A stretch of DNA of 64,000 bases from Bdellovibrionales bacterium (GTDB taxonomy: Bacteria; Bdellovibrionota; Bdellovibrionia; Bdellovibrionales; UBA1609): contig CBDHDF010000010.1 of assembly GCA_965261545.1 (NCBI GenBank), positions 480,001-544,000 of the forward strand, read 5' to 3'. The translations under genes and the position numbers were made by a program. Of this stretch, positions 1-64,000 are shown piece after piece. The notes beneath the pieces were generated by a model. The model saw only the letters and a program-made list of their open reading frames with translations. It was not told the origin of the DNA and made no database searches. Within the stretch, counting starts at the first letter, position 1; the number at the start of each line of letters is the position of its first letter.

Positions 1-2
1 CC

Positions 3-815
3 ATGATGAAAATTTCAAGAATCTCTAAGCTCTTTAGAATCTTTTCTTTCTCTCTTGCCTTGATGCTATTTTCTCTTCAAGGTCAAGCCAGCATTGATAA
101 GAGCCCCTCGCTGCATGATACACCCTTCCAAAAAGAGCGAGTCTCCAACGCTCTTCCCTCCAGACTCGATATCACTCGTCGCTCTCTTGGACTTTCTCGG
201 AAACAAAGGGTTCAGTTTCTTAAGAAAATGCCATGGGCAGAAAAGGTCATTATTCAATTGGCTTTTGACGAAAAAATATCTATGGGTGAAAGGTGGAAAG
301 CCATCATTTCTCTAGGCCAACTAAACCCACAACACAGGATCCTTGAAAGAGCTGCCCAGCACAAAAAATGGTTTATGCGCAATGCCAGCATTTTGGCCAT
401 GTCCCGTGGCCCCAGAGAAAGGGCCTTGAGATGGAGTCGCCAACTCTTGGATGATCCAGCCTTAGTGGTGCGAACAGCGGCCGTGAGAGTCATCCAAAAG
501 CTGAAAGGCAAAGAGCTTGAGGGGGTTCTTTGGAGCAAGCTACAAAGCAAAACGAACTTTCGGGGGGGGAAGAGCCTGTGGATTCGCAAAAATATTGTGC
601 AAACTCTTGGAGAGCTTTCAAGCCCCTTATATAACGAGCGTTTTGTTCAACTTCTTAACGAAAAGGATTCTTACATTCATGATTCCGCCATTGCAGCTTT
701 AGAAAGAATAACAAACTCTCGTTTCAAAGGCGAAACAACAGCTCAAAAGCGTCAAGCTTGGCTGAGTTGGTGGAAAGATCAAGCCTCCACACCACCAAAT
801 ATCTTAAGTAAATAG
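3..815 (+). CDS. HEAT-repeat protein with N-terminal signal peptide
   Basis: Hydrophobic N-terminus; HEAT-like motifs (WFMRNASILAM, LLDDPALVVRTAAV). Confidence 0.7.
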   Translation: MMKISRISKLFRIFSFSLALMLFSLQGQASIDKSPSLHDTPFQKERVSNALPSRLDITRRSLGLSRKQRVQFLKKMPWAEKVIIQLAFDEKISMGERWKAIISLGQLNPQHRILERAAQHKKWFMRNASILAMSRGPRERALRWSRQLLDDPALVVRTAAVRVIQKLKGKELEGVLWSKLQSKTNFRGGKSLWIRKNIVQTLGELSSPLYNERFVQLLNEKDSYIHDSAIAALERITNSRFKGETTAQKRQAWLSWWKDQASTPPNILSK

Positions 816-1041
816 TCACCGTTGTCGCTTGCCAAGGGAATTCAATTAAGATATAGGTGACACTCATTCCATATGGCTCTGATGGTTTGGAGGGGTGATG
901 ATAGAGCCTATGTAATGATACCTATGTTTAGATCCTGTTATAGACGAGTGGCCCTGATGGGTGATGAGATATTTAGACTGGTGGGTCCAGTGAGTGACGG
1001 GAGGTCATTATTTACGCATGCGATAAAAGGAGATAACCATT

Positions 1042-1794
1042 ATGAAATTCAATAAGAAATTCTGGCTTCAAGGTTATGGTTCTTATATCCTTGCCATTTC
1101 TATCGCACTCACTATTCGCTGGGCCGTCATGGAAGCTTATGTGATTCCATCAGGAAGTATGCTGCCCTCTCTTTTGATTCATGACCATATTTTTGTAAAT
1201 AAGTTCATCTATGGCTTACGGATTCCTGCTACAAGCCAATGGATTTTCAAATCCGAAGACCCCAAGCGTGGCGAAGTCATTGTCTTTCGCTATCCCGAAG
1301 ATGAAAAGATCTTTTATATTAAACGAGTTGTGGGTGTTCCCGGAGATACGATTCGCTATGAGTCCAATCAGCTTTATGTCAATGACCAACCTGTAGAAAA
1401 AAAAGAACCCACAACTAAAAAATCAGATGTCAACTGGCTTCAAGGTCAAAACCCCACAGACATTGGCATTGTATTGTCAGATCATCGCCACTGGCAGGAG
1501 ACTCTAGGTGAAAACACCTATAGCATTCTGGAATTCAAACACCATAGTTACGAGGAAAGCCTTGGCCCCTACAAGGTCCCCGAGGATAGTTATTTTGTTT
1601 TGGGAGACAACCGAGACAATTCAAGAGATAGCCGGCGGTGGACGAAAACTCACTTTGTCCACAGAGACCAGCTTATTGGCCGCGCCATGTTTGTATGGTT
1701 AAGTTGTGACCAAATGCTCTCTCTCCCCGTACTTTCGGTTTTGTGTAACCCCTCGAAAATTCGGTGGAAGCGTCTTTTTCATAGCATTCACTAA
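1042..1794 (+). CDS. lepB: Signal peptidase I
   Basis: IPSGSMLP (catalytic Ser), YIKRVVGVPGD (catalytic Lys), GDNRDNSRDSR. Confidence 0.95.
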   Translation: MKFNKKFWLQGYGSYILAISIALTIRWAVMEAYVIPSGSMLPSLLIHDHIFVNKFIYGLRIPATSQWIFKSEDPKRGEVIVFRYPEDEKIFYIKRVVGVPGDTIRYESNQLYVNDQPVEKKEPTTKKSDVNWLQGQNPTDIGIVLSDHRHWQETLGENTYSILEFKHHSYEESLGPYKVPEDSYFVLGDNRDNSRDSRRWTKTHFVHRDQLIGRAMFVWLSCDQMLSLPVLSVLCNPSKIRWKRLFHSIH

Positions 1795-1860
1795 AGATAA
1801 ATATTCAGGAGGCAGTAAAGTTGCTTTATGGAAATTTAGTTTAAGGGGTCATGGCGCTTT

Positions 1861-3084
1861 ATGTCAAACGATCAACTGGCTTTAACTCAAACAAAAATTC
1901 ATGAGCAGATCTGTCACCATTTAAGTCAGATTGAGGAGTGGTTTTGGAAGAAAAGCCAAGGGCTGCTTTTTCCGGTGTACTCAAGCTTTGATATTAGAGA
2001 TTCTTCTCAAAAAGTGGTGCCTGTGGATGCAAATATTTTTCCTGCTGGTTTTAACAATATTTGCCATGCAGACCAAGAGCATGCCAGTAAAACCATGGGC
2101 TCCTACTTACAAGAGCATTATGGTTCATTCTCTCGCATCGTTCTCCTTACAGAAGAGCATACTAAAAACGCCTTTTACTGGGAAAATATTTATGTCCTTG
2201 TCAGCCTCTTGGTTGAGGCTGGCTACTCCGTCAAAGTCGCCTTCCCAAGGAGTATGGAAACCATCCGTGTGCAAAGTCTTTCTGGAAAATTCCTCGATAT
2301 TTATGGAGCCGAAAGACGGGGAAATGGAATCACTGTGGGAGGGGATTCCCCAGAACTCATCATTTGTAACAATGATTTTTCAAATCCCCACGAAAATTGG
2401 GTCAAGGACCTAAGTTGTACAATGAACCCCCCTTACCAACTGGGATGGTACCAGCGCAAAAAAAGTTTGTTCTTTGAACATTACAATGCTTTGTCAAAAG
2501 AGTTTGCCCATACCTTAAACCTGAGCCCAAGCCTATTTCAAATAAAGACAGAAGCTTTTTCATATCTCAAAATTTCAGATGAATCCAGTCTTGATTCTCT
2601 CGCCAACAAAGTAGATATTTTTTTAGAAGGTCTAAGGTCTCAAAATTGCAATACAGATCCTTTTGTCTTTATTAAAAACAATTCAGGCACTTACGGCCTA
2701 GGAATTATTCAAGCGCGTTCAGGAGACGATATTCGCAATCTTAACTACAAATCGAAAAAAAAACTGAAAGCTGTTAAAGGAGGAGGAACGATATCAGAAG
2801 TTATTATTCAAGAGGGTGTGCCTTCAGCTATTTTTTCTGAAAACCAAATTGCTGAGCCCACGATCTATACTGTTGGGAATAAACTTGTGGGCGGATTCCT
2901 TAGAACTCACAGTAAAAAAGGACCAAAAGAAAATCTCAATAGTCCTGGTGCTATATATAAAAAGCTTTGTATCACTGATCTTCAAGTTGATGTTATGGGT
3001 TGCCCCATGGAAAATGTTTATGGGTGGGTGGCCAGATTAGGCTCTTTGGCAATTGCCTACGAGATGAAACACTATATCCAATGA
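1861..3084 (+). CDS. gshA: Glutamate--cysteine ligase (ATP-grasp GshA type)
   Basis: PVYSSFDIRDS, PVDANIFPAGFNN, KNNSGTYGLGI, ENLNSPG motifs. Confidence 0.85.
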   Translation: MSNDQLALTQTKIHEQICHHLSQIEEWFWKKSQGLLFPVYSSFDIRDSSQKVVPVDANIFPAGFNNICHADQEHASKTMGSYLQEHYGSFSRIVLLTEEHTKNAFYWENIYVLVSLLVEAGYSVKVAFPRSMETIRVQSLSGKFLDIYGAERRGNGITVGGDSPELIICNNDFSNPHENWVKDLSCTMNPPYQLGWYQRKKSLFFEHYNALSKEFAHTLNLSPSLFQIKTEAFSYLKISDESSLDSLANKVDIFLEGLRSQNCNTDPFVFIKNNSGTYGLGIIQARSGDDIRNLNYKSKKKLKAVKGGGTISEVIIQEGVPSAIFSENQIAEPTIYTVGNKLVGGFLRTHSKKGPKENLNSPGAIYKKLCITDLQVDVMGCPMENVYGWVARLGSLAIAYEMKHYIQ

Positions 3085-3133
3085 TAAGAAAACCTCTATG
3101 GCCTGGCCTATTTCGTCTATATAAAAGGTAACT

Positions 3134-4921
3134 CTACTGCATTGTAAGATTATCAAGTCCCCTTGAGATGCACAAAGAAATATGGTCATTCTGGCGAGCA
3201 AGCTCTAAGAGGTGCTTTTTAAGAGACTCTGCTCTTGAACACTGGGGATCAAATTGATAAAAAATTTCAAGAATCTCAAATCCAGGAAGCCAGTGAATTG
3301 AAAATTTCTCAAAATATTCTTCATAAAGAGTGGTGAAACTCCCATAGATTTTCCTCGCCATGGAGGATTCCGAATCAAAGTGCTTTTTCTCAAAAGCTAG
3401 ACCTTCCACAGAAGCAACACCAAAAGCATGACGACAATCCCGGATTTTCTGATAAAATTGGTGCAAAGCCACTTTATTAGGCATCACTTCCTTGCTAGGC
3501 ACTCTCGCCGCCACAAAGTCATCCAAAAGACCATAGGCTTTTGAATCAGCAGCTCCCCCAAAAACAGATGTCACTTGAGTTCCAACAGCCAAGTCAAAGG
3601 CGCCCCAACTTGCCTCAAATAAACACCTGTCTTTGTATGTTATGTCACAGTGAGAGAAACTCACCAACACCAATTTCCCTTTTTTAAATTCCAACTGAGA
3701 CACTGTTCCCTTTAAAGTAATACCAGAATCAAATTTTAGATGGGTTCCTTGGCCACAAATCAAATGGTGTTTATTTAAATCTGCCTCAGTTAAAGTATGA
3801 AGTTCTCGCCCCTCAACGGTACCCAGGGGGGTGCTATAGCCGTGCTGATGATATTCCTTATCATGCCCCTCCCACTGACAGTGCTCAAAACATATTTGGG
3901 TGGGCCCCATGAATTTAATAAAAATAGGATCCCCCTTGGAAGAACAAATAACCTCACTGAGAACACCTGATAGTTGAAGTCCGGTTTCTAGCTCCACAGT
4001 ATTAACAGTTTTTGACTTCTGAGCCACCTTCAAACCATAGGCCCCAGCTTTTTTAAAAGCCATGGTTTCTGCCAATTCATGCAAAATCTTCGATAAATAA
4101 TTAAAATCAGGAGTCACAAAAAGCTGTGGCTGTGGCTCTGTAATATTATAGCTATAACTGATACAATCCAAGGACAAGGGAATTTTTTTTACTTTATCAC
4201 TCAAACAGTTTTGAGCTTCCCCAATGGATGACAGAAGGCCCGCTCCAAATATTTTAGGCGCATGAAGAGGCCCCACCAGTCCATACTCTGCTGTCCACCA
4301 ATTCATGCGCCCCAAGAGAGCCGCCTCAGAAACATAACTCACTTGATGACTTACCTTTTCCAAACAAAACTCAGCCTCTTTGATCTCTTTGGGGGTGGAG
4401 TTTGTATGCTCCTTAATATCACTCAACTCTCTAATCGCCCTGTAAACATCCATGTCTTCGCTGCTAATAATAGCCTTCTTCGCTACTTGGGCATACTCTC
4501 TTAAATAATTGGAAAATGAGGAATCAATTAAGGTGGGAGCATGTCCTGCCGCCTCGTGGACAATATCCGGAGCCGGAGTGTAGAGAAGGTGCTCCACAGA
4601 CCTCATATCAGAAGCAATAGGAAGATAGCCAAGAGATTGAAATTCCATAAATGCCGATGGAGGTATAAAGCCACTCACTGGAATAGCCCCCCAACCAAAC
4701 TCTTGAAGCCTTTCATTGATAACTTCAATACATGGTATATTTTCTACATCAATACCCACCTTCTCCAAACCTCTCAAATAACATTCATGGGCATGTATCG
4801 ATAAGAAAGATTTAAGTTGAGTCATAGTATAGCGCCACACAGCCTGATCTTCAGATGTATACTCCTGCTGTGATTGGTCAACGACGTACTTCTTAAGATG
4901 ATGGGGAATGGATTTTTGCAT
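3134..4921 (-). CDS. phhA: Aromatic amino-acid hydroxylase (long phenylalanine 4-monooxygenase type)
   Basis: YTPAPDIVHEAAGH iron-binding motif, WWTAEYGL, GAGLLSS. Confidence 0.85.
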   Translation of the reverse strand: MQKSIPHHLKKYVVDQSQQEYTSEDQAVWRYTMTQLKSFLSIHAHECYLRGLEKVGIDVENIPCIEVINERLQEFGWGAIPVSGFIPPSAFMEFQSLGYLPIASDMRSVEHLLYTPAPDIVHEAAGHAPTLIDSSFSNYLREYAQVAKKAIISSEDMDVYRAIRELSDIKEHTNSTPKEIKEAEFCLEKVSHQVSYVSEAALLGRMNWWTAEYGLVGPLHAPKIFGAGLLSSIGEAQNCLSDKVKKIPLSLDCISYSYNITEPQPQLFVTPDFNYLSKILHELAETMAFKKAGAYGLKVAQKSKTVNTVELETGLQLSGVLSEVICSSKGDPIFIKFMGPTQICFEHCQWEGHDKEYHQHGYSTPLGTVEGRELHTLTEADLNKHHLICGQGTHLKFDSGITLKGTVSQLEFKKGKLVLVSFSHCDITYKDRCLFEASWGAFDLAVGTQVTSVFGGAADSKAYGLLDDFVAARVPSKEVMPNKVALHQFYQKIRDCRHAFGVASVEGLAFEKKHFDSESSMARKIYGSFTTLYEEYFEKFSIHWLPGFEILEIFYQFDPQCSRAESLKKHLLELARQNDHISLCISRGLDNLTMQ

Positions 4922-4978
4922 AGAATTTTTCCAATTTTAGGCTCTCTCTCAGTAGCCAACAACTACCAAAAAGCTCCA

Positions 4979-5569
4979 TTAGAGTTCCGACTGATCTTCC
5001 TTAGGCTTTTTAATAACAGCAAAATTTATTTCATGAATGCCAGCCTTGGTAGCGGTGTACATGATCTTTTTCACAGTTAAAAAATCCACACCTCTATCAG
5101 CTTGAAGAGTCACTTTTCTAAATCGATCCACCCCAGGTGCCTCCTCATTTGAATCATCCTCACCCTGCATAGCATTTCGAATTTTATGGCGTAAAGATGA
5201 TTTTTCTGCCTCACCATTTTCAATAATTTTTTCAATACCCTCTTTTAATCTCACAATAACCCAGTCAGCCTGCTCCTTAACAACTGTAAAGTCAGCAATA
5301 AACACGTTATTGAGCCTAAGATCACTCTCGGAAAGCGAAATAATATTTGATGGCTTAAGCTCTTTGGTCTCTCTTGCCTCAGGCAACTTAACTCCCTCAG
5401 GAATATGAATAACTTCACCTGTTGCTGCATAGTTTTGAATCAAAAAAACAGCAAGAACTGTAAATAAATCCACCATGGCCGTCAAGGAAAGAACAGCCAC
5501 CACATTTCTCTTGGAACTTCTTTTTCGTTTTCCACGAGCATCTCTAGCCCCAGGAATATGAATTGGCAT
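4979..5569 (-). CDS. ExbD/TolR family protein, AglS-like motor subunit
   Basis: LTAMVDLFTVLAVFL transmembrane motif with conserved Asp; LQADRG; operon context. Confidence 0.85.
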   Translation of the reverse strand: MPIHIPGARDARGKRKRSSKRNVVAVLSLTAMVDLFTVLAVFLIQNYAATGEVIHIPEGVKLPEARETKELKPSNIISLSESDLRLNNVFIADFTVVKEQADWVIVRLKEGIEKIIENGEAEKSSLRHKIRNAMQGEDDSNEEAPGVDRFRKVTLQADRGVDFLTVKKIMYTATKAGIHEINFAVIKKPKEDQSEL

Positions 5570-6075
5570 TAACGAGCCCCTCCTGTTGCAATAGATATCT
5601 CAGGGAATCCAGCATGCAAGATCTCATCCATGGCACCCACTAAATGGCCATAAGCCAATTCATCAGACATGGTAATCACAGCATCTTCTTTATCTTCATA
5701 CTCTCTTTTGATTCGAAATAATTCTTCACGCAATCGAAGTTGGTCATATTCTTCGCCATTTTTTGGAATAAAAATAGATTCTTTTCCAAAAGCAACATTG
5801 TAACCTAAAGGTTTTATATCAATACGAAAAGGAATCTCAGCCCTAGGTGGAGGCTGAGCAGATACATCCTTGTTTTTCTGCCCGTAAATGGAACTACCAA
5901 TTTGAATCATAGACACTTGGGTCCACACTGCCGAAACAAGTAGAAAAATAATAAGAACACTCATTAAATCAATGAAGGGAACAATATTTACATCCACACT
6001 GACAGAACGACCGGCACCGCTCTCTTCTATTTGTGCCATAACCCCACACCAACCTTTATTCGTAACTGCTCGCAA
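5569..6075 (-). CDS. ExbD/TolR family protein, AglQ-like (true start probably at MAQIEES)
   Basis: VNIVPFIDLMSVLIIFLL motif. Confidence 0.85.
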   Translation of the reverse strand: MRAVTNKGWCGVMAQIEESGAGRSVSVDVNIVPFIDLMSVLIIFLLVSAVWTQVSMIQIGSSIYGQKNKDVSAQPPPRAEIPFRIDIKPLGYNVAFGKESIFIPKNGEEYDQLRLREELFRIKREYEDKEDAVITMSDELAYGHLVGAMDEILHAGFPEISIATGGAR

Positions 6076-6249
6076 CCTTTTAGTTTCAGGAAACCTGTGG
6101 GCTCAAAGTCCGACATTTCTCCTCTTGTCAGAGAGGCAAGGATGAGCATTTATCCTTACTCTATCTTCATCTACTCTACTCCACTCTATTACTTACTATC
6201 TTTATCACTATTGCATTGCTACCTCTACCGCTAGTGTGTATTGTATACA

Positions 6250-6933
6250 TCACTTCATTTTATCACGATTGGCAACCACCATATTCATCATGGTCATACT
6301 GCTTTCTAACATGTCGTTAATAGCCTGACCAATACGAATCTGAAAAAAACCATAGGCGATAATAGCTGTCACCGCAACCGTAAGTCCAAAAGCTGTACAG
6401 TTAAGAGCGTGAGCAATACCTTTAGATAAAATCAGAGCCTTTGTTGCAGCATCTGCCTCACTAATACCATCAAAGGCAATAATAAGACCAATAATTGTAC
6501 CAATAAGACCAATAAGAACTGCCACGTTACCAAAAACCGCAAGAAAAGACGTCCATCCCTCTAAACGAGGAGTTTCCCTTAATACAGATGCATCCATAGC
6601 CACCTGAACCTCTTCGTCGGACCTCTTATTAAAAACCTGAACCAAACCTGCCTTCAATGTATTTGTAAGAGGCGCTGGCTTGCTATCACAAAAAGCAATG
6701 GCCTGCTTTAAATCGCCACGAAGGATCATGCTAAACAAATTTTTATTAATACTGGACTTGTCAATCGTCAAGCGATGTAAAGTTATCAGCCTTTCTATAA
6801 TTAAAAATAGTGTGACAAGTCCAATCATCAAGATAAAGTACATGGCATTGCCACCCTCACAGAAAGCATTTGCAATAAAACTTGCATCTGCAGGGCAAAC
6901 TTTAAGTGCTGTTAGTTGATCTACTTCCTCCAC
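6250..6933 (-). CDS. MotA/TolQ/ExbB proton channel, AglR-like
   Basis: LIGLIGTIIGLIIAF and IAHALNCTAFGL motifs. Confidence 0.9.
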   Translation of the reverse strand: MEEVDQLTALKVCPADASFIANAFCEGGNAMYFILMIGLVTLFLIIERLITLHRLTIDKSSINKNLFSMILRGDLKQAIAFCDSKPAPLTNTLKAGLVQVFNKRSDEEVQVAMDASVLRETPRLEGWTSFLAVFGNVAVLIGLIGTIIGLIIAFDGISEADAATKALILSKGIAHALNCTAFGLTVAVTAIIAYGFFQIRIGQAINDMLESSMTMMNMVVANRDKMK

Positions 6934-7023
6934 CGCTAACCTCCGTGTTAAGCTTCATAACGACTTAGAAGCTGATAAAAATTTTCTTACTACATTAGTA
7001 TTGCACATTAGTATTTCTCATTA

Positions 7024-10014
7024 TTATTGTGATGTAAAAACAAATGGATAAGTCACCTCGCCCTCAGTATTGGAGGGAGGCTCTGGGAACTTCCATGTTT
7101 TCAGCCTTCTTATTATACAGTTTGCCACAGCTTTGCCTTCTAAGCTACTACTAACAACACTGGCTTTAGTAACACGCCCACCTTCAATAATGTTCCAACG
7201 CAAAACAAGTTTTCCATAAAGGTCTTTATTTTTGTTAAGTTCCCGGTCGTAGCAATTTTTAATAGCCCTTTTATTTCTCTCAATAACTCGACGAATGGCT
7301 GCACGATCTAAGGACCCTACAAACTCAGCTCCCTGACCACCGGTACTGATAACCACGGCTCCTTTTTTACCTAAACTTCCCAAACCCTCCTCACCATAGT
7401 TCCCGGTGCCTTTACCCTGTGTTCCAACTCCACTTATACCCACAGTGGATTTTCCACGACCTCTTCCCCCTGTATCTTTAATTCGTGTACCAATATTCTC
7501 ACCCTTACGATCCGACAACTGTCCCGAAGCACCTGTCGCAGTATCTGCAATACCGGCAAGTTCTCCAGAGCCATCATAGGCTTTATTAAGAGCTTGCTGA
7601 GTTCCCTTGCTGCCAAAAACACCCAAAAGTCCTGTTTTAGAAGGATCTACCTTTTTGCTTTTGAGACTACTACCCTTTTTGCCTGTTTTGCGCGCACCTC
7701 CATGCCTCGTCGATGTCAGCCTTTTTCTTTTATTATTTTTAGACTTTTTGCGAGATTTGACAGCAGCAGCTTTTCCCGGCTTTTTACGCACCGTAGGTTT
7801 TGGGGATTGCGCAACAACAGGCTTTGGAGGAGTCACCTTTTTCTTAGGAGCCTGAGGTGTGGGAGCTTTCTTTGGAGCCTCCGTCTTTTTTTGTTTATTG
7901 ATAGCAACAACCTTCTTTTGTGCGGATTTGACAACCTTCTTCTTTACCTTTGGTGGCATGAACTTCACAACCGCTTTTCTAACCTGTTCCTCCATTTTAT
8001 CTTCTTGATCAATAACAGAGGGGGAATAAATCATCATATAAAGACCCATCGTCATGGCAACAACTATGGCTAAAATAACACCTGTGACTTCTGAAGCTGT
8101 TAAGTTTAAAATAGGTGCGACTAAAGGCTTGGCTGTTTCAGGTACATAGCGAATATAAATAGAAACCAAATCTCCCTGTAGCCCCACACGCAACATACAC
8201 CCCTGGGGAATTTGTAATTTGTAGCCCTTAGATGCTTGTTCAAACTGTCCCTTGCGCATGAGTTCAGAAAATGACACCTTACTCAAGTCATCTTTGACAT
8301 AGTCACCAGACATACTTTGCTCTATGTACGCCGTGGCAAGTGTGTCTATTTTTAATAGTTGGTGGCTATCTTTATTGGTACCCAGTAAAGGAACAACCAC
8401 ATCGCATTTTGTGTTTGTACCCACCGTCACAAGGCCCTTTTGATCAAAGTGATGGCTCGATATCACCCTCTCACCCCAAGCCACAAGAACCTCAACAACC
8501 GTCCCTCTGTCGGGATGAATGTTGGGCTCCTTCAAAATACTACCCCGCCCTAGAGTCATTGAGTTCGACAAGCCCAAGGATTCTGTGGCATTGGATTCTG
8601 TCGATAAAGAAAAGGACGAGGAGGACGAGGAGGACGAAGCTTGAAAACTCTTTTCCAATGACCCTGATTTACTTTCGACTGAGCTTGGCTTACTTTTCAG
8701 TGGACCTGACTTAATTTCCAATGAACTTGGCTTAGGTTGCAACACTGTTTTTTCAAAGGTTTTATCAAATAACCCAACTTTAGAAGCCGATGTGGTCACC
8801 GTCGACCCTGCCACCTTAAAAGAAGAAGTGGAAGAAGGGGCTTGCTCATTGGGGGACGTCGTCACAGGTGCTGCAGGAGTCACTGGAACCGCAGGAGTCA
8901 CTGGGACCGCAGGAGTCACTGGAACCGCAGAAGGTACTGGGACCGCAGGAGTCACTGGAACCGCAGAAGGTACTGGGACCGCAGGAGCCACTGGAACCGC
9001 AGAAGGTACTGGGACCGCAGGTGCCGGGGGAGCCGCAGAAGGTACTGGAACCGCAGGAGCCACTGGAACCGCAGAAGGTACTGGAACCGCAGGTGCCGGG
9101 GGAGCCGCAGAAGGTACTGGAACCGCAGGAGTCACTGGAACCGCAGAAGGTACTGGAACCGCAGGTGCCGGGGGAGCCGCAGAAGGTACTGGAACCGCAG
9201 GAGTCACTGGAACCGCAGAAGGTACTGGAACCGCAGGTGCCGGGGGAGCCGCAGAAGGTACTGGAACCGCAGGAGTTACTGGGACCGCAGGAGTCACTGG
9301 AGTCGCAGAAGGTACTGGAACCGCAGGAGCCACTGGGACCGCAGAAGGTACTGGAACCGCAGGAGTCACTGGGACCACCGCAGGAGTCACTGGAACCGCA
9401 GGAGTCACTGGGACCGCAGGAGTTACTGGAGCCGCAGGAGTCACTGGGACCGCAGGAGTTACTGGAGCCGCAGGAGCCACTGGGACCGCAGAAGGTACTG
9501 GAGCCGCAGGAGCCACTGGGACCGCAGAAGGTACTGGAGCCGCAGGAGCCACTGGGACCGCAGAAGGTACTGGAGCCGCAGGAGCCACTGGGACCGCAGA
9601 AGGTACTGGAGCCGCAGGAGCCACTGGGACCGCAGAAGGTACTGGAGCCGCAAGAACTGGGGAGGCTGCGGAGGGCTCTGAAGACAAAGGAGGCGTGGAT
9701 GCCACGCCTCCCCTAGGCGCTCCCACAAAAAAATGAATTCTATACGATCCTACTTGAAATTCTGTTCCAGATTCAATCTTTTGCTCAACAACTCGAAGTC
9801 CTCCCACAAAAGTACCAAGCTCCGAACCCAGGTCAGAAATATAATAACCCGCATCTCTCTCTTCAATCAAAACATGAAATGGAGACACACTCTGGTCATT
9901 CAACGACAACTCAAGGCCCTCACCATGACCAATAACAATAGAGGGGCCATCAAATTGCTTAATACCCTCCAGCTTATCATGATGAAAAATACGCAAGAAA
10001 ATGGGTAATTTCAC
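7024..10014 (-). CDS. GltG/AgmX-like gliding protein: FHA domain, Pro/Ala/Val repeat linker, transmembrane helix, TonB-C-like C-terminus
   Basis: FHA motifs (SVSPFH, SDLGSELGTF); C-terminus IKNCYDREL...WKFPEPP...VTYPFVF. Confidence 0.85.
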   Translation of the reverse strand: MKLPIFLRIFHHDKLEGIKQFDGPSIVIGHGEGLELSLNDQSVSPFHVLIEERDAGYYISDLGSELGTFVGGLRVVEQKIESGTEFQVGSYRIHFFVGAPRGGVASTPPLSSEPSAASPVLAAPVPSAVPVAPAAPVPSAVPVAPAAPVPSAVPVAPAAPVPSAVPVAPAAPVPSAVPVAPAAPVTPAVPVTPAAPVTPAVPVTPAVPVTPAVVPVTPAVPVPSAVPVAPAVPVPSATPVTPAVPVTPAVPVPSAAPPAPAVPVPSAVPVTPAVPVPSAAPPAPAVPVPSAVPVTPAVPVPSAAPPAPAVPVPSAVPVAPAVPVPSAAPPAPAVPVPSAVPVAPAVPVPSAVPVTPAVPVPSAVPVTPAVPVTPAVPVTPAAPVTTSPNEQAPSSTSSFKVAGSTVTTSASKVGLFDKTFEKTVLQPKPSSLEIKSGPLKSKPSSVESKSGSLEKSFQASSSSSSSSFSLSTESNATESLGLSNSMTLGRGSILKEPNIHPDRGTVVEVLVAWGERVISSHHFDQKGLVTVGTNTKCDVVVPLLGTNKDSHQLLKIDTLATAYIEQSMSGDYVKDDLSKVSFSELMRKGQFEQASKGYKLQIPQGCMLRVGLQGDLVSIYIRYVPETAKPLVAPILNLTASEVTGVILAIVVAMTMGLYMMIYSPSVIDQEDKMEEQVRKAVVKFMPPKVKKKVVKSAQKKVVAINKQKKTEAPKKAPTPQAPKKKVTPPKPVVAQSPKPTVRKKPGKAAAVKSRKKSKNNKRKRLTSTRHGGARKTGKKGSSLKSKKVDPSKTGLLGVFGSKGTQQALNKAYDGSGELAGIADTATGASGQLSDRKGENIGTRIKDTGGRGRGKSTVGISGVGTQGKGTGNYGEEGLGSLGKKGAVVISTGGQGAEFVGSLDRAAIRRVIERNKRAIKNCYDRELNKNKDLYGKLVLRWNIIEGGRVTKASVVSSSLEGKAVANCIIRRLKTWKFPEPPSNTEGEVTYPFVFTSQ
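8870..9652. repeat. Intragenic tandem array of 18-bp units with 36-bp higher-order pairs
   Basis: Repeated gcaggagtcactggaacc / gcagaaggtactggaacc units. Confidence 0.95.
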
Positions 10015-10042
10015 TCTTAGTTCCTTACTTGTTTAGCAAGTC

Positions 10043-10351
10043 TTATTTTTTTTGAATTTCTTCTCCAGAGCGTCTCATTTCAGGAAGAAAATTCTTTCTC
10101 AATTTAATGAGCTTCTTGTAGTTCACTTGTTTTCTCTTCAGAAAATACAGCAACTCAGATCCTTTAACGTCACCGTGAATCAGTTCATCCTCAAAATTAA
10201 CAGATGCTTTACGCTTTTTCTTTTTTTTTGCTTCAGCATACTCAAGACCTAGGACTAAACATAGATTCATTATTATAAGAACAATGAGATAAAACCGACT
10301 ATTTTTACTAATAGAGTTAGATTTTCTGTTTTTATTTAAGACTTTATTCAC
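10043..10351 (-). CDS. Small GltF/CglF-like gliding protein
   Basis: Signal-like segment, VNFEDELIHG and LIKLRKNFLPEM motifs; position upstream of gltG-like gene. Confidence 0.65.
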   Translation of the reverse strand: MNKVLNKNRKSNSISKNSRFYLIVLIIMNLCLVLGLEYAEAKKKKKRKASVNFEDELIHGDVKGSELLYFLKRKQVNYKKLIKLRKNFLPEMRRSGEEIQKK

Positions 10352-13300
10352 AATTCACCTAACCTTTTTTCAAGTTCACTTACTTTACGCAAGAGATTCG
10401 GATTATTTGTATTAAACTTAACCTTGCTTAGTATGCGATAAGCATCCCCTCGTTCTTTCAATATATCTATTAGCAAAATGGCATAATTATAAAGCAATGA
10501 GGCATCACGAACTCCTGAATCCAAAGCTTTCTTAAAAATTTTCTCAGCCTGCTTATTTTGCCCCGTTCCCATCAAAGCAACAGCATAGTTATTTGATACA
10601 CCAATAGCAGACTCATTCCTTCTCCCCAAACCAGACTTCATCTTCTCATATCCAGATTCGAGTGGAGCAAGTGCTCGCCCATAGTCCTTATAAGTACTAA
10701 ATATAGACCCTAAATTAAGGCTAGCATTTTCGTAAGAATCTTTTATTTCGATGGCTCTTTTAAAATAAAAAATAGCTTTTCTAATATCACCTTCCACTAA
10801 ATAAATAACACCTATATTATTATATAAGCCAGGTTCTTTTTCATGATTCTTAAGAGCTCTTTGATAAATAATTTTAGCCATCTTCGATTTTCCTTCAGTA
10901 AAATAAAAATACCCCAAAGCATTTAATGCATTTAAGTCCTTTGGATTTACACTTAACATCTTAGACACCTCTTTCACAACCATGTCCTCGTCTTTAGCAT
11001 TAAGAGCCAACTTAAGGCGACGATAGCTTCCAGACACACCCTTAGGTCTTTCAGACTTTTCACTACTGCCACGACTTCCACCCAGTCCGTCTGTCAATCT
11101 AGTTAAATGAGTTTCATAATCATGGCCTGAGTTCTTTCCGGGTTCAACCTTACCTAATTCTATGGTTGCTATATTTAACCACTTATTATAAGCCTGAAAT
11201 CTAAACGCCTTTTCAATAGCTGACTTATAAGATCCAATAGCCTGTTCTTGAAATGGCTTTGCCAATTTATCAATTTCCTTTTTATATAATTTAAGATCAT
11301 CACCTTTTAACTCCTTAGGAACAGGCGCATGATAAATAGAGGAAGCCATGTGCTGAAGGGCTTGACCTTGAACCGTCAAGGCAGCAACAACCTGACTGCC
11401 ATCATTATAGGCCACCACTGATTTGAGCTGTTCTTTAAGTTGGTTCATCATTTTTAGTTTCTTTTGCACAGCTGCACTCTGACGCTTTCCCGCTGGAATA
11501 GAAATGGCTTGCAAGGCAAGATAAGTTTCATAAACAATATTAAATTTAGCCTCTGCTGCATAACGAAGACCTAGGTCTCTCTGTTCTCCTGAAGCCTCTT
11601 TATGCAAAGATACAGTTTTTTTATACCAAAAATGTGCCTTAGATTTATTTTTTTCCTTCTCATAAATATGCCCTATTTTATAAGACGCCTCAATAAAAAG
11701 TTTTCCACTTTGATCGCTCTCTTTAATATATTTTTTATAAAAAGAAATAGCTTTTGAAGCCTTCTTTCTCCGCTCCCAAATTTTACCCATGAGAAATAAT
11801 ACTTCGGAACGATCTTTCTCGCGTGACTTATCATAGTAACTTTGATAATTTTTAAGCGCCGAACTATATCTATCTAAACCATCTTGAATAACTGCAGCAT
11901 TATATAAGAAATCTATAGCTACTTTGCTCTTAGGATTTTTCTTAGAGTAAACCTCATAAATATTTGCTGCCTTTAAATACTGACCTGTTTGTTCATAAAT
12001 AGATGCTAGAAATTTTTGTGCCTTAGGTTTCAAAACCTTCTCTTTATTTCCTTTCATTGTTAAAACAAGGTGATACATCGAGATGGCGCTCAATAACATA
12101 CCAGCTCTTTCAAAATTCACTGCGGCATTAAATCGGGCCCCAATGGCCAAAGAACTTCTTGGGTTTGCTGTCGCAAAAGAGGCATAATCCTTGGCAGCAT
12201 TTTTATAGTCTTTTAACTTTTCTTTTTCTTCAGCTTGTTTAAAGGTCGCCTTTTGTTTAATCTCTCTCACTTTAGATCCAAGCTTTGAAGACCCTATAGA
12301 ATATATACCGAGAAGCTTATCTGCCACCACTCCCAAGTTTTTATAATCTTTCTTTATATTAAAAATATCTAAAATAAAATTAACTGAATATTCACCATAC
12401 TTTGTCTTTGGAGCCTTTTGCGCCACCTCCATGAGGTGTTCAATGGCAAGGTCAAACTGATTATAATAATAATAAAGTGATCCTATGCGATACCTAATAG
12501 ATATGCGGCTGCTCTTATCCTCATGCTTTGAGCCAAGATACTTTATAGCTACTTTCTCAAAAGCCTTCACTTTAGGTCCAAAAGGGATGGGCTTTAAAGA
12601 ACCTCCCACAATGGACTTGATCTCCTTGGGGGTTGGGAGCAACTTCTCACGAGAAAGAATGGCATTGAGAATTGCCTTTTCTGCATATTTACTTTTGGAT
12701 CGATAGTTAAACACCCATTCATAGTGCTTTGCCGACTGCTCAAAATTCTTCATATCGTAAAGAAGCTCACCATAGAAGAAGTGCATTTCGTCCACATTTT
12801 CACTATTGGTGAATGAACGAAAATAAGCATTATAAGCATCGCTAGCCTGCTTCTGAGTATCAGCAACCTTGGATTTTTGAGCCGTCTGATGTGTCTGCAA
12901 AATATAGCTGCGCAATGTGCTTTCAACAAGCTTATTAGACTTAGCAATAATATTTTTATTCTTGGCATTTTTAGAAAACCACTCACTTTTTTTATTATAA
13001 CCATTAATCCATTTAAAAAGCTCTGCAATAAAAACCCTGTTATTTCCACTATCTAGTTCAATTTTCACGATCTGATACTGATACTCATAGGCTCGTGGGC
13101 TATTGGAATTGAGTGAGATAAGCTTTCTAAATGAATATTTAGCAGCAGGAAGATTCCCAGCATCAACATAATAGAAAGCAATTTTTGCTAGCAGTTTAGG
13201 GGCGGATTTTCTTCCAACAACTTTTTGGAAATAAGAATAAGCACTCTTGTAGTTTCCTGCCTCTACATAAAAAGCCACAATATCTTTCACCGCCTCAGTA

Positions 13301-14247
13301 GCAAGACGAATGCGACTAACCTTCGACTTTTCAGAACGACCCTTAGCTTTTCGCCCCGTGTATATAACCTTCTCCATGGACCTTAAGGCCACCGCAGCCT
13401 GTCCCATTTTATACTGACACCAAGCGCTTTTATACAAAGAAAATGAGTAAAGGCGAGCTTTTTTATCTCTTATAATCTTCTTATAGTGCTTAAGAGCTTC
13501 TCTCCATTTTTCATTATTAAAATAATACTCTCCCAATGAAAAATTAGATTCATGAACAAATAAACTTTTTGGATATTCTTTTGTTAAGCGTAAATAATAC
13601 CCTTTCCCCTTTCTAGGTTGATTCAACTCAAAATAATTATAGCCCAACAAAAAAAGTGCTTGGTCTCCCTTTGAATCCTTTGGATAGTCTCTTAAAAACC
13701 ATTCATAAAGCTGGATGGCTTTTCGATTGTAAGTCATGGCTGAGCTTAAATCTAGCCTAGGCATTCTTTTTCTTTTTTTATCATAATATTCTTGAATCCG
13801 CTTATCATAATCATCCTGCAATCTAAACTCTATGAGACGTGCCTTTTCGACATAAAGCTCTGCCAACCTCAACCAAAGTTCTCCTCGACCGCGACTCCTC
13901 TTAAAGCGTTGAGTGAGTTGATAAGCATCCTTGATAAGCCTATCCGTGGCTTTTTCAAGAGCAATTTCGTTTGCATTTTCACCATAGTAAAATTGCGAAG
14001 AGGAAGGCGGCTTTACCTTTCGAAGATTGACTTTATTCAAAATTTTTATTTTATTAAATTTTGGCAGTGCATTTTTTTTCTTCTTAACTTGTTGGACATG
14101 CTTCTGTTCGATCTTTCTAAGAACATCACCAACAGTTCCCTTCTCTCTAGCTCCTATAGAATTTTTATTAAAGAAAACTACCTGTGATGCGACCGCAACA
14201 AGAAGAATACAAAAAAAACTGATAAAGATACGAAAATTATAAACCAC
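10348..14247 (-). CDS. Large TPR protein, GltD(AgmU)-like with fused GltE-like C-terminal TPR region
   Basis: Many TPR motifs; LWLRLAELY, YSFSLYKSAWC; cluster context. Confidence 0.75.
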   Translation of the reverse strand: MVYNFRIFISFFCILLVAVASQVVFFNKNSIGAREKGTVGDVLRKIEQKHVQQVKKKKNALPKFNKIKILNKVNLRKVKPPSSSQFYYGENANEIALEKATDRLIKDAYQLTQRFKRSRGRGELWLRLAELYVEKARLIEFRLQDDYDKRIQEYYDKKRKRMPRLDLSSAMTYNRKAIQLYEWFLRDYPKDSKGDQALFLLGYNYFELNQPRKGKGYYLRLTKEYPKSLFVHESNFSLGEYYFNNEKWREALKHYKKIIRDKKARLYSFSLYKSAWCQYKMGQAAVALRSMEKVIYTGRKAKGRSEKSKVSRIRLATEAVKDIVAFYVEAGNYKSAYSYFQKVVGRKSAPKLLAKIAFYYVDAGNLPAAKYSFRKLISLNSNSPRAYEYQYQIVKIELDSGNNRVFIAELFKWINGYNKKSEWFSKNAKNKNIIAKSNKLVESTLRSYILQTHQTAQKSKVADTQKQASDAYNAYFRSFTNSENVDEMHFFYGELLYDMKNFEQSAKHYEWVFNYRSKSKYAEKAILNAILSREKLLPTPKEIKSIVGGSLKPIPFGPKVKAFEKVAIKYLGSKHEDKSSRISIRYRIGSLYYYYNQFDLAIEHLMEVAQKAPKTKYGEYSVNFILDIFNIKKDYKNLGVVADKLLGIYSIGSSKLGSKVREIKQKATFKQAEEKEKLKDYKNAAKDYASFATANPRSSLAIGARFNAAVNFERAGMLLSAISMYHLVLTMKGNKEKVLKPKAQKFLASIYEQTGQYLKAANIYEVYSKKNPKSKVAIDFLYNAAVIQDGLDRYSSALKNYQSYYDKSREKDRSEVLFLMGKIWERRKKASKAISFYKKYIKESDQSGKLFIEASYKIGHIYEKEKNKSKAHFWYKKTVSLHKEASGEQRDLGLRYAAEAKFNIVYETYLALQAISIPAGKRQSAAVQKKLKMMNQLKEQLKSVVAYNDGSQVVAALTVQGQALQHMASSIYHAPVPKELKGDDLKLYKKEIDKLAKPFQEQAIGSYKSAIEKAFRFQAYNKWLNIATIELGKVEPGKNSGHDYETHLTRLTDGLGGSRGSSEKSERPKGVSGSYRRLKLALNAKDEDMVVKEVSKMLSVNPKDLNALNALGYFYFTEGKSKMAKIIYQRALKNHEKEPGLYNNIGVIYLVEGDIRKAIFYFKRAIEIKDSYENASLNLGSIFSTYKDYGRALAPLESGYEKMKSGLGRRNESAIGVSNNYAVALMGTGQNKQAEKIFKKALDSGVRDASLLYNYAILLIDILKERGDAYRILSKVKFNTNNPNLLRKVSELEKRLGEL

Positions 14248-16072
14248 AACTATGTGTTCCTATATAGTGATAATTACCTAATTCATCTAGCCAATATTCA
14301 CCATTAAATGACCAGTACTCAAATCCATCTTGTATATAAAAGTCTCTTGTTTGCTCATCATTTATTTGCTTAGGCAATAATTTTCCGCTTATTTTTTTCC
14401 GAATATTTTCTCTCTCGCTGTTGCCCATCTCAAAACGAATAAAACCTTCTTGTTCAAAAAAATCTCTCAATTCAGCCTTAATAGCCAACATATGATCTCT
14501 AACCTGTTGACCCGCCCTCTTGCGCGCCTTGATAATTCTTGTTGTTATAACCTTGTTAGCATATCGCCCCATAGAAGACTCTTTCCAGCGAGATGGCATA
14601 GATTGAACTCGATTTTTTTCTCTTAAAAGCTCTTTAATGTAGTTATAAGAGCGACGAAAATCACCTTCTTTAAGAATTCTTCTAACGGCCTGAAAAGGTA
14701 ACTTATATTTATTATGATCAATGTTTTCTCCAAAATTATTATAATCTACCAAAATGCTAACGATATCATTAAAATATTTTGAAGGATCACTATTAACATT
14801 CAAATAATTATTGATATCTGAGTAAACAGGTTTATATATTTTATTAAATAAATCCATTACTTTCCTCATTTCAACATACTTGCAAATATACAAGTATACA
14901 ATAGCCCTTAATAAAAGAGACTCCGGCAAATAAAAGTTCTCATAAAAAGTTGAATGAAGAGATTGAAAATTACTAAGAGCTGACCTAAATTTTCCACTTC
15001 TAAGCATGGCCCAACTAGACTCAAACAATGTGTCATGCCAAAACTCTGTATCTCTAGGAATCTTTCGATAATTTTCAATAGCTTGTTCCCAGTTTTTATC
15101 TTGATAGAAGGCTCGGGCCTTTCCCATAATCCCAACCACCCGGTTAGCATTGGTAATATCAGTTGATCCCTGATGCTCTATAAGTTCATCAAACGCATTC
15201 ACAGCTTTTTCAATTTGATTGAGTTCACTATATGCAAGAGCCTGAGAATATTTTGATTTATTATAAAAAGAACTTGAATCGCTCACCAAACCAAAACTAT
15301 GCGCTGCTTTCTTTATTTGATCATTTCTCATCTGAAACTCACCAATACGATAGTACAGCATATCCCTATGAACCTTTGGAAATTCACTGACTTTTACCTT
15401 TGATATTGCATAGTTGAGAAGGGAATCATCACCTAATTTGTCTGCTGCCAAAGATAACTTTTCAAGACTCTGCTTCAAGTACTTACTTTGTCCCTTTCTA
15501 ATAACATTAATAAATTGAAAAGCTGAAGTTTGATTTAAATCCATTTGATAAAGCATTAAACCTAATATGTACTTAATTTGAGTCCTTTTAGATAAAAATC
15601 GAGGGCTATGACTAAGTTGAAACAACTTCATTGAGGCCTCATGGTACTCACCATTATGAACTAGTTTTAAAGCATTTGTTAGATCGGCGTACATTTTCTT
15701 TGAACGAGTCTTTGAACGGGTCTTTGAAACATCGCTTTGTCTTTTACGCCAAGATTTTTTAAGCTTCTTCCTCTTGCTCTTCAACTGTTTTTTTGGCTTA
15801 GACTTCCTTGCTACTTTCTTACGACTCTTCGTGTTATTAAGCTTTTTAATAAGAGCTTTAGATTTTTCTCTTACTCCTCTTTTTGCCACTCTTTTCAATT
15901 TAGACTGAATATTTTTTTGAGATTTCTTAACTTGCTTTTTATTTTTCCCTTCTATGAGAGTTGCTCCTTGACCAAAAGAGAGATTCCCAAAGCCTCCCCC
16001 CCCCAAGAACAAAAAAAATATAAGACCTAAACTTGCCCCAATCTTCATCAACTTTTTTGATATAATAATCAC
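14237..16072 (-). CDS. GltC-like TPR gliding protein
   Basis: TPR motifs; C-terminal YWSFNGEYWLDELGNY...C. Confidence 0.75.
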   Translation of the reverse strand: MIIISKKLMKIGASLGLIFFLFLGGGGFGNLSFGQGATLIEGKNKKQVKKSQKNIQSKLKRVAKRGVREKSKALIKKLNNTKSRKKVARKSKPKKQLKSKRKKLKKSWRKRQSDVSKTRSKTRSKKMYADLTNALKLVHNGEYHEASMKLFQLSHSPRFLSKRTQIKYILGLMLYQMDLNQTSAFQFINVIRKGQSKYLKQSLEKLSLAADKLGDDSLLNYAISKVKVSEFPKVHRDMLYYRIGEFQMRNDQIKKAAHSFGLVSDSSSFYNKSKYSQALAYSELNQIEKAVNAFDELIEHQGSTDITNANRVVGIMGKARAFYQDKNWEQAIENYRKIPRDTEFWHDTLFESSWAMLRSGKFRSALSNFQSLHSTFYENFYLPESLLLRAIVYLYICKYVEMRKVMDLFNKIYKPVYSDINNYLNVNSDPSKYFNDIVSILVDYNNFGENIDHNKYKLPFQAVRRILKEGDFRRSYNYIKELLREKNRVQSMPSRWKESSMGRYANKVITTRIIKARKRAGQQVRDHMLAIKAELRDFFEQEGFIRFEMGNSERENIRKKISGKLLPKQINDEQTRDFYIQDGFEYWSFNGEYWLDELGNYHYIGTHSCGL

Positions 16073-16090
16073 TACTTGACTCCCTATTCC

Positions 16091-16147
16091 TTTTAGCTAC
16101 AGCATTGCCTTTAGCTACAGTATTGCCTTTAGCTACAGTATTGCCTT
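16091..16147. repeat. Intergenic 18-bp tandem repeat, 3 copies
   Basis: tttagctacag(c/t)attgcc x3. Confidence 0.85.
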
Positions 16148-16149
16148 CA

Positions 16150-16992
16150 TTACCTGTACTCAACCCCTGGAATAAAAAAGCTAACACCAATTCCACAAAA
16201 CAAATCTGAGTGATTTACAGCTTCACGCCCACCACTTCGCCTTGATTCAACTTCTGCTATATATCGATTCCAGGTCAGGTCCCACCGAAGAGCCATAGAC
16301 TTACCAAGAGCAAAGCTCTGACCAACACCTAATTGTATCGTACCAACTCCTTGGCGATTTTGAATCTCTGTTGATCCATAACCTAGACTAAAGAAGGCAT
16401 CAAAGGGAACAATCCTACCTTCAAAAAGAGACATCTTTCCGTAAATAGGCACCCACTTAATGGACCCTCCAATGAAGCTATGAGGGACAACAAGGCTGCG
16501 TGTAGAAATCTTTCTTAAATTTGCAAGGTCCTTTGTAATCTGCCTCTTTGATGAATAAACAGAATAATATTGACCCTCCACTCCCCATTTTTCTGAAATA
16601 TAAAATCCTCCCTTTAAGGCAAAGGCTACGTTATTAAAGAATGCATTGTTTAAAACGAGAAGACTTCCCGCATGCAGCTCAAAGCGCTGGCTTTTTGGCA
16701 AGAATTTCTTAGATATAATGGCCACATCTTGAAAAGGAGCCAGCTTAGATAGTTCTGAAAGTTTATCAAGAGCCTTTGGAGGATCAAAGCTTCTCGAAAT
16801 AGTTGTTTTTTTGTCCTTACTATTTACTTCTTCTTCTAAATCGTCATAAAGCCCCTCAATGTCTACACTTTCACCTTCAATACCAGTTTGCGCTAGAGCG
16901 AGAGGTATAGACAGCCATGACATCCATGTGGCGGATGGTATGAAAAGCATTAAAAATATTAACAGCGTAGATAATCTAATATAGTAATACAC
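16150..16992 (-). CDS. Outer-membrane beta-barrel, GltA/GltB-like
   Basis: WVPIYGKMSLF motif; amphipathic beta-strands. Confidence 0.75.
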   Translation of the reverse strand: MYYYIRLSTLLIFLMLFIPSATWMSWLSIPLALAQTGIEGESVDIEGLYDDLEEEVNSKDKKTTISRSFDPPKALDKLSELSKLAPFQDVAIISKKFLPKSQRFELHAGSLLVLNNAFFNNVAFALKGGFYISEKWGVEGQYYSVYSSKRQITKDLANLRKISTRSLVVPHSFIGGSIKWVPIYGKMSLFEGRIVPFDAFFSLGYGSTEIQNRQGVGTIQLGVGQSFALGKSMALRWDLTWNRYIAEVESRRSGGREAVNHSDLFCGIGVSFFIPGVEYR

Positions 16993-17091
16993 ATGCCCCC
17001 CATATATATCTCACTAAAATATCAAAATAATAAAAATTTTCTAAATACTTCATTGCATAACTAATGTTTCGTCGATGCGCACGCCCTCAGC

Positions 17092-17895
17092 TTAGATGAT
17101 AAACTCGATACCAATATTGAGAAAAATGGGAAAATAAAAAACACTATCTAAATCACGACTGGAAACAGGAGGGTCTCCTACCTGTAAGTCTGGATTATCC
17201 TGGATAGGGTTGGGTCCCTCATAAACAATAAGTCTTAAGTCTCCACGTACAGCCATTCTTTTGTTTAAATAAAATTTTTGCCCAAAACCTACACTCAAGG
17301 CATAGGAATCTAAATCACTAAAAGAAACTGTACCCGCCCCCAGCAAACCATAAAGAGCCAAGTTCATCACTGAATATTTTGAGAAACTCACTTTTCCATA
17401 GTAGGCCATGAGTTGATATTCACCCAAGACCATACGCTCTAGAGTCGGCGCCAAGCTCGCGTCAAAAGTATCAGGCTCAATACCGCGCCCCGCCTTAAGC
17501 TCTTGCCCCATCTCTGAAAGACCCTGCATAACATGAATATAAGTTAAGCCAACAGCATGGGTCTCAGAAAAGTTATAATGAAGATCCACATGGAAATTCT
17601 GCTTGTTATAAAGAGCGTCTTGAAGATTAAGACCTGCGCCAAGCCCCACCTCCAAATGTGACTTCAATACAATATTTCTGTTTTGAACAAATGATGTGGC
17701 ATTAAAGCGTGGTAGAACTGTCTCACGAGCCAATTCCTCTTCAGGAAACTCAATCGTCTCCCCCCCCACTGTGCAACACACCAAAAGCAAAAGAACGGCG
17801 ACACCAAAAACAGGCCCCCAAAAGAGGCTTTCCATCCGTGTTCTTCTTCTCTGCATCAACCCTACCCCTTCTTCTTTATCAAATTTCTTTATCAA
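17092..17895 (-). CDS. Outer-membrane beta-barrel, GltA/GltB-like
   Basis: YYGKVSF motif; C-terminal LNIGIEFII. Confidence 0.75.
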   Translation of the reverse strand: MIKKFDKEEGVGLMQRRRTRMESLFWGPVFGVAVLLLLVCCTVGGETIEFPEEELARETVLPRFNATSFVQNRNIVLKSHLEVGLGAGLNLQDALYNKQNFHVDLHYNFSETHAVGLTYIHVMQGLSEMGQELKAGRGIEPDTFDASLAPTLERMVLGEYQLMAYYGKVSFSKYSVMNLALYGLLGAGTVSFSDLDSYALSVGFGQKFYLNKRMAVRGDLRLIVYEGPNPIQDNPDLQVGDPPVSSRDLDSVFYFPIFLNIGIEFII

Positions 17896-18176
17896 AGCAA
17901 AATAAATGATCTCCTAGAAAATCCACCAAACTCTCACTATCATCCTCTCATGAAATTCAAAGAGGTGAATAAAGTGCTCCGAGTTGACTCCTTAGCACAT
18001 ATGATAAAGGGACAATATTTAAATGACTAATACCATTCCATACTGACTAGACTCAAGTCAGAGCATTTAATTTGATTCTAGCCTTTAGGAAAGCTTCTAA
18101 AACACCAAATCGCTCTTATTTGCAAATCAAGATGAACATAAAATGAAAAATTGACTAGGTGGAGAGAGTGAAAAAT

Positions 18177-18251
18177 TGGCTCAGGTGGAGGGATTCGAAC
18201 CCCCGACCGGGTGATTAACAGTCACCTGCTCTACCACTGAGCTACACCTGA
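18177..18251 (-). tRNA. tRNA-Asn (GTT), CCA encoded
   Basis: Cloverleaf: tcaggtg/cacctga acceptor stem, anticodon loop ctGTTaa, T-loop gttcgaatc, G discriminator. Confidence 0.97.
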
Positions 18252-18484
18252 ACACACTCACAATGCAATCAACAACTCATCTCACTTTCTTAACGAGCAT
18301 AGTATTGAAAACCCAGACAAAACCTTTAATTAGATAGTGAGATATAAAAAATATGAAAAAACCTAGGTATCAAGCTACAGGAAGCTTCTATCACAGAAAA
18401 GCTCTTTTTCAAGAATTCTTCGTATTTTATGGAAAGGCTCGTCAACTCTCTCTTGATTCCCTCAGCAAGTCCACCAAGGCTCCC

Positions 18485-19162
18485 TCACTCAGGCATGGCA
18501 CCCTTCTCTAACGGCAGCACCGGGGAGTTTGAAATCTTGGCAAGCTCATTGAGAGCCAGCTTAAGTTGAGGGGAGCGAAAAACTTGCCCCCTCCACCCAT
18601 AAATGTTGGGCCCTTGCCTTAAAAGACGCTCCGGTGTACCTTTGATAAAGTGGACAATCAATGCTGTGCGAAAATTCTTCTCCCTATGCCCCTCAAGCAC
18701 AGGCGTCATTCTTAGGGAGCAATGTTTGCCAAACCACTTCTCCATGGCTAAAAAGTCAATTTTCCTTGGGGCTCCAAGTAGGTTTGAAGCTTGAAGCGCT
18801 CCTGAATGCTCCATGTGAGAAACAAACCACTTAAGCTCACTCTGATAAATCTTAAAGCTCTGTGGCTTTTCTATACTCTGCACTCGGGTTTCGCACCATG
18901 TTAATTGACTGGTAGACTTGCCCCCCCCTTGGCCTAAAGTGGGAGAAGAAAATCCCAAAATCGCCAAAACGGAGGGAGGGAGTCCAGAATTTTTCATTTG
19001 AAAAATCACGTAAAGAGACAGTCCCAGGCACAAAATAAGAAAATTTGCTCTCAAAATCCAAGGTAAACTCATACGCCCCCTCCCCTCGACAGCCATGGAA
19101 GTCAAGTAGACAGCCTTGGGAACCAAATCAACAACCATGGACAACCATGAAATTGACAGCAA
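18485..19162 (-). CDS. Hypothetical membrane-anchored protein (start uncertain)
   Basis: 225-aa ORF with one hydrophobic segment. Confidence 0.5.
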   Translation of the reverse strand: MLSISWLSMVVDLVPKAVYLTSMAVEGRGRMSLPWILRANFLILCLGLSLYVIFQMKNSGLPPSVLAILGFSSPTLGQGGGKSTSQLTWCETRVQSIEKPQSFKIYQSELKWFVSHMEHSGALQASNLLGAPRKIDFLAMEKWFGKHCSLRMTPVLEGHREKNFRTALIVHFIKGTPERLLRQGPNIYGWRGQVFRSPQLKLALNELAKISNSPVLPLEKGAMPE

Positions 19163-19427
19163 ACCCTATCCAAAAAAAATCAAGCTGAAACCCACGACAC
19201 TTCTTTAACAAAAGAATTTTTTTCAATCAACCTCATAAAAAACAAAGAAAGCCTGTTCGCTGAAAATTTCCTTTTTTTGACTACAATGAAGACAAAAAGT
19301 CTAGGTTGTACATTTTTTACCCAAATGAGGTCAAAAAAACATTTTTTCTATATGCGTTAAGTCCCTAACATTTCTCGATTTGAGTCTGAGACACTTGGCC
19401 TATGAATTGCATCCTCAGTCATAGGTA

Positions 19428-21065
19428 ATGGAGGGTCTGTATATGAGTCAAATTAAATTACTTTCATATTTCTTATTCTTACCACTGTCCTTAAGTCTCT
19501 ATGGATGTGCCGATGTCGAACTAAGCTCAAAGCCATCCCCCCCCCCCATTTCAGTCTCTTCAAAAGATAAATTTTGCATTGCCGATCCAGCCAAGCAATT
19601 CTCAACAATGAAAATTATGTTTGTCGTGGACATCTCGGGCAGCAACCAATCTACAGATCCCTCTGGAAAAAGGCGAAGCCATGGCATCAAGAAGTTTGTT
19701 GAAAACCTAGAAGCTCTGCAAGGAAGGCGCCCCCAGTACGGGTTGATTGCTTTTGCCAGCAAGGCATACGCTCTCATTAATGAAGGCGGAGATATCACAA
19801 AACCAAGATTTATCAAAAGTGCCCAAGCTATCTACCAAGCCGCCAGAGCCATTCAAAAAAAGCCTTTTATTCGTGCTGGAGGCACTGTCTACAAGACTGC
19901 CCTTCAAATGGTACAACAAGCCATCGATGACGACATTCAAAGGTTCCCCGAACAAAGGGCCAACTATGCTATCTTTTTTGTTTCAGATGGCGCCCCTTCA
20001 GATAGCTTCAAAAAGTCCCATATTTTAAATGTTATCAATACAGGAAATCGAAATATCTACCTGAGCACAGCCTACTATGGCAATGTAGGTCGACGGGCTC
20101 AAGATATATTGAAGAAAATGGCGACATGGGGCAATGGAAATTATATCAACTTTGAAAAAGGACACTCTTGGGATTTAAATCGACTCTTAGTCAGACCCGA
20201 TGTTATTCCATGGAGCCTTAAAGAGTTTTTAGTTTACAACCTCAACGCAGGCTTTTGCTTAGATGGCGAAATTGATGTGGACTCCGATGTGGATGGTATG
20301 TGCGATCGTGACGAAGAAACTTTGAATCACGTGTATGCCAAAGAACTTAAAGCAGAGGGGAACACCTTCGATCCCTCAAACCGATTTAGTTTTGGAGACG
20401 GCTATGGAGACTTCTTTCACTGGCTTCGCTTTAAATATCCAGGAACAAAGCTTATACCCTGCATGAATCGCTCCGATCAGGATTTTGACTTACTGACAGC
20501 CTGTGAAGAAGGTGAGATTCAAAATTATAATAATAATGCCCCCTTCAAAAAAGCCAACCCTCTATATTTTGATACAGACAAAGATGGACTTCTTGATGGC
20601 ATTGAAACATTTGTTTATTTTGCTTCACCGAACACGGGCCAAAGCACTCGCTATACAGCCCCCTTAGATAGTGAAAACCTTGAAGACAATCCCGATGGAG
20701 AGGAAAGTGTACTCACTCAAATCCAACAACACCGCAACCCATGGTTCAAAGACCCCCATGCGGAAGCCTATAACACTAAACTTACTCCCTTAAATAGCAA
20801 AAAAGGAGACTGCTATGAGTTTCACCAATCTGTTCTACCTCTCTACAAGACCCTCCCTGTAAAGGAGGAAAATACTCTCAAGGGTTTAGGGCATGGAGAA
20901 GGAGAAAACTCTATTCTTATTTACTACATACAAATTCCCCAGAAAGAGCCGGATAGCCATGGAGTGCTTCAACACAGTGTGCAAAAAATACCTTTTGGCC
21001 CCTTAAGCCAAGGACTTAAAGTAAGCAAGGGCCAGTTTCAACAATATATAGCCCCCAAGGAATAA
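19428..21065 (+). CDS. vWA-domain lipoprotein with acidic Ca-binding-like (DxDxDG) motifs
   Basis: Lipobox LYGC; MIDAS motif VVDISGSN...T...FVSDG; DSDVDG, DTDKDG. Confidence 0.8.
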   Translation: MEGLYMSQIKLLSYFLFLPLSLSLYGCADVELSSKPSPPPISVSSKDKFCIADPAKQFSTMKIMFVVDISGSNQSTDPSGKRRSHGIKKFVENLEALQGRRPQYGLIAFASKAYALINEGGDITKPRFIKSAQAIYQAARAIQKKPFIRAGGTVYKTALQMVQQAIDDDIQRFPEQRANYAIFFVSDGAPSDSFKKSHILNVINTGNRNIYLSTAYYGNVGRRAQDILKKMATWGNGNYINFEKGHSWDLNRLLVRPDVIPWSLKEFLVYNLNAGFCLDGEIDVDSDVDGMCDRDEETLNHVYAKELKAEGNTFDPSNRFSFGDGYGDFFHWLRFKYPGTKLIPCMNRSDQDFDLLTACEEGEIQNYNNNAPFKKANPLYFDTDKDGLLDGIETFVYFASPNTGQSTRYTAPLDSENLEDNPDGEESVLTQIQQHRNPWFKDPHAEAYNTKLTPLNSKKGDCYEFHQSVLPLYKTLPVKEENTLKGLGHGEGENSILIYYIQIPQKEPDSHGVLQHSVQKIPFGPLSQGLKVSKGQFQQYIAPKE

Positions 21066-21222
21066 GGCTGGCTATATTAAGATAGCGACTCCCACCCACC
21101 ACCCCTCTATAACGCAGGATAAATATAAATAAAGCCTGTGCTTCTGGAGTCGCCCCATAAAGTCGTCTCTCTGAAGTGGAAATGAAATGAATGTGAAGCA
21201 GCCGCATTGCTATCTAAGAAAT

Positions 21223-21789
21223 CTAGCCGCCAGTCCCCGAGTCTTCACGAACGGCAAAGTTAATACCTGTAAATCCCTCTGAAATAAGTATATTCATGAC
21301 TCTCTTTATATAGAGAATAGGAGTGCCTTGATCCGCCTGAATATTGATTTGAGTTTTGGGCTTAAGTCCTGCAAGTGCAAGGTTGGTTTGAAGTTGCTTT
21401 AAGTGCTGAAGGGCCGCCACCAATTTGGGCATGTGAGGAGATATAGTCACTTCTGTGGAATGGGATCCCACAATCTCTGAATCCAGAGAAACTGTTTGAC
21501 TGGTAATAGAAATGAGGGGAAGAGACTCTAATGGAAGGGCGTAAAGTGCTTTGGGAAGAGTAATATCTTTATTGACAAAGAAAGCCTCCCCAGTCGCTGA
21601 AAAATTTAGTAATAAAAAGATCACCAGCATGGAGAACATATCAATCATGGAGGTCAATGGGAGCACAACATCCAGGTCTTTACCCTCTTGGGAGGATAAA
21701 CGTTCTCGAAGCTTAGGCAGGTCATACTTAGGCCGAATATGATAGCCCGGCGGTTGAATAGTGCGACGATGAGCGCCTTGGATTTCCAT
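21223..21789 (-). CDS. ExbD/TolR family protein, AglS-like (second motor)
   Basis: LTSMIDMFSMLVIFLL; IQADQG. Confidence 0.85.
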   Translation of the reverse strand: MEIQGAHRRTIQPPGYHIRPKYDLPKLRERLSSQEGKDLDVVLPLTSMIDMFSMLVIFLLLNFSATGEAFFVNKDITLPKALYALPLESLPLISITSQTVSLDSEIVGSHSTEVTISPHMPKLVAALQHLKQLQTNLALAGLKPKTQINIQADQGTPILYIKRVMNILISEGFTGINFAVREDSGTGG

Positions 21790-22223
21790 TATTGTGTATT
21801 AACTCCTACATCAGGCCAACCATTTCCCGCAAGGGTGTCAAAGACAACAATAAGTTGCTTATAAGTGACCGAATTTTCAGTATTAAGAATCACATCCGTT
21901 TTTTGGGGATGCCTTTGCTTCCACTGGTTAAGAACCTGAACCAGTCTCATCTTATCAATTTGATCTCCACTGACGTGGGGTATATGGATGGGTTTTTCAT
22001 TTTCAGACATTTCAAGGCCACGAAATAAAATCGTCACATGAAGACTCACGCTTTTTTGGTCTTTTGTGGAAGGACTATCCGAAGACGTGGCGGCAGAAGT
22101 GTCCGTAGAAAGAACAACAATATGATTCCATACTGCTGTAAGCAGCAGCATGACCACAAGAAGAGCAAATAGCCCTATAAAAGGAGTCATATTTAATTCA
22201 ACATTGACTTTCTTTTTGGCCAT
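21789..22223 (-). CDS. ExbD/TolR family protein, AglQ-like (second motor)
   Basis: LNMTPFIGLFALLVVMLL; Gly replaces the usual transmembrane Asp. Confidence 0.8.
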   Translation of the reverse strand: MAKKKVNVELNMTPFIGLFALLVVMLLLTAVWNHIVVLSTDTSAATSSDSPSTKDQKSVSLHVTILFRGLEMSENEKPIHIPHVSGDQIDKMRLVQVLNQWKQRHPQKTDVILNTENSVTYKQLIVVFDTLAGNGWPDVGVNTQ

Positions 22224-22287
22224 ATAAAACTCTGTTTACCATATTATTTCAGCATTGTTTCTATTGTTTCATCTCCAAATTGTCTCT

Positions 22288-22932
22288 TTAGTATCCTAGC
22301 TTTTTCTTGTTAGCTAAAACCAAATTCAAAGTTGTAACACTGGACTCATGAATATCATCAATCATATTTTGAGCCATGGAACTCAGATAACCAAAGGCTC
22401 CCAAAAGAGGAATGGCAACAATCAAACCAAAGGCGGTAGTATTCATAGCCGTTGCAATAGAATTAGAAAGAAGAGTTGCTTTTTCTGCCGGAGCCACATT
22501 GGCCACAGCGGCAAATGCCCCAATGAGGCCAGTCACAGTTCCCAAGAGGCCCAGAAGCGTCGCTATGTTGGAAAGGGTGGCCAAAAGTCCAATTCTTTTC
22601 TCAAGAAGTGGAACCTCTCTTAAAGCAATGGCATCCATGGCCGTTTGTACCTCCTCAGAGTCCCCATGATTCATCACCGACGTTAAACCTGCTCGAATGA
22701 TATTGGTCAAAGGATTTTGGATCTGAGCAGTGACTGCCAAAGCTTTTTTTATATCCCCTTGGAGAATATAACTATTAATATGATTGAGCAGTTCATCTTT
22801 TTTTACCTTAGAAGCAGCGAGAAGAACAAGGAGGCGCTCCACACCAATCGCTATTCCCACGAGAGAACACACTAAAATAATGTGCATAAACATTCCACCC
22901 TTTGAATATTGAGCAGCCAAATCTGATAGCAT
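22288..22932 (-). CDS. MotA/TolQ/ExbB proton channel, AglR-like (second motor)
   Basis: LLGLLGTVTGLIGAF, AMNTTAFGL. Confidence 0.9.
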   Translation of the reverse strand: MLSDLAAQYSKGGMFMHIILVCSLVGIAIGVERLLVLLAASKVKKDELLNHINSYILQGDIKKALAVTAQIQNPLTNIIRAGLTSVMNHGDSEEVQTAMDAIALREVPLLEKRIGLLATLSNIATLLGLLGTVTGLIGAFAAVANVAPAEKATLLSNSIATAMNTTAFGLIVAIPLLGAFGYLSSMAQNMIDDIHESSVTTLNLVLANKKKLGY

Positions 22933-23250
22933 GGAAACCTCCTTATGCTACATTCGTATTTGATTATATACTACAATACTACAATATTTTTATTTATAAA
23001 TGTATTTATCTAATTCAATTTAGACTACCTTAAGTAGTGATCTAAGAAAAATAATTGGACATTGGTATAGACTCACCGGCATACATAACAATAATACATA
23101 ATATACATTAAGAGATACCATCATGCAATCATAACGCCCCACAACCTACGACAAAACCTCATACAGTATCTCAAATGCTTATTTAATTTGCCGGCTCTAA
23201 TTCTCTTAAGCTTGTATTTTTAACTATTATCTATTAAATTCATTATACAC

Positions 23251-25266
23251 ATGCCACTTTACTTAAAAAATGCTAAAAAACCACCACAACCAAGGGGGAC
23301 GTGTATGACTGCAAGTATGACCAAAAAAGCAACAACTCTCGCTGTAATTACAATAAGAGTTATTTGTTTAAATTTAGTTATGTTAGGTATAGGTTTTTGT
23401 TTGATTTTCTCTGGAAAATCCGCCCATGCCGAAAAATATATTTTAACTATGAAAACTCAGAAGGATTTTGCAAGGGTCTGGAATGAACTCAAAAAGACAG
23501 GTCACTCTACAACTAAAAATCATATTTCTTTCTTAGGACTCCCAGTGAAGAAGGTTGTGAGTCTCAAACACCTTGAAATATTTATTCTTGAATCCAAGAC
23601 AAATATAATATCAACACTTCAAAATAAACCTGGTGTTCATAGAGTTGAAAAAAATATTATTTTTCAAGGCCTAGACCCTAGGTTTAAAGAAAAAATTATT
23701 TCTAATATCCATACTTCTTTCAACAATACTCCTGTCCACAATAGAAATGGCCAAGGGGTATGGGGTGATAATAAAAAGTTGAACAAACACCCTCTCCCCT
23801 CCCAAATCCATTTTTTCTCCCTCCCCCATCTCTTAGAAGAGGCCCCCCCTCCCTTAACATGGGGACTGAGGTCCATTCATGCAAGCAAGGCTTGGGCCCA
23901 TAGCCAAGGAACCAACGTAAAAGTTCTTGTCATAGACACAGGTGTCGATAAAGACCACATCGAGCTTGAGGGAAAAGTTGAAAAGGGAGCTAACTTCTAC
24001 CAAGATGATTCTAAAGATGTTCCCTACCCCTACTATGATGACCATGGTCATGGGACCCACGTTGCAGGAACAGTGGTCGGAACAACTGTCGGCGTCGCCC
24101 CAAAAGCAAAACTCCTATCAGCTAAAGTTTGTGGTTTCTCTGGACGCTGCGATCTTGCTGCTATGCTCGCCTCTATCAACTGGGGAGTGGAAGAAAAAGT
24201 GGATGTGATCAATATTTCTATAGGAGGCCCCCGCGCCAGCGAAGCAGAAAGGGTCGCCTATGCAAAAGTTACTGAAGCCGGAGTTTTTGTGGTTGCCGCT
24301 GCGGGAAATAGCGGCACCCCCGACCTCGCCTATCCGGCTCGTTTTGAATCCGTATTTAGTGTCGGAGCCATCAATGAAAAGATGGAGAAGGCTCGCTTTT
24401 CACAATATGGCCCTGACTTAAACCTTGTCGCCCCCGGGGAATCCATTAAGTCAAGTACTCCAGGAGAGGCCCCCAGTTCCACACTGCAAGTCGATGGCTT
24501 TGGTGAAGTTGAAAACGTAGCGGCTATTGGTACGAATGTTCCAGAGGCCCCTGTTCAAGGCCCATTGGTTCATATTGGCTACGGACAAGAATCCGATGTA
24601 AAAGACTTAGACCTCACAGGTAAAGTCGCTCTCATTTCTCGTGGAAAACTATCCTTTCTTAAAAAAGTCCAAAATGCCATAAGCAAAGGAGCCATCGGAG
24701 TGATTATTCACAATAACACCACGGGCCTGATGGTCCCGACTCTCGATAAAAAAAATCCTGTGAGCATACCTGTGGTTTCCATTGGGCAAAGTGACGGAGA
24801 AAATATTCGCACTCAATTAGATCAAGAAATTGTGGTGAATACGTCCATTGCCATAGTACTAAAACCTGCCTATGAATATTACAGTGGAACCTCCATGTCT
24901 AGCCCCCATGTGACAGGTGTGGCAGCCTTAATTAAATCCGCTTATACAGGTCTTAAAGAAAAAGATATTAAGGACATTCTTTTGAAAACAGCGACGGACC
25001 TCATGGATACCAATAAGTTTGGCGCAGGACTCGTCAATGCAGAGGCCGCAGTCATAGAAGCTATAAAGCGAAAAGAAGAGGGCGAGAAGCAGCCTCCCGA
25101 CGAAGGCGAAACTCCTCCAGATGAGAGCGAAACTCCTCCAGATGAGGGCGAGACTCCTCCAGATGAGGGCAAGACCCCTCCAGATGAGGGCGAAACTCCT
25201 CCAGATGAGGGCGAGACCCCTCCAGATGAGGGCGAGACTCCTCCAGATGAGGGCGAGGGAAATTAA
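23251..25266 (+). CDS. S8 subtilisin-like serine protease with PA domain and acidic repeat tail
   Basis: Catalytic motifs VIDTG, HGTHVAG, GTSMSSPH; PA insert. Confidence 0.92.
   Translation: MPLYLKNAKKPPQPRGTCMTASMTKKATTLAVITIRVICLNLVMLGIGFCLIFSGKSAHAEKYILTMKTQKDFARVWNELKKTGHSTTKNHISFLGLPVKKVVSLKHLEIFILESKTNIISTLQNKPGVHRVEKNIIFQGLDPRFKEKIISNIHTSFNNTPVHNRNGQGVWGDNKKLNKHPLPSQIHFFSLPHLLEEAPPPLTWGLRSIHASKAWAHSQGTNVKVLVIDTGVDKDHIELEGKVEKGANFYQDDSKDVPYPYYDDHGHGTHVAGTVVGTTVGVAPKAKLLSAKVCGFSGRCDLAAMLASINWGVEEKVDVINISIGGPRASEAERVAYAKVTEAGVFVVAAAGNSGTPDLAYPARFESVFSVGAINEKMEKARFSQYGPDLNLVAPGESIKSSTPGEAPSSTLQVDGFGEVENVAAIGTNVPEAPVQGPLVHIGYGQESDVKDLDLTGKVALISRGKLSFLKKVQNAISKGAIGVIIHNNTTGLMVPTLDKKNPVSIPVVSIGQSDGENIRTQLDQEIVVNTSIAIVLKPAYEYYSGTSMSSPHVTGVAALIKSAYTGLKEKDIKDILLKTATDLMDTNKFGAGLVNAEAAVIEAIKRKEEGEKQPPDEGETPPDESETPPDEGETPPDEGKTPPDEGETPPDEGETPPDEGETPPDEGEGN
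25093..25260 (+). repeat. 21-bp tandem repeat, 8 copies, encoding PPDEGET
   Basis: cctccagatgagggcgaaact-like units. Confidence 0.95.
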
Positions 25267-25268
25267 TC

Positions 25269-25950
25269 TTGACTCAATTACAATTTTTTACAAAATGGAC
25301 TTTTTCTAGCATCATCCATTTGTCTCATCATTATCAATGCTTTGGGCTGTGGAGATGGAGAGAAAAATCAATACGAATCACCCTTCAGCGATCCCTCTAC
25401 TTCTTTTATCTCTGTATGGCGGCTTGACAACGACAACGAGTCCATCACTCTTCCCTTACGCTCAGGCTATGATTATAATTTTACGGTGGATTGAGGTGAT
25501 GGCTCTTCCAACGAAATCACAGCCCATGATGACAGCGACATCACCCACACCTACACAAAGGTTGGAGATTACACTGTCATCATCTCAGGAGAGCTTGAAT
25601 CTTGGTTTTTCAACAACAGTGGGAGCAAAGATAAGATCATTTCTGTAAAGAATCTGGGAAATATGGGATGGACCAACTTGGAGGGAGCCTTTGAGGGCTG
25701 CAGTGAGCTCGTAGAAGTCATTGGAGGCAACACCTCTCGTGTGACAAATATAAATCGCATGTTTAAAGGGGCCACCTCCATAAAAAATATTGACTTCACT
25801 CCATGGGATTTCGCCCGTGTGACAGAGATAAATGAAACTTTCAGCGACTTCACACTTGCTACAAGGGTTTATAACACCCTACTTCATCGACTCCTGAGAC
25901 CTCCACTCAAGAAAATATTACCTTAGATGTGGGTAGCTCTAAGTACGACA
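25269..25950 (+). pseudogene. 5' part of a BspA/DUF285-like lipoprotein gene, split by the 28-kb insertion
   Basis: Paralogous to 54078-54868; TGG>TGA at 25492-25494, frameshifts; joins as VGSSKYD|SRAENIRQ. Confidence 0.85.
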
Positions 25951-25976
25951 CAATGCCATTCGTCTATGAAAAAGTA

Positions 25977-25982
25977 TGTCAA
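25977..25982 (-). promoter_or_regulatory. TTGACA -35 box in IS110 right end; circle junction would give TTGACA-N17-TAAATC
   Basis: Predicted junction ttgaca tactttttcatagacgg taaatc; -10 box imperfect. Confidence 0.5.
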
Positions 25983-26119
25983 GAAAATATACCTATCCAT
26001 GTTGCAAAAAATTACCATCTTTTGCTGCATACGGTCACCCGTCCTTCCGAAATCTCTCACCAAGTTCTTTCTAGCACTTCTTCTTCATGGTTAATGGCTT
26101 TTTATTTACATCTCTAAAA

Positions 26120-26330
26120 CAACATATTCCTATGATTCGTCTATTTGGACACTCTTAATTCAAGACCGGTTGGAAAATGCTCCTTCCTACAATCTTCAAT
26201 TTGGGTCATCGTAAATGTTAAGGAATAGAGGACGTACTAATCGTTTAAATGAACCTTTATGGCTATCGAATGGATTGAGCTATCTATCCTCACCTCATAA
26301 TAAAGTCATTGTCTACTTTTCGCTATATGC
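26120..26330 (-). ncRNA. Predicted bridge/seek RNA of the IS110 element (intact copy; ends approximate)
   Basis: Two stem-closed loops with guides CCATTCG and TTTAAACG (target), ATTTAC-G and ATAGACG (donor). Confidence 0.8.
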
Positions 26331-26376
26331 TTAAAGAACTACTGAGATTTTTATGAGGCTGTTTTAATATATTTTA

Positions 26377-28202
26377 GAGCCTGTAAACTATTTTGTGTAA
26401 CTGCCGAATCATATTAGGATGAACTATCATCCTGAAAGGAGAAGGCAGAATGGATATCAAGACAATAGGCAAGGAACTAGCGAAGAACGTCAAGACCCAA
26501 AAGGATTTATCCGACATAACGGGTCAACTGATGAAGGTTGTTTTAGAGACAGCTCTTAATGCGGAAATGGACGATCACCTAGGTTATGAGAGGCATGAGA
26601 AGTCTGAGACCCGCAAATCCAACACTCGCAATGGTTACAGTAGAAAGACCATAAAGGGAGAGAAAGGCGAGGTGGAGCTTCAGGTCCCCCGTGACCGAAG
26701 TGCCTCCTTTGAGCCCCAAGTCATTCCCAAAGGCAAGACTCGTCTTGAGGGCTTTGAAGACAGTATTCTGACCCTCTATGCGAGGGGAATGACGACCAGG
26801 GATATTCAAGGAGCTATCAAAGACCTCTACCATGGTGCAGAGATATCCCACTCAGTGATAGCCAACGTGACGGATGCTGTTATTGATGAAGTTACGGCTT
26901 GGCAGAACCGCCCCTTGGATAGCACTTACCCTATCGTATTTTTGGACTGTATCGTGGTGAAGGTCCATCAAGACAAGAGAGTTATTAATAAGGCGATTTA
27001 CCTAGCTCTTGGTATTACAGAGGAGGGTCAGAAAGACTTGTTGGGCCTATGGATTTCTGAAAATGAGGGTTCAAAGTTTTGGTTGAGTGTTTTGACTGAG
27101 CTGCAAAATCGAGGGTTGAAAGACGTATTTATATTTTCTGTAGATGGTCTTACAGGTTTTCCTCAAGCCATTTCAGCGGCTTTTCCCAAGTCTAAAGTGC
27201 AACTGTGCATTGTCCATATGGTCCGCAATTCCCTTCGCTATGTCCCTTCCAAGGATATGAAAGCTGTCGCCCAAGACCTCAAGTCCATTTATGGCTCTAC
27301 GACTCTGACAGAAGCTGAAAAGGCCCTTGAGGAATTTTGTACCAAGTGGTCTTCAAAGTATCCGAATATTGAAAAGTCTTGGCGTAGGAATTGGGACAAT
27401 CTCATCACTATTTTCGATTATCCGGATGAAATCAGAAAGATTTTTTATACCACAAACGCCATAGAGTCGTTAAATAGCGTGATCCGCAAGGCGATCAGAA
27501 ATCGTAAGATATTTCCCAGTGATCGGTCGGCTTTAAAAGTTGTATATTTAGCGATAAAAATGGCCTCTAAGCGATGGACACGACCATTACACAACTGGAA
27601 GCCAGCCATGAACAGGTTTGCCATTGAATACGGTGACCGTTTTGACAACTAAGTTTTTTAATAAGGTCCACCACCTGCCTTATAAGGGGGCTTAAAAGCC
27701 CCTCTAAGGCGTTGACAGAAGTACTGGAATACCGAGACTATGGTTAGGGTAATATAGTATGGGAACCTAAATACATGCCCTCTTGGTGCAGATTTGGGTT
27801 TCCATTTTTTTTCATGTTTCATCCCAATGCTGGTATTTCTCGAATATCCCAAGTTAAAAAAAATAAAAAAAAGGGGGTAATATAGTATGGGAACCTAAAC
27901 ACATGAACCCTTTGATGAGATTGGAATTTCCATTTTTTTGAGAGAGCTATTGCTGATTTTTTTCCAATCAAGATGATAATTATTTATTTGAGTTCTTTCC
28001 AGTTCTGATATGATCCCATTACGGCTCCATCTCCCCATTAAATTATAATGCATTGTGACTGACAAAATCGCTTGAAGGAAAAAATGTCAATTATACATTG
28101 ACGAATAATATGGGGCTGTGCTTTTTACTAGGAGTGGAGCCACATAAGTGGCTTTAAGATTTAAGAAAAAAATTGCAGTTACACAATTATTTTTACAGTC
28201 CC
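26377..28202 (+). mobile_element. IS256-family element
   Basis: 28-bp imperfect IRs (gagcctgtaaactattttgtgtaactgc / gggactgtaaaaataattgtgtaactgc); 8-bp TSD atatttta at 26369-26376 and 28203-28210. Confidence 0.93.
26450..27652 (+). CDS. IS256-family transposase
   Basis: RNGY, VPRDR, FLDC, VDGLTG, QLCIVH, YTTNAIES motifs. Confidence 0.95.
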   Translation: MDIKTIGKELAKNVKTQKDLSDITGQLMKVVLETALNAEMDDHLGYERHEKSETRKSNTRNGYSRKTIKGEKGEVELQVPRDRSASFEPQVIPKGKTRLEGFEDSILTLYARGMTTRDIQGAIKDLYHGAEISHSVIANVTDAVIDEVTAWQNRPLDSTYPIVFLDCIVVKVHQDKRVINKAIYLALGITEEGQKDLLGLWISENEGSKFWLSVLTELQNRGLKDVFIFSVDGLTGFPQAISAAFPKSKVQLCIVHMVRNSLRYVPSKDMKAVAQDLKSIYGSTTLTEAEKALEEFCTKWSSKYPNIEKSWRRNWDNLITIFDYPDEIRKIFYTTNAIESLNSVIRKAIRNRKIFPSDRSALKVVYLAIKMASKRWTRPLHNWKPAMNRFAIEYGDRFDN

Positions 28203-29087
28203 ATATTTTACATTTTTGTATTTCCTGTAGGGTTTAAATTTTTCTTCAGACTTCAAAACTCCTAATGCTAAAGCAGCTATTCTTCTTGAAATGGCGTTCC
28301 TGGCTTTGTGTGGTGGATAATTTCTTTCTGTAATTAACTGCTCATACCAGTCATTGAATTCATTTTTCCCACCAATAACTGTCAATGCAGCCACCTTAAA
28401 AACACATTTCATTTGCCGATGTTAGGCGCCAATTAAAATTGGCCATTTTTAGAAGCCGTCGCCAATGAAAAACGGCCAGTTGATGATGTACTGATTTAGT
28501 TATTCTTCGTTCAGAGTTTAGTCAAGTGTCTTTATTTTGCTCATCATTTAACTCCGACTATGCCACAAGATTCTGAGGAATGATTTTCTGCCCACCACTT
28601 TTGGCATGACCCCAAATGCATCCTTCAGCCCTATGGCAGAGGTAAATGGAGTATTTTTCAGGATTCCTTGGCGCAGCTAATGTCTAAAGCTCCGCAAGAG
28701 TGACGAGCAAATAGTACGGTAAAAGCCAGTTATCCATAAATTTATCCATGGCGACACTGCGGCTGTGACCCCGATGTCTAGCAACGCAGTGCTGCTGGTG
28801 TGCCCAGCACAATATAGGAGGTAACGACTATAGAAAGCTGACATGATGATGGTGGTAGGTCCACCGTTCTCGATTTACAGGAATTGGGAACAAACAACCC
28901 TAAGCTGCGCAGGGGGCAAGACCTGGGTGGTGAGCGTTAGGGAAAAGGCCAGAATAACTGGTCATGTGTAGTCTGTGAAGATGAGCGAAAGCGAACCATC
29001 GATGAGGCGTCGAAAATGCGTTAGTTGCTGTCAAAACCAAGGTCCCGGTAGTACCTTGGGATAAACTCGGAAGGTACCTGATTACTG

Positions 29088-31248
29088 GTCGAGTAGGGAA
29101 GGAGGTTTCCCCCCTTCCCCCTCCCAGAGCCGAACGTGCGCAACTAACGCATTCGGCTCCTCTGATTATAGGTTCACTGCTTGGTTGGGATAGGCGCACC
29201 GACTCTCACTAGTGTGAAAGTTTTCCAGCTTTCCTTACTAGACATTCCATTGGAATTGCTGGAAGGGGCGCCTAATCCTTGGTATGGGTAACGGGAAGCG
29301 CTTCAACAATCGGTTGTACGCCTCCCAGTTGATCTGGCGTCTTTGCGTCCTCCTCATGAGCCACTTTTTCCAAATTCTGATGACCACCCGGTAGAACCGC
29401 TTTATGTTGCGGTAGTTCCCGGGTATACCATAATAGGCATAGTGACCGTAGAGAAACTGCTGCAAACGGTTGGCTTGATGCTTGAGGGGAGCATGACGAT
29501 GCCGTTTACACCAGAGGCTTACGGATGCAAGCCCCCGATCCAGACGACTTTTCATCGTGCCTCGAAAGACAACCCAGTTTCCCTTCAGAGATTTCCTCCA
29601 TGTGTGGCTGAAACCTAAGAAGTCGAACGACTGGATTTTTCTCACGTCCCTCTCGTATCCCTTGAGGTTCGTGCGGGAAATACGGTAGGGAGGAGGGCGG
29701 AAATCTACGATCCGAGACTTCTCGGGGTGCATTGTTAGCCCAAATCGAGCAAGTCTTTTTGGCAACACCTCGTAGATTCGCCGTGCGTCCTCTTCCCTCT
29801 GGAATCCCATCACGAAGTCGTCGCAGTATCGAGCCATAAACCCGTATCCTTTGAGTCGTGGTTTGACATCCTTCTCAAACCATTCATCTAAGACATAATG
29901 GAGAAATACGTTAGCCATGAGCGGGGAAGCCACCCCACCTTGCGGTGTACCTGATATCGGCTTGGTGGTTCGCCCCTTATCCATGATCTCTGCATTCAGC
30001 CATTTGTCTATCAACCGACGGATCACTCCGTCTCGCACTCGCTTGGCGAGAATCTTACGAAGCTCAGAATGAGAGATGGTATCAAAGAATTTCTGGATAT
30101 CAATATCTAATACCCAGTAGGCTCGATGGTCCATCATTTCATTGCGAATTCCCTCTAGTGCTTGGTGGCATGATCTTCCAGGACGGAAGCCATAGGAGCA
30201 GTTGTAGAATTCCTGCTCATACACCGCTTCAAGAACCATCACGACAGCTCTTTGAGCTACCTTGTCCTCGATCGTCGGGATGCCTAGTGGGCGCAGACTT
30301 CCATCGGCCTTGGGAATGTAGTGACGTCTGATTTTGGGCGCACGATAGCTCCCAGATTTCAGGCGTCCGAGAAGATTTTGAAGATTTTCCTCAAGCTTCT
30401 CTTCGTACTCCTTCGCCGTTATGTTATCTACACCTACCGCCCCATCCTTTCGGGTGAGACGCCACGCCTCTTTCAACCAATCTATGGTGATAAAGTGGTT
30501 GAGGGAAATTATAGCTTTGCCCTTCGTGTGTCTCGCTATCTCTGCTATCCGAGATTTTTTCGTTGACACTATCTTGGTTGGATTCAATGTTCCTCCTAAT
30601 GTTTCAAAATACTCGAGTCTATAATCAGGTTAGCCCTTCCCTCGTTTGGGTCCCCTGCAAGTTCAGGTTCCCCACTCTCAACGGTACTATGGCTACCTCC
30701 GACTCCCTACAACCCATCGCCAGTCCCTTATTGATTCGTTGTGGCTACCTTGGCACGGAGATTCTTTTCGCTGCGGGTTCTGACATCTCCGTTTGCAGAA
30801 CTCGCCCTAGGTTTTTTTTCACAGGATACCGACCTGCTTGCACGCCTCGGAGGTTGTAGGGCCTCCTGTGTTACTAGGTCACCTCGATACACATTCGCCC
30901 CGCTCTACGACCCCGGCAGAATTCACACGACCTCGCTCATCTATGGGCGTGCAAATGTTGCCCCCCATTCTCGACACTCGAAGGGCTTCTGCAATTTCGT
31001 TCTGTTTCGTGGCTCAATCACGCGGCTTTTGCATCGCTGTTTACGCTTTACGGATGTTGTTCCACCTCCCACCCCTCACCATTCGGTGTCGAGGTTTCAT
31101 GATGTCCGTGTCCGCACAAAACTCGCTTCCAGTCGGGTGAGCTAGCCCTTACTGGGTGGGGTTCCAACCCACAAGATGACTTCAAAGGATTTCAAAACTT
31201 CATTTCCTATTCCATTCATTCCTCCTTTCTAGCCTTTGCACAGCGCAC
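29088..31248 (-). mobile_element. RT-encoding group II intron nested antisense in the ORF-less intron
   Basis: 5' GTGCGCTGTG; domain V gagccgaatgcgttagttgcgcacgttcggctc; 3' ctactcgac. Confidence 0.92.
29238..30587 (-). CDS. ltrA: Group II intron reverse transcriptase/maturase, no evident endonuclease domain
   Basis: RPLGIPT, SYGFRPGRS, GTPQGG, RYCDDF (YCDD variant), FDFLGF. Confidence 0.93.
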   Translation of the reverse strand: MNPTKIVSTKKSRIAEIARHTKGKAIISLNHFITIDWLKEAWRLTRKDGAVGVDNITAKEYEEKLEENLQNLLGRLKSGSYRAPKIRRHYIPKADGSLRPLGIPTIEDKVAQRAVVMVLEAVYEQEFYNCSYGFRPGRSCHQALEGIRNEMMDHRAYWVLDIDIQKFFDTISHSELRKILAKRVRDGVIRRLIDKWLNAEIMDKGRTTKPISGTPQGGVASPLMANVFLHYVLDEWFEKDVKPRLKGYGFMARYCDDFVMGFQREEDARRIYEVLPKRLARFGLTMHPEKSRIVDFRPPPYRISRTNLKGYERDVRKIQSFDFLGFSHTWRKSLKGNWVVFRGTMKSRLDRGLASVSLWCKRHRHAPLKHQANRLQQFLYGHYAYYGIPGNYRNIKRFYRVVIRIWKKWLMRRTQRRQINWEAYNRLLKRFPLPIPRIRRPFQQFQWNV

Positions 31249-31657
31249 GCCGAGTGGCAGCCGGCGTAAAGGTGGCATGAGCACAGACTTGGCGTCGTGT
31301 TGGAACTGGGGAACCTACTGGTGGATGTTAAGGGAACGGCTATAAGGTGGAAACCGAAGGGCAAATACCGATGACACCAGATAGGGGCAGAGAGACTCGT
31401 AGTAGTGAAGAAGGTTCTGTAACGGAGCTGGAGCGAAGGGGTCTCCTAATATGTGAGGAAACACTAACCAGTCGGACACTCTGTGGTCCATTTAAATGGT
31501 TTACAATAGTGGAACCTCGCAAATATTAGAGGAGCCGTATGACGGGAGACTGTCACGTACGTGTCTGTGAGGGGCAGTGGGGGAAGCTCCCACTGTCTAC
31601 TCGATTGGATAAATTTTGTGGATAACTGGCGAGTTCCTTCCCCAAAAGTGGGGATCT

Positions 31658-32035
31658 CTAATGAACTTCTTTGGTTGAACTTTCCTCTTTGCTCTGTTTA
31701 GACTTGGCTTTTGCCGATTCGGTTCTCCAACTTTCTTTTCCTTCAATGTTGAGGGTTTCACAGTTGTGAATGATTCGATCAACAGCAGCAGCGGTGGTAA
31801 TAGGGTTAAGAAACACCTTATCCCATTCAGAGTATGTTAAGTTTGTAGTGATCATGAGACTTTTCCTTTCATATCGCTGAGATATGAATTGAAAGAAAAG
31901 ATCTGCCCCCTCTGTGCAGGAAGCTGTATAGCCAAGTTCATCACAAGCAATAAGATCAAAACGGTCTAATTTCTTAAAAAGAGCATTCAATGAGAGTTCT
32001 TTCTTGCTTTCACGCATTGTTTCAATAAGTTCATG
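31658..32035 (-). pseudogene. istB: istB of IS21-A, 3' part
   Basis: Walker B LIACDELGY, ITTNL, VDRIIH; continues 47300-47704 (WVTT|HELIE). Confidence 0.85.
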
Positions 32036-32040
32036 AGTGG

Positions 32041-32990
32041 TGTGATCCAATACTTTATTTTGACGGACTTTTCATGGGTTCCTTTGACCTCGAAGCAATT
32101 TTTATGATTTTATCCTGACTGAGTTTAAGTTGTTGAGAGTGATATTTTGATTAGCAAGGTGTGTCGAGGTGAAGTGAGTGAAAAAAGGATGACTGATTCT
32201 CTCTGTTTGGTTTGCTCTCCCGCCTGGTGGCTCAAGAAATTAAGAGCACTTGAGATTTCCAAGTTCTCTTGGAAGGATAATTTCGCTGTATCTGATTTGA
32301 TGGATTATTTTTGGAAGCCTAGTTCCTGGCATTTAAAGCAGGAGATCCTCCCACAGGTGGTGGCTACTTGCTTGAATCGACGCAACATCCTGTTGCGGAT
32401 CTTTCAGTCTCGGGCTCCTGCCCTCGCCCCTCAGCCCCAGGGGGCTTTCGGGTACGACTGAAAGATTCTTAGTCTCGATTCCACATTGAGAGGAGATTGA
32501 GAGGAGCGTCCTATCCAGTGGGACTTTATTTGGCCCCTCAGGGAGAATAACTACCGACCATGTAGTTTAAATAAGTTCTGTGGCGGCTTGGCGAACATGT
32601 TCTTCTGTAATTTGTTCTTCAGAAGCTTTCATACATGCAATCAATGAACCTCTGGCAATCAAATTGGCTTTTCTTAGCAAGCCTCCAGAGCCCTGCCAAA
32701 TGGCTGTGACAGCATTATCTGTCATGAGTTTATTCTTGATTCCAGAGATTTTAAGGTGATGATCTAGATAATTTCTCATATTTTCTTCATTAAGAGCTGG
32801 TAGGTGAGCGTGGGTCATCACACGAGAAGCCAAGGGCAGAGAAGTTCTATACTTCAATTTATCAAGAAGGTTATTCTGTCCCACCAAAATAAGTGAGAAT
32901 CTTTTTTCAGAATCAAAGTTGAATTGGTTAATCGTATGCAATTCAGCAAAGACATCGACTCTCAATAAGGATGCCTCATCAATGATAACC
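32041..32990 (-). mobile_element. Right part of a three-gene DDE/ExeA transposon, with the ExeA 3' half at 32567-32980
   Basis: End TGTGATCCAATACTTTATTTTGAC matches 47705 end; 5-bp TSD ccact; IIDEA Walker B rejoins 51543. Confidence 0.85.
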
Positions 32991-33166
32991 CATAGGTGTT
33001 CGTGGTTTTTTTCTAATTTTAATTCCGAATTAATGGAAATACTTTTCAAGCCTCCTTTTTTACATAGAGGGAAGTGGGCGATTTATAAATATTTATAGAT
33101 GGTATTTTGAGAAATGGACGCAGATTGACATTTGATATCCACGACAAGCCATGTGTTTTAAGAGAC

Positions 33167-33631
33167 TTAATTGTGTAACGAAAGAACTGTGGACTTTTGG
33201 GAACAACAGAATTTAAATTTCTTTCCACTTCCGCATGGACAGGATTGATTTCTTCCAATTTTTTCGCTTTGGTCATTTTTCTGCTGTGATGCAGACATAT
33301 CTTCAGTTACAATTTTTTTTTGCTTTTCATCTTCCAAATCCTCATCCAAATTATCAAAAAGAATATCTCCTAGATTCTGGTGAAAGTAACGATTTTTAAA
33401 TTGAGATATGAGCATCATAAAAATACATGTAAGAACCAAAAGTGTGAGTGAAGCAAAAAACAAAGAAGATGCTTGCATCTGAGTTAATGGGAGGATGAGT
33501 GCCAGTAAATAACCAAATCCAAATACCAATAAGGAAATAAGAAGAGATATAAAGGATCCCAAAGAAAGTAATATTAAAAGTCCAAAAATCATTGCTATTT
33601 TTTGCTCCTGTCGAATACAATGAATCCGCAT
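33167..33631 (-). CDS. Membrane protein with C-terminal SEC-C motif (IS4-B passenger)
   Basis: Hydrophobic helices; GRNQSCPCGSGKKFKFCC. Confidence 0.8.
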   Translation of the reverse strand: MRIHCIRQEQKIAMIFGLLILLSLGSFISLLISLLVFGFGYLLALILPLTQMQASSLFFASLTLLVLTCIFMMLISQFKNRYFHQNLGDILFDNLDEDLEDEKQKKIVTEDMSASQQKNDQSEKIGRNQSCPCGSGKKFKFCCSQKSTVLSLHN

Positions 33632-33736
33632 AGATACAAGTGAGTTATCTACAGACTTAATGATTCTCGCGTTAGTATCTTAATAGGTCAAGATTAATTG
33701 GAGGAAATTTTTATTTTTTAAACGCAGGGGGCAAAT

Positions 33737-34981
33737 ATGAGCACGGAAGCTCAAACACTTAAAACGATCAAAAAATGTTTCAAGAAAGTTATTCCTGAAA
33801 AGGACTCTCGGGCAACCATTCCACCTCTTGAGTTTATTGTGGCTCTTGTCTTGTCATTCCAGGGAGACTCTAAGACATATTCAATAGAGGGAATTAGGAG
33901 GTTTATGATAAGTCATTTAGGATTAAGAATTGAAAGACACAGCTTCTGGGAAAGACTCTCTAGAAAAAGATTAAAAGAGCTTCTGAGTAAACTGGTTGAA
34001 ATGCTCATGATAAAGCTATCTCATGGAGCTTTTCATGGGAGCAAAGCCATATTATTACAACTGGGAGTCTCAGACGTTCTTCTTGTTGACTCAAGCACAA
34101 TAAGCCTTTGGGATGGAGCATCTGAGAATTTTCCAGGGACAAGAACAAACGCAGGAATTAAATGGCACGCTTGTTTCAGTTTATTCAGTGGTATAATGAC
34201 TTGGTTCGAATTAACTCCGTCTTCCACTAACGATAGGAAGTGCTTTCCTGATATAAAGGAACTCGTTGGAAAATTAGTCATCTTTGATTTGGGATATTGG
34301 GACTATGGCTTATTGTCATCTATTCATGAAGCTAAAGGATTTTTCTTGTCTAGAGTAAAGTCAAATGCCTCTATTCTTATTGATGCTGTTGTTGAAGGTT
34401 TGCCAGATTACTATGTTGGAAAAGAGTTCTCTGATATTAAACTCAAGAAAAAAAACGATGTTGTTGAATTTATAGGCAGTGTCTTGTCCAATGGTAAATG
34501 GGTAAGTTTGAGAATTGTAGGCTTCTGGAATTCCTCCGAAAAACGCTATCATTGGTATTGCACGAATTTAGATGTGGCAGCGGAGTCCATATATCCAATT
34601 TATCGTTTACGTTGGCAATGTGAACTTATTTTCAAATCTTGTAAGAATTCTTTGAATGCAAATCAGATCACCTCAAACGATCAAAATATCATAGAGAGTC
34701 TTCTTCTTGCTTCATTAGCGGCTCACCTCACATCAAGTGTTGTTTTGAGGATAGGAAGAACTAAACTCAATAAGGAACAAAATGACTCCACATCGTTTCA
34801 AAGAGTTGCTAAGGTTACCGTCTTATTAGCCTCTGATTTTATCAAATATCTCCTAAGCTCATCTCAAAAGTATTTAAATATTTTGATAGAGAAGATCAAG
34901 ATATTCTCCCATGAAATTTATGACACAAACTACCGACGGCGAAAAACATCAATGAATATGGCTAAAAAGGTCTTGCTATGA
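33737..34981 (+). CDS. IS4-family transposase
   Basis: LLVDSS, IFDLGY, YRLRWQCELIFK (YREK motif). Confidence 0.93.
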   Translation: MSTEAQTLKTIKKCFKKVIPEKDSRATIPPLEFIVALVLSFQGDSKTYSIEGIRRFMISHLGLRIERHSFWERLSRKRLKELLSKLVEMLMIKLSHGAFHGSKAILLQLGVSDVLLVDSSTISLWDGASENFPGTRTNAGIKWHACFSLFSGIMTWFELTPSSTNDRKCFPDIKELVGKLVIFDLGYWDYGLLSSIHEAKGFFLSRVKSNASILIDAVVEGLPDYYVGKEFSDIKLKKKNDVVEFIGSVLSNGKWVSLRIVGFWNSSEKRYHWYCTNLDVAAESIYPIYRLRWQCELIFKSCKNSLNANQITSNDQNIIESLLLASLAAHLTSSVVLRIGRTKLNKEQNDSTSFQRVAKVTVLLASDFIKYLLSSSQKYLNILIEKIKIFSHEIYDTNYRRRKTSMNMAKKVLL

Positions 34982-35008
34982 AAGAATAAAAAACCACGAA
35001 CACCTATG

Positions 35009-36559
35009 AACCTTTATGGCTATCGAATGGATTGAGCTATCTATCCTCACCTCATAATAAAGTCATTGTCTACTTTTCGCTATATGCTTAAAGAACTACT
35101 GAGATTTTTATGAGGCTGTTTTAATATATTTTACATTTTTGTATTTCCTGTAGGGTTTAAATTTTTCTTCAGACTTCAAAACTCCTAATGCTAAAGCAGC
35201 TATTCTTCTTGAAATGGCGTTCCTGGCTTTGTGTGGTGGATAATTTCTTTCTGTAATTAACTGCTCATACCAGTCATTGAATTCATTTTTCCCACCAATA
35301 ACTGTCAATGCAGCCACCTTAAAAACACATTTCATTTGCCGACAAGATCTAGAGTTTTTCTTTCCATAAATTTTTCCACCACTAACTCTAGCCAGCTTCA
35401 CTAGTCCACAGTAACTCCACCAAGAATTGCGTTCAAATCGATGAGGGTCTACAACACGAGCTACGATTTTAACAGCATTGATGTGTCCAATTCCTGGAAT
35501 TCCCTGGAGGTGTTTAATTTCTTTGTGTTTTCTGGCCAGTCTCTTGAATTCTGCGTCATAACGCTTCTTCTCTTCTTCATAAAAGGCAATGCTCGTATCC
35601 AATCCAAGGAGTACGAATATATCTTCTGATCTTTTTAACTCTGTTTTTTTCTTCGCATTTTCATGGGAGGCTCGAAACAATGCTGATCTCTGGTTTTTGC
35701 TTCGAACTCCTGCTTTGATAACATCTTCATATCCACTGATAATTTTTCTAAGATAAATAAAATCATCCCCTGAATGAAAGACTCTTTTTAAAAGACCTGA
35801 ACGCAACAGATGAACCAGCTTCTGAGCATCAATTTTATCATTCTTGGGTCCCTCACTCAGTAATTTATTGCGACAGGGATCACAAATCAAGAGTTCATCA
35901 ACATGATCTTTTAACTCTGTATATAGCCACTGTGAAGCCGTACTTTCTTCAATGGTGAGAGCTTTTGTGCCTTTAAGACTCTTCAAGTAGATTTGGAGTT
36001 CACTAACATCAGCTTTCACATCAGTGGCCTTGATGGCATTAGATTTGGCTGTCATTCTTGCAATGGCCATGTTGCTTTGCGCCCAGTCAACGGCGATATA
36101 ATGATCGTACTTCATAGGTTCCTCCTCCTTAGGTGGTTCTTTGTAACTAAATTTGTTCTCTGCCATTCATTGTAATAATAAATTTTTCGCCTGCTTATCG
36201 GTTTTTGGCTTGCTCGTTTGGGGCCTCTCACCCGTGAGAGGAGGCCCCAGCGAGCAAGGGAAAGAGTGAAAGATGCGCTGCACTCCCCAGTCCGTCTAGC
36301 GAAGCGGCAATTAGAGTGACAGACGCGGAGCGGCTGGCCACGATAATTGAGGACTGGGAAAAGAGTGCTAAGCATCTTGATCGGCTGTCTACATCTAAAT
36401 TGTGTGAGGGCAACCAAGTTCCTAAGCGATTTCTGTACTTTAGTCACATTTAAATGCTTGAAGTTCTCTTGGGGAACTCGGAGGCTCAAGACTATTTTTT
36501 TTGCATATGGCATGTATGTTTGAACGAGACTTTGGGTGACCATCTTTTTCGATTTACCG
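35009..36559 (-). mobile_element. IS110-family element copy R, 5' part (rest at 53562-54057)
   Basis: CG core at 36558-36559 abutting cttaag of the IS4-A IR. Confidence 0.9.
35108..36115 (-). CDS. IS110-family DEDD recombinase, intact (start placed at MKYDH after an aggagg RBS)
   Basis: AVDW, IEES, KNDKIDA (DEDD); GIPGIG; YCGL...SGG catalytic Ser. Confidence 0.92.
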   Translation of the reverse strand: MKYDHYIAVDWAQSNMAIARMTAKSNAIKATDVKADVSELQIYLKSLKGTKALTIEESTASQWLYTELKDHVDELLICDPCRNKLLSEGPKNDKIDAQKLVHLLRSGLLKRVFHSGDDFIYLRKIISGYEDVIKAGVRSKNQRSALFRASHENAKKKTELKRSEDIFVLLGLDTSIAFYEEEKKRYDAEFKRLARKHKEIKHLQGIPGIGHINAVKIVARVVDPHRFERNSWWSYCGLVKLARVSGGKIYGKKNSRSCRQMKCVFKVAALTVIGGKNEFNDWYEQLITERNYPPHKARNAISRRIAALALGVLKSEEKFKPYRKYKNVKYIKTAS

Positions 36560-36679
36560 CTTAAGAATGGTTGAATTTATCCTAAGAAAGGTGTTGTTTT
36601 AGCAAATAAAATATGTGACATTATTTTTAAAGGAGCATTGGAGACTTCAAAATTTTAAATTTACAAAGGAGCGAACAAA

Positions 36680-37925
36680 ATGACAAGTTCGCGTCACAAA
36701 CCACAAGAATATTATTTCTTATTTACCCAAAGAATTCAACAAGAATCACTGCGTTAATGAAAATAAAACTCTAAGAAACAGGAAAATCACCCCAAAAATA
36801 TTTTTCTTTTTCATTCTTCAACTCGCCTGCAATATGACCTTTGCAGGTTACTCCTCAAATGCCCAAATACTTCAAACCCTTATTGAGGAGTTTCCCTCTC
36901 TTGCACAAAGCTCTTTATGTGTCTTCAGACAAAAAATATCCTTTTATTTTTTTAAAAATATTTTCGACAATCATCTCAAAGACTCTTGGGGGGCACTAAA
37001 AACTTATCAAGGATTTCACCTTGTAGGCATTGATGGAGACGAATATAGCCTTAGTGCGACAGGTGATGCGTTGGAGCAAGGGTATCGTGGTCGCGGGGCT
37101 CCTGAAGATAAAGAGACTTATTATCCACGCATGTATGTTGTAAAAGCTATTCATTTACTATCTGGAGTCATCTGCGGATTTTATCATGCAAATACCTGTA
37201 ATGAGATTCTAGGAGCCTTAGGAATTTTAGAAAATTTACCCCAAAAAATCATTGCTGTTTATGATAGACTCTACTTATCAAAGGACTTGCTACAAGCACA
37301 TCAAGTTCATGGTAGCTATTTTATCTTCCGCTGCAAAGTAGGGTCTACATTTAAAGAGATAGTTAATTTTGCGGCAAGCCATATGAGAACAGCAGATGTT
37401 GTCTTAGATGGTGTGAGTGTACGGCTGATAAAGATCAAAAATCCTAAGACAGGCAAAGATTTGGTCTTTGCCACAAATCTTCCTAAAAAGAATTGGAGTA
37501 AGAAGAAGATCGAACAAATTTATCAACTTCGTTGGGAGTGTGAGACCAGTAATAGAGATCACACTCTTTCTATAAATATGGAATCCTTGCATTCAAAAAG
37601 TATTAATGGAGTCTTACAAGAGCTGTATGCCTCATTCATTCTTAATAATATGCTCCGCCTAGAAGCTCATGAAAATGGAGGTTTCGAGGTAAGTCCAGAT
37701 ACTCCCATTACGAAGAAAGTTAATTTTAAATTTTTAGTAGAAATGTCTTTTGATTGGTTGGAAAAGATATGGTTTGAAAAAATTGAGGAATTTGTGAATC
37801 TGATGAAAAATCTTGTTACAAAAAATATCTCAAAGAGAAAGAGGATGTCAAGATGGTACGAAAGAGAGATTAAAGGATGTAGGAAGTCCTATAAAAATAG
37901 TGCTCTTGTTGTTCGGAGGGTTTAA
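36680..37925 (+). CDS. IS4-A transposase; ATG at 36680 is out of frame with the main ORF (+1)
   Basis: GIDGDE, VYDRLY, YQLRWECE; stop codon lies inside the IR. Confidence 0.8.
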
Positions 37926-37926
37926 A

Positions 37927-39148
37927 CGGTAAATCGAAAAAGATGGTCACCCAAAGTCTCGTTCAAACATACATGCCATATGCAAAAAAAATAGTCTTGA
38001 GCCTCCGAGTTCCCCAAGAGAACTTCAAGCATTTAAATGTGACTAAAGTACAGAAATCGCTTAGGAACTTGGTTGCCCTCACACAATTTAGATGTAGACA
38101 GCCGATCAAGATGCTTAGCACTCTTTTCCCAGTCCTCAATTATCGTGGCCAGCCGCTCCGCGTCCGTCACTCTAATTGCCGCTTCGCTAGACGGACTGGG
38201 GAGTGCAGCGCATCTTTCACTCTTTCCCTTGCTCGCTGGGGCCTCCTCTCACGGGTGAGAGGCCCCAAACGAGCAAGCCAAAAACCGATAAGCAGGCGAA
38301 AAATTTATTATTACAATGAATGGCAGAGAACAAATTTAGTTACAAAGAACCACCTAAGGAGGAGGAACCTATGAAGTACGATCATTATATCGCCGTTGAC
38401 TGGGCGCAAAGCAACATGGCCATTGCAAGAATGACAGTCAAATCTAATGCCATCAAGGCCACTGATGTGAAAGCTGATGTTAGTGAACTCCAAATCTACT
38501 TGAAGAGTCTCAAAGGCACAAAAGCTCTCACCATTGAAGAAAGTACGGCTTCACAGTGGCTATATACAGAGTTAAAAGATCATGTTGATGAACTCTTGAT
38601 TTGTGATCCCTGTCGCAATAAATTACTGAGTGAGGGACCCAAGAATGATAAAATTGATGCTCAGAAGCTGGTTCATCTGTTGCGTTCAGGTCTTTTAAAA
38701 AGAGTCTTTCATTCAGGGGATGATTTTATTTATCTTAGAAAAATTATCAGTGGATATGAAGATGTTATCAAAGCAGGAGTTCGAAGCAAAAACCAGAGAT
38801 CAGCATTGTTTCGAGCCTCCCATGAAAATGCGAAGAAAAAAACAGAGTTAAAAAGATCAGAAGATATATTCGTACTCCTTGGATTGGATACGAGCATTGC
38901 CTTTTATGAAGAAGAGAAAAAGCGTTATGACGCAGAATTCAAGAGACTGGCCAGAAAACACAAAGAAATTAAACACCTCCAGGGAATTCCAGGAATTGGA
39001 CACATCAATGCTGTTAAAATCGTAGCTCGTGTTGTAGACCCTCATCGATTTGAACGCAATTCTTGGTGGAGTTACTGTGGACTAGTGAAGCTGGCTAGAG
39101 TTAGTGGTGGAAAAATTTATGGAAAGAAAAACTCTAGATCTTGTCGGC
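37927..39148 (+). pseudogene. IS110 copy L, 5' part with truncated recombinase
   Basis: Near-identical to copy R (few SNPs seen); cut by IS21-A at 39148. Confidence 0.9.
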
Positions 39149-39964
39149 TGTTAGCTGACAATTAAAATGCCCCACCGTCGCCAATGAAAAGTGGCCACTT
39201 TTCAGAGGAGGACCTATGGTGATTTTTGGCATTGTCAACCGAGACGCATATAATCAATTGATATTACTCATAAAAAGGCTCCGAGCTGATAAGAACTCCT
39301 TTTGGGTTCTTGTCGACCTGGAAAGGGGCTCCGTGTTGGAGAGTCCTTCCATGACAGCCTATTCAGGTTCCATATTTGTCATTTGTAGACTGTTTCTGGA
39401 TTTCAATGAGGTTAAATATATAGTCAAGAAAAGCCTGTTTAGGCTGTGCCCATTTTCTAAAGTATTTAAATTCCACAAGATTCCAACATTTGCCTCAATT
39501 TTCATGGAATTTCTTTTTGAAGACAGGCTTCCCTTAAAGCCGTCGCCAATTAAAATGTCCCACTTTCAATATGGAGGTTGTCGCCAATGAAAAGTGACCA
39601 ATCTTCAGGGAGTGTTCAAATACTAGACAATGAAGTCTCTTCTTCTGATATAGATACTAAGCTCACAGAGTCCCTCCCTTTTGCAACTCAAAAGGTTAGC
39701 AATGAGGAGGATCTTATGATTAGTCAATACACTTTCGGCCGCATTCGTGACCTGAGTCACAGTGGTAAAAATAAGACAGAAATATCTCGTGAATTAGGGA
39801 TCAATCGTAAGACGGTGGGCAAGTACTGTGAGTCCAACACCCCACCGAAGTACAAGGCGAGGTCCAAAAGAACTCGCCCAGATCCCCTTAATGGATATAT
39901 GGATCGGGTGAAGTACTTTTTGAAGTTGAACCCAAGTAACACCGCCCGTGAAATATATGAGCTA

Positions 39965-40558
39965 CCTGAAATCCCTAAAAGTTGTAACTAGGTTTAATGT
40001 ATTGCGTTAACTCTCTTTTCCTATGGAATTGGCTACTATCAACGGTTTGAGAGGTTTAATAGTATTAATATATTTAATATGACTCATAAAAATCTTCTTC
40101 GAAAGGTCCTTCGTTCCCATTGGATCGACAATATAAATTAGGCATAGTGGTAGCCTGCTTCTCTTCCTTGTCCCAAAAGCTTTTAACTTTATAGAGATAG
40201 GTTTTTCTTCAGTAACCCTCTCCAAAATTAGTTTCAGCTCCTATAGCCTGTTTCATGTGTTCTTGGGAAAGATATATCGCAGATTTTTCCTCTATTTGAA
40301 ACAATTTTGAGAGATATTTCTTTCATTAAGATTATTATAAGAGTACACAGTTTAAAATAGCAGTGCCAAGTTTCAAAACGAATCTCGGCAAGAACTACTG
40401 GTTTTTTCCTTATTTTTTTGCTCAAAAGTGTATGACATCGTTAATATTGTAACTATGCTTTTGAAGAGATGAAAATCTCTTAATCAAAGTGAAGGCCTTC
40501 TCAGACAATAATCAGGACTTAAGTCCTATACCTAGTTACAACTTTTAGGGATTTCAGG
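39965..40558. mobile_element. 594-bp MITE-like non-autonomous element inside istA
   Basis: 29-bp perfect IR cctgaaatccctaaaagttgtaactaggt; 6-bp TSD gagcta; removal restores the istA frame. Confidence 0.92.
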
Positions 40559-41422
40559 GAGCTATTAGTTGAGGAGGGTTATCGTGGGAGTGAGAGAACG
40601 GTTCAGAGAAGAGTTTGTGAGATTCTTGGTTCTCGCCCCAAGGAGCGTTTTTTCAGCCAAAGATATGATCCTGGAGAACAGGCTCAGTTTGATTTTAAGG
40701 AGAAGGTTGCTTTACCATTTGCCGATGGTGTTCAGATCGTTCATCTCCATTTTGGAACATTGCCTTGTAGTGGCACCTGTTGGGTTCGTGCCTACCCCTT
40801 TCTTGTCTATGAGTGTTTCATCGATGGGGTGCATGCTTTTTTTGAAAAGATAGGTGGGATGAGTGCGAACATCCGTATTGATAATTTATCTCCCTGTGTG
40901 AAGAAAGTTCTTAAAGGAAATCAGCGAATTTACACCCAATCTTTTGATCGAGCCATCCAATACTATGGATTTAAGGTTCTTCCCTGCCGCGCAGGGAAGG
41001 GCTCTGACAAGGGAGATGTGGAGCGTGATATTCGAACCTTCAGTTCTCGGATAAAAAATATTGTTAGAAACAAAGGAATTGTTTTTAAAGACTGGGATCA
41101 TTTGAATCAGTTTTTAGAGTCTTATATGGATCAGCATCAGAGTGACTCCACCAAATCTCGCTTTGAGGAGGAGGCCAAAGTTCTTAAGCCTTTGCCTCCA
41201 CGAGATGAAGATATTCTCTGTAAGGTGAATATTTGTCAAAGTAATGGTTATGGGACTTTGAGAATAGGTAAAACCACATATTCCATACCTGATGAGGTGA
41301 TCCAATCTCCCTGTAAAACCGTACAGGGTCCCTATCCCCGATGGGCGGGTTAAACCAGGCCATTTGTGGGCGGGCAAACCAGGCCATTTAGGGCGATCTG
41401 ACAAGATGGGCTCACCCTACCT

Positions 41423-42193
41423 TTAATTTTTTATCTTGACAAGTCGGTTTGAAGCTTCCTTCAATCGGTAGCTTTTTCCCTCAAATTTTAATAGTTGGCT
41501 GCAGTGGAGAAGGCGATCCAGGATGGCAGAGGCCACGGTATTATCGCCCAAACACTTTCCCCAGTCCTCAATAATGCGATTGGAGGTAATAAGAGTGCTT
41601 TTTCTCGCTGAGTATCGATCCAGAATGATTTCCTGGAAGTCATCGCAAGCCTCTGGCGGAATGCGCTTTCTAAGAAAAAGATCATCAATGATCAACAGGT
41701 CCACATGGATGAGTTGGGTGTAGAACCTCTTTCTGCGCCCCAGCTGCCTGGCCTCAAAGAGATTTTCAAAGAGCTTGTGAGCTTCTTGATACAAAACCTT
41801 GTAATTTGATATGGAACAGACCTTGGTGGCTATAGCTTTTGCAATGTGGCTTTTTCCAGTTCCAGGGGAGCCAATAAGCAAGGCTCCCTCCCCCTGCTTG
41901 ATGAACTTCAAGTTCATTAATTCCAAGATCATTGGCTTGGGTATTTTTGGGTTAAAATTCCAATCAAAGCCGGTGAGGGTGGACTCTTCCGTGAGCTTGG
42001 ATGCTTTGAGGAGTCTCTCACATTTTTTGCTTTTCTTGAAATCCTTTTCATCCTGTAAGAGCAATGAGAAGGTCTCTTGGAAGTTTTGTTGGTTCTGTGT
42101 GTGTTGGTAACTTCGAGCCTCAAATGTTTCAAACATGCCTATAAGCTTAAGGCTTTTGAGAGTCTCTTGTATTTCTGTAGGTGACATTGGCAT
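41423..42193 (-). CDS. istB: IstB ATPase of IS21-B
   Basis: GSPGTGKS, LLIIDD, LDRLLH, GKSYR. Confidence 0.93.
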   Translation of the reverse strand: MPMSPTEIQETLKSLKLIGMFETFEARSYQHTQNQQNFQETFSLLLQDEKDFKKSKKCERLLKASKLTEESTLTGFDWNFNPKIPKPMILELMNLKFIKQGEGALLIGSPGTGKSHIAKAIATKVCSISNYKVLYQEAHKLFENLFEARQLGRRKRFYTQLIHVDLLIIDDLFLRKRIPPEACDDFQEIILDRYSARKSTLITSNRIIEDWGKCLGDNTVASAILDRLLHCSQLLKFEGKSYRLKEASNRLVKIKN

Positions 42194-42272
42194 TGTGATT
42201 GCTCCTTTCCTCTAGAAGAGGGGTTGGGGGGGTGGATTAAGTAAGGTTGGTGCTAGGCTGAGGGTGTAAGGG

Positions 42273-44826
42273 CAATGGCATTCGTTTTTGCAGAAGGTTT
42301 TTCCACATTTTTCTGACTCCCTCTAACATACTGAGTTAAGGGGGCTTTTATCTTTTTTCTTTTTCCGAAAAAAAATACTTGAGTCCACCCCATCGTTGTG
42401 TCACATTATATTTGAACCATTCCCAAAGGGGAGAGACTCAAATGGACCCACGCATAGAGACATTGCCTTCAACAACTTTTTTTGGAAGACGCTTGACGCG
42501 CAAGCAAATTGCCGACATTCAAAAGACGGTGGCGCTATTTCCTTCTTTAAGTCGCCGTGAACTGGGTTATACAGTTTGTGAACATCTTGGTTGGCTAACT
42601 CCCAAAGGTGATCATCGCATCCAATCGTGCCTTCGTATGCTTGAGACGCTAGAGGAACTTGACATTCTATCCCTGCCAGAAAAAGACATGTCAAAGCGGA
42701 GTGTCCCCTCCAAAAAAATCACTTGGACACACCGAACAGATGAAAAGCCTCTCATCAACGATAAACTAGACTCATTGACCCCACTTTCTTTGCAAATCGT
42801 AACTGATCAAGAGGCCATTAAGGAATGGAATGAAGTTGTCGATCGGCATCATTATCTCAATTACAGACGTCCCTTTGGTCCCCACTTACGCTATTTCATC
42901 TTAGATAATTGTGGGCGAAGATTGGGTTGTCTTTTATTTGAAGCTGGCACATCCACTTTGCCTTGCCGTGATGAATGGATCGGTTGGCAAAATCGAGCTT
43001 ACAAAAAGCACTTGAATTTAGTGGTGAACAATAGTCGATTTTTGATCTTTCCCTGGGTAAAGGTTCGCCATCTTGCTTCGATGGCTTTATCTATGGCAAC
43101 TCGCCAACTTCCCACAGACTGGGAGTTAAAACATGCTTTCAAACCTGTACTCATGGAGACTTTTGTCGACCTTACCAAATTTAATGCCACGAGCTATCGT
43201 GCTGCCAACTGGCTTTATTTGGGCAAAACAAATGGGAGTCGTGCCTACAAAAATGTAAAGGGAAAAACTCAAAAAGGTGTTTATGTTCAACCTCTGACAA
43301 AGAATTATCAGTCTATCTTATTGAATGGCCCCCAATGCGCTATCAAGAAACCCGTCGGGAAACCCACCATCAAGCCACATAAGAACTTGGCTGAGCCTAT
43401 GCTAGAGGACTCTTTTGTGCATCTTTGGCAAAACATCATCAAGACAGTGGTTATCATTGCAGATGAGTACGACCGAACCTGGCAAAAGCGTCAACGTGTC
43501 TTGAATACATTGTTGATTATACTTTTCATCTTCCGACTTGTTTTCTCTAAAGGAAAACAAGGTTATGATACAACTTTGATTGAACTTTGGGAGCAGTGTC
43601 GCATATTAGACATTGAACTCCCTCAACCTAAACCAGTTCGGGCATCCACTATGTGTAGTGCACGGGCTAAAGTAGATGAAAATATATTTAAAGTTTTGCA
43701 TGATGAAATTCTTAAACAAGACGGTATATCCAATTCTAGTACCTTATGGAAGGGCCATAAGGTTTTCGCAGTGGATGGATCGAAAATAAATTTACCACGT
43801 CAACTCGTAGATAATGGGTATCAGCAACCATGGGAAAAAGCATGGTACCCTCAAGGTCTTGTCAGTTGCCTGTACCAACTACAGTCGAAGATTCCTGTGG
43901 ATTTTGATCTCTTTGCCCATAACAATGAGAGAAAGGCTGCACAAACTCATTTCAAAAAATTGTTTGAAAACGATGTTGTGGTTTATGATCGTGGCTATTA
44001 TTCCTACGAAATGCTTCATGAGCATAAGGTGCGAAGTCTGCATGCGGTGTTTAGGATAAGGAGAAATGCCAACACTGTTTTTGATGAATTTATTAATAAT
44101 GATCAAAAAGACTCAGTGATCCAAGTCATTCCTAGCAAGCAAATTCTGAAAGAACTACATAAAAAAAAGCCACAAGACGACTTCAAAGCCTACGCTTTGC
44201 GTTTGGTCAAATATAAAATTGGACAAACTACTTTTGTTCTAGGAACAACCTTAATGGATCAAAAAAAATATTCCATTGATGATCTGGCCAATCTCTATCA
44301 TGGACGCTGGAGTATAGAGGAACTGTACAAAATATCCAAAGAACTGATGACCATTGAAGAGTTTCATTCTCAAAGTGAAAGGGGAGTCAAACAAGAATTG
44401 TTTGCACACTTCACACTTATCACTCTGACAAGATTATTTTCCAACTACACGGAAGACCGTCTTAATACATCTCAATCCCATAGTAAAAAACAAACCATGC
44501 AGACAAACTTTAAAAACAATTTACTGACAATTGCAAGAAATATTGAAGGTCTTTTTCTTCAACAAAAGGTAGTGCTTAGTAAAACCCTCAATTGCATCAT
44601 TACAAATATGAAGACCTGCCGACAAAGGCTACGTCCGAATAGGCATTACGACCGAGTTTCTAGAAAACCCATCGGAGTATGGAGACCCAGTAAAGAGGTT
44701 AGGGGGGCTATGGCCAACGGATAATCACATGGATCAAAGAAAAAAACTTGGGGTTAGCCCACCCCCGAGGAGTTAGAGGTTCAAATCCTTAACCGAATGG
44801 GATCTCTCACTAAACGAATGCCATTG
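42273..44826 (+). mobile_element. IS4-family element IS4-D
   Basis: IR caatggcattcgttt; 10-bp TSD ggtgtaaggg at 42263-42272 and 44827-44836. Confidence 0.92.
42379..44724 (+). CDS. DUF4338 (DruA-like) domain fused to an IS4 transposase (start probably MDPRI)
   Basis: RHHYLNY, CRDEWIGW, NNSRFLIFPWV, YRAANW; AVDGS, VYDRGY, YHGRWSIEELYK. Confidence 0.85.
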   Translation: MSPPHRCVTLYLNHSQRGETQMDPRIETLPSTTFFGRRLTRKQIADIQKTVALFPSLSRRELGYTVCEHLGWLTPKGDHRIQSCLRMLETLEELDILSLPEKDMSKRSVPSKKITWTHRTDEKPLINDKLDSLTPLSLQIVTDQEAIKEWNEVVDRHHYLNYRRPFGPHLRYFILDNCGRRLGCLLFEAGTSTLPCRDEWIGWQNRAYKKHLNLVVNNSRFLIFPWVKVRHLASMALSMATRQLPTDWELKHAFKPVLMETFVDLTKFNATSYRAANWLYLGKTNGSRAYKNVKGKTQKGVYVQPLTKNYQSILLNGPQCAIKKPVGKPTIKPHKNLAEPMLEDSFVHLWQNIIKTVVIIADEYDRTWQKRQRVLNTLLIILFIFRLVFSKGKQGYDTTLIELWEQCRILDIELPQPKPVRASTMCSARAKVDENIFKVLHDEILKQDGISNSSTLWKGHKVFAVDGSKINLPRQLVDNGYQQPWEKAWYPQGLVSCLYQLQSKIPVDFDLFAHNNERKAAQTHFKKLFENDVVVYDRGYYSYEMLHEHKVRSLHAVFRIRRNANTVFDEFINNDQKDSVIQVIPSKQILKELHKKKPQDDFKAYALRLVKYKIGQTTFVLGTTLMDQKKYSIDDLANLYHGRWSIEELYKISKELMTIEEFHSQSERGVKQELFAHFTLITLTRLFSNYTEDRLNTSQSHSKKQTMQTNFKNNLLTIARNIEGLFLQQKVVLSKTLNCIITNMKTCRQRLRPNRHYDRVSRKPIGVWRPSKEVRGAMANG

Positions 44827-46732
44827 GGTGTAAGGGTGAGTGGTAGATTTCGTTGTTGGCATGTAAATCCCAGTAGATGGCATACTCGGATGGTGCTCGA
44901 ATGATGTCGTGGTCTTGGGTGAGGTGGGATTCCATCTTTTTCTCATCCACAGGGGGCTGTAGTTCCTCAACAAGCCTTTTAAAGACCCTAAGAGATAAGA
45001 CCCCTCTGCTCACAGCCTGAATGGCTGCTTTTTCAATAAGATCAGAGTGATATTTTTTAGCCAAGGACACCACCCCACGCATCTGCCTGTTTCCAACTCT
45101 CTCATCCACCCTGAGTAATGACTGACAAAAAGCTTTTGTTTGAGGGCCAATCTGACCCGCATCAGCTAAAATATTTTCTACATGGCGAGATGGATTATAA
45201 ACACGATCTTTGTCTAGCAAAGAGAGACTCCCCGGGAGAGTGGCTTTTTGGTGGCGGCGGATAACACTCATCGTAGCAGGGTCCATAATCTCTATGTCTT
45301 TATCATAAATACGCACAATGACTTGGCTCTTTAGATCAGAAGGGTAGGCGCAATAGTAACTGTTTCCCACTTGAATGAGCCCATCGTCTGCAACTGTTCG
45401 TATCTCTTGTTTAAAAAAATCAAATTTCTTTTGGGGGAGCTTTTTGAGAAAGGGGCTCTCTTCTTCAAACATCTCAGAAACGACTCGCTTGGTGCGACCA
45501 TGGACCCGAGGGCGAGCCCAAGTGTGCTCCCAGTGCATGAGCCACTCATTTTGCTCCTCAATGGTTTTAAATGAACGACCCTTCAGTGCTGTGTCTTGGG
45601 TGTGGTGAATGGCGTGCTCAACGGTTCCTTTCCTATCAGGATCACGAACTCTTGCCGGGTCAGCAACGACCCCGTAGTGAGTCAGTACAGCGCCATAAAC
45701 GGCGTTCAGCGTTGGCTCATAGATATCTGGCTTAATAACACCTTCCTTGAGATTGTCTAAGACGACATATTGAGGGCAGCCCAAAAAATAATGAAAAGCC
45801 TCCTCATGGAGTCTGCTCCACGTCTCTTGGCTGGACTTCCAAACAACCTTGCGAAAAGAGGCACGAGAGTACTTGAGGGTCATCACAAAAAGGCGAGGCC
45901 GCCTATATTTGCCTGTCCGGGGGTGAACAGTCAGAGCCCCTTGGCCATAATCCACTTGGGCTTCCTCTCCGGGGGGAAAATCCAAGCGATCATAGCGTTT
46001 GGGAGTACTCTTCTTCAGCTTCCTTACAAATTTTTTCACGCTGTCGTAGGAGTGAGAAAAACCAAATTTCTCCACTAAATCTTGGTAGATGGCCATTCGA
46101 TTGCGCTCTAAGTTCAAAGCCTGATTTTCAATCCAAGCCCTGTGGGGCTCACAAGCCGACTGATGACATAAGGGGCGTTGAGAGGTTTTATCTTTAAGAG
46201 ATTTTTTCAATCCAGGTGGTTCTATACAGTCCGTGGATCCAGTTTCTGTGGGAGCAGCCATCGGTTCCACCATGGTTGTGGATGGGCGCGTGAGGCAGGC
46301 GGAGGAGTGCATGGAAGCCCCATCAGACACGACAAGACATGCTGAGCCTGATCCTATAGGGGAAGATGGAGGCGTTTCTAAGGGGGGTGTGGCTTCCCCT
46401 AGAAGAACCTGCTGATTGAATTCTGTGGAGGAGACCGAAACTTCCTTGGGCTTTTCGAACTGGGCCACAGGAAGGCTTGGAGGCTCCGCAGAGCAAATTT
46501 CAGGAGAACATGAAGATGAACATGACTCTGCTTCTGAGCACACCGAAAAGGCTGGAGATTTTGGCTCTATACCTCCTGTACGCCCCTTTTTGGCAATGAC
46601 CCTATGGGCTTTCGCATACTCTGAAACCGTAGATCGACCTACATGTAGCCTTTTCGCTATTTTACGAAATGAGTGACCTGCTATAATTAATGTTAATATC
46701 TCTTCTTGTTTTTGTTTATTCAAGACGTTCAT
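44827..46732 (-). CDS. istA: IstA of IS21-B with a Ser/Pro-rich insert; last codons displaced to 42238-42272 by IS4-D
   Basis: PGEEAQVDYG, VLDNLK, DRKGTVE. Confidence 0.88.
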
Positions 46733-48019
46733 CCTTCCCTCCCAGGTTGTTTTCTAGAAGGTATTTTACAATACGCCTTGTCAGATATTAAATTTTAAAT
46801 GGCCTGGTTTGCCCGCCCACAAATGGCCTGGTTTGCCCTCCCCTCCGGGCTATCATGTCACGATCTATCGTGCAGGAGGGAAGCAAGAAATTGTCGCTCG
46901 CCATCAAAGAAAACCTGATGGGGAGCATAGTCTTCTTCTTGAACATATCCTTCCCTCTTTAGTTCGTAAGCCGCAAGCCATGGTAAGATGGGCTCACCGA
47001 TCCATTCTTTTTCCAACAAATGTGTTTGAAAATTTTTATCAATACCTCAAGCAACAAGATTCAAGCCGTGCCGAGCATGAATATTTAAGAGTTATCAACT
47101 TGATTCAGCATGTGAGTTGGCAGGACTTATCTACAGCCATGGAGCTTCAATTAGAAAGTCGTGAGATTTTCGACTTTAAATCCATAAAAGATTTGCTCTT
47201 AGGCAATCCCACCAAAATTAATTTGAATGACCAACAAAAACCACTTCAACCTAGATTGTCTCAATATGACAGTCTTGTTCCAAACATAGGAGGTTCTTAA
47301 TGAATCACGAAGAACTTATAGGTTCTCTTAAAAAACTCCGACTTCCAGCGATGGCGGATGAATATGTTGCAACGGCTAGAGTTGCCGAAAAAACAAAAAA
47401 GACGTATGAACAGTATTTAGGTATACTCGTTCAAAATGAGCTTGCTGACAAGCATTCCCAGAGAGTGAAAAGATTGCTTAAGGGGGCCAAGCTTCCTCAA
47501 CTTAAATCACTCCAAACTTATAACTTCCAGAAAAGAACGGGAGTGACAGCTCAGCAAATTAATTGGATGGCAGAGGGAGAGTGGGTCAGAAAAGCCTGTA
47601 ATGTTGTGTTTTACGGAAGCTTTGGAATGGGGAAAAGTCATTTGGCCATGTCCCTAGTTCGTTCACTCTGTGAACAAGGCTATCGATGTTTATGGGTCAC
47701 CACTTGTTATACGATACTTTATTCTGACTAGAATTCGCCTTTATTTTTTATTTTTCTTTGACCATCCCTAGAGAATTATTACATTCCCTTGACTAAGTCT
47801 TGTCATAACCTCCCCATGAGTTTAATACTCTGCATCAGGAGGTGTTATGATTTTAGCTACTTTTGTATCAACGGATGACCTTGTAAAAGAAGGTAAGAAT
47901 TACAATTGGAAGAGGCCATGTAAGTGCCAAAATCCCGGATGTAAAAGTGAGAAGCTCTGGGGCCATGGCTATGTGAAGAGATACTTTTTTGCATGCTCTG
48001 AAGCGGTCTACCTCAAGCG

Positions 48020-49436
48020 CAATGCCGTTTCCTTAAGCCACCACACCCCTCTGCCTCTGCGTTAAGCTATTTCTTTTAAAAGAACTCCCAGCCCTTTTGA
48101 TAGACCTTTCATAGCTTCTTTTGAAGTGCCTCCTCTTCTCCATTGAAATCTTCATCAGCAACTTTATCTGCTTCCTAAATTTCTGATAGAGCCCCGCAAC
48201 AAAAAGAGGGATGCTATCCATTATGAAATCAAGAATCAGTTTAAAGTTAGGTTTTTTGTAGTCATTTTTTACCAACTGATTCACACTGTCTTCATCCTCA
48301 TTTATGCTCATTTGAATCTTTGTATAATTGAAGAGCCAAAAATAAGAATACAGCTCTTGCAATATTCCATTAAGGCTTGTTGAGTGCCACTGCTCCATTT
48401 TCATTGTCGATGTAAAATCACGAAATGTCGTTTCTATTTCCCAACGACGAGAGTAAAGAGCAACCATATCCTTCTTGTCCAAGGAGCCATGCGGAAGATT
48501 AGTGGCCAAAACAGAGAACTCCCCAGTCTTTGGGTTTTTATACTTATAGAGATGAATGACCACCCCCTCAATAACCATTCGTGAATACCAACCTGGGCCA
48601 TTAAATAAATTTACAATGGGGATAAAAGTAGAGCCTCGCTTACAACGCGCAATAAAGAAGTTACTGGCTTGAGCATGGGCCTTAATAATCTCTGTAGATA
48701 AATAAAGCCTATCGTAGAGAGTTATGCTATTACTCTCAAAACTACCTATCATTTGAATAGCATTGGCGATTTCGTTGAGAGCGGGAGAAAAGCAAAGATT
48801 CTTTGTCACACCCGATAAAACGTCATAAGCATGAGATAGATACATACGTAAGAAATGAGTTTCCATCTCATTTGGGCAAGGGTACCCACAATAACCCTCC
48901 TTTAAAAGATCTTTAGAGCGAGGAAGTGCTAATTGGTCGCCATCTATGGCATAGATATAAAAACCATGAAACGTTTTTCTCAATGGTTCGTAGTCTGTAA
49001 TCAGAGATTCAAAGATATCTTTGAAAAATAGGTAAGAAATACTTTGACGTATCTTGCTGAGACTGCTTTTGACTGGCATGAGAAGCAGGTCACCAAAATG
49101 AGTCCATACCGTCTTAAGAGCGATTTGGTAGCCTTCGTAATTTGTTCCGGAAATAAGATAGATAATGGTAAAAAAGAAAATTTGAGGATTAAATTTTCGA
49201 TTCCTTTTTTGTTTTTCTGGATCGACAAGGTGCTCTGGCTTGAAGGAAGAATCAAGTTTTGGTAGAATAAAATGGTCATCTGTGACGCGAACTCGTCATT
49301 TGGGGGCTTTCGAGATCAATATTGGATTGCATGTGACTTACTCCTTGGTTGAGGGTTGGGTGTAAAATAAAACAAGTCTTATTCTTGTCGATTTATCTAA
49401 TAATTTCAAGAGATTTTTCTTAAGGAAACGGCATTG
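48020..49436 (-). mobile_element. IS4-family element IS4-C (1417 bp), related to IS4-A
   Basis: 18-bp perfect IR caatgccgtttccttaag; 10-bp TSD acctcaagcg. Confidence 0.95.
48033..49332 (-). CDS. IS4-C transposase; RBS-led ATG is out of frame with the main ORF (+1)
   Basis: AIDGDQ, LYDRLY, YSRRWEIETTF; frame open upstream to 49295. Confidence 0.8.
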
Positions 49437-49858
49437 ACCTCAAGCGCTGGCGGTGTCCTCACTGCCACAGTGTTATAACGACAAGACCCAAGTCGTTCTG
49501 GCGTCGTTTTCAAGAGACAAAGTCTCGTATTTTCGAAGCATTACGACATCGTCTGAACCCCAAGATTCCCAAGGCATGGCCCCTTTGGACAACGAGGCAA
49601 AGAGCGGGGCACTGGCTGAAAAAACTTCTTAATCACGCTAAGGCTTATAATCTGATGAAAGAAAAAGATCCACTTAGCACAGTGGCCTTTTATCAAGAGA
49701 AAAACCTGGACATTTTTGGTTAACGAAGTTTGCCAGTGCTCCCATTTATTTTCAACCTACCGTTTCTTGTCATTAACAAAGAGTCAGGAAGTTGTGTATC
49801 TCTTATTTCAAGAAAGATTTCCAATAACGGAAATTAAATCAAAGAAAGAGAGGTCAAA

Positions 49859-51157
49859 ATGGCTGATAAGGACAAGAAAATGGAGGTTGCCACCTTTAGA
49901 TTCGGAGTGATTTCTGAATTTGTTACAGGGTTGCGCCTTGAATATGGAGAAAAAGAGAGATTGCTTACGGAAAAATCTTCCAAGAGCTATCGTGTTCCCT
50001 ACTCATCATCGACTCGTGTGAGTCGTTCCACCATAAAAAAATGGATTGCAGACTACAAGGGATCGGGCAATAGATTAGAGGGGCTTATGCCATCGGATCG
50101 CAAGGATCAAGGTCAATTTAGAAGTCTTGATGAATCTCTCCAAGTGGTCATTAAAGAGATCATGAAGGCAAAGGGACATTTTACAGGCATAGCCCTTGTC
50201 AATGCTCTACGTCAGCGCGGCTCTATTGGTACCAATGAAGAGATCAATATGAGTGTGCTTTATAGATTTTTAAAGCATCACAAATTGCAACAAAAAGAGT
50301 CCACAGATCGTAGGTCCTTTGAAGCTTCGTCTCCCAATGAAATGTGGCAGTCAGATGTTCTTCATGGCCCCATTGTGGTTGGCAAAAAGAGAAAGAAAGT
50401 AAAATCCTACCTCATTGCCATATTGGATGACAATTCTCGCATCATTCCCCACGGGGAGTTTTATGAGTCCGAAAGGCTTGAGAATATGAAGGATTGTCTT
50501 AAGAAAGCTGTTGAGAAGAGGGGGCTTCCTCAAAAGCTTTATATCGATAATGGGGCTTGTTTTAAGGCTATAAACTTGGAACAGGTCACAGCTTCCTTGG
50601 GTATTCAGATTATTCACACTCCTCCTTATACTCCTCAGGGTCGGGGGAAAGTGGAGCGTTGGTTTCGATATGTACGGGAAAACTTCTTTCCTCGCTGCGA
50701 TGAAAAAACCTTGAGCCTTGAAGAACTGAATGAGGTATTTTCTGACTGGGTGGAGAGTTATCACCACAAAGTTCATGGAACCACTGGCGAAACTCCATTG
50801 GCGAAATTCCGTAAAAATATGAAGTGTGTTCGTCCCGCTCCCCCCAATCTATTGGACTATTTTCGATTTATTCAATTTCGACGAGTTAAAAAGGATCGAA
50901 CTTTTCATTTGAATGGAACCATATATGAAGCTCCCGTAGACCTGATCGATAGAAGAGTGGAACTCAAGTTCCACAGAGAGACTCCCGAAGATGTTGAAAT
51001 TTTCTTTGATGGAAGAAGCTTTGGTCAGGCCAATTTATTGGATCGGCATGTGAATTTTTACTTGGGTCGCAATGGAAAGGTGACTTCTGCCACGAAAGAG
51101 ACAAAACCAAAATCAGGAGAATTATTTTCAGGAGATAAAACAGGAGGTAAGAAATGA
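49859..51157 (+). CDS. DDE integrase-core transposase with Mu-like C-terminal region
   Basis: WQSD, ILDDNSR, YIDNG, GRGKVER, HGTTGETP. Confidence 0.9.
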   Translation: MADKDKKMEVATFRFGVISEFVTGLRLEYGEKERLLTEKSSKSYRVPYSSSTRVSRSTIKKWIADYKGSGNRLEGLMPSDRKDQGQFRSLDESLQVVIKEIMKAKGHFTGIALVNALRQRGSIGTNEEINMSVLYRFLKHHKLQQKESTDRRSFEASSPNEMWQSDVLHGPIVVGKKRKKVKSYLIAILDDNSRIIPHGEFYESERLENMKDCLKKAVEKRGLPQKLYIDNGACFKAINLEQVTASLGIQIIHTPPYTPQGRGKVERWFRYVRENFFPRCDEKTLSLEELNEVFSDWVESYHHKVHGTTGETPLAKFRKNMKCVRPAPPNLLDYFRFIQFRRVKKDRTFHLNGTIYEAPVDLIDRRVELKFHRETPEDVEIFFDGRSFGQANLLDRHVNFYLGRNGKVTSATKETKPKSGELFSGDKTGGKK

Positions 51158-51543
51158 AATACATTGAATATTTTGGAATGAAGTTCTCTCCTTTTAATGA
51201 CAATCTTAAATCCAAAGACCTTATGTCTTTACCTGGAACAATGGCAGTGAAAGAGAGATTGGATTATGTTCTTTCCATTGGTGGAATTATGGTCGTCACC
51301 GGCGATGTTGGCACCGGAAAATCCACCGCCATGAGATGGAGTTTAGATCAATTCCACAAATCTGAAATTAACAGCTGTTATGTGACGGCGAACAGTGGCT
51401 CAACCAGTGAGCTATATAGACAATTGTGTTGGAGTATAAATTTAAATTTAAGAGGAAACCATAGGTCCTTCCTTCTTAAGGAATTCAAAGAAGCCATCTC
51501 AGAAATATTAGAACAACAAAGAAATAAAATTGTGGTTATCATT
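51154..51543 (+). pseudogene. ExeA-like AAA+ ATPase, 5' half
   Basis: YFGMKFSPF, GDVGTGKS; rest at 32980-32567 (minus strand). Confidence 0.85.
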
Positions 51544-51570
51544 CATAGGTGTTCGTGGTTTTTTATTCTT

Positions 51571-52815
51571 TCATAGCAAGACCTTTTTAGCCATATTCAT
51601 TGATGTTTTTCGCCGTCGGTAGTTTGTGTCATAAATTTCATGGGAGAATATCTTGATCTTCTCTATCAAAATATTTAAATACTTTTGAGATGAGCTTAGG
51701 AGATATTTGATAAAATCAGAGGCTAATAAGACGGTAACCTTAGCAACTCTTTGAAACGATGTGGAGTCATTTTGTTCCTTATTGAGTTTAGTTCTTCCTA
51801 TCCTCAAAACAACACTTGATGTGAGGTGAGCCGCTAATGAAGCAAGAAGAAGACTCTCTATGATATTTTGATCGTTTGAGGTGATCTGATTTGCATTCAA
51901 AGAATTCTTACAAGATTTGAAAATAAGTTCACATTGCCAACGTAAACGATAAATTGGATATATGGACTCCGCTGCCACATCTAAATTCGTGCAATACCAA
52001 TGATAGCGTTTTTCGGAGGAATTCCAGAAGCCTACAATTCTCAAACTTACCCATTTACCATTGGACAAGACACTGCCTATAAATTCAACAACATCGTTTT
52101 TTTTCTTGAGTTTAATATCAGAGAACTCTTTTCCAACATAGTAATCTGGCAAACCTTCAACAACAGCATCAATAAGAATAGAGGCATTTGACTTTACTCT
52201 AGACAAGAAAAATCCTTTAGCTTCATGAATAGATGACAATAAGCCATAGTCCCAATATCCCAAATCAAAGATGACTAATTTTCCAACGAGTTCCTTTATA
52301 TCAGGAAAGCACTTCCTATCGTTAGTGGAAGACGGAGTTAATTCGAACCAAGTCATTATACCACTGAATAAACTGAAACAAGCGTGCCATTTAATTCCTG
52401 CGTTTGTTCTTGTCCCTGGAAAATTCTCAGATGCTCCATCCCAAAGGCTTATTGTGCTTGAGTCAACAAGAAGAACGTCTGAGACTCCCAGTTGTAATAA
52501 TATGGCTTTGCTCCCATGAAAAGCTCCATGAGATAGCTTTATCATGAGCATTTCAACCAGTTTACTCAGAAGCTCTTTTAATCTTTTTCTAGAGAGTCTT
52601 TCCCAGAAGCTGTGTCTTTCAATTCTTAATCCTAAATGACTTATCATAAACCTCCTAATTCCCTCTATTGAATATGTCTTAGAGTCTCCCTGGAATGACA
52701 AGACAAGAGCCACAATAAACTCAAGAGGTGGAATGGTTGCCCGAGAGTCCTTTTCAGGAATAACTTTCTTGAAACATTTTTTGATCGTTTTAAGTGTTTG
52801 AGCTTCCGTGCTCAT
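51571..52815 (-). CDS. IS4-family transposase (same protein as 33737-34981)
   Basis: Identical translation in the ORF track. Confidence 0.93.
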   Translation of the reverse strand: MSTEAQTLKTIKKCFKKVIPEKDSRATIPPLEFIVALVLSFQGDSKTYSIEGIRRFMISHLGLRIERHSFWERLSRKRLKELLSKLVEMLMIKLSHGAFHGSKAILLQLGVSDVLLVDSSTISLWDGASENFPGTRTNAGIKWHACFSLFSGIMTWFELTPSSTNDRKCFPDIKELVGKLVIFDLGYWDYGLLSSIHEAKGFFLSRVKSNASILIDAVVEGLPDYYVGKEFSDIKLKKKNDVVEFIGSVLSNGKWVSLRIVGFWNSSEKRYHWYCTNLDVAAESIYPIYRLRWQCELIFKSCKNSLNANQITSNDQNIIESLLLASLAAHLTSSVVLRIGRTKLNKEQNDSTSFQRVAKVTVLLASDFIKYLLSSSQKYLNILIEKIKIFSHEIYDTNYRRRKTSMNMAKKVLL

Positions 52816-52920
52816 ATTTGCCCCCTGCGTTTAAAAAATAAAAATTTCCTCCAATTAATCTTGACCTATTAAGATACTAACGCGAGAATCATTAAGTCTG
52901 TAGATAACTCACTTGTATCT

Positions 52921-53385
52921 ATGCGGATTCATTGTATTCGACAGGAGCAAAAAATAGCAATGATTTTTGGACTTTTAATATTACTTTCTTTGGGATCCTT
53001 TATATCTCTTCTTATTTCCTTATTGGTATTTGGATTTGGTTATTTACTGGCACTCATCCTCCCATTAACTCAGATGCAAGCATCTTCTTTGTTTTTTGCT
53101 TCACTCACACTTTTGGTTCTTACATGTATTTTTATGATGCTCATATCTCAATTTAAAAATCGTTACTTTCACCAGAATCTAGGAGATATTCTTTTTGATA
53201 ATTTGGATGAGGATTTGGAAGATGAAAAGCAAAAAAAAATTGTAACTGAAGATATGTCTGCATCACAGCAGAAAAATGACCAAAGCGAAAAAATTGGAAG
53301 AAATCAATCCTGTCCATGCGGAAGTGGAAAGAAATTTAAATTCTGTTGTTCCCAAAAGTCCACAGTTCTTTCGTTACACAATTAA
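52921..53385 (+). CDS. SEC-C motif membrane protein (IS4-B passenger)
   Basis: Identical translation to 33167-33631. Confidence 0.8.
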   Translation: MRIHCIRQEQKIAMIFGLLILLSLGSFISLLISLLVFGFGYLLALILPLTQMQASSLFFASLTLLVLTCIFMMLISQFKNRYFHQNLGDILFDNLDEDLEDEKQKKIVTEDMSASQQKNDQSEKIGRNQSCPCGSGKKFKFCCSQKSTVLSLHN

Positions 53386-53561
53386 GTCTCTTAAAACACA
53401 TGGCTTGTCGTGGATATCAAATGTCAATCTGCGTCCATTTCTCAAAATACCATCTATAAATATTTATAAATCGCCCACTTCCCTCTATGTAAAAAAGGAG
53501 GCTTGAAAAGTATTTCCATTAATTCGGAATTAAAATTAGAAAAAAACCACGAACACCTATG

Positions 53562-54057
53562 CATAAAGGTTCATTTAAACGATTAGTACGTCCTCTATTC
53601 CTTAACATTTACGATGACCCAAATTGAAGATTGTAGGAAGGAGCATTTTCCAACCGGTCTTGAATTAAGAGTGTCCAAATAGACGAATCATAGGAATATG
53701 TTGTTTTAGAGATGTAAATAAAAAGCCATTAACCATGAAGAAGAAGTGCTAGAAAGAACTTGGTGAGAGATTTCGGAAGGACGGGTGACCGTATGCAGCA
53801 AAAGATGGTAATTTTTTGCAACATGGATAGGTATATTTTCTTGACATACTTTTTCATAGACAGCAAAAGATGGTAATTTTTTGCAACATGGATAGGTATA
53901 TTTTCTTGACATACTTTTTCATAGACAGCAAAAGATGGTAATTTTTTGCAACATGGATAGGTATATTTTCTTGACATACTTTTTCATAGACAGCAAAAGA
54001 TGGTAATTTTTTGCAACATGGATAGGTATATTTTCTTGACATACTTTTTCATAGACG
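53562..54057 (+). mobile_element. IS110 copy R right end, with the 3' part of the split bridge RNA
   Basis: Reverse complement of 25961-26261 plus three extra 65-bp units; CG core at 54056-54057. Confidence 0.9.
53796..54055. repeat. Exact 65-bp tandem repeat, 4 copies
   Basis: cagcaaaagatggtaattttttgcaacatggataggtatattttcttgacatactttttcataga x4. Confidence 0.97.
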
Positions 54058-54077
54058 AATGGCATTGAAGTACGACA

Positions 54078-54868
54078 GTCGTGCCGAGAATATCCGACAA
54101 GCTTTAAAGAATCGAGGATGGACGATCAATGATGGTGGATTTTCTTTCTTCGTCTCTGTTTGGAGAACTTCTACCAACAATGAATCCATCACCCTCCCTT
54201 TACCACTAGGGTATAATTATAATTTCCAGGTGAATTGGGGCGATGGTTCTTCCAGCGAAGTCACAGCCCACGATGACAGCGACATCACCCATACCTACGC
54301 AGAGGCTGGAGATTACACCATGACTATTTCTGAAACCCTTGAAGCTTGGAATTTCAAAAACTATGCCATTGAACATAGGTCTAAACTCATTTTTGTGAAA
54401 GATCTCGGCGACGTGGATTGGAAAGATTTGCAAGAAGCCTTTTATTACTGTCGCAATTTGGAAAGCCTAAGGGGAGGAAATGTCTCTGGTGTTATAAGTA
54501 TGAGATCTATGTTTCACACCTCGTTTCAGGGTTCAGTCCTTCATCCCGATGTGAGCCGTTGGGATACTTCCAAGGTCACAGATATGAAAAGTATGTTTGA
54601 ACAAGCTCTGTCAGCTCAACCCAATATGTCCCAATGGGATTTTCGCAATGTTAAGATCATGAGACGCATGCTTAGAAACATCATTCTGCCCACGGAGGTG
54701 TATAGCCGCATGATCAAGCAAATTCACAGCACTTCACAAAAAAATAACATTTCGTTTCATGGGGGAAATTCAAAATACAATAACAGTGCCATTGATGCAC
54801 GAGCGGCTCTCATAGCTCGAAAATGGACCATTGTTGATGGTGGTCTCGATGGAGGAGTCGGGGAATAG
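54078..54868 (+). pseudogene. 3' part of the split BspA/DUF285-like gene
   Basis: VNWGDGS PKD-like segment, WDTSKVTDMKSMF repeat, WTIVDGG. Confidence 0.85.
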
Positions 54869-55139
54869 GAAGGATAATCTGACCTCATCTTTTAAATTCA
54901 CTCCACCGTAGAACAAGCAACACGAACTGAACCAACTCCTTTGATGAGGTTGACCCACTTAAGGTGCTCATATGCTTGTTCTGGGTTCTTTTGAGCCACA
55001 ACCCTTTCATTTTACTCTGCTATGATTCTTGTATTTAAAGTTTAGCATATGATCCTCCGAAGATAAAGAGAAATAAGAAATAAGAAATTAAATTAAATAC
55101 TATTTATCTTTATCTACAAAGACCATTCGGAGATACAAT

Positions 55140-56597
55140 ATGATATATTTCATGAAAGAAAGAATTGTCAGAAAGTATCTTGCTTTATTATTTTATATTT
55201 TTGTTTTCACTCTTGTGGGCTGTAAAGATACTACTAAAAAACCGATACAGATGATAAGCATCAATGGTCAAGAATCGAATCAAAAAAATAAGGATATAGA
55301 AGAAGATATAATAGAAGAAAGTGTAGTGGCAGAAAGTAGAGCATCAAAAGGTATAGAAGACGAAAATGAATTGAAATTTGACAGTTTTGAGTCTCTCACA
55401 TTAGAAAACGTAGATTCTTACCCTATAAGAGGGAGATGCCTTTCAAGTTTAGGTTCAGTGAGCATTGCCACAGGGCAGTCTGCTGTGGAGCATGTTTTAG
55501 ATTGTGAAGAAAATAATACTTTTTCAGGAATTTTTGATATGAGAGAAATAACTTCAGATCATTCTTTAATAACAGCAACTCAAGGCTCTAAAACTATCAC
55601 AAATTCATCTATAGAAAATGAGGTTCAATACTTTGTAAGTGAATGGAAATTTGATGGAGAAAACTATCTCTTCGTTTTTCCTATTAAAGAGAATTTAAAA
55701 TATAATTTTATTATTGATTGGGGGGACGGTAGTTCTCAAAATGAAGTGACATCTTTCGATGACCCGGATAAGAGTCATACCTATACTAAACCTGGAAATT
55801 ATATCATTACCGTTATGGGGCTTTGTGAGGGTTTTGAGAATGCCCGAGGTAATAGGGTCGGACCTGATGCTGATCACCTTGTAAAAGTTTTGAATCTAGG
55901 CCATGTGGGTTGGAAGGATTTATCCTACGCCTTTTCACAAAACCAGTATCTCACAGATTTTTTTGGAGGAAACACCTCTCAGGTGACTAATATGTCTTAT
56001 ATGTTTTATGGAGCCTACGAAGTCACTCCCAATGTGAATGGATGGGATACGTCTCAAGTGACAGATATGTCTTATATGTTTAACAGTGCTTTACTCGCCA
56101 ACTTAGATGTGAGTGATTGGGATACGTCTCAAGTGACAAATATGTCTTATATGTTTTCCAATGCCGATCGAGCCACTCCAGATGTGAGTGATTGGAATAC
56201 GTCCCAAGTGACAGATATGTCTTCTATGTTTAGCGTTGCGACTATAATCAATCCCGACGTGAGTGACTGGGATACGTCTCAAGTAACAAATATGTCTCGT
56301 ATGTTTTATCATTCTCGATCTGCAAATCCTTATACAGCCACATGGGATTTAAGTCGTATCCAAAGTATCGAAAGTATTTTTGATCGATCAACAAACTTAT
56401 CTCTTGAAAATTATTCAATATTTCTTAGGGTGGCTGCTCAGATGATACCTGAAGATGCTTTTGGTCCTAAAAGCATAGGATCTAAAGTTCCCATTAAAGT
56501 GCAGTACAACGTTCAGGCAAAGTCTTCTAGGTCGATCTTGTTGAGTCGAGGTTGGACGATCAATGATGCTGGTTTGATTTCCACAGCTGGTGAGTGA
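55140..56597 (+). CDS. BspA/DUF285 surface lipoprotein
   Basis: Lipobox LVGC; 25-aa WDTSQVTNMSYMF repeats. Confidence 0.88.
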   Translation: MIYFMKERIVRKYLALLFYIFVFTLVGCKDTTKKPIQMISINGQESNQKNKDIEEDIIEESVVAESRASKGIEDENELKFDSFESLTLENVDSYPIRGRCLSSLGSVSIATGQSAVEHVLDCEENNTFSGIFDMREITSDHSLITATQGSKTITNSSIENEVQYFVSEWKFDGENYLFVFPIKENLKYNFIIDWGDGSSQNEVTSFDDPDKSHTYTKPGNYIITVMGLCEGFENARGNRVGPDADHLVKVLNLGHVGWKDLSYAFSQNQYLTDFFGGNTSQVTNMSYMFYGAYEVTPNVNGWDTSQVTDMSYMFNSALLANLDVSDWDTSQVTNMSYMFSNADRATPDVSDWNTSQVTDMSSMFSVATIINPDVSDWDTSQVTNMSRMFYHSRSANPYTATWDLSRIQSIESIFDRSTNLSLENYSIFLRVAAQMIPEDAFGPKSIGSKVPIKVQYNVQAKSSRSILLSRGWTINDAGLISTAGE

Positions 56598-56672
56598 TGA
56601 ATAAAGGGCGAAGGCTTTTTTCTTATTTTGGGAAACGAACTCTGTTCTATAGATAATAGACAACAACTGGCT

Positions 56673-58268
56673 TTACTCTGAATGCAAAGGCCATTGGACA
56701 ATTTTTCGACTACTGCCTCTGCGGGATTTCATAAGATCAATAATCTCATCTTTGGGGCTCTTTAAGCCTAAGCTTTTTGAGTTTAATTCTACGGAGTTGG
56801 GGCTTAATTCCTCGGAGTCGGGGCTTAATTCCTCGGAGTCGGAGCTTAATTCTTTTGAGCTTTTTGCACCTTTGAGTTCCTTTGCCATGGCCCTGTGGAG
56901 AAGGGCTTTAAGCTCATTTCCTGTGTTAAAAACATTTACAACATTAAGTTGGGATACCCTCATGCTTCTCAATTTTTGTGCTTTGAATTCCATCGCTTCT
57001 GCGTTATTCATATGCTTCGGACCAACAAATCCAATACAGCCAGCCGCCAAGGGCTCCATAACACTGTGAACCTTTCGGTGAAAGGACCCTCCCACAAAGG
57101 CAAAATCAGCCCAAGGATAAATCTCTGCAAGAAGCCCCATCTGGTCCACAAGAAGAACTTCGCCCTTCTTCCAATATTTCCACTGGCTCAGGGGGCGAAA
57201 GTCCAATTTATGGTGAGACATCATCTTCTCAAAGTTCAATAGGTGTTGGCGGGTGGGCTCATGTGGGGCCACTATAAGGTGGAGTTTTCCGTTTTGAACT
57301 AGGGTGGCGGCCCCCTCTAGCAACTTAACTTCATCAACTGGCCAGGTGGAGCCTGCAACCAAGGTAGGGGTGGGGGCGGTGGTGGCCAACCCCTTTGGAC
57401 TCTGGAGAGAAGATCTGGGGTTTTCCAGGCGATAAAAAACTTGGTCGTACCTCGTGTCTCCACAAACCTTAAGCTTCTCTTCAGAAACTCCCATAGACTT
57501 AAAGTTTTTAAAGTCCACAGAGTTAATCACACCTATGAGATTTAAGTGTCCCCAGATCCATCGATAATAAAATCCAAACACTTTATGGAGTGGTCTAAGC
57601 TGCTGAAAACTCGCAGAAAAAAGATAACAGGGAAGTCCCATGCGACGACATTGGTGGAGTAGTTCCGGCCACAAATCCGTGCGCGCAATAAAAAGGGCCC
57701 GAGGTCGATAGTGGCGAAGAAAAGAATGACATGGTCCAGGCAAATCTAGGGGCAGGGGGACGGAGAGATCCACAAGGGGATCAGTCTCGATGGGCTTGCG
57801 ATAGCTTGGAGAAAAATAGGTCACAAGGATAGGGCAGTGAGGTTGACTTGCTTTCCATTGTCGTATCAGGGGCTTGGCATATTCAAACTCCCCTGATGCA
57901 CAATGAATCCATATAGGGGCTTTCTCGCCCTCCTCTCCACCGGCGATAATCTCTCTTTCTGTTTCACCTTCTCTTTCACAGGTGATCTCTCTTTCTGTTT
58001 CACCTTCTGTCTCTATTTGTGGTAGGGGCTTCAAAGAAGGGTTTTTTCCCCTGCGAGGCCAGCGCATTTGAAATCCCTCACGGACTTTCTTATTCCATGG
58101 AAAAATCACAAATAGGAGGAAACAAAGGGCCGTGGGAACCACAAACCACCTATAAATGAAGAGAAGCCCTTTTTCCTTTCGAGATAATGGGGCGAATAAG
58201 GATGATGAAGATAATGGTGGTGGTGGCGACATAATTTCTTTTATTGGCTCGGTGTGATTCTTCATCAA
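56673..58268 (-). CDS. waaA: 3-deoxy-D-manno-octulosonate (Kdo) transferase
   Basis: WIHCASGEF, GDTRYD, AGSTWP, FVGGSF, HSVMEP. Confidence 0.9.
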   Translation of the reverse strand: MMKNHTEPIKEIMSPPPPLSSSSLFAPLSRKEKGLLFIYRWFVVPTALCFLLFVIFPWNKKVREGFQMRWPRRGKNPSLKPLPQIETEGETEREITCEREGETEREIIAGGEEGEKAPIWIHCASGEFEYAKPLIRQWKASQPHCPILVTYFSPSYRKPIETDPLVDLSVPLPLDLPGPCHSFLRHYRPRALFIARTDLWPELLHQCRRMGLPCYLFSASFQQLRPLHKVFGFYYRWIWGHLNLIGVINSVDFKNFKSMGVSEEKLKVCGDTRYDQVFYRLENPRSSLQSPKGLATTAPTPTLVAGSTWPVDEVKLLEGAATLVQNGKLHLIVAPHEPTRQHLLNFEKMMSHHKLDFRPLSQWKYWKKGEVLLVDQMGLLAEIYPWADFAFVGGSFHRKVHSVMEPLAAGCIGFVGPKHMNNAEAMEFKAQKLRSMRVSQLNVVNVFNTGNELKALLHRAMAKELKGAKSSKELSSDSEELSPDSEELSPNSVELNSKSLGLKSPKDEIIDLMKSRRGSSRKIVQWPLHSE

Positions 58269-58282
58269 TGTGAGGTGGTGGT

Positions 58283-59095
58283 TTAAGGAATTAATTTATC
58301 TAAGGAATTAGGAGAAAGCCCCCAACCTTGAACAATTTCTCTTTCGTTTTGGGCTGAGGCTGATTTTTTAAATTTAGCACCTGGACGTCCTTTGACCACT
58401 GCTTCACACTCCTTCCAAGTTTTGTGTCGTTGCAGTTTTCCATTGACATAACTTAAGTAAGAGTGGGTTGCAGATTTGGGGGAGCTAGATTTCATAGGAG
58501 GTAGTGACATATCTTCGGGCAAATCGTGAATGGCGAAGGGGTAGTGGAGAAGGGGGCCTGAGTAAAGTTGGGGCTTTTTTTTCTTTGTAAACTCAACGGC
58601 AATTTCATCACATCGCTCGTTGCCTGGAACTCCTATGTGACCACGTACATACTTCCACTCCATAAAAAAGTGGATTTTTTGCCTGGTATCCACCGCATGG
58701 TGAAGCCTTTCCCACAGATCTTTATTGATCACGGGGGTGCCTCCGGCGGTTTTCCAACTCCGTTTTTTCCAGGCCCATATCCATTGGGTGATACCACGAA
58801 TGACATAGGTGGAGTCTGTCATCACCCACAACTTTTCAGGCGTTGAGTTTCTGGGAGATAAATTTCTAGAAGTCGAGTTTTTGGGGGTCAAATTTTGAGG
58901 GGTCGAAGCAAGGCTCTCTAAGGCGCGAATCACAGCTGTCATTTCCATTCGATTGTTGGTTGTTGAGGAATCCCCCCCTCCCAACTCTTGAATATGTCCA
59001 TGCGGATAGGCAATAATAGCACCAAAGCCCCCAGGCCCTGGGTTTCCAGAGCAAGCTCCATCTGTAAAAATCAATATGGTGTTTTGTAAATCCAT
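58283..59095 (-). CDS. rnhA: Ribonuclease HI with C-terminal viroplasmin-like hybrid-binding domain
   Basis: FTDGACSGNPGPGG, TTNNRME, TDSTYV, GHIGVPGNERCD; TWKECEAVVKG. Confidence 0.93.
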   Translation of the reverse strand: MDLQNTILIFTDGACSGNPGPGGFGAIIAYPHGHIQELGGGDSSTTNNRMEMTAVIRALESLASTPQNLTPKNSTSRNLSPRNSTPEKLWVMTDSTYVIRGITQWIWAWKKRSWKTAGGTPVINKDLWERLHHAVDTRQKIHFFMEWKYVRGHIGVPGNERCDEIAVEFTKKKKPQLYSGPLLHYPFAIHDLPEDMSLPPMKSSSPKSATHSYLSYVNGKLQRHKTWKECEAVVKGRPGAKFKKSASAQNEREIVQGWGLSPNSLDKLIP

Positions 59096-59100
59096 AGGGA

Positions 59101-59745
59101 TTAAAAATGAGTTCCTATATGCGCTTTAAAATAAATTCCCTCGTATTTCTGAATGGGGCCCAGACCCTCATCTTTCATATAAAAACGTCCTGTTTCTACA
59201 CCCACTAAGAAGCCGAAGAGTTTACCGCCTCCCTCAATCCCCATGGAGTAGGAAGGACCCACGCTATCTCCAAACTCCTGCACAGAGCCCGTCTTGGGAT
59301 CCACTCGTGTTTCTCCCCAATGGGCAAAACCCCAAGTTCCAATGGCACCTACAAAAAAGCCAAGCTCAATGGGTCTCCAACTGGCAATAGCAGCGAGTCT
59401 TTGAAAATTGACACTCACCTCATCGTAAAAATTATTTCGCTCCGAAGCTCCGAGCAACTCATATCGTAGGCCAAAGGCAAAGGGAAAGAGGGGGGGGGAA
59501 ATAATGGCATCTGCTCCCAAGCTTGTAAGTGCTCCAATTTGTGGAGCCTTTTTGGTGATGGGATCGGGATCCACCGGGATTCCTCCATAATGCAGGCGCC
59601 CCTCTAAAAGAGCTTGAGCTTGCTCCTGGGGAGCAATGCAAGCGAAGAAAAAGAAAACAAATAAAGAGAAAATAGGGAAAATAAATCTCAACATACACAC
59701 CTCGCTTTTGTCAGAATAATAATTATGATAGCCAGTAAATACCAA
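59101..59745 (-). CDS. Putative outer-membrane beta-barrel protein (start probably MLRFI)
   Basis: Signal peptide, amphipathic strands, C-terminal Phe. Confidence 0.6.
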   Translation of the reverse strand: MVFTGYHNYYSDKSEVCMLRFIFPIFSLFVFFFFACIAPQEQAQALLEGRLHYGGIPVDPDPITKKAPQIGALTSLGADAIISPPLFPFAFGLRYELLGASERNNFYDEVSVNFQRLAAIASWRPIELGFFVGAIGTWGFAHWGETRVDPKTGSVQEFGDSVGPSYSMGIEGGGKLFGFLVGVETGRFYMKDEGLGPIQKYEGIYFKAHIGTHF

Positions 59746-59955
59746 TAATGCTAGTCATAAGGTGACAGCACAAATCATCACAATGCAAGCCGCCCCAAGA
59801 TCGATGCGATGCGTCTAATGCCCATTAGGGGAGGCTTTTTTTCTTTATTCGTAGGCCCCGCTCCTCTTCTCACCAACCTTGTTATCATGCCAGCCCTTGA
59901 TCCATTTTGGTGTTATTTGTGTTTACGTAATCCAATTTCTTTATCTTAACTCACT

Positions 59956-61218
59956 TTGCTTTCTTTGTTCAATATGACCTTGCCCTTCCATATGTATATG
60001 TTACTTTTAGCTATGCATATTGATTACCGACCCATGGGGCAATGGGAAAAACTTTGTCATCAATGGAGTCAACAACTTCACTTTCCAAGTGGCTCTGTGC
60101 AAGTTTACCAAGGACTCCCCCATGGCCTCATGGAAGTGGGTTTTGGTTTGACCAGGCTATTTCCCCACAGGAAGCGAATTCACTTTATCAAGGGGCTTAG
60201 CTCTCATTTTTCCCAATTGATAACGACTTTAGCTGTGGATGGCTATGATGTGGTGGAATGGACTCTCGAAGACCTCCAAGGCATGATTTCTTCCACAGAG
60301 TGGGAACAGAAGTTGGACAGCAAAGACCTCTTTGTTTTGTACTCTATGGATGACCCCCTTTTAGGGCGCCTTTTTCCCGTTCAAGCACTGGAAAAAATAG
60401 CACGAGATAAAAAAATCTTTCAAATATGCATCTCCCACAGTTGGCATCACTATGTCTCCAGAGAAATGATCTTGCAAGGCCAAAACAGTTACAAAATCAG
60501 TTTGTACTCCATGGACTTTAAGTGTTGCTTGGCTCACCTTGGAGAAAGGTCTCAAATCGAAGCTTTGACTTCAAGCTCTTTGAATTGGGAGGAGTGGCTC
60601 CATAGAGACATAGGTCTAGAGTGGAACCACATGACTCAAGCCACCCAGGTCCTATCACCCCCTAAGGTCAATGAAAATAAGAACCGGGAACTCATTTTGC
60701 AATTTGAATCCACCATCAGAAACAATGACCAAGATTTTTCAATAGCCCCAAGGGATCCAAATAACTCAAATCCTTCAAATACTCCAAGGGATTCAAGCAC
60801 CTCAAGTATTCCACATGTTCCAAATGACTCAAATCCTCCTGAAATGATAGCTCCTCTTCATGGGGCTCCAAGGCTGTTTGACCGTGCTGTTTTATGTTGG
60901 GAGGATATGGATGGGCTTACTCTCATCGACTGTATCGCCAAAGAAATGAATCTAGAGCTTGCCCCTCCTGGAGAGGATAAGAATTTTGAAACCACAAGCC
61001 TATCTCGTTGGCACTGTGAAAAATCCATGGGCTGGCTTCAAGACATGGGCATTTCTCCAAATCAAGCTAGGGGTTTGGTTATTTTTTCCCACTCCATAAT
61101 CAATGATCGCTTCATCGACATCCTTCTATGGGCTCGCAAGGCTGTTCTTCATCGACAATTAGGCTCCCCACCAACAACAACATCGTCAAAGCCCAACCCA
61201 ACCCTCCCTCAAAACTGA
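59956..61218 (+). CDS. Hypothetical protein
   Basis: Long ORF heading an apparent operon; no motif recognised with confidence. Confidence 0.55.
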   Translation: MLSLFNMTLPFHMYMLLLAMHIDYRPMGQWEKLCHQWSQQLHFPSGSVQVYQGLPHGLMEVGFGLTRLFPHRKRIHFIKGLSSHFSQLITTLAVDGYDVVEWTLEDLQGMISSTEWEQKLDSKDLFVLYSMDDPLLGRLFPVQALEKIARDKKIFQICISHSWHHYVSREMILQGQNSYKISLYSMDFKCCLAHLGERSQIEALTSSSLNWEEWLHRDIGLEWNHMTQATQVLSPPKVNENKNRELILQFESTIRNNDQDFSIAPRDPNNSNPSNTPRDSSTSSIPHVPNDSNPPEMIAPLHGAPRLFDRAVLCWEDMDGLTLIDCIAKEMNLELAPPGEDKNFETTSLSRWHCEKSMGWLQDMGISPNQARGLVIFSHSIINDRFIDILLWARKAVLHRQLGSPPTTTSSKPNPTLPQN

Positions 61219-61228
61219 AGGCGAAAAA

Positions 61229-62326
61229 GTGAAATTCAAACCCTCCTCTAAAGCCCAGCCTTCTCTTAAAGCCCAGCCATCCTCTAAAACACAACCCTCT
61301 CTTAAAACTCAGCCCCCTCTGAAAAGACCACGCCTCCTTAAAAACTCGTCATCTCTCCAAAGCCGTCTTATCATCTTACTTAAAGTTCTTCTTGCCTGTG
61401 GACTCATTTATTGGCTTGTCACTGGAGGATATTTTGATCTCAAGGCTCTCTCTCATATTCTGTTCAACCCATATTATGCCTTGTTATTTATCGGACTTAT
61501 CGGACTCAATCTTGTGCTCGTGAACCTGCGTTGGTGGGTTTTGTTAAGGTCTCAAGGATTTCAATCGAGGATACCAGAAGTTTTTTCTCTTGGCCTCGTT
61601 GGTATTTTCTTTAACCACGCCGTTCCAGGGTCCATCGGGGGAGACCTTGTTAAAGGTTATTACCTTGTACAAAAGTATCCCCATAGAAAACTCCAAGCTG
61701 GCTTTACTATTGTTGTAGATAGGGCCCTTGGACTCTACACCATGAGTTGCCTCGCCCTGCTCGCTCTTGCCACAAGCACTTCTTTCATCAAAAATAACAC
61801 GATGCTTATGGCCACAGCCCTTGGAGTGTTGTCCCTATTTTCTTTATTCACGGCCTTCGTGTTTCTAAGTTATTCCAAAAGGTTTAAGAAAAAATTATTC
61901 CGCCTTTTTCAGAAGCTTCCGGGACGCATTATTGTACTTGACTTGTACAAAGCCCTATATAGCTATCGAAAAAACAAAAAAGCTTTGTTGTATGCCACAG
62001 GGCTTAGTATCCTAGCTCAAATTACTATGACAGTGTGTTTTTTCTGTGTGGGGTATATCCTTGGAGAAAGTTTGGAAGTTATGACCTATGTTTTTGCCGT
62101 CTCCGTGGGATTGATTATTGTTGCCGTTCCCATTGCACCAGCAGGTATTGGAGTCGGGCAAGTGGCCATGCTCTTTTTATTCCAGGCCCACTCAGGAGTT
62201 TCTTCCCAGGTGGGCCCCGTTGGTCTAAGTATTATCCAACTCACCTTCCTGCTGTGGGGGCTTGTGGGAGCCTATATTTATTTAAAACCCAAGACTCAAG
62301 TGCAAGAAGTAATAGGGAATATATGA
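61229..62326 (+). CDS. Lysylphosphatidylglycerol synthase TM / flippase-like membrane protein (UPF0104)
   Basis: RWWVLL, FFNHAVPGSIGGDLVK, PIAPAGIGV. Confidence 0.85.
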   Translation: MKFKPSSKAQPSLKAQPSSKTQPSLKTQPPLKRPRLLKNSSSLQSRLIILLKVLLACGLIYWLVTGGYFDLKALSHILFNPYYALLFIGLIGLNLVLVNLRWWVLLRSQGFQSRIPEVFSLGLVGIFFNHAVPGSIGGDLVKGYYLVQKYPHRKLQAGFTIVVDRALGLYTMSCLALLALATSTSFIKNNTMLMATALGVLSLFSLFTAFVFLSYSKRFKKKLFRLFQKLPGRIIVLDLYKALYSYRKNKKALLYATGLSILAQITMTVCFFCVGYILGESLEVMTYVFAVSVGLIIVAVPIAPAGIGVGQVAMLFLFQAHSGVSSQVGPVGLSIIQLTFLLWGLVGAYIYLKPKTQVQEVIGNI

Positions 62327-63675
62327 TCGACAATCGAACTCAAGTCCTCATTACATCGGTGAGAAAGCTTCTTCGCCGTGGAGCTGAGCCCAACATTCGA
62401 CGAATTCTCTCAAAGGCCCACGAAGCTGATGTTGCCGTTTTGTTGGAGAGCTTCGATATTAGCGAAAGAGTGCAGTTGTTTTACCTTGAAGAGGAGGAGC
62501 AAAAAAGAGCCTCCTCTCTCAGCTACCTTAGCCAAGATTCCCAAAGAGAACTTCTTGAACACCTGCCCAAGGACGAAATTCTCAAGATGCTTAGCCTTAT
62601 GGACTCCGACGATGCCGCCGATTTGCTAGGCTATCTTTCTGAGGAAGAGTCTAAAGACATTCTTCTCTCCATGGTCAAAGAAGATTCTGAAGAAGTAGCG
62701 GATCTCATGGGCTATCCCGAAGACTCCGCAGGCGGACTAATGAGTTCTGAGTATTTGAGCCTAGACAAAGACCTTACTGTGGCTGAAGCCATACAGGAAA
62801 TTCAACACGAAGACAATGAATCCAAGGTGGCCTTTTATATTTATGTCACCAATGAGCAAGGGCTCCTTATCGGCATCGTCAGTTTAAAGCAGCTTCTTTT
62901 ATCTAAGAAATCCAAACTTCTAAAAGACATTATGACCCCAGAAGTTATATCCACCACTATGGATGCTCACCAAGAGCAAGTGGCAGAGATTGTTGAAAGG
63001 TACGACTTTTTGTCTTTACCCGTTGTCGATGCTCAAAGAAAACTCATTGGTGTGATTACAGTGGATGATGTTCTCGATGTCATTCGTGAAGAGGCCGAAG
63101 AAGATTTATTGCAAATGGGGCAGGCGGGGGGAAGCATTCATCTTCCCTTTAAGGAGCATTTAAAGGCACGCTTTCCTTGGATTGTTCTCGCCTTTGCCAG
63201 TGGAGCCCTTTGTTTTTCTGTGGTCTACCTTTTTGGAGATCCTCCCATATCCTCTTTCTGGCTTATTGCGGCTTTCACTCCCATGTTGCTGTCTTTGGGG
63301 GCCACAGTGGGAGGACAATCCACAACTGTCGCTTTAGGGGTGATTCGTTCCACCAAGTCCGATATGATCCGATGGGGATTTCACTTGCAAAGGGAAAGCC
63401 AACTAGGTTTTGTCTTTGCGACCACCTTGAGTGCTGTTATATGGTTGATGGGAGAGCAACTTTTTCCCCAGCACGACCTAAGCCATATTGTGGCACTGGC
63501 CACATTTTTTCAAATCACCTTGTCCATGGTCATGGGCCACTTTATTCCCATGATCTTTCATCGTCTTCAAATGGAAACGACCATGGCCCTACTCCCACTT
63601 CTCACGATGCTTGCCGACCTCTCTGCCGTGGGTATCTTGTTTGGTTTTTTTAAAGTCTTTAAGAGGGTATGCTAG
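62323..63675 (+). CDS. mgtE: Magnesium transporter MgtE (start at 62323)
   Basis: MDSDDAADLL, YPEDSAGGLM, CBS pair, ITVDDVLD, ARFPW. Confidence 0.9.
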   Translation: MIDNRTQVLITSVRKLLRRGAEPNIRRILSKAHEADVAVLLESFDISERVQLFYLEEEEQKRASSLSYLSQDSQRELLEHLPKDEILKMLSLMDSDDAADLLGYLSEEESKDILLSMVKEDSEEVADLMGYPEDSAGGLMSSEYLSLDKDLTVAEAIQEIQHEDNESKVAFYIYVTNEQGLLIGIVSLKQLLLSKKSKLLKDIMTPEVISTTMDAHQEQVAEIVERYDFLSLPVVDAQRKLIGVITVDDVLDVIREEAEEDLLQMGQAGGSIHLPFKEHLKARFPWIVLAFASGALCFSVVYLFGDPPISSFWLIAAFTPMLLSLGATVGGQSTTVALGVIRSTKSDMIRWGFHLQRESQLGFVFATTLSAVIWLMGEQLFPQHDLSHIVALATFFQITLSMVMGHFIPMIFHRLQMETTMALLPLLTMLADLSAVGILFGFFKVFKRVC

Positions 63676-63680
63676 CCTCC

Positions 63681-64000
63681 ATGATTCATGACAAAATCAT
63701 CGTTCTTAGAACCATCAAATACTCGGAGTCAGACCTCATTGTTCATGGGCTCAACACTGGAGGGGAAAAACGCCATTTCATAGCCAAAGGAGCCTTAAGA
63801 AGTCGAAGGCGCTTCAGTGGTGGTATTTTAGAGTCCACTCATTATATTCAAGTTAGCTATGGACGTCGAACCCAAAAGAAAGAGAAGGCTATGCACTTTC
63901 TCCATGAAGCCAGTCTTATCGAAGACTTTCCAAAAATTCGCACAAGCTATGAGCGTCTTGAAATGAGTTTTTATTTCTTAAAAATGACCAGCAAAGTAGG
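63681..64000 (+). CDS. recO: DNA repair protein RecO (partial, runs off the window)
   Basis: IVLRTIKYSESDLIV...IAKGALRSRRRF. Confidence 0.85.
   Translation, partial: MIHDKIIVLRTIKYSESDLIVHGLNTGGEKRHFIAKGALRSRRRFSGGILESTHYIQVSYGRRTQKKEKAMHFLHEASLIEDFPKIRTSYERLEMSFYFLKMTSKV

Follow-up and report, generated by a model that had tools for sequence, protein, structure and literature searches.

The window analysed here, a stretch of 64,000 nt from the genome of a Bdellovibrionales bacterium (G000; 4.3 Mb in 11 contigs), carries a 28-kb nest of insertion sequences (IS) built around an IS4-family element, IS4-A, both of whose terminal inverted repeats (IRs) are split by copies of one IS110-family element. 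The IS4-A body (36,560–37,926, plus strand) contains a transposase frame at 36,684–37,925 with its first in-frame ATG at 36,834 (Pfam DDE_Tnp_1), and is 98.9% identical to a free copy of the element on contig C4. The outer 12 bp of the right IR, ending in a CG core, are found at 25,951–25,962 (plus strand) and match the free right IR at C4:4898, while the outer 12 bp of the left IR, with their CG core, lie at 54,056–54,067 (minus strand). The inner 6 bp of each IR, again with a CG core, stand beside the body at 36,558–36,565 (left IR, plus strand) and 37,921–37,928 (right IR, minus strand). The outer junction reads CAATGCCATT-CG-TCTATG at 25,951 and, in reverse, at 54,067; the inner junctions read GATTTAC-CG-CTTAAG for the left IR (36,557–36,565) and GATTTAC-CG-TTTAAA for the right IR (37,929–37,921, in reverse). 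The whole unit is bordered by a 10-bp target duplication made by IS4-A, AAGTACGACA, whose left copy (25,941–25,950) equals the right one (54,068–54,077). The four IS4/IS110 junctions, the CG cores and this duplication had been described in the initial annotation, and all were found where it had placed them.

The two IS110 copies are themselves interrupted. Copy b, in the right IR, comprises its right end, the intact guide-RNA region and the last recombinase codons at 25,963–26,376 (minus strand; delimited by a BLAST map and an end motif conserved in homologues), a continuation at 28,203–28,419 (minus strand), and its left end with the 5′ part of the broken recombinase gene at 37,929–39,148 (plus strand). 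It is interrupted within the final recombinase codons by an IS256-family element (26,377–28,202, plus strand; Pfam Transposase_mut; 8-bp duplication) and further by an IS21-family nest, the left part of which, with a group II intron, occupies 28,420–32,990 (5-bp duplication GCCGA). The remaining nest in copy b, with an IS21-type element, a DruA-domain IS4, IS4-C and other IS pieces, lies at 39,149–51,543, inside an inverted segment. Copy a, in the left IR, consists of a left end and an intact recombinase gene (35,009–36,557, minus strand; gene at 35,108–36,115, 335 aa; Pfam DEDD_Tnp_IS110 and Transposase_20), and of a right end whose last 65 bp are repeated in tandem three further times (53,562–54,055, plus strand; extra copies at 53,861–54,055). 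Two IS4-B copies mark the inversion breakpoints, one at 32,991–35,008 (plus strand) and the other at 51,544–53,561 (minus strand), the latter separating the target guides in copy a, with a duplication, AACCTTTATG, that equals 26,252–26,261 of the intact copy. Copy a thus has an intact recombinase gene and a split guide RNA, copy b an intact guide region and a broken recombinase gene, and neither is physically intact.

The free IS4-A copy (C4:3508–4898, 1,391 bp) has both IRs empty and its own 10-bp duplication; its transposase gene is frameshifted or mis-sequenced. Its ends, CAATGCCATTCG-CTTAAG and CAATGCCATTCG-TTTAAA, are exactly the two IRs that had been predicted, and because this copy shows the IRs in their empty state, the limits of the IS110 could be set at 1,838 bp between the two CG cores (1,840 bp with one core, 1,842 with both). 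The initial annotation had given a 1842-bp IS110 flanked by CG on both sides; the flanking dinucleotides hold, and its figure is the one that counts both cores. Its reconstructed ancestor, an IS4 transposase between inverted arms, was likewise right, with arms of about 1.86 kb. Removal of the unit and one copy of the duplication in silico left a DUF285 gene open for 288 codons through the joint.

Pairing of the unit's ends requires an inversion of 35,009–51,543 between the two inverted IS4-B copies, an inversion that is shown by the swapped 10-bp duplications of IS4-B (AACCTTTATG and AATGATAACC) and by the duplications of two nested elements, which pair up correctly for both IS256 (8 bp) and IS21 (5 bp). 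The layout first described is confirmed, being recovered once five nested insertions and this one inversion are undone. IS4-A first entered the DUF285 gene, and IS110 inserted twice and separately, as copy b into the right IR and as copy a into the left. Copy b later received the IS256 element and the IS21 nest, and copy a an IS4-B in the very interval that separates its target guides; with a second IS4-B in the nest, the DNA between the inverted IS4-B copies flipped to give the present arrangement. That the nest or its mirror symmetry arose in the assembly process is extremely improbable. Near-identical IS are indeed abundant across the genome, and the 65-bp tandem (53,796–54,055) is known from the assembly alone; against such an origin, five independent duplication pairs close consistently, the host gene is open through the empty site, and the inner joint is backed by short-read contigs. 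The short reads come from four public runs of one sample, possibly the assembly's source sample: IS4-A joined to IS110 in the inverted arrangement was present in contigs of two of the four (X1 and X3, at a related locus on contig C2), and a free left IR with flanks unlike those of the C4 copy in contigs of X2 and X3.

The host element belongs with the IS4 family by its transposase (PF01609, E 5e-13). The IS4 subgroup is described with the end consensus -AATR--------WTW (PMC2266710), which both IS4-A IRs fit; DDE_Tnp_1 is likewise shared, and 10-bp duplications were found at both of the two complete IS4-A sites, within the subgroup range of 10–13 bp. Subgroup members are 1,400–1,650 bp long with transposase genes free of frameshifts; IS4-A measures 1,391 bp, and its long frame, which is without an in-frame 5′ start, begins behind a stop codon overlapping an ATG of another frame. 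IS4-A departs from the subgroup in an incomplete YREK signature (Y-2-R-3-E present, with threonine in place of lysine, as also in IS4-C). Since the family-level paper brackets this lysine, its loss lowers confidence in the subgroup rather than the family assignment. Among 108 other genomes of the bacterial family, five matched IS4-A, none above 42%, and no invaded IR was found at their loci.

The invader is placed in the IS110 family by PF01548 and PF02371, both above cut-off (DEDD domain and C-terminal Transposase_20), and by D, E, D motifs and an SGG serine that are invariant in 16 aligned proteins. The only PDB match of the recombinase was that of IS621 (E 8.7e-5). Membership of the IS1111 group is suggested by sub-terminal inverted repeats (11 of 14 bp matching) that start 7 and 5 nt inside the cores. 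The group's terminal extensions are given as 7 bp on the left and 3 bp on the right (PMC11187229), against 7 and 5 here with the CG core left out of both counts; counting conventions differ. The right end is longer than the left in the IS1111 group, a trait absent here (left 442 nt, right 388 nt) and present in the homologues (medians 113 nt, n = 74, and 386 nt, n = 63), and the long left end is read as a local gain. A 143-aa frame in the left end had no Pfam hit, and a related-locus search of genome contigs returned distant relatives only.

What directs this element to the IRs is suggested by the 388 nt 3′ of its recombinase gene, in which the motifs CCATTCG and TTTAAACG flank a small hairpin and are followed by ATTTAC and ATAGACG. 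The first two match the two halves of the IR, the last two the two ends of the element, with one donor guide lacking a full core match. In copy b the predicted bridge or seek RNA, delimited approximately from a 33-sequence alignment, spans 26,123–26,299 (minus strand, as are its guides). The putative target guides, whose positions follow the flanks in homologues, are CCATTCG (26,267–26,273; outer IR half and core) and TTTAAACG (26,242–26,249; inner IR half and core). The probable donor guides are ATTTAC (26,211–26,216; element left end), whose core-adjacent base agrees in 55 of 57 homologous loci, and ATAGACG (26,138–26,144; element right end and core), whose variable base agrees in 62 of 62. 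The upstream non-coding end was considered as a carrier of the guides and showed scattered short matches only.

The correspondence between guides and flanks was followed in relatives of the element. A protein search gave 1,446 relatives, and an alignment of 16 of them led to 80 metagenome loci; together with two distant ones these made 82 loci, of which 70 could be parsed, and duplicates were removed. Guide and left flank agreed at 4.40 of 5 bases over 48 distinct pairs (2,000 shuffles: mean 1.66, maximum 2.19), and guide and right flank at 4.39 of 5 bases over 46 pairs (2,000 shuffles: mean 2.84, maximum 3.39), the higher background of the latter resulting from a guide free to slide in a 14-nt window; in both comparisons the relatives are non-independent. 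A consensus fold of 33 sequences left the target guides unpaired, in two loops of a conserved scaffold, and two-sided changes were seen in 22 of 35 predicted pairs. The downstream region thus fits the seekRNA or bridge RNA outlined for IS1111-group elements (PMC11187229, PMC11208160); its expression and activity we infer from these sequence features. No Rfam model covers the region.

The mechanism proposed is that an IS1111-type recombinase, steered by an RNA that the downstream non-coding end of the element supplies, recombines at CCATT-CG-YTTAA, which corresponds to positions 6–17 of each 18-bp IS4-A terminal IR. As this target is present in both IRs in opposite orientation, one mirror-image copy would be expected in each at the same base, and every insertion would divide the IR 12|6. 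The RNA is presumably made from the element, and recombination would pass through a circle. When the ends were joined in silico, a TTGACA-17 bp-TAAATC arrangement was formed; an end-to-end circle joint was absent from the contigs of the four runs, which is uninformative, as contigs drop rare forms. The reading as a whole, namely programmed insertion by a downstream bridge or seek RNA, two independent hits and a host IS4-A that was probably stopped by them, is given a probability of about 0.85.

An exact search of the 4.3-Mb genome showed that 9 of 10 IS110 right-end junctions adjoin CAATGCCATT, the tenth being a remnant with a one-mismatch variant, and chance is thereby excluded. Five of the seven left-end junctions adjoin inner IR bases, so that outer outnumber inner junctions by 10 to 5. 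The initial annotation had taken the IS110 to be aimed at the IS4 IR and had named copies lying mainly at unrelated sites as the sign to the contrary; the genome-wide search left that proposal standing. The two remaining left-end junctions, C10:246672 (a 23-bp match) and C10:837028 (101 bp at 92%), are at unrelated sites; both are short or diverged remnants, and both were counted against the guide model. IS110 occupies or has scarred ten of the 12 IS4-A tips that the genome contains, four of the ten being without an IS4-A interior and assigned by the 12-bp tip only. Among the insertions are two mini-derivatives: a right IR at C2:599037 holds one of 70 bp, and a left IR at C11:725713 one of 265 bp, whose end falls at an internal sequence resembling the right end. 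The sister elements IS4-C (128 copies) and DruA-IS4 (25 copies) are untouched, with IS110 in 0 of 260 and 0 of 50 tips, respectively (0 of 310 together); their IRs agree with the guides in 8 and 10 of the 13 positions, those of IS4-A in 11–13. Of sequences resembling the 13-base target, four non-IS sites within one mismatch and 142 sites within two stand empty, and the left IR with two mismatches is nevertheless invaded. Occupancy goes beyond what the guides alone explain.

A naturally retargeted relative was found in G008, a member of the same bacterial family (61 genomes searched), where many copies of an element with about 72% protein identity share the RNA scaffold and carry four guide variants with different targets. 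Ends of this relative numbered 39 left and 34 right, and 30 of each were examined. Of these, 23 left and 20 right ends occupy two positions in an IS630-family element of 1,408 bp, namely the inner border of its left IR and a point 85 bp from its right end. Specialisation in IS ends throughout the clade was considered and rejected, as more distant relatives lie mostly beside ordinary genes. Among 109 frames flanking the metagenome loci (55–63% homologues) were six transposases of other families, two integrases and one further IS110, and most named matches were to ordinary host genes. Aiming at IS ends thus looks local to G000 and G008.

Over 1,220 bp the two mirror-image copies in the window are 99.7% identical, as would be expected had a single genuine insertion spread to the second IR, whether through gene conversion or through recombination of one end with the other. 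Such copying is nevertheless very improbable: each end retains its own inner IR bases, which differ between the two, an 18-bp IR offers too short a homology for it, and the guide explains both sites. The copies also differ at four positions, and the left-IR IS110 on C2 equals the right-IR copy b of the window over the 1,220 bp while differing from the left-IR copy a at these four. Among the host copies with a left-IR IS110 (window, C2 and C11), as many as 10 substitutions in 178 bp separate the hosts, against 0–1 in 265 bp for the resident IS110 ends; the hosts are far more diverged than their residents, and the invasions were therefore repeated and independent.

The initial annotation had offered, beside immobilisation, that chimeric ends might let all three elements move together, and it is conceivable that such tips still work as IS4 ends, the doubly invaded unit being a composite transposon and the occupied tips the remains of its jumps. 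In the chimeric tip, made of the 12 outer IR bases and the right end of the IS110, 16 of 18 bases agree with the IR consensus, yet the WTW motif of the subgroup (as given in PMC2266710) loses its first W, and the IR-like IS110 bases are conserved clade-wide and therefore are no adaptation to IS4. Outer junctions exceed inner ones in G000 (10 to 5) and in the 60 ends examined in G008 (34 to 9), which would suit joint movement, although the G000 ratio is weak and a tip bordering a nest may simply outlast inward deletions. The near-perfect targets that stand empty outside IS4-A point the same way, as do two G008 loci (L054 and L062) at which IS110s are framed by IS630 ends and of whose hybrid site no empty version was found; recombination between two same-direction IS110s accounts for these hybrids without movement. 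All pairings of the 12 tip flanks in G000 gave only two duplication pairs, those of the window and of the free C4 copy. The absence of another unit that is invaded at both ends and has a duplication of its own speaks against the suggestion, and host and passenger divergence disagree with co-descent. (An apparent partner 10-mer at C11:693046 proved to be unique DNA with no IS end.) Joint movement is thus unlikely. If it did occur, the split IRs would be alive and the IS4 transposase would move a 5.07-kb unit with two RNA-guided recombinases, and the targeting of IS ends would be a hitch-hiking strategy, re-aimed by guide change between IS630 (in G008) and IS4.

On the preferred reading, that of repeated guided invasion, the IS4-A transposase most likely cannot use a split end until the IS110 excises, and immobilisation of the host is plausible. 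For IS621, excision is described as less efficient than insertion (PMC13626964). The rarity of IS4-A, with one free copy against 77 near-full-length IS4-C matches, fits suppression and is no proof of it.

Invasion of IRs by an RNA-guided IS is already known, and the IS4-type victim appears to be new. IS4321 and IS5075 were reportedly found in the terminal IRs of Tn21-subgroup transposons by Partridge and Hall in 2003. They are alike in being IS1111-type, in using one fixed site in the terminal IR and in being able to invade both IRs; their host, however, is of the Tn3 family, whereas here it is an IS4-subgroup IS with 18-bp IRs, and the likeness is drawn at the level of description. The IS110-family element IS1383, said to have been reported by Muller et al. 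in 2001 to target the inverted repeats of IS1384, an IS5-family element, resembles the present case in being aimed at the IR of another simple IS; it differs in the host family, and here the guide RNA is readable and a retargeted sister is present. The Tn21 parallel drawn in the initial annotation holds and is closer than had been claimed, as both IRs are hit in Tn6317 and Tn6256, for which IS4321R is recorded in both (PMC5034289). Loss of mobility of Tn3-family transposons with IS4321R or IS5075 in their IRs is asserted in the same source, and the Tn21 case is restated in PMC3589745. As outlined for ISEc11, ISKpn4 and ISPa11 (seekRNA, PMC11187229) and for IS621 (bridge RNA, PMC11208160), a DEDD recombinase, a downstream RNA guiding to both target strands, sub-terminal repeats and a 2-bp core on both sides are features held in common; unlike in those elements, the left end here (442 nt) is longer than the right (388), and the recombinase is weakly similar to that of IS621. 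For ISPpu9, mobilisation in trans of short IS110 modules has been described (PMC12288879). No IS110 element targeting IS4 or IS630 IRs was found in the open literature, and ISfinder, TnCentral or supplementary target tables may hold one.

With the present cases, IS4-type and IS630-type ends join the mobile-element ends invaded by RNA-guided IS110s. The elements of G000 and G008 form a natural retargeting pair, with recombinases about 72% identical, one RNA scaffold and different guides, and the near-miss controls (DruA-IS4 and IS4-C) together with the two mini-derivatives make the rules of specificity directly testable in a small system. Immobilisation of a host by invasion of its IRs, an old and mostly assumed claim, is made testable here.

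One IS110 insertion in an end of IS4-A, the host IS4 whose two terminal inverted repeats were invaded, has been lost imprecisely, as judged from a scarred right end on contig C2 of the same genome (C2:275399-275751), where the tip, the core and about 11 bp of the IS110 end are joined directly to the IS4-A interior. At C11:693400-693455, DNA that is otherwise unique contains what is left of the chimeric junction, in degenerate tandem form. In G008, a genome of the same family, two loci (L054 and L062) consist of the left inverted repeat of an IS630 element and its last 85 bp framing an IS110, with the IS630 interior absent; no empty form of this hybrid site was found in G008. Another member of the IS110 family, also abundant, is located 33.8 kb past the window (C10:577804-579521), and its copies have a repeated flank in common.

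In the window, as assembled, the last 65 bp of the invading IS110 are present as four head-to-tail copies (53796-54055). The 65-bp unit opens with a sequence resembling the left-end repeat, and it is also by this homology that the 70-bp mini at C2:599037 is defined. The left end (36116-36557) is about 330 nt longer than that of homologues and folds better than its shuffles (z = -2.65), and a 143-aa frame within it had no match in Pfam. The IS110 copy on C2 is interrupted in the predicted stem of its guide RNA, 3 nt from the first guide, by a 2,160-bp group II intron-like element (C2:601375-603534, L262) with GTGCG...AT ends and a reverse-transcriptase frame, which is oriented in the sense of the guide RNA, and this RNA would be restored if the element were spliced out.

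Other IS4 elements noted in the window include one whose transposase has a DruA domain (42273-44826; 25 copies, counted by tips), and IS4-B, whose passenger gene (33167-33631 and 52921-53385) encodes a membrane protein that has a SEC-C motif. The long transposase frame begins directly after the TGA of an ATGA (window 36670-36700, and 49270-49310 on the minus strand) in all five full-length elements: IS4-A, IS4-C and three relatives that come from other genomes (L243, L245 and L246). Two further elements were incomplete or broken. The ATGA is preceded in most of the five by a GGAG-like site and followed in all by 12-14 bases of near-identical DNA, and the first 50-177 codons of the long frame contain no in-frame ATG. 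The IS4 family has been described as being without frameshifts; the way in which the long frame opens here points instead to programmed +1 frameshifting, or to translation starting in an unusual way.

Follow-up and report, generated by a model that had tools for sequence, protein, structure and literature searches.

The minus strand of positions 26291-26125 of the window (the whole stretch of DNA analysed, 64,000 nucleotides) very probably, at a rough probability of 0.9, carries a guide-RNA gene, of the bridge RNA or seekRNA kind, within the right end of an IS110-family element that is 1,840 bp long and has the IS1111 layout. The sequence-level features of published seekRNA and bridge RNA systems appear to be present: there are two covarying loops closed by stems, and the target guides overlap at the core and covary with the target. 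As in the IS110 family, the protein has domains PF01548 and PF02371, the D/E/D/D residues and the Ser of an SG motif, and insertion is site-specific and without target duplication. The original prediction of a natural bridge system aimed at the ends of an IS4 insertion sequence (IS) is supported by the recombinase domains, by the covarying fold and guides, and by the location of the target in IS4-family repeats. Bridge RNAs and seekRNAs were described in 2024 (PMC11187229, PMC11208160, PMC11208158); the system is real but of a kind already known, and the understanding of how such systems work is unchanged.

Probable guide-RNA gene and recombinase

On the minus strand, 26291-26125 reads as two internal loops, each closed by a stem. 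Loop 1 is closed by GAGGA (26291-26287) with TCCTC (26232-26228) and holds the words CCATTCG and TTTAAACG, one on each side of a small hairpin, with the 8-nt word about 18 nt after the 7-nt word. Loop 2 is closed by TATTCCT (26227-26221) with AGGAATA (26131-26125) and holds ATTTAC-G and ATAGACG, one on each side of a longer hairpin. The words of loop 1 correspond to both strands of the target TTTAAA-CG-AATGG, and those of loop 2 to the joined ends of the element itself. All of the motifs that had been predicted were found in place on the minus strand, and the features read as follows.

26125-26291, minus strand: probable structured core of the bridge/seekRNA gene, from the sequence, a fold with both closing stems and a conserved structure in 49 relatives
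26291-26228, minus strand: putative target-binding domain, part of the structured core
26227-26125, minus strand: putative donor-binding domain, part of the structured core
26267-26273, minus strand: right target guide CCATTCG, complementary to the target top strand CG-AATGG
26242-26249, minus strand: left target guide TTTAAACG, with the same letters as the top strand TTTAAA-CG and hence complementary to the bottom strand
26210-26216, minus strand: right donor guide ATTTAC-G, matching GTAAAT of the left end, without one core C
26135-26144, minus strand: left donor guide ATAGACG (26144-26138) followed by AAT, 10 nt identical to the 3' junction ATAGA-CG-AAT
25961-26124, minus strand: remainder of the right end, with an internal AAAAGATGGT repeat, the subterminal inverted repeat, CATAGA and the core CG
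About 25982-25969, minus strand: subterminal inverted repeat of the right end
25968-25963, minus strand: left donor flank CATAGA
25962-25961, minus strand: core CG

The left donor guide matches perfectly over 7 nt, or 10 nt when the flank is included. The match of the right donor guide covers 6 nt and one of the two core bases, and the full word is found in relatives. When the 361-nt 3' non-coding region was shuffled 20,000 times with dinucleotides preserved, the four guide words never occurred together (0/20,000), and singly they occurred 267, 180, 2731 and 578 times. The minimum-free-energy fold of 26300-26115, computed from this single sequence, yields both closing stems; its stability was not greater than that of shuffled sequences (z = +0.12 for 26300-26115 and -0.43 for the whole 3' region). 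Rfam searches with the RNA region and the 5' end of the element found no relevant family, only parts of nearby group II introns and a chance snoRNA match.

The extent of the element was obtained from a genome search with the RNA region and the neighbourhood of an IS110-type ORF, which gave 1,840 bp counting one CG, with the left end CG-GTAAATCGAAAAAGATGGTCA and the right end ...TTGACATACTTTTTCATAGA-CG. Its subterminal inverted repeats read GTAAATC-GAAAAAGATGGTCA on the left and TCTAT-GAAAAAGTATGTCA in the reverse complement of the right end; relatives have TGAGAAAGnnGGTC at either end. Not counting the core, the terminal extensions measure about 6 and 4 nt, compared with the published 7 and 3 for IS1111. 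From the recombinase stop codon to the end of the element there are 390 nt of non-coding DNA, within which all guides lie. The predicted position of the RNA downstream of the recombinase thus stands for the element, but at the RNA locus itself the gene has been reduced to its final 73 codons (28419-28203), with a 1,826-bp IS256-family insertion (26377-28202) between these and the RNA.

The recombinase ORF of a sister copy (36166-35108) encodes 352 amino acids from the first ATG, or 335 if M18 is the start, a length based on relatives that align from about residue 18. Its Pfam matches are the RuvC-like DEDD domain PF01548 in the N-terminal part, at 33.1 bits (cut-off 29), and PF02371 in the C-terminal part, at 40.7 bits (cut-off 21.3), and its best NCBIfam match is "IS110 family RNA-guided transposase" at a score of 102, below the model cut-off of 140. 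Residues D27, E73/E74, D110, D113 and S262-G263 are invariant in 32 aligned homologues. Among its relatives, a solved structure exists only for the IS621 transposase, with E = 4.9e-5 in the C-terminal domain, where the SG aligns to the ESGSS stretch of IS621 (S241 region); the N-terminal alignment alone scores 0.2 bits and is not significant. The context of the SG motif, GLVKLARVSG, keeps the G, L, S and G of the IS1111 logo GL-P----S(T)G and has K in place of P. Identity to plasmid-borne IS110-family genes does not exceed 27%, and the plasmid search yielded no named close relative. By its subterminal inverted repeats, its putative downstream RNA and the order of the guides, with the top-strand guide before the bottom-strand guide, the element is classed as an IS110-family element with the IS1111 layout.

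From published work on IS621, ISEc11 and ISPa11, the RNA would be expected to bind the DEDD/Ser recombinase and to pair with the target and the circular donor simultaneously, and recombination would take place at the C(G) core.

Target ends and copies in the genome

The junctions that had been inferred proved to be real, and both empty sites lie on contig C4. The 5' junctions read TTTAAA-CG-GTAAAT (window 37921-37934) and CTTAAG-CG-GTAAAT (36565-36552, minus strand), and the 3' junction reads CATAGA-CG-AATGGCATTG, followed by unrelated DNA, in nine cases. The empty sites TTTAAACGAATGGCATTG and CTTAAGCGAATGGCATTG are the two ends of one 1,391-bp IS on C4. CG is present at both junctions and at both empty sites, and there is no duplication beyond this common CG. 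The host IS on C4 has the terminal inverted repeats CAATGCCATTCG(C/T)TTAA(G/A) and a 10-bp duplication, and its transposase, of 363 amino acids with a DDE_Tnp_1 domain, has its best matches in IS4-family models, as expected from the prediction that IS4 ends are the target. Since the empty sites are both ends of this IS, the insertion point lies 10 bp plus CG inside each end repeat, and in every case the 3' end of the element points toward the tip of the IS. The genome has 13 tips with the word CAATGCCATTCG: 10 are followed by the right end of the element or a remnant of it, two are empty (on C4) and one is followed by something else. The C4 copy, the sole intact host IS, is unoccupied at either end.

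Two natural targets are available against which the four guide words of this IS1111-layout bridge/seekRNA can all be read: one is perfect and the other, the CTTAAG end, has one mismatch and one wobble. The latter count had been predicted and the arithmetic is correct: pairing with the left guide would involve a U-G pair and an A-C mismatch. A third variant of the left flank, CTTAAA, is present on contig C11. Insertion splits the end repeat of the host IS and so should disable that end.

A separate repeat, present in 34 copies in the genome (e.g. C7:83999), contains GGTTAAACGAATGCC and has 11 contiguous nt in common with the target. No junctions of the element with this repeat were found in the genome, a hint that the outer positions of the guides are important.

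The RNA locus lies in a nest of mobile elements made up of the following parts.

25941-25950, plus strand: host-IS target-site duplication AAGTACGACA, with its partner at 54068-54077
25951-25960, plus strand: outer 10-bp tip (CAATGCCATT) of the host-IS terminal inverted repeat, severed from its IS by insertion
26376-25961, minus strand: RNA-bearing 3' part, element positions 1425-1840
26377-28202, plus strand: IS256-family element with transposase at 26450-27652 (PF00872, E = 1e-121) and an 8-bp duplication, ATATTTTA
28203-28419, minus strand: recombinase remnant, element positions 1216-1432 and residues 275-347, cut at 28420 by another IS
35006-36557, minus strand: sister copy, element positions 1-1552, with the intact 352-aa ORF (36166-35108) and an IS4-type insertion between the two target guides
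36560-37926, plus strand: host-IS interior, with the 363-aa DDE transposase at 36834-37925 and the element in both terminal inverted repeats
37929-39148, plus strand: 5' part, element positions 1-1220, originally joined to the RNA-bearing 3' part, as seen from the TCGGC duplication and matching IS ends
53562-54067, plus strand: 3' part of the sister copy, element positions 1540-1840, with three extra tandem 65-bp right-end units and the host-IS tip at 54058-54067

The IS256-family insertion breaks the recombinase ORF 26 nt short of its end. The IS that cut the recombinase gene has its ends (TGTTAG..) at 28420 and 39149 and is flanked by the 5-bp duplication TCGGC. The IS4-type element between the two target guides is about 2 kb long, with a 414-aa transposase and the ends CATAGGTGTTCGTGG. 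Its copies at 32991-35009 and 51543-53561 are mutually inverted, with their duplications AATGATAACC and CATAAAGGTT swapped, and because of this the segment 35010-51542 is taken to have been inverted by recombination. When the inversion is undone, a single host IS is obtained with the element in both end repeats. As AAGTACGACA flanks it at 25941-50 and 54068-77, the 28 kb of 25951-54067 are one nest derived from one host IS, and the later insertions into 25941-54077 are of IS256-type, IS4-type and group II intron elements.

The IS4-type element also has a second ORF of 154 amino acids, divergent from the 414-aa transposase and with a C-terminal CPCGSGKKFKFCC motif. A group II intron at 28851-31164 adjoins the recombinase remnant, with Rfam domain matches and a 449-aa reverse transcriptase at 29238-30587.

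Elsewhere in the genome, a full-length copy on contig C2 is interrupted at element position 1524/1525 by an insertion of 2.2 kb, and 3' or 5' fragments of the element are also present on C11 and C2. Two copies have kept the ORF and have an insertion inside the target loop of the RNA (at element positions 1524/1525 and 1540-1552), and two have kept the RNA gene and lost the ORF (the RNA locus at 26125-26291 and C11:784845-785290). None of the copies in the genome has gene and RNA both intact. The original prediction implied an intact copy at the RNA locus, which is not what was found: the recombinase gene is destroyed there. Logan contigs of three runs from a source-like sample (X1-X3) join 26368 to 28203 over the IS256 site; this fits other copies without the IS256 insertion and is no proof of an intact copy. 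On a contig from a second study (X5), 26007-26202 is unchanged. None of the sequencing runs listed as containing the stretch is an RNA run.

Smaller pieces were also noted. At C2:598948-599037 there is a mini-element of about 80 bp, in which the first 21 nt of the left end run directly into the final 63 nt of the right end over a common AAAGATGGT, and its flanks are still TTTAAA-CG and CG-AATGGCATTG. Left ends or fragments of diverged relatives are found at C10:837028, C10:246672 and C10:577708-577776, with the left flanks GGCTATCTC-CG and TTTCATTTCCC-CG; among these is a 69-nt stretch of 87% identity that lies within another IS110-type element.

The element departs from its relatives in two respects. 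The right donor guide of relatives holds the whole core, as ATTTATCG where the ends start ATAAAA and as ATTTACCG or ATTTGCCG where they start GTAAAT, whereas here it reads ATTTACG, one C short of ATTTACCG, as had been predicted. Irregular pairing of the right donor guide is also described for IS621 (PMC11208158), where two bases are flipped out and there is a G-T pair. Secondly, the base after the CG of the left target guide equals the first base of the left end in 34 of 36 relatives; here it is A as opposed to G. All copies in the genome have both departures and are 99.6-100% identical to each other, so that the element spread with them, and did so recently.

The explanation that competes best, at odds only a little under even, is that the RNA gene is dead: it would have guided an active element in the past, whose family has since become extinct in this genome, and nothing functional would now be made. 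This would fit the interruption of every copy, with target-loop insertions in those that bear the ORF and no ORF in those that bear the RNA, as well as the vacancy of the intact host IS on C4, the imperfect donor guide and the interruption by IS256 of the gene upstream of the RNA. It sits less well with the recent spread of near-identical copies and with the presence of a pair of intact ORFs alongside a pair of intact RNA genes; in published systems, RNA provided in trans is functional (PMC11187229). A minus-strand sequence at 26399-26371, which spans the end of the IS256 element and the element itself, also resembles a promoter, although such a match is within chance expectation. Because no copy has gene and RNA both intact, present activity of the putative guide RNA would need complementation in trans.

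Conserved fold, guide covariation and core asymmetry in relatives

Searches with the recombinase gave 1444 proteins at E <= 1e-20, which points to a widespread uncharacterised subfamily with a conserved RNA architecture that could be mined for programmable recombinases. The closest of these proteins have 64-78% identity to the recombinase. A scan of genome contigs gave 80 homologous loci at 41-63% identity, and a metagenome scan with the single recombinase protein returned distant relatives only, at no more than 48% identity. Guides in the relatives were located by anchoring on the conserved ATAGRCG words. At 56 of the 80 loci, ATAGRCG was found internally about 200 nt past the stop codon and again 100-260 nt further on, as the terminus ..CTTGACnnACTTTnnnATAGR-C(G/A); the other 24 ran off their contig or fell outside the pattern, and L084 and L133, in which the second word was mis-assigned, were also left out. 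The 56 loci share a common layout, with the right target guide at about +75 nt after the stop, the left target guide at about +105, the right donor guide at about +135, the left donor guide at about +200 and the end of the element at about +340-430.

Folding and covariation across homologues, which had been proposed as a check of the original prediction, bear it out, with compensatory pairs in 49 relatives and target guides that follow the flanks. The RNA regions of the relatives could be aligned well. A structure of six helices, including both closing stems, was drawn by hand from the alignment and counted on 49 distinct rows; RNAalifold predicted no pairs on the gappy alignment of relatives. 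In the 24 pairs of this structure, 87.7% of cells are paired, compared with at most 51% when the partners are slid, and 20 of the 24 pairs have changes on both sides. Compensatory cells number 154, compared with 48 +/- 7.5 in shuffles, none of which (0/500) reached as high a count. At the position of the left donor guide, ATAGRCG is invariant in the 49 aligned relatives.

Agreement between guides and flanks was examined in 47 loci with distinct loops. The right target guide window has 7 or more nt in common with its own core and right flank, taken as the reverse complement, in 38 of 44 loci, compared with 25 of 1880 mismatched pairs, and the left target guide window shares at least 7 nt with its own left flank and core in 14 of 33 loci, compared with 2 of 1054; the relatives are kin, and mostly metagenome-assembled, so that these counts are not independent trials and overstate independence. 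The donor words are nearly constant among the relatives, and the element ends likewise. By these comparisons, the words of the first loop track the flanks across relatives, in an unambiguous direction. In decayed copies in one related genome (G008) a similar RNA is found, but the agreement of guides and flanks is gone. In one relative (L063:1-1667) the DNA past the 3' end of the element repeats the region of its own left target guide (CCCGTTTAGCCCCCC), which may be a self-insertion or the assembly wrap-around of a short contig.

These data bear on a second explanation, according to which the protein alone picks the target and the guide-like words arose at the DNA level as by-products, for example as scars of nested insertion or partial target duplications. 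The words are indeed short (6-8 nt) and the nest of mobile elements is rich in duplicated fragments, but words that occupy homologous loop positions of a compensatory fold in 49 relatives and follow the flanks are not expected of scars, and the words were not found together in any shuffle; this explanation is very improbable.

The core is asymmetric in some relatives: of 50 distinct ones, 15 have CA at the 3' junction and CG at the 5' junction and in both left guides, and 10 of these 15 have CA in the right target guide. The loci with a CA junction are L068, L077, L083, L091, L094, L095, L099, L103-L106, L110, L115, L122, L131 and L132. The asymmetry is systematic, and a simple exchange outside the dinucleotide core is no explanation for it. 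That the subfamily exchanges strands inside the apparent dinucleotide core was considered on the basis of these sequences and is unlikely; if true, it would make this a lineage with a strict core of one base and a different geometry of exchange, and the element would in addition be a hyperparasite, with nearly all host-IS ends occupied and a single intact host copy left. The running of the left target guide into the first base of the left end, noted above for 34 of 36 relatives, resembles the product-matching "handshake" of IS621, which lies on the right guides and would here be placed on the left guides.

At 53861-54057, the joins of the three additional tandem 65-bp right-end copies read CATAGA-CA-GCAAAAGATGG and fall at an internal site similar to the left end (AAAAGATGGT). 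These units may be a product of the recombinase at an internal pseudo-end.

Comparison with known systems

The closest likeness is to the IS1111-type seekRNA elements ISEc11, ISPa11 and ISKpn4. As described by Siddiquee et al. 2024 (PMC11187229), these likewise have a non-coding region downstream of a DEDD transposase gene, subterminal inverted repeats with short asymmetric terminal extensions and no duplication beyond the common core, and the transposase here would be of about 335 amino acids with the M18 start. In their seekRNAs, too, the top-strand match lies 5' of the bottom-strand match and the two overlap at the insertion point; by the same account this order marks the IS1111 type and is reversed in the IS110 type. 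The element differs in a protein remote from the characterised members, in the K for the P of the logo, and in an extra, long 5' non-coding end.

With the IS621 bridge RNA, as presented by Durrant et al. 2024 (PMC11208160) and Hiraizumi et al. 2024 (PMC11208158), the RNA would share a target loop and a donor loop, in each of which the left guide addresses the bottom strand and the right guide the top strand, with the core in both. Irregular donor pairing (PMC11208158) is a further likeness. In contrast, the RNA lies here in the right end, where that of IS621 is in the left, and the order of guides within the loops is reversed. The core here is C-G, or C-A in some relatives at the 3' junction, as opposed to CT in IS621, and the proteins are similar only at the level and in the C-terminal domain given above.

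The 5' non-coding end of the element (window 36167-36557, minus strand) is 391-442 nt long, compared with about 50-160 nt in relatives, and is partly GC-rich with the hairpin GGGGCCTCCTCTCACGGGTGAGAGGCCCC; a 143-aa ORF spans it. A working guide RNA in this end, as in the IS110 group, with the 3' region serving merely as a recombination end, would fit its unusual length (391 nt before the first ATG) and GC-rich hairpin but is the least probable explanation of all, since no target or donor words were seen there by eye, the four words and the conserved fold are all in the 3' region, Rfam gave no relevant match and the 143-aa ORF has no Pfam family.

The guide-RNA gene in the 3' region would direct its element to the ends of another mobile element, and the novelty that the original prediction attached to an RNA-guided parasite of another IS was overstated, because the repeats of IS1384 and of Tn21-family transposons are already published as targets. 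Integration of IS1383 into IS1384 inverted repeats is reported by Muller, Lauf and Herrmann (2001), and that of IS4321/IS5075 into the terminal repeats of transposons of the Tn21 family by Partridge and Hall (2003). No more specific case of IS ends as targets came out of a full-text search. In these cases, as here, an element of the IS110/IS1111 family has the terminal inverted repeat of another mobile element as its target. The present system, which adds to the few cases of a mobile element specialised on the ends of another, differs from them in that the host is an IS4-family IS in a genome of an uncultured type and that the guide words can be read against both host ends.
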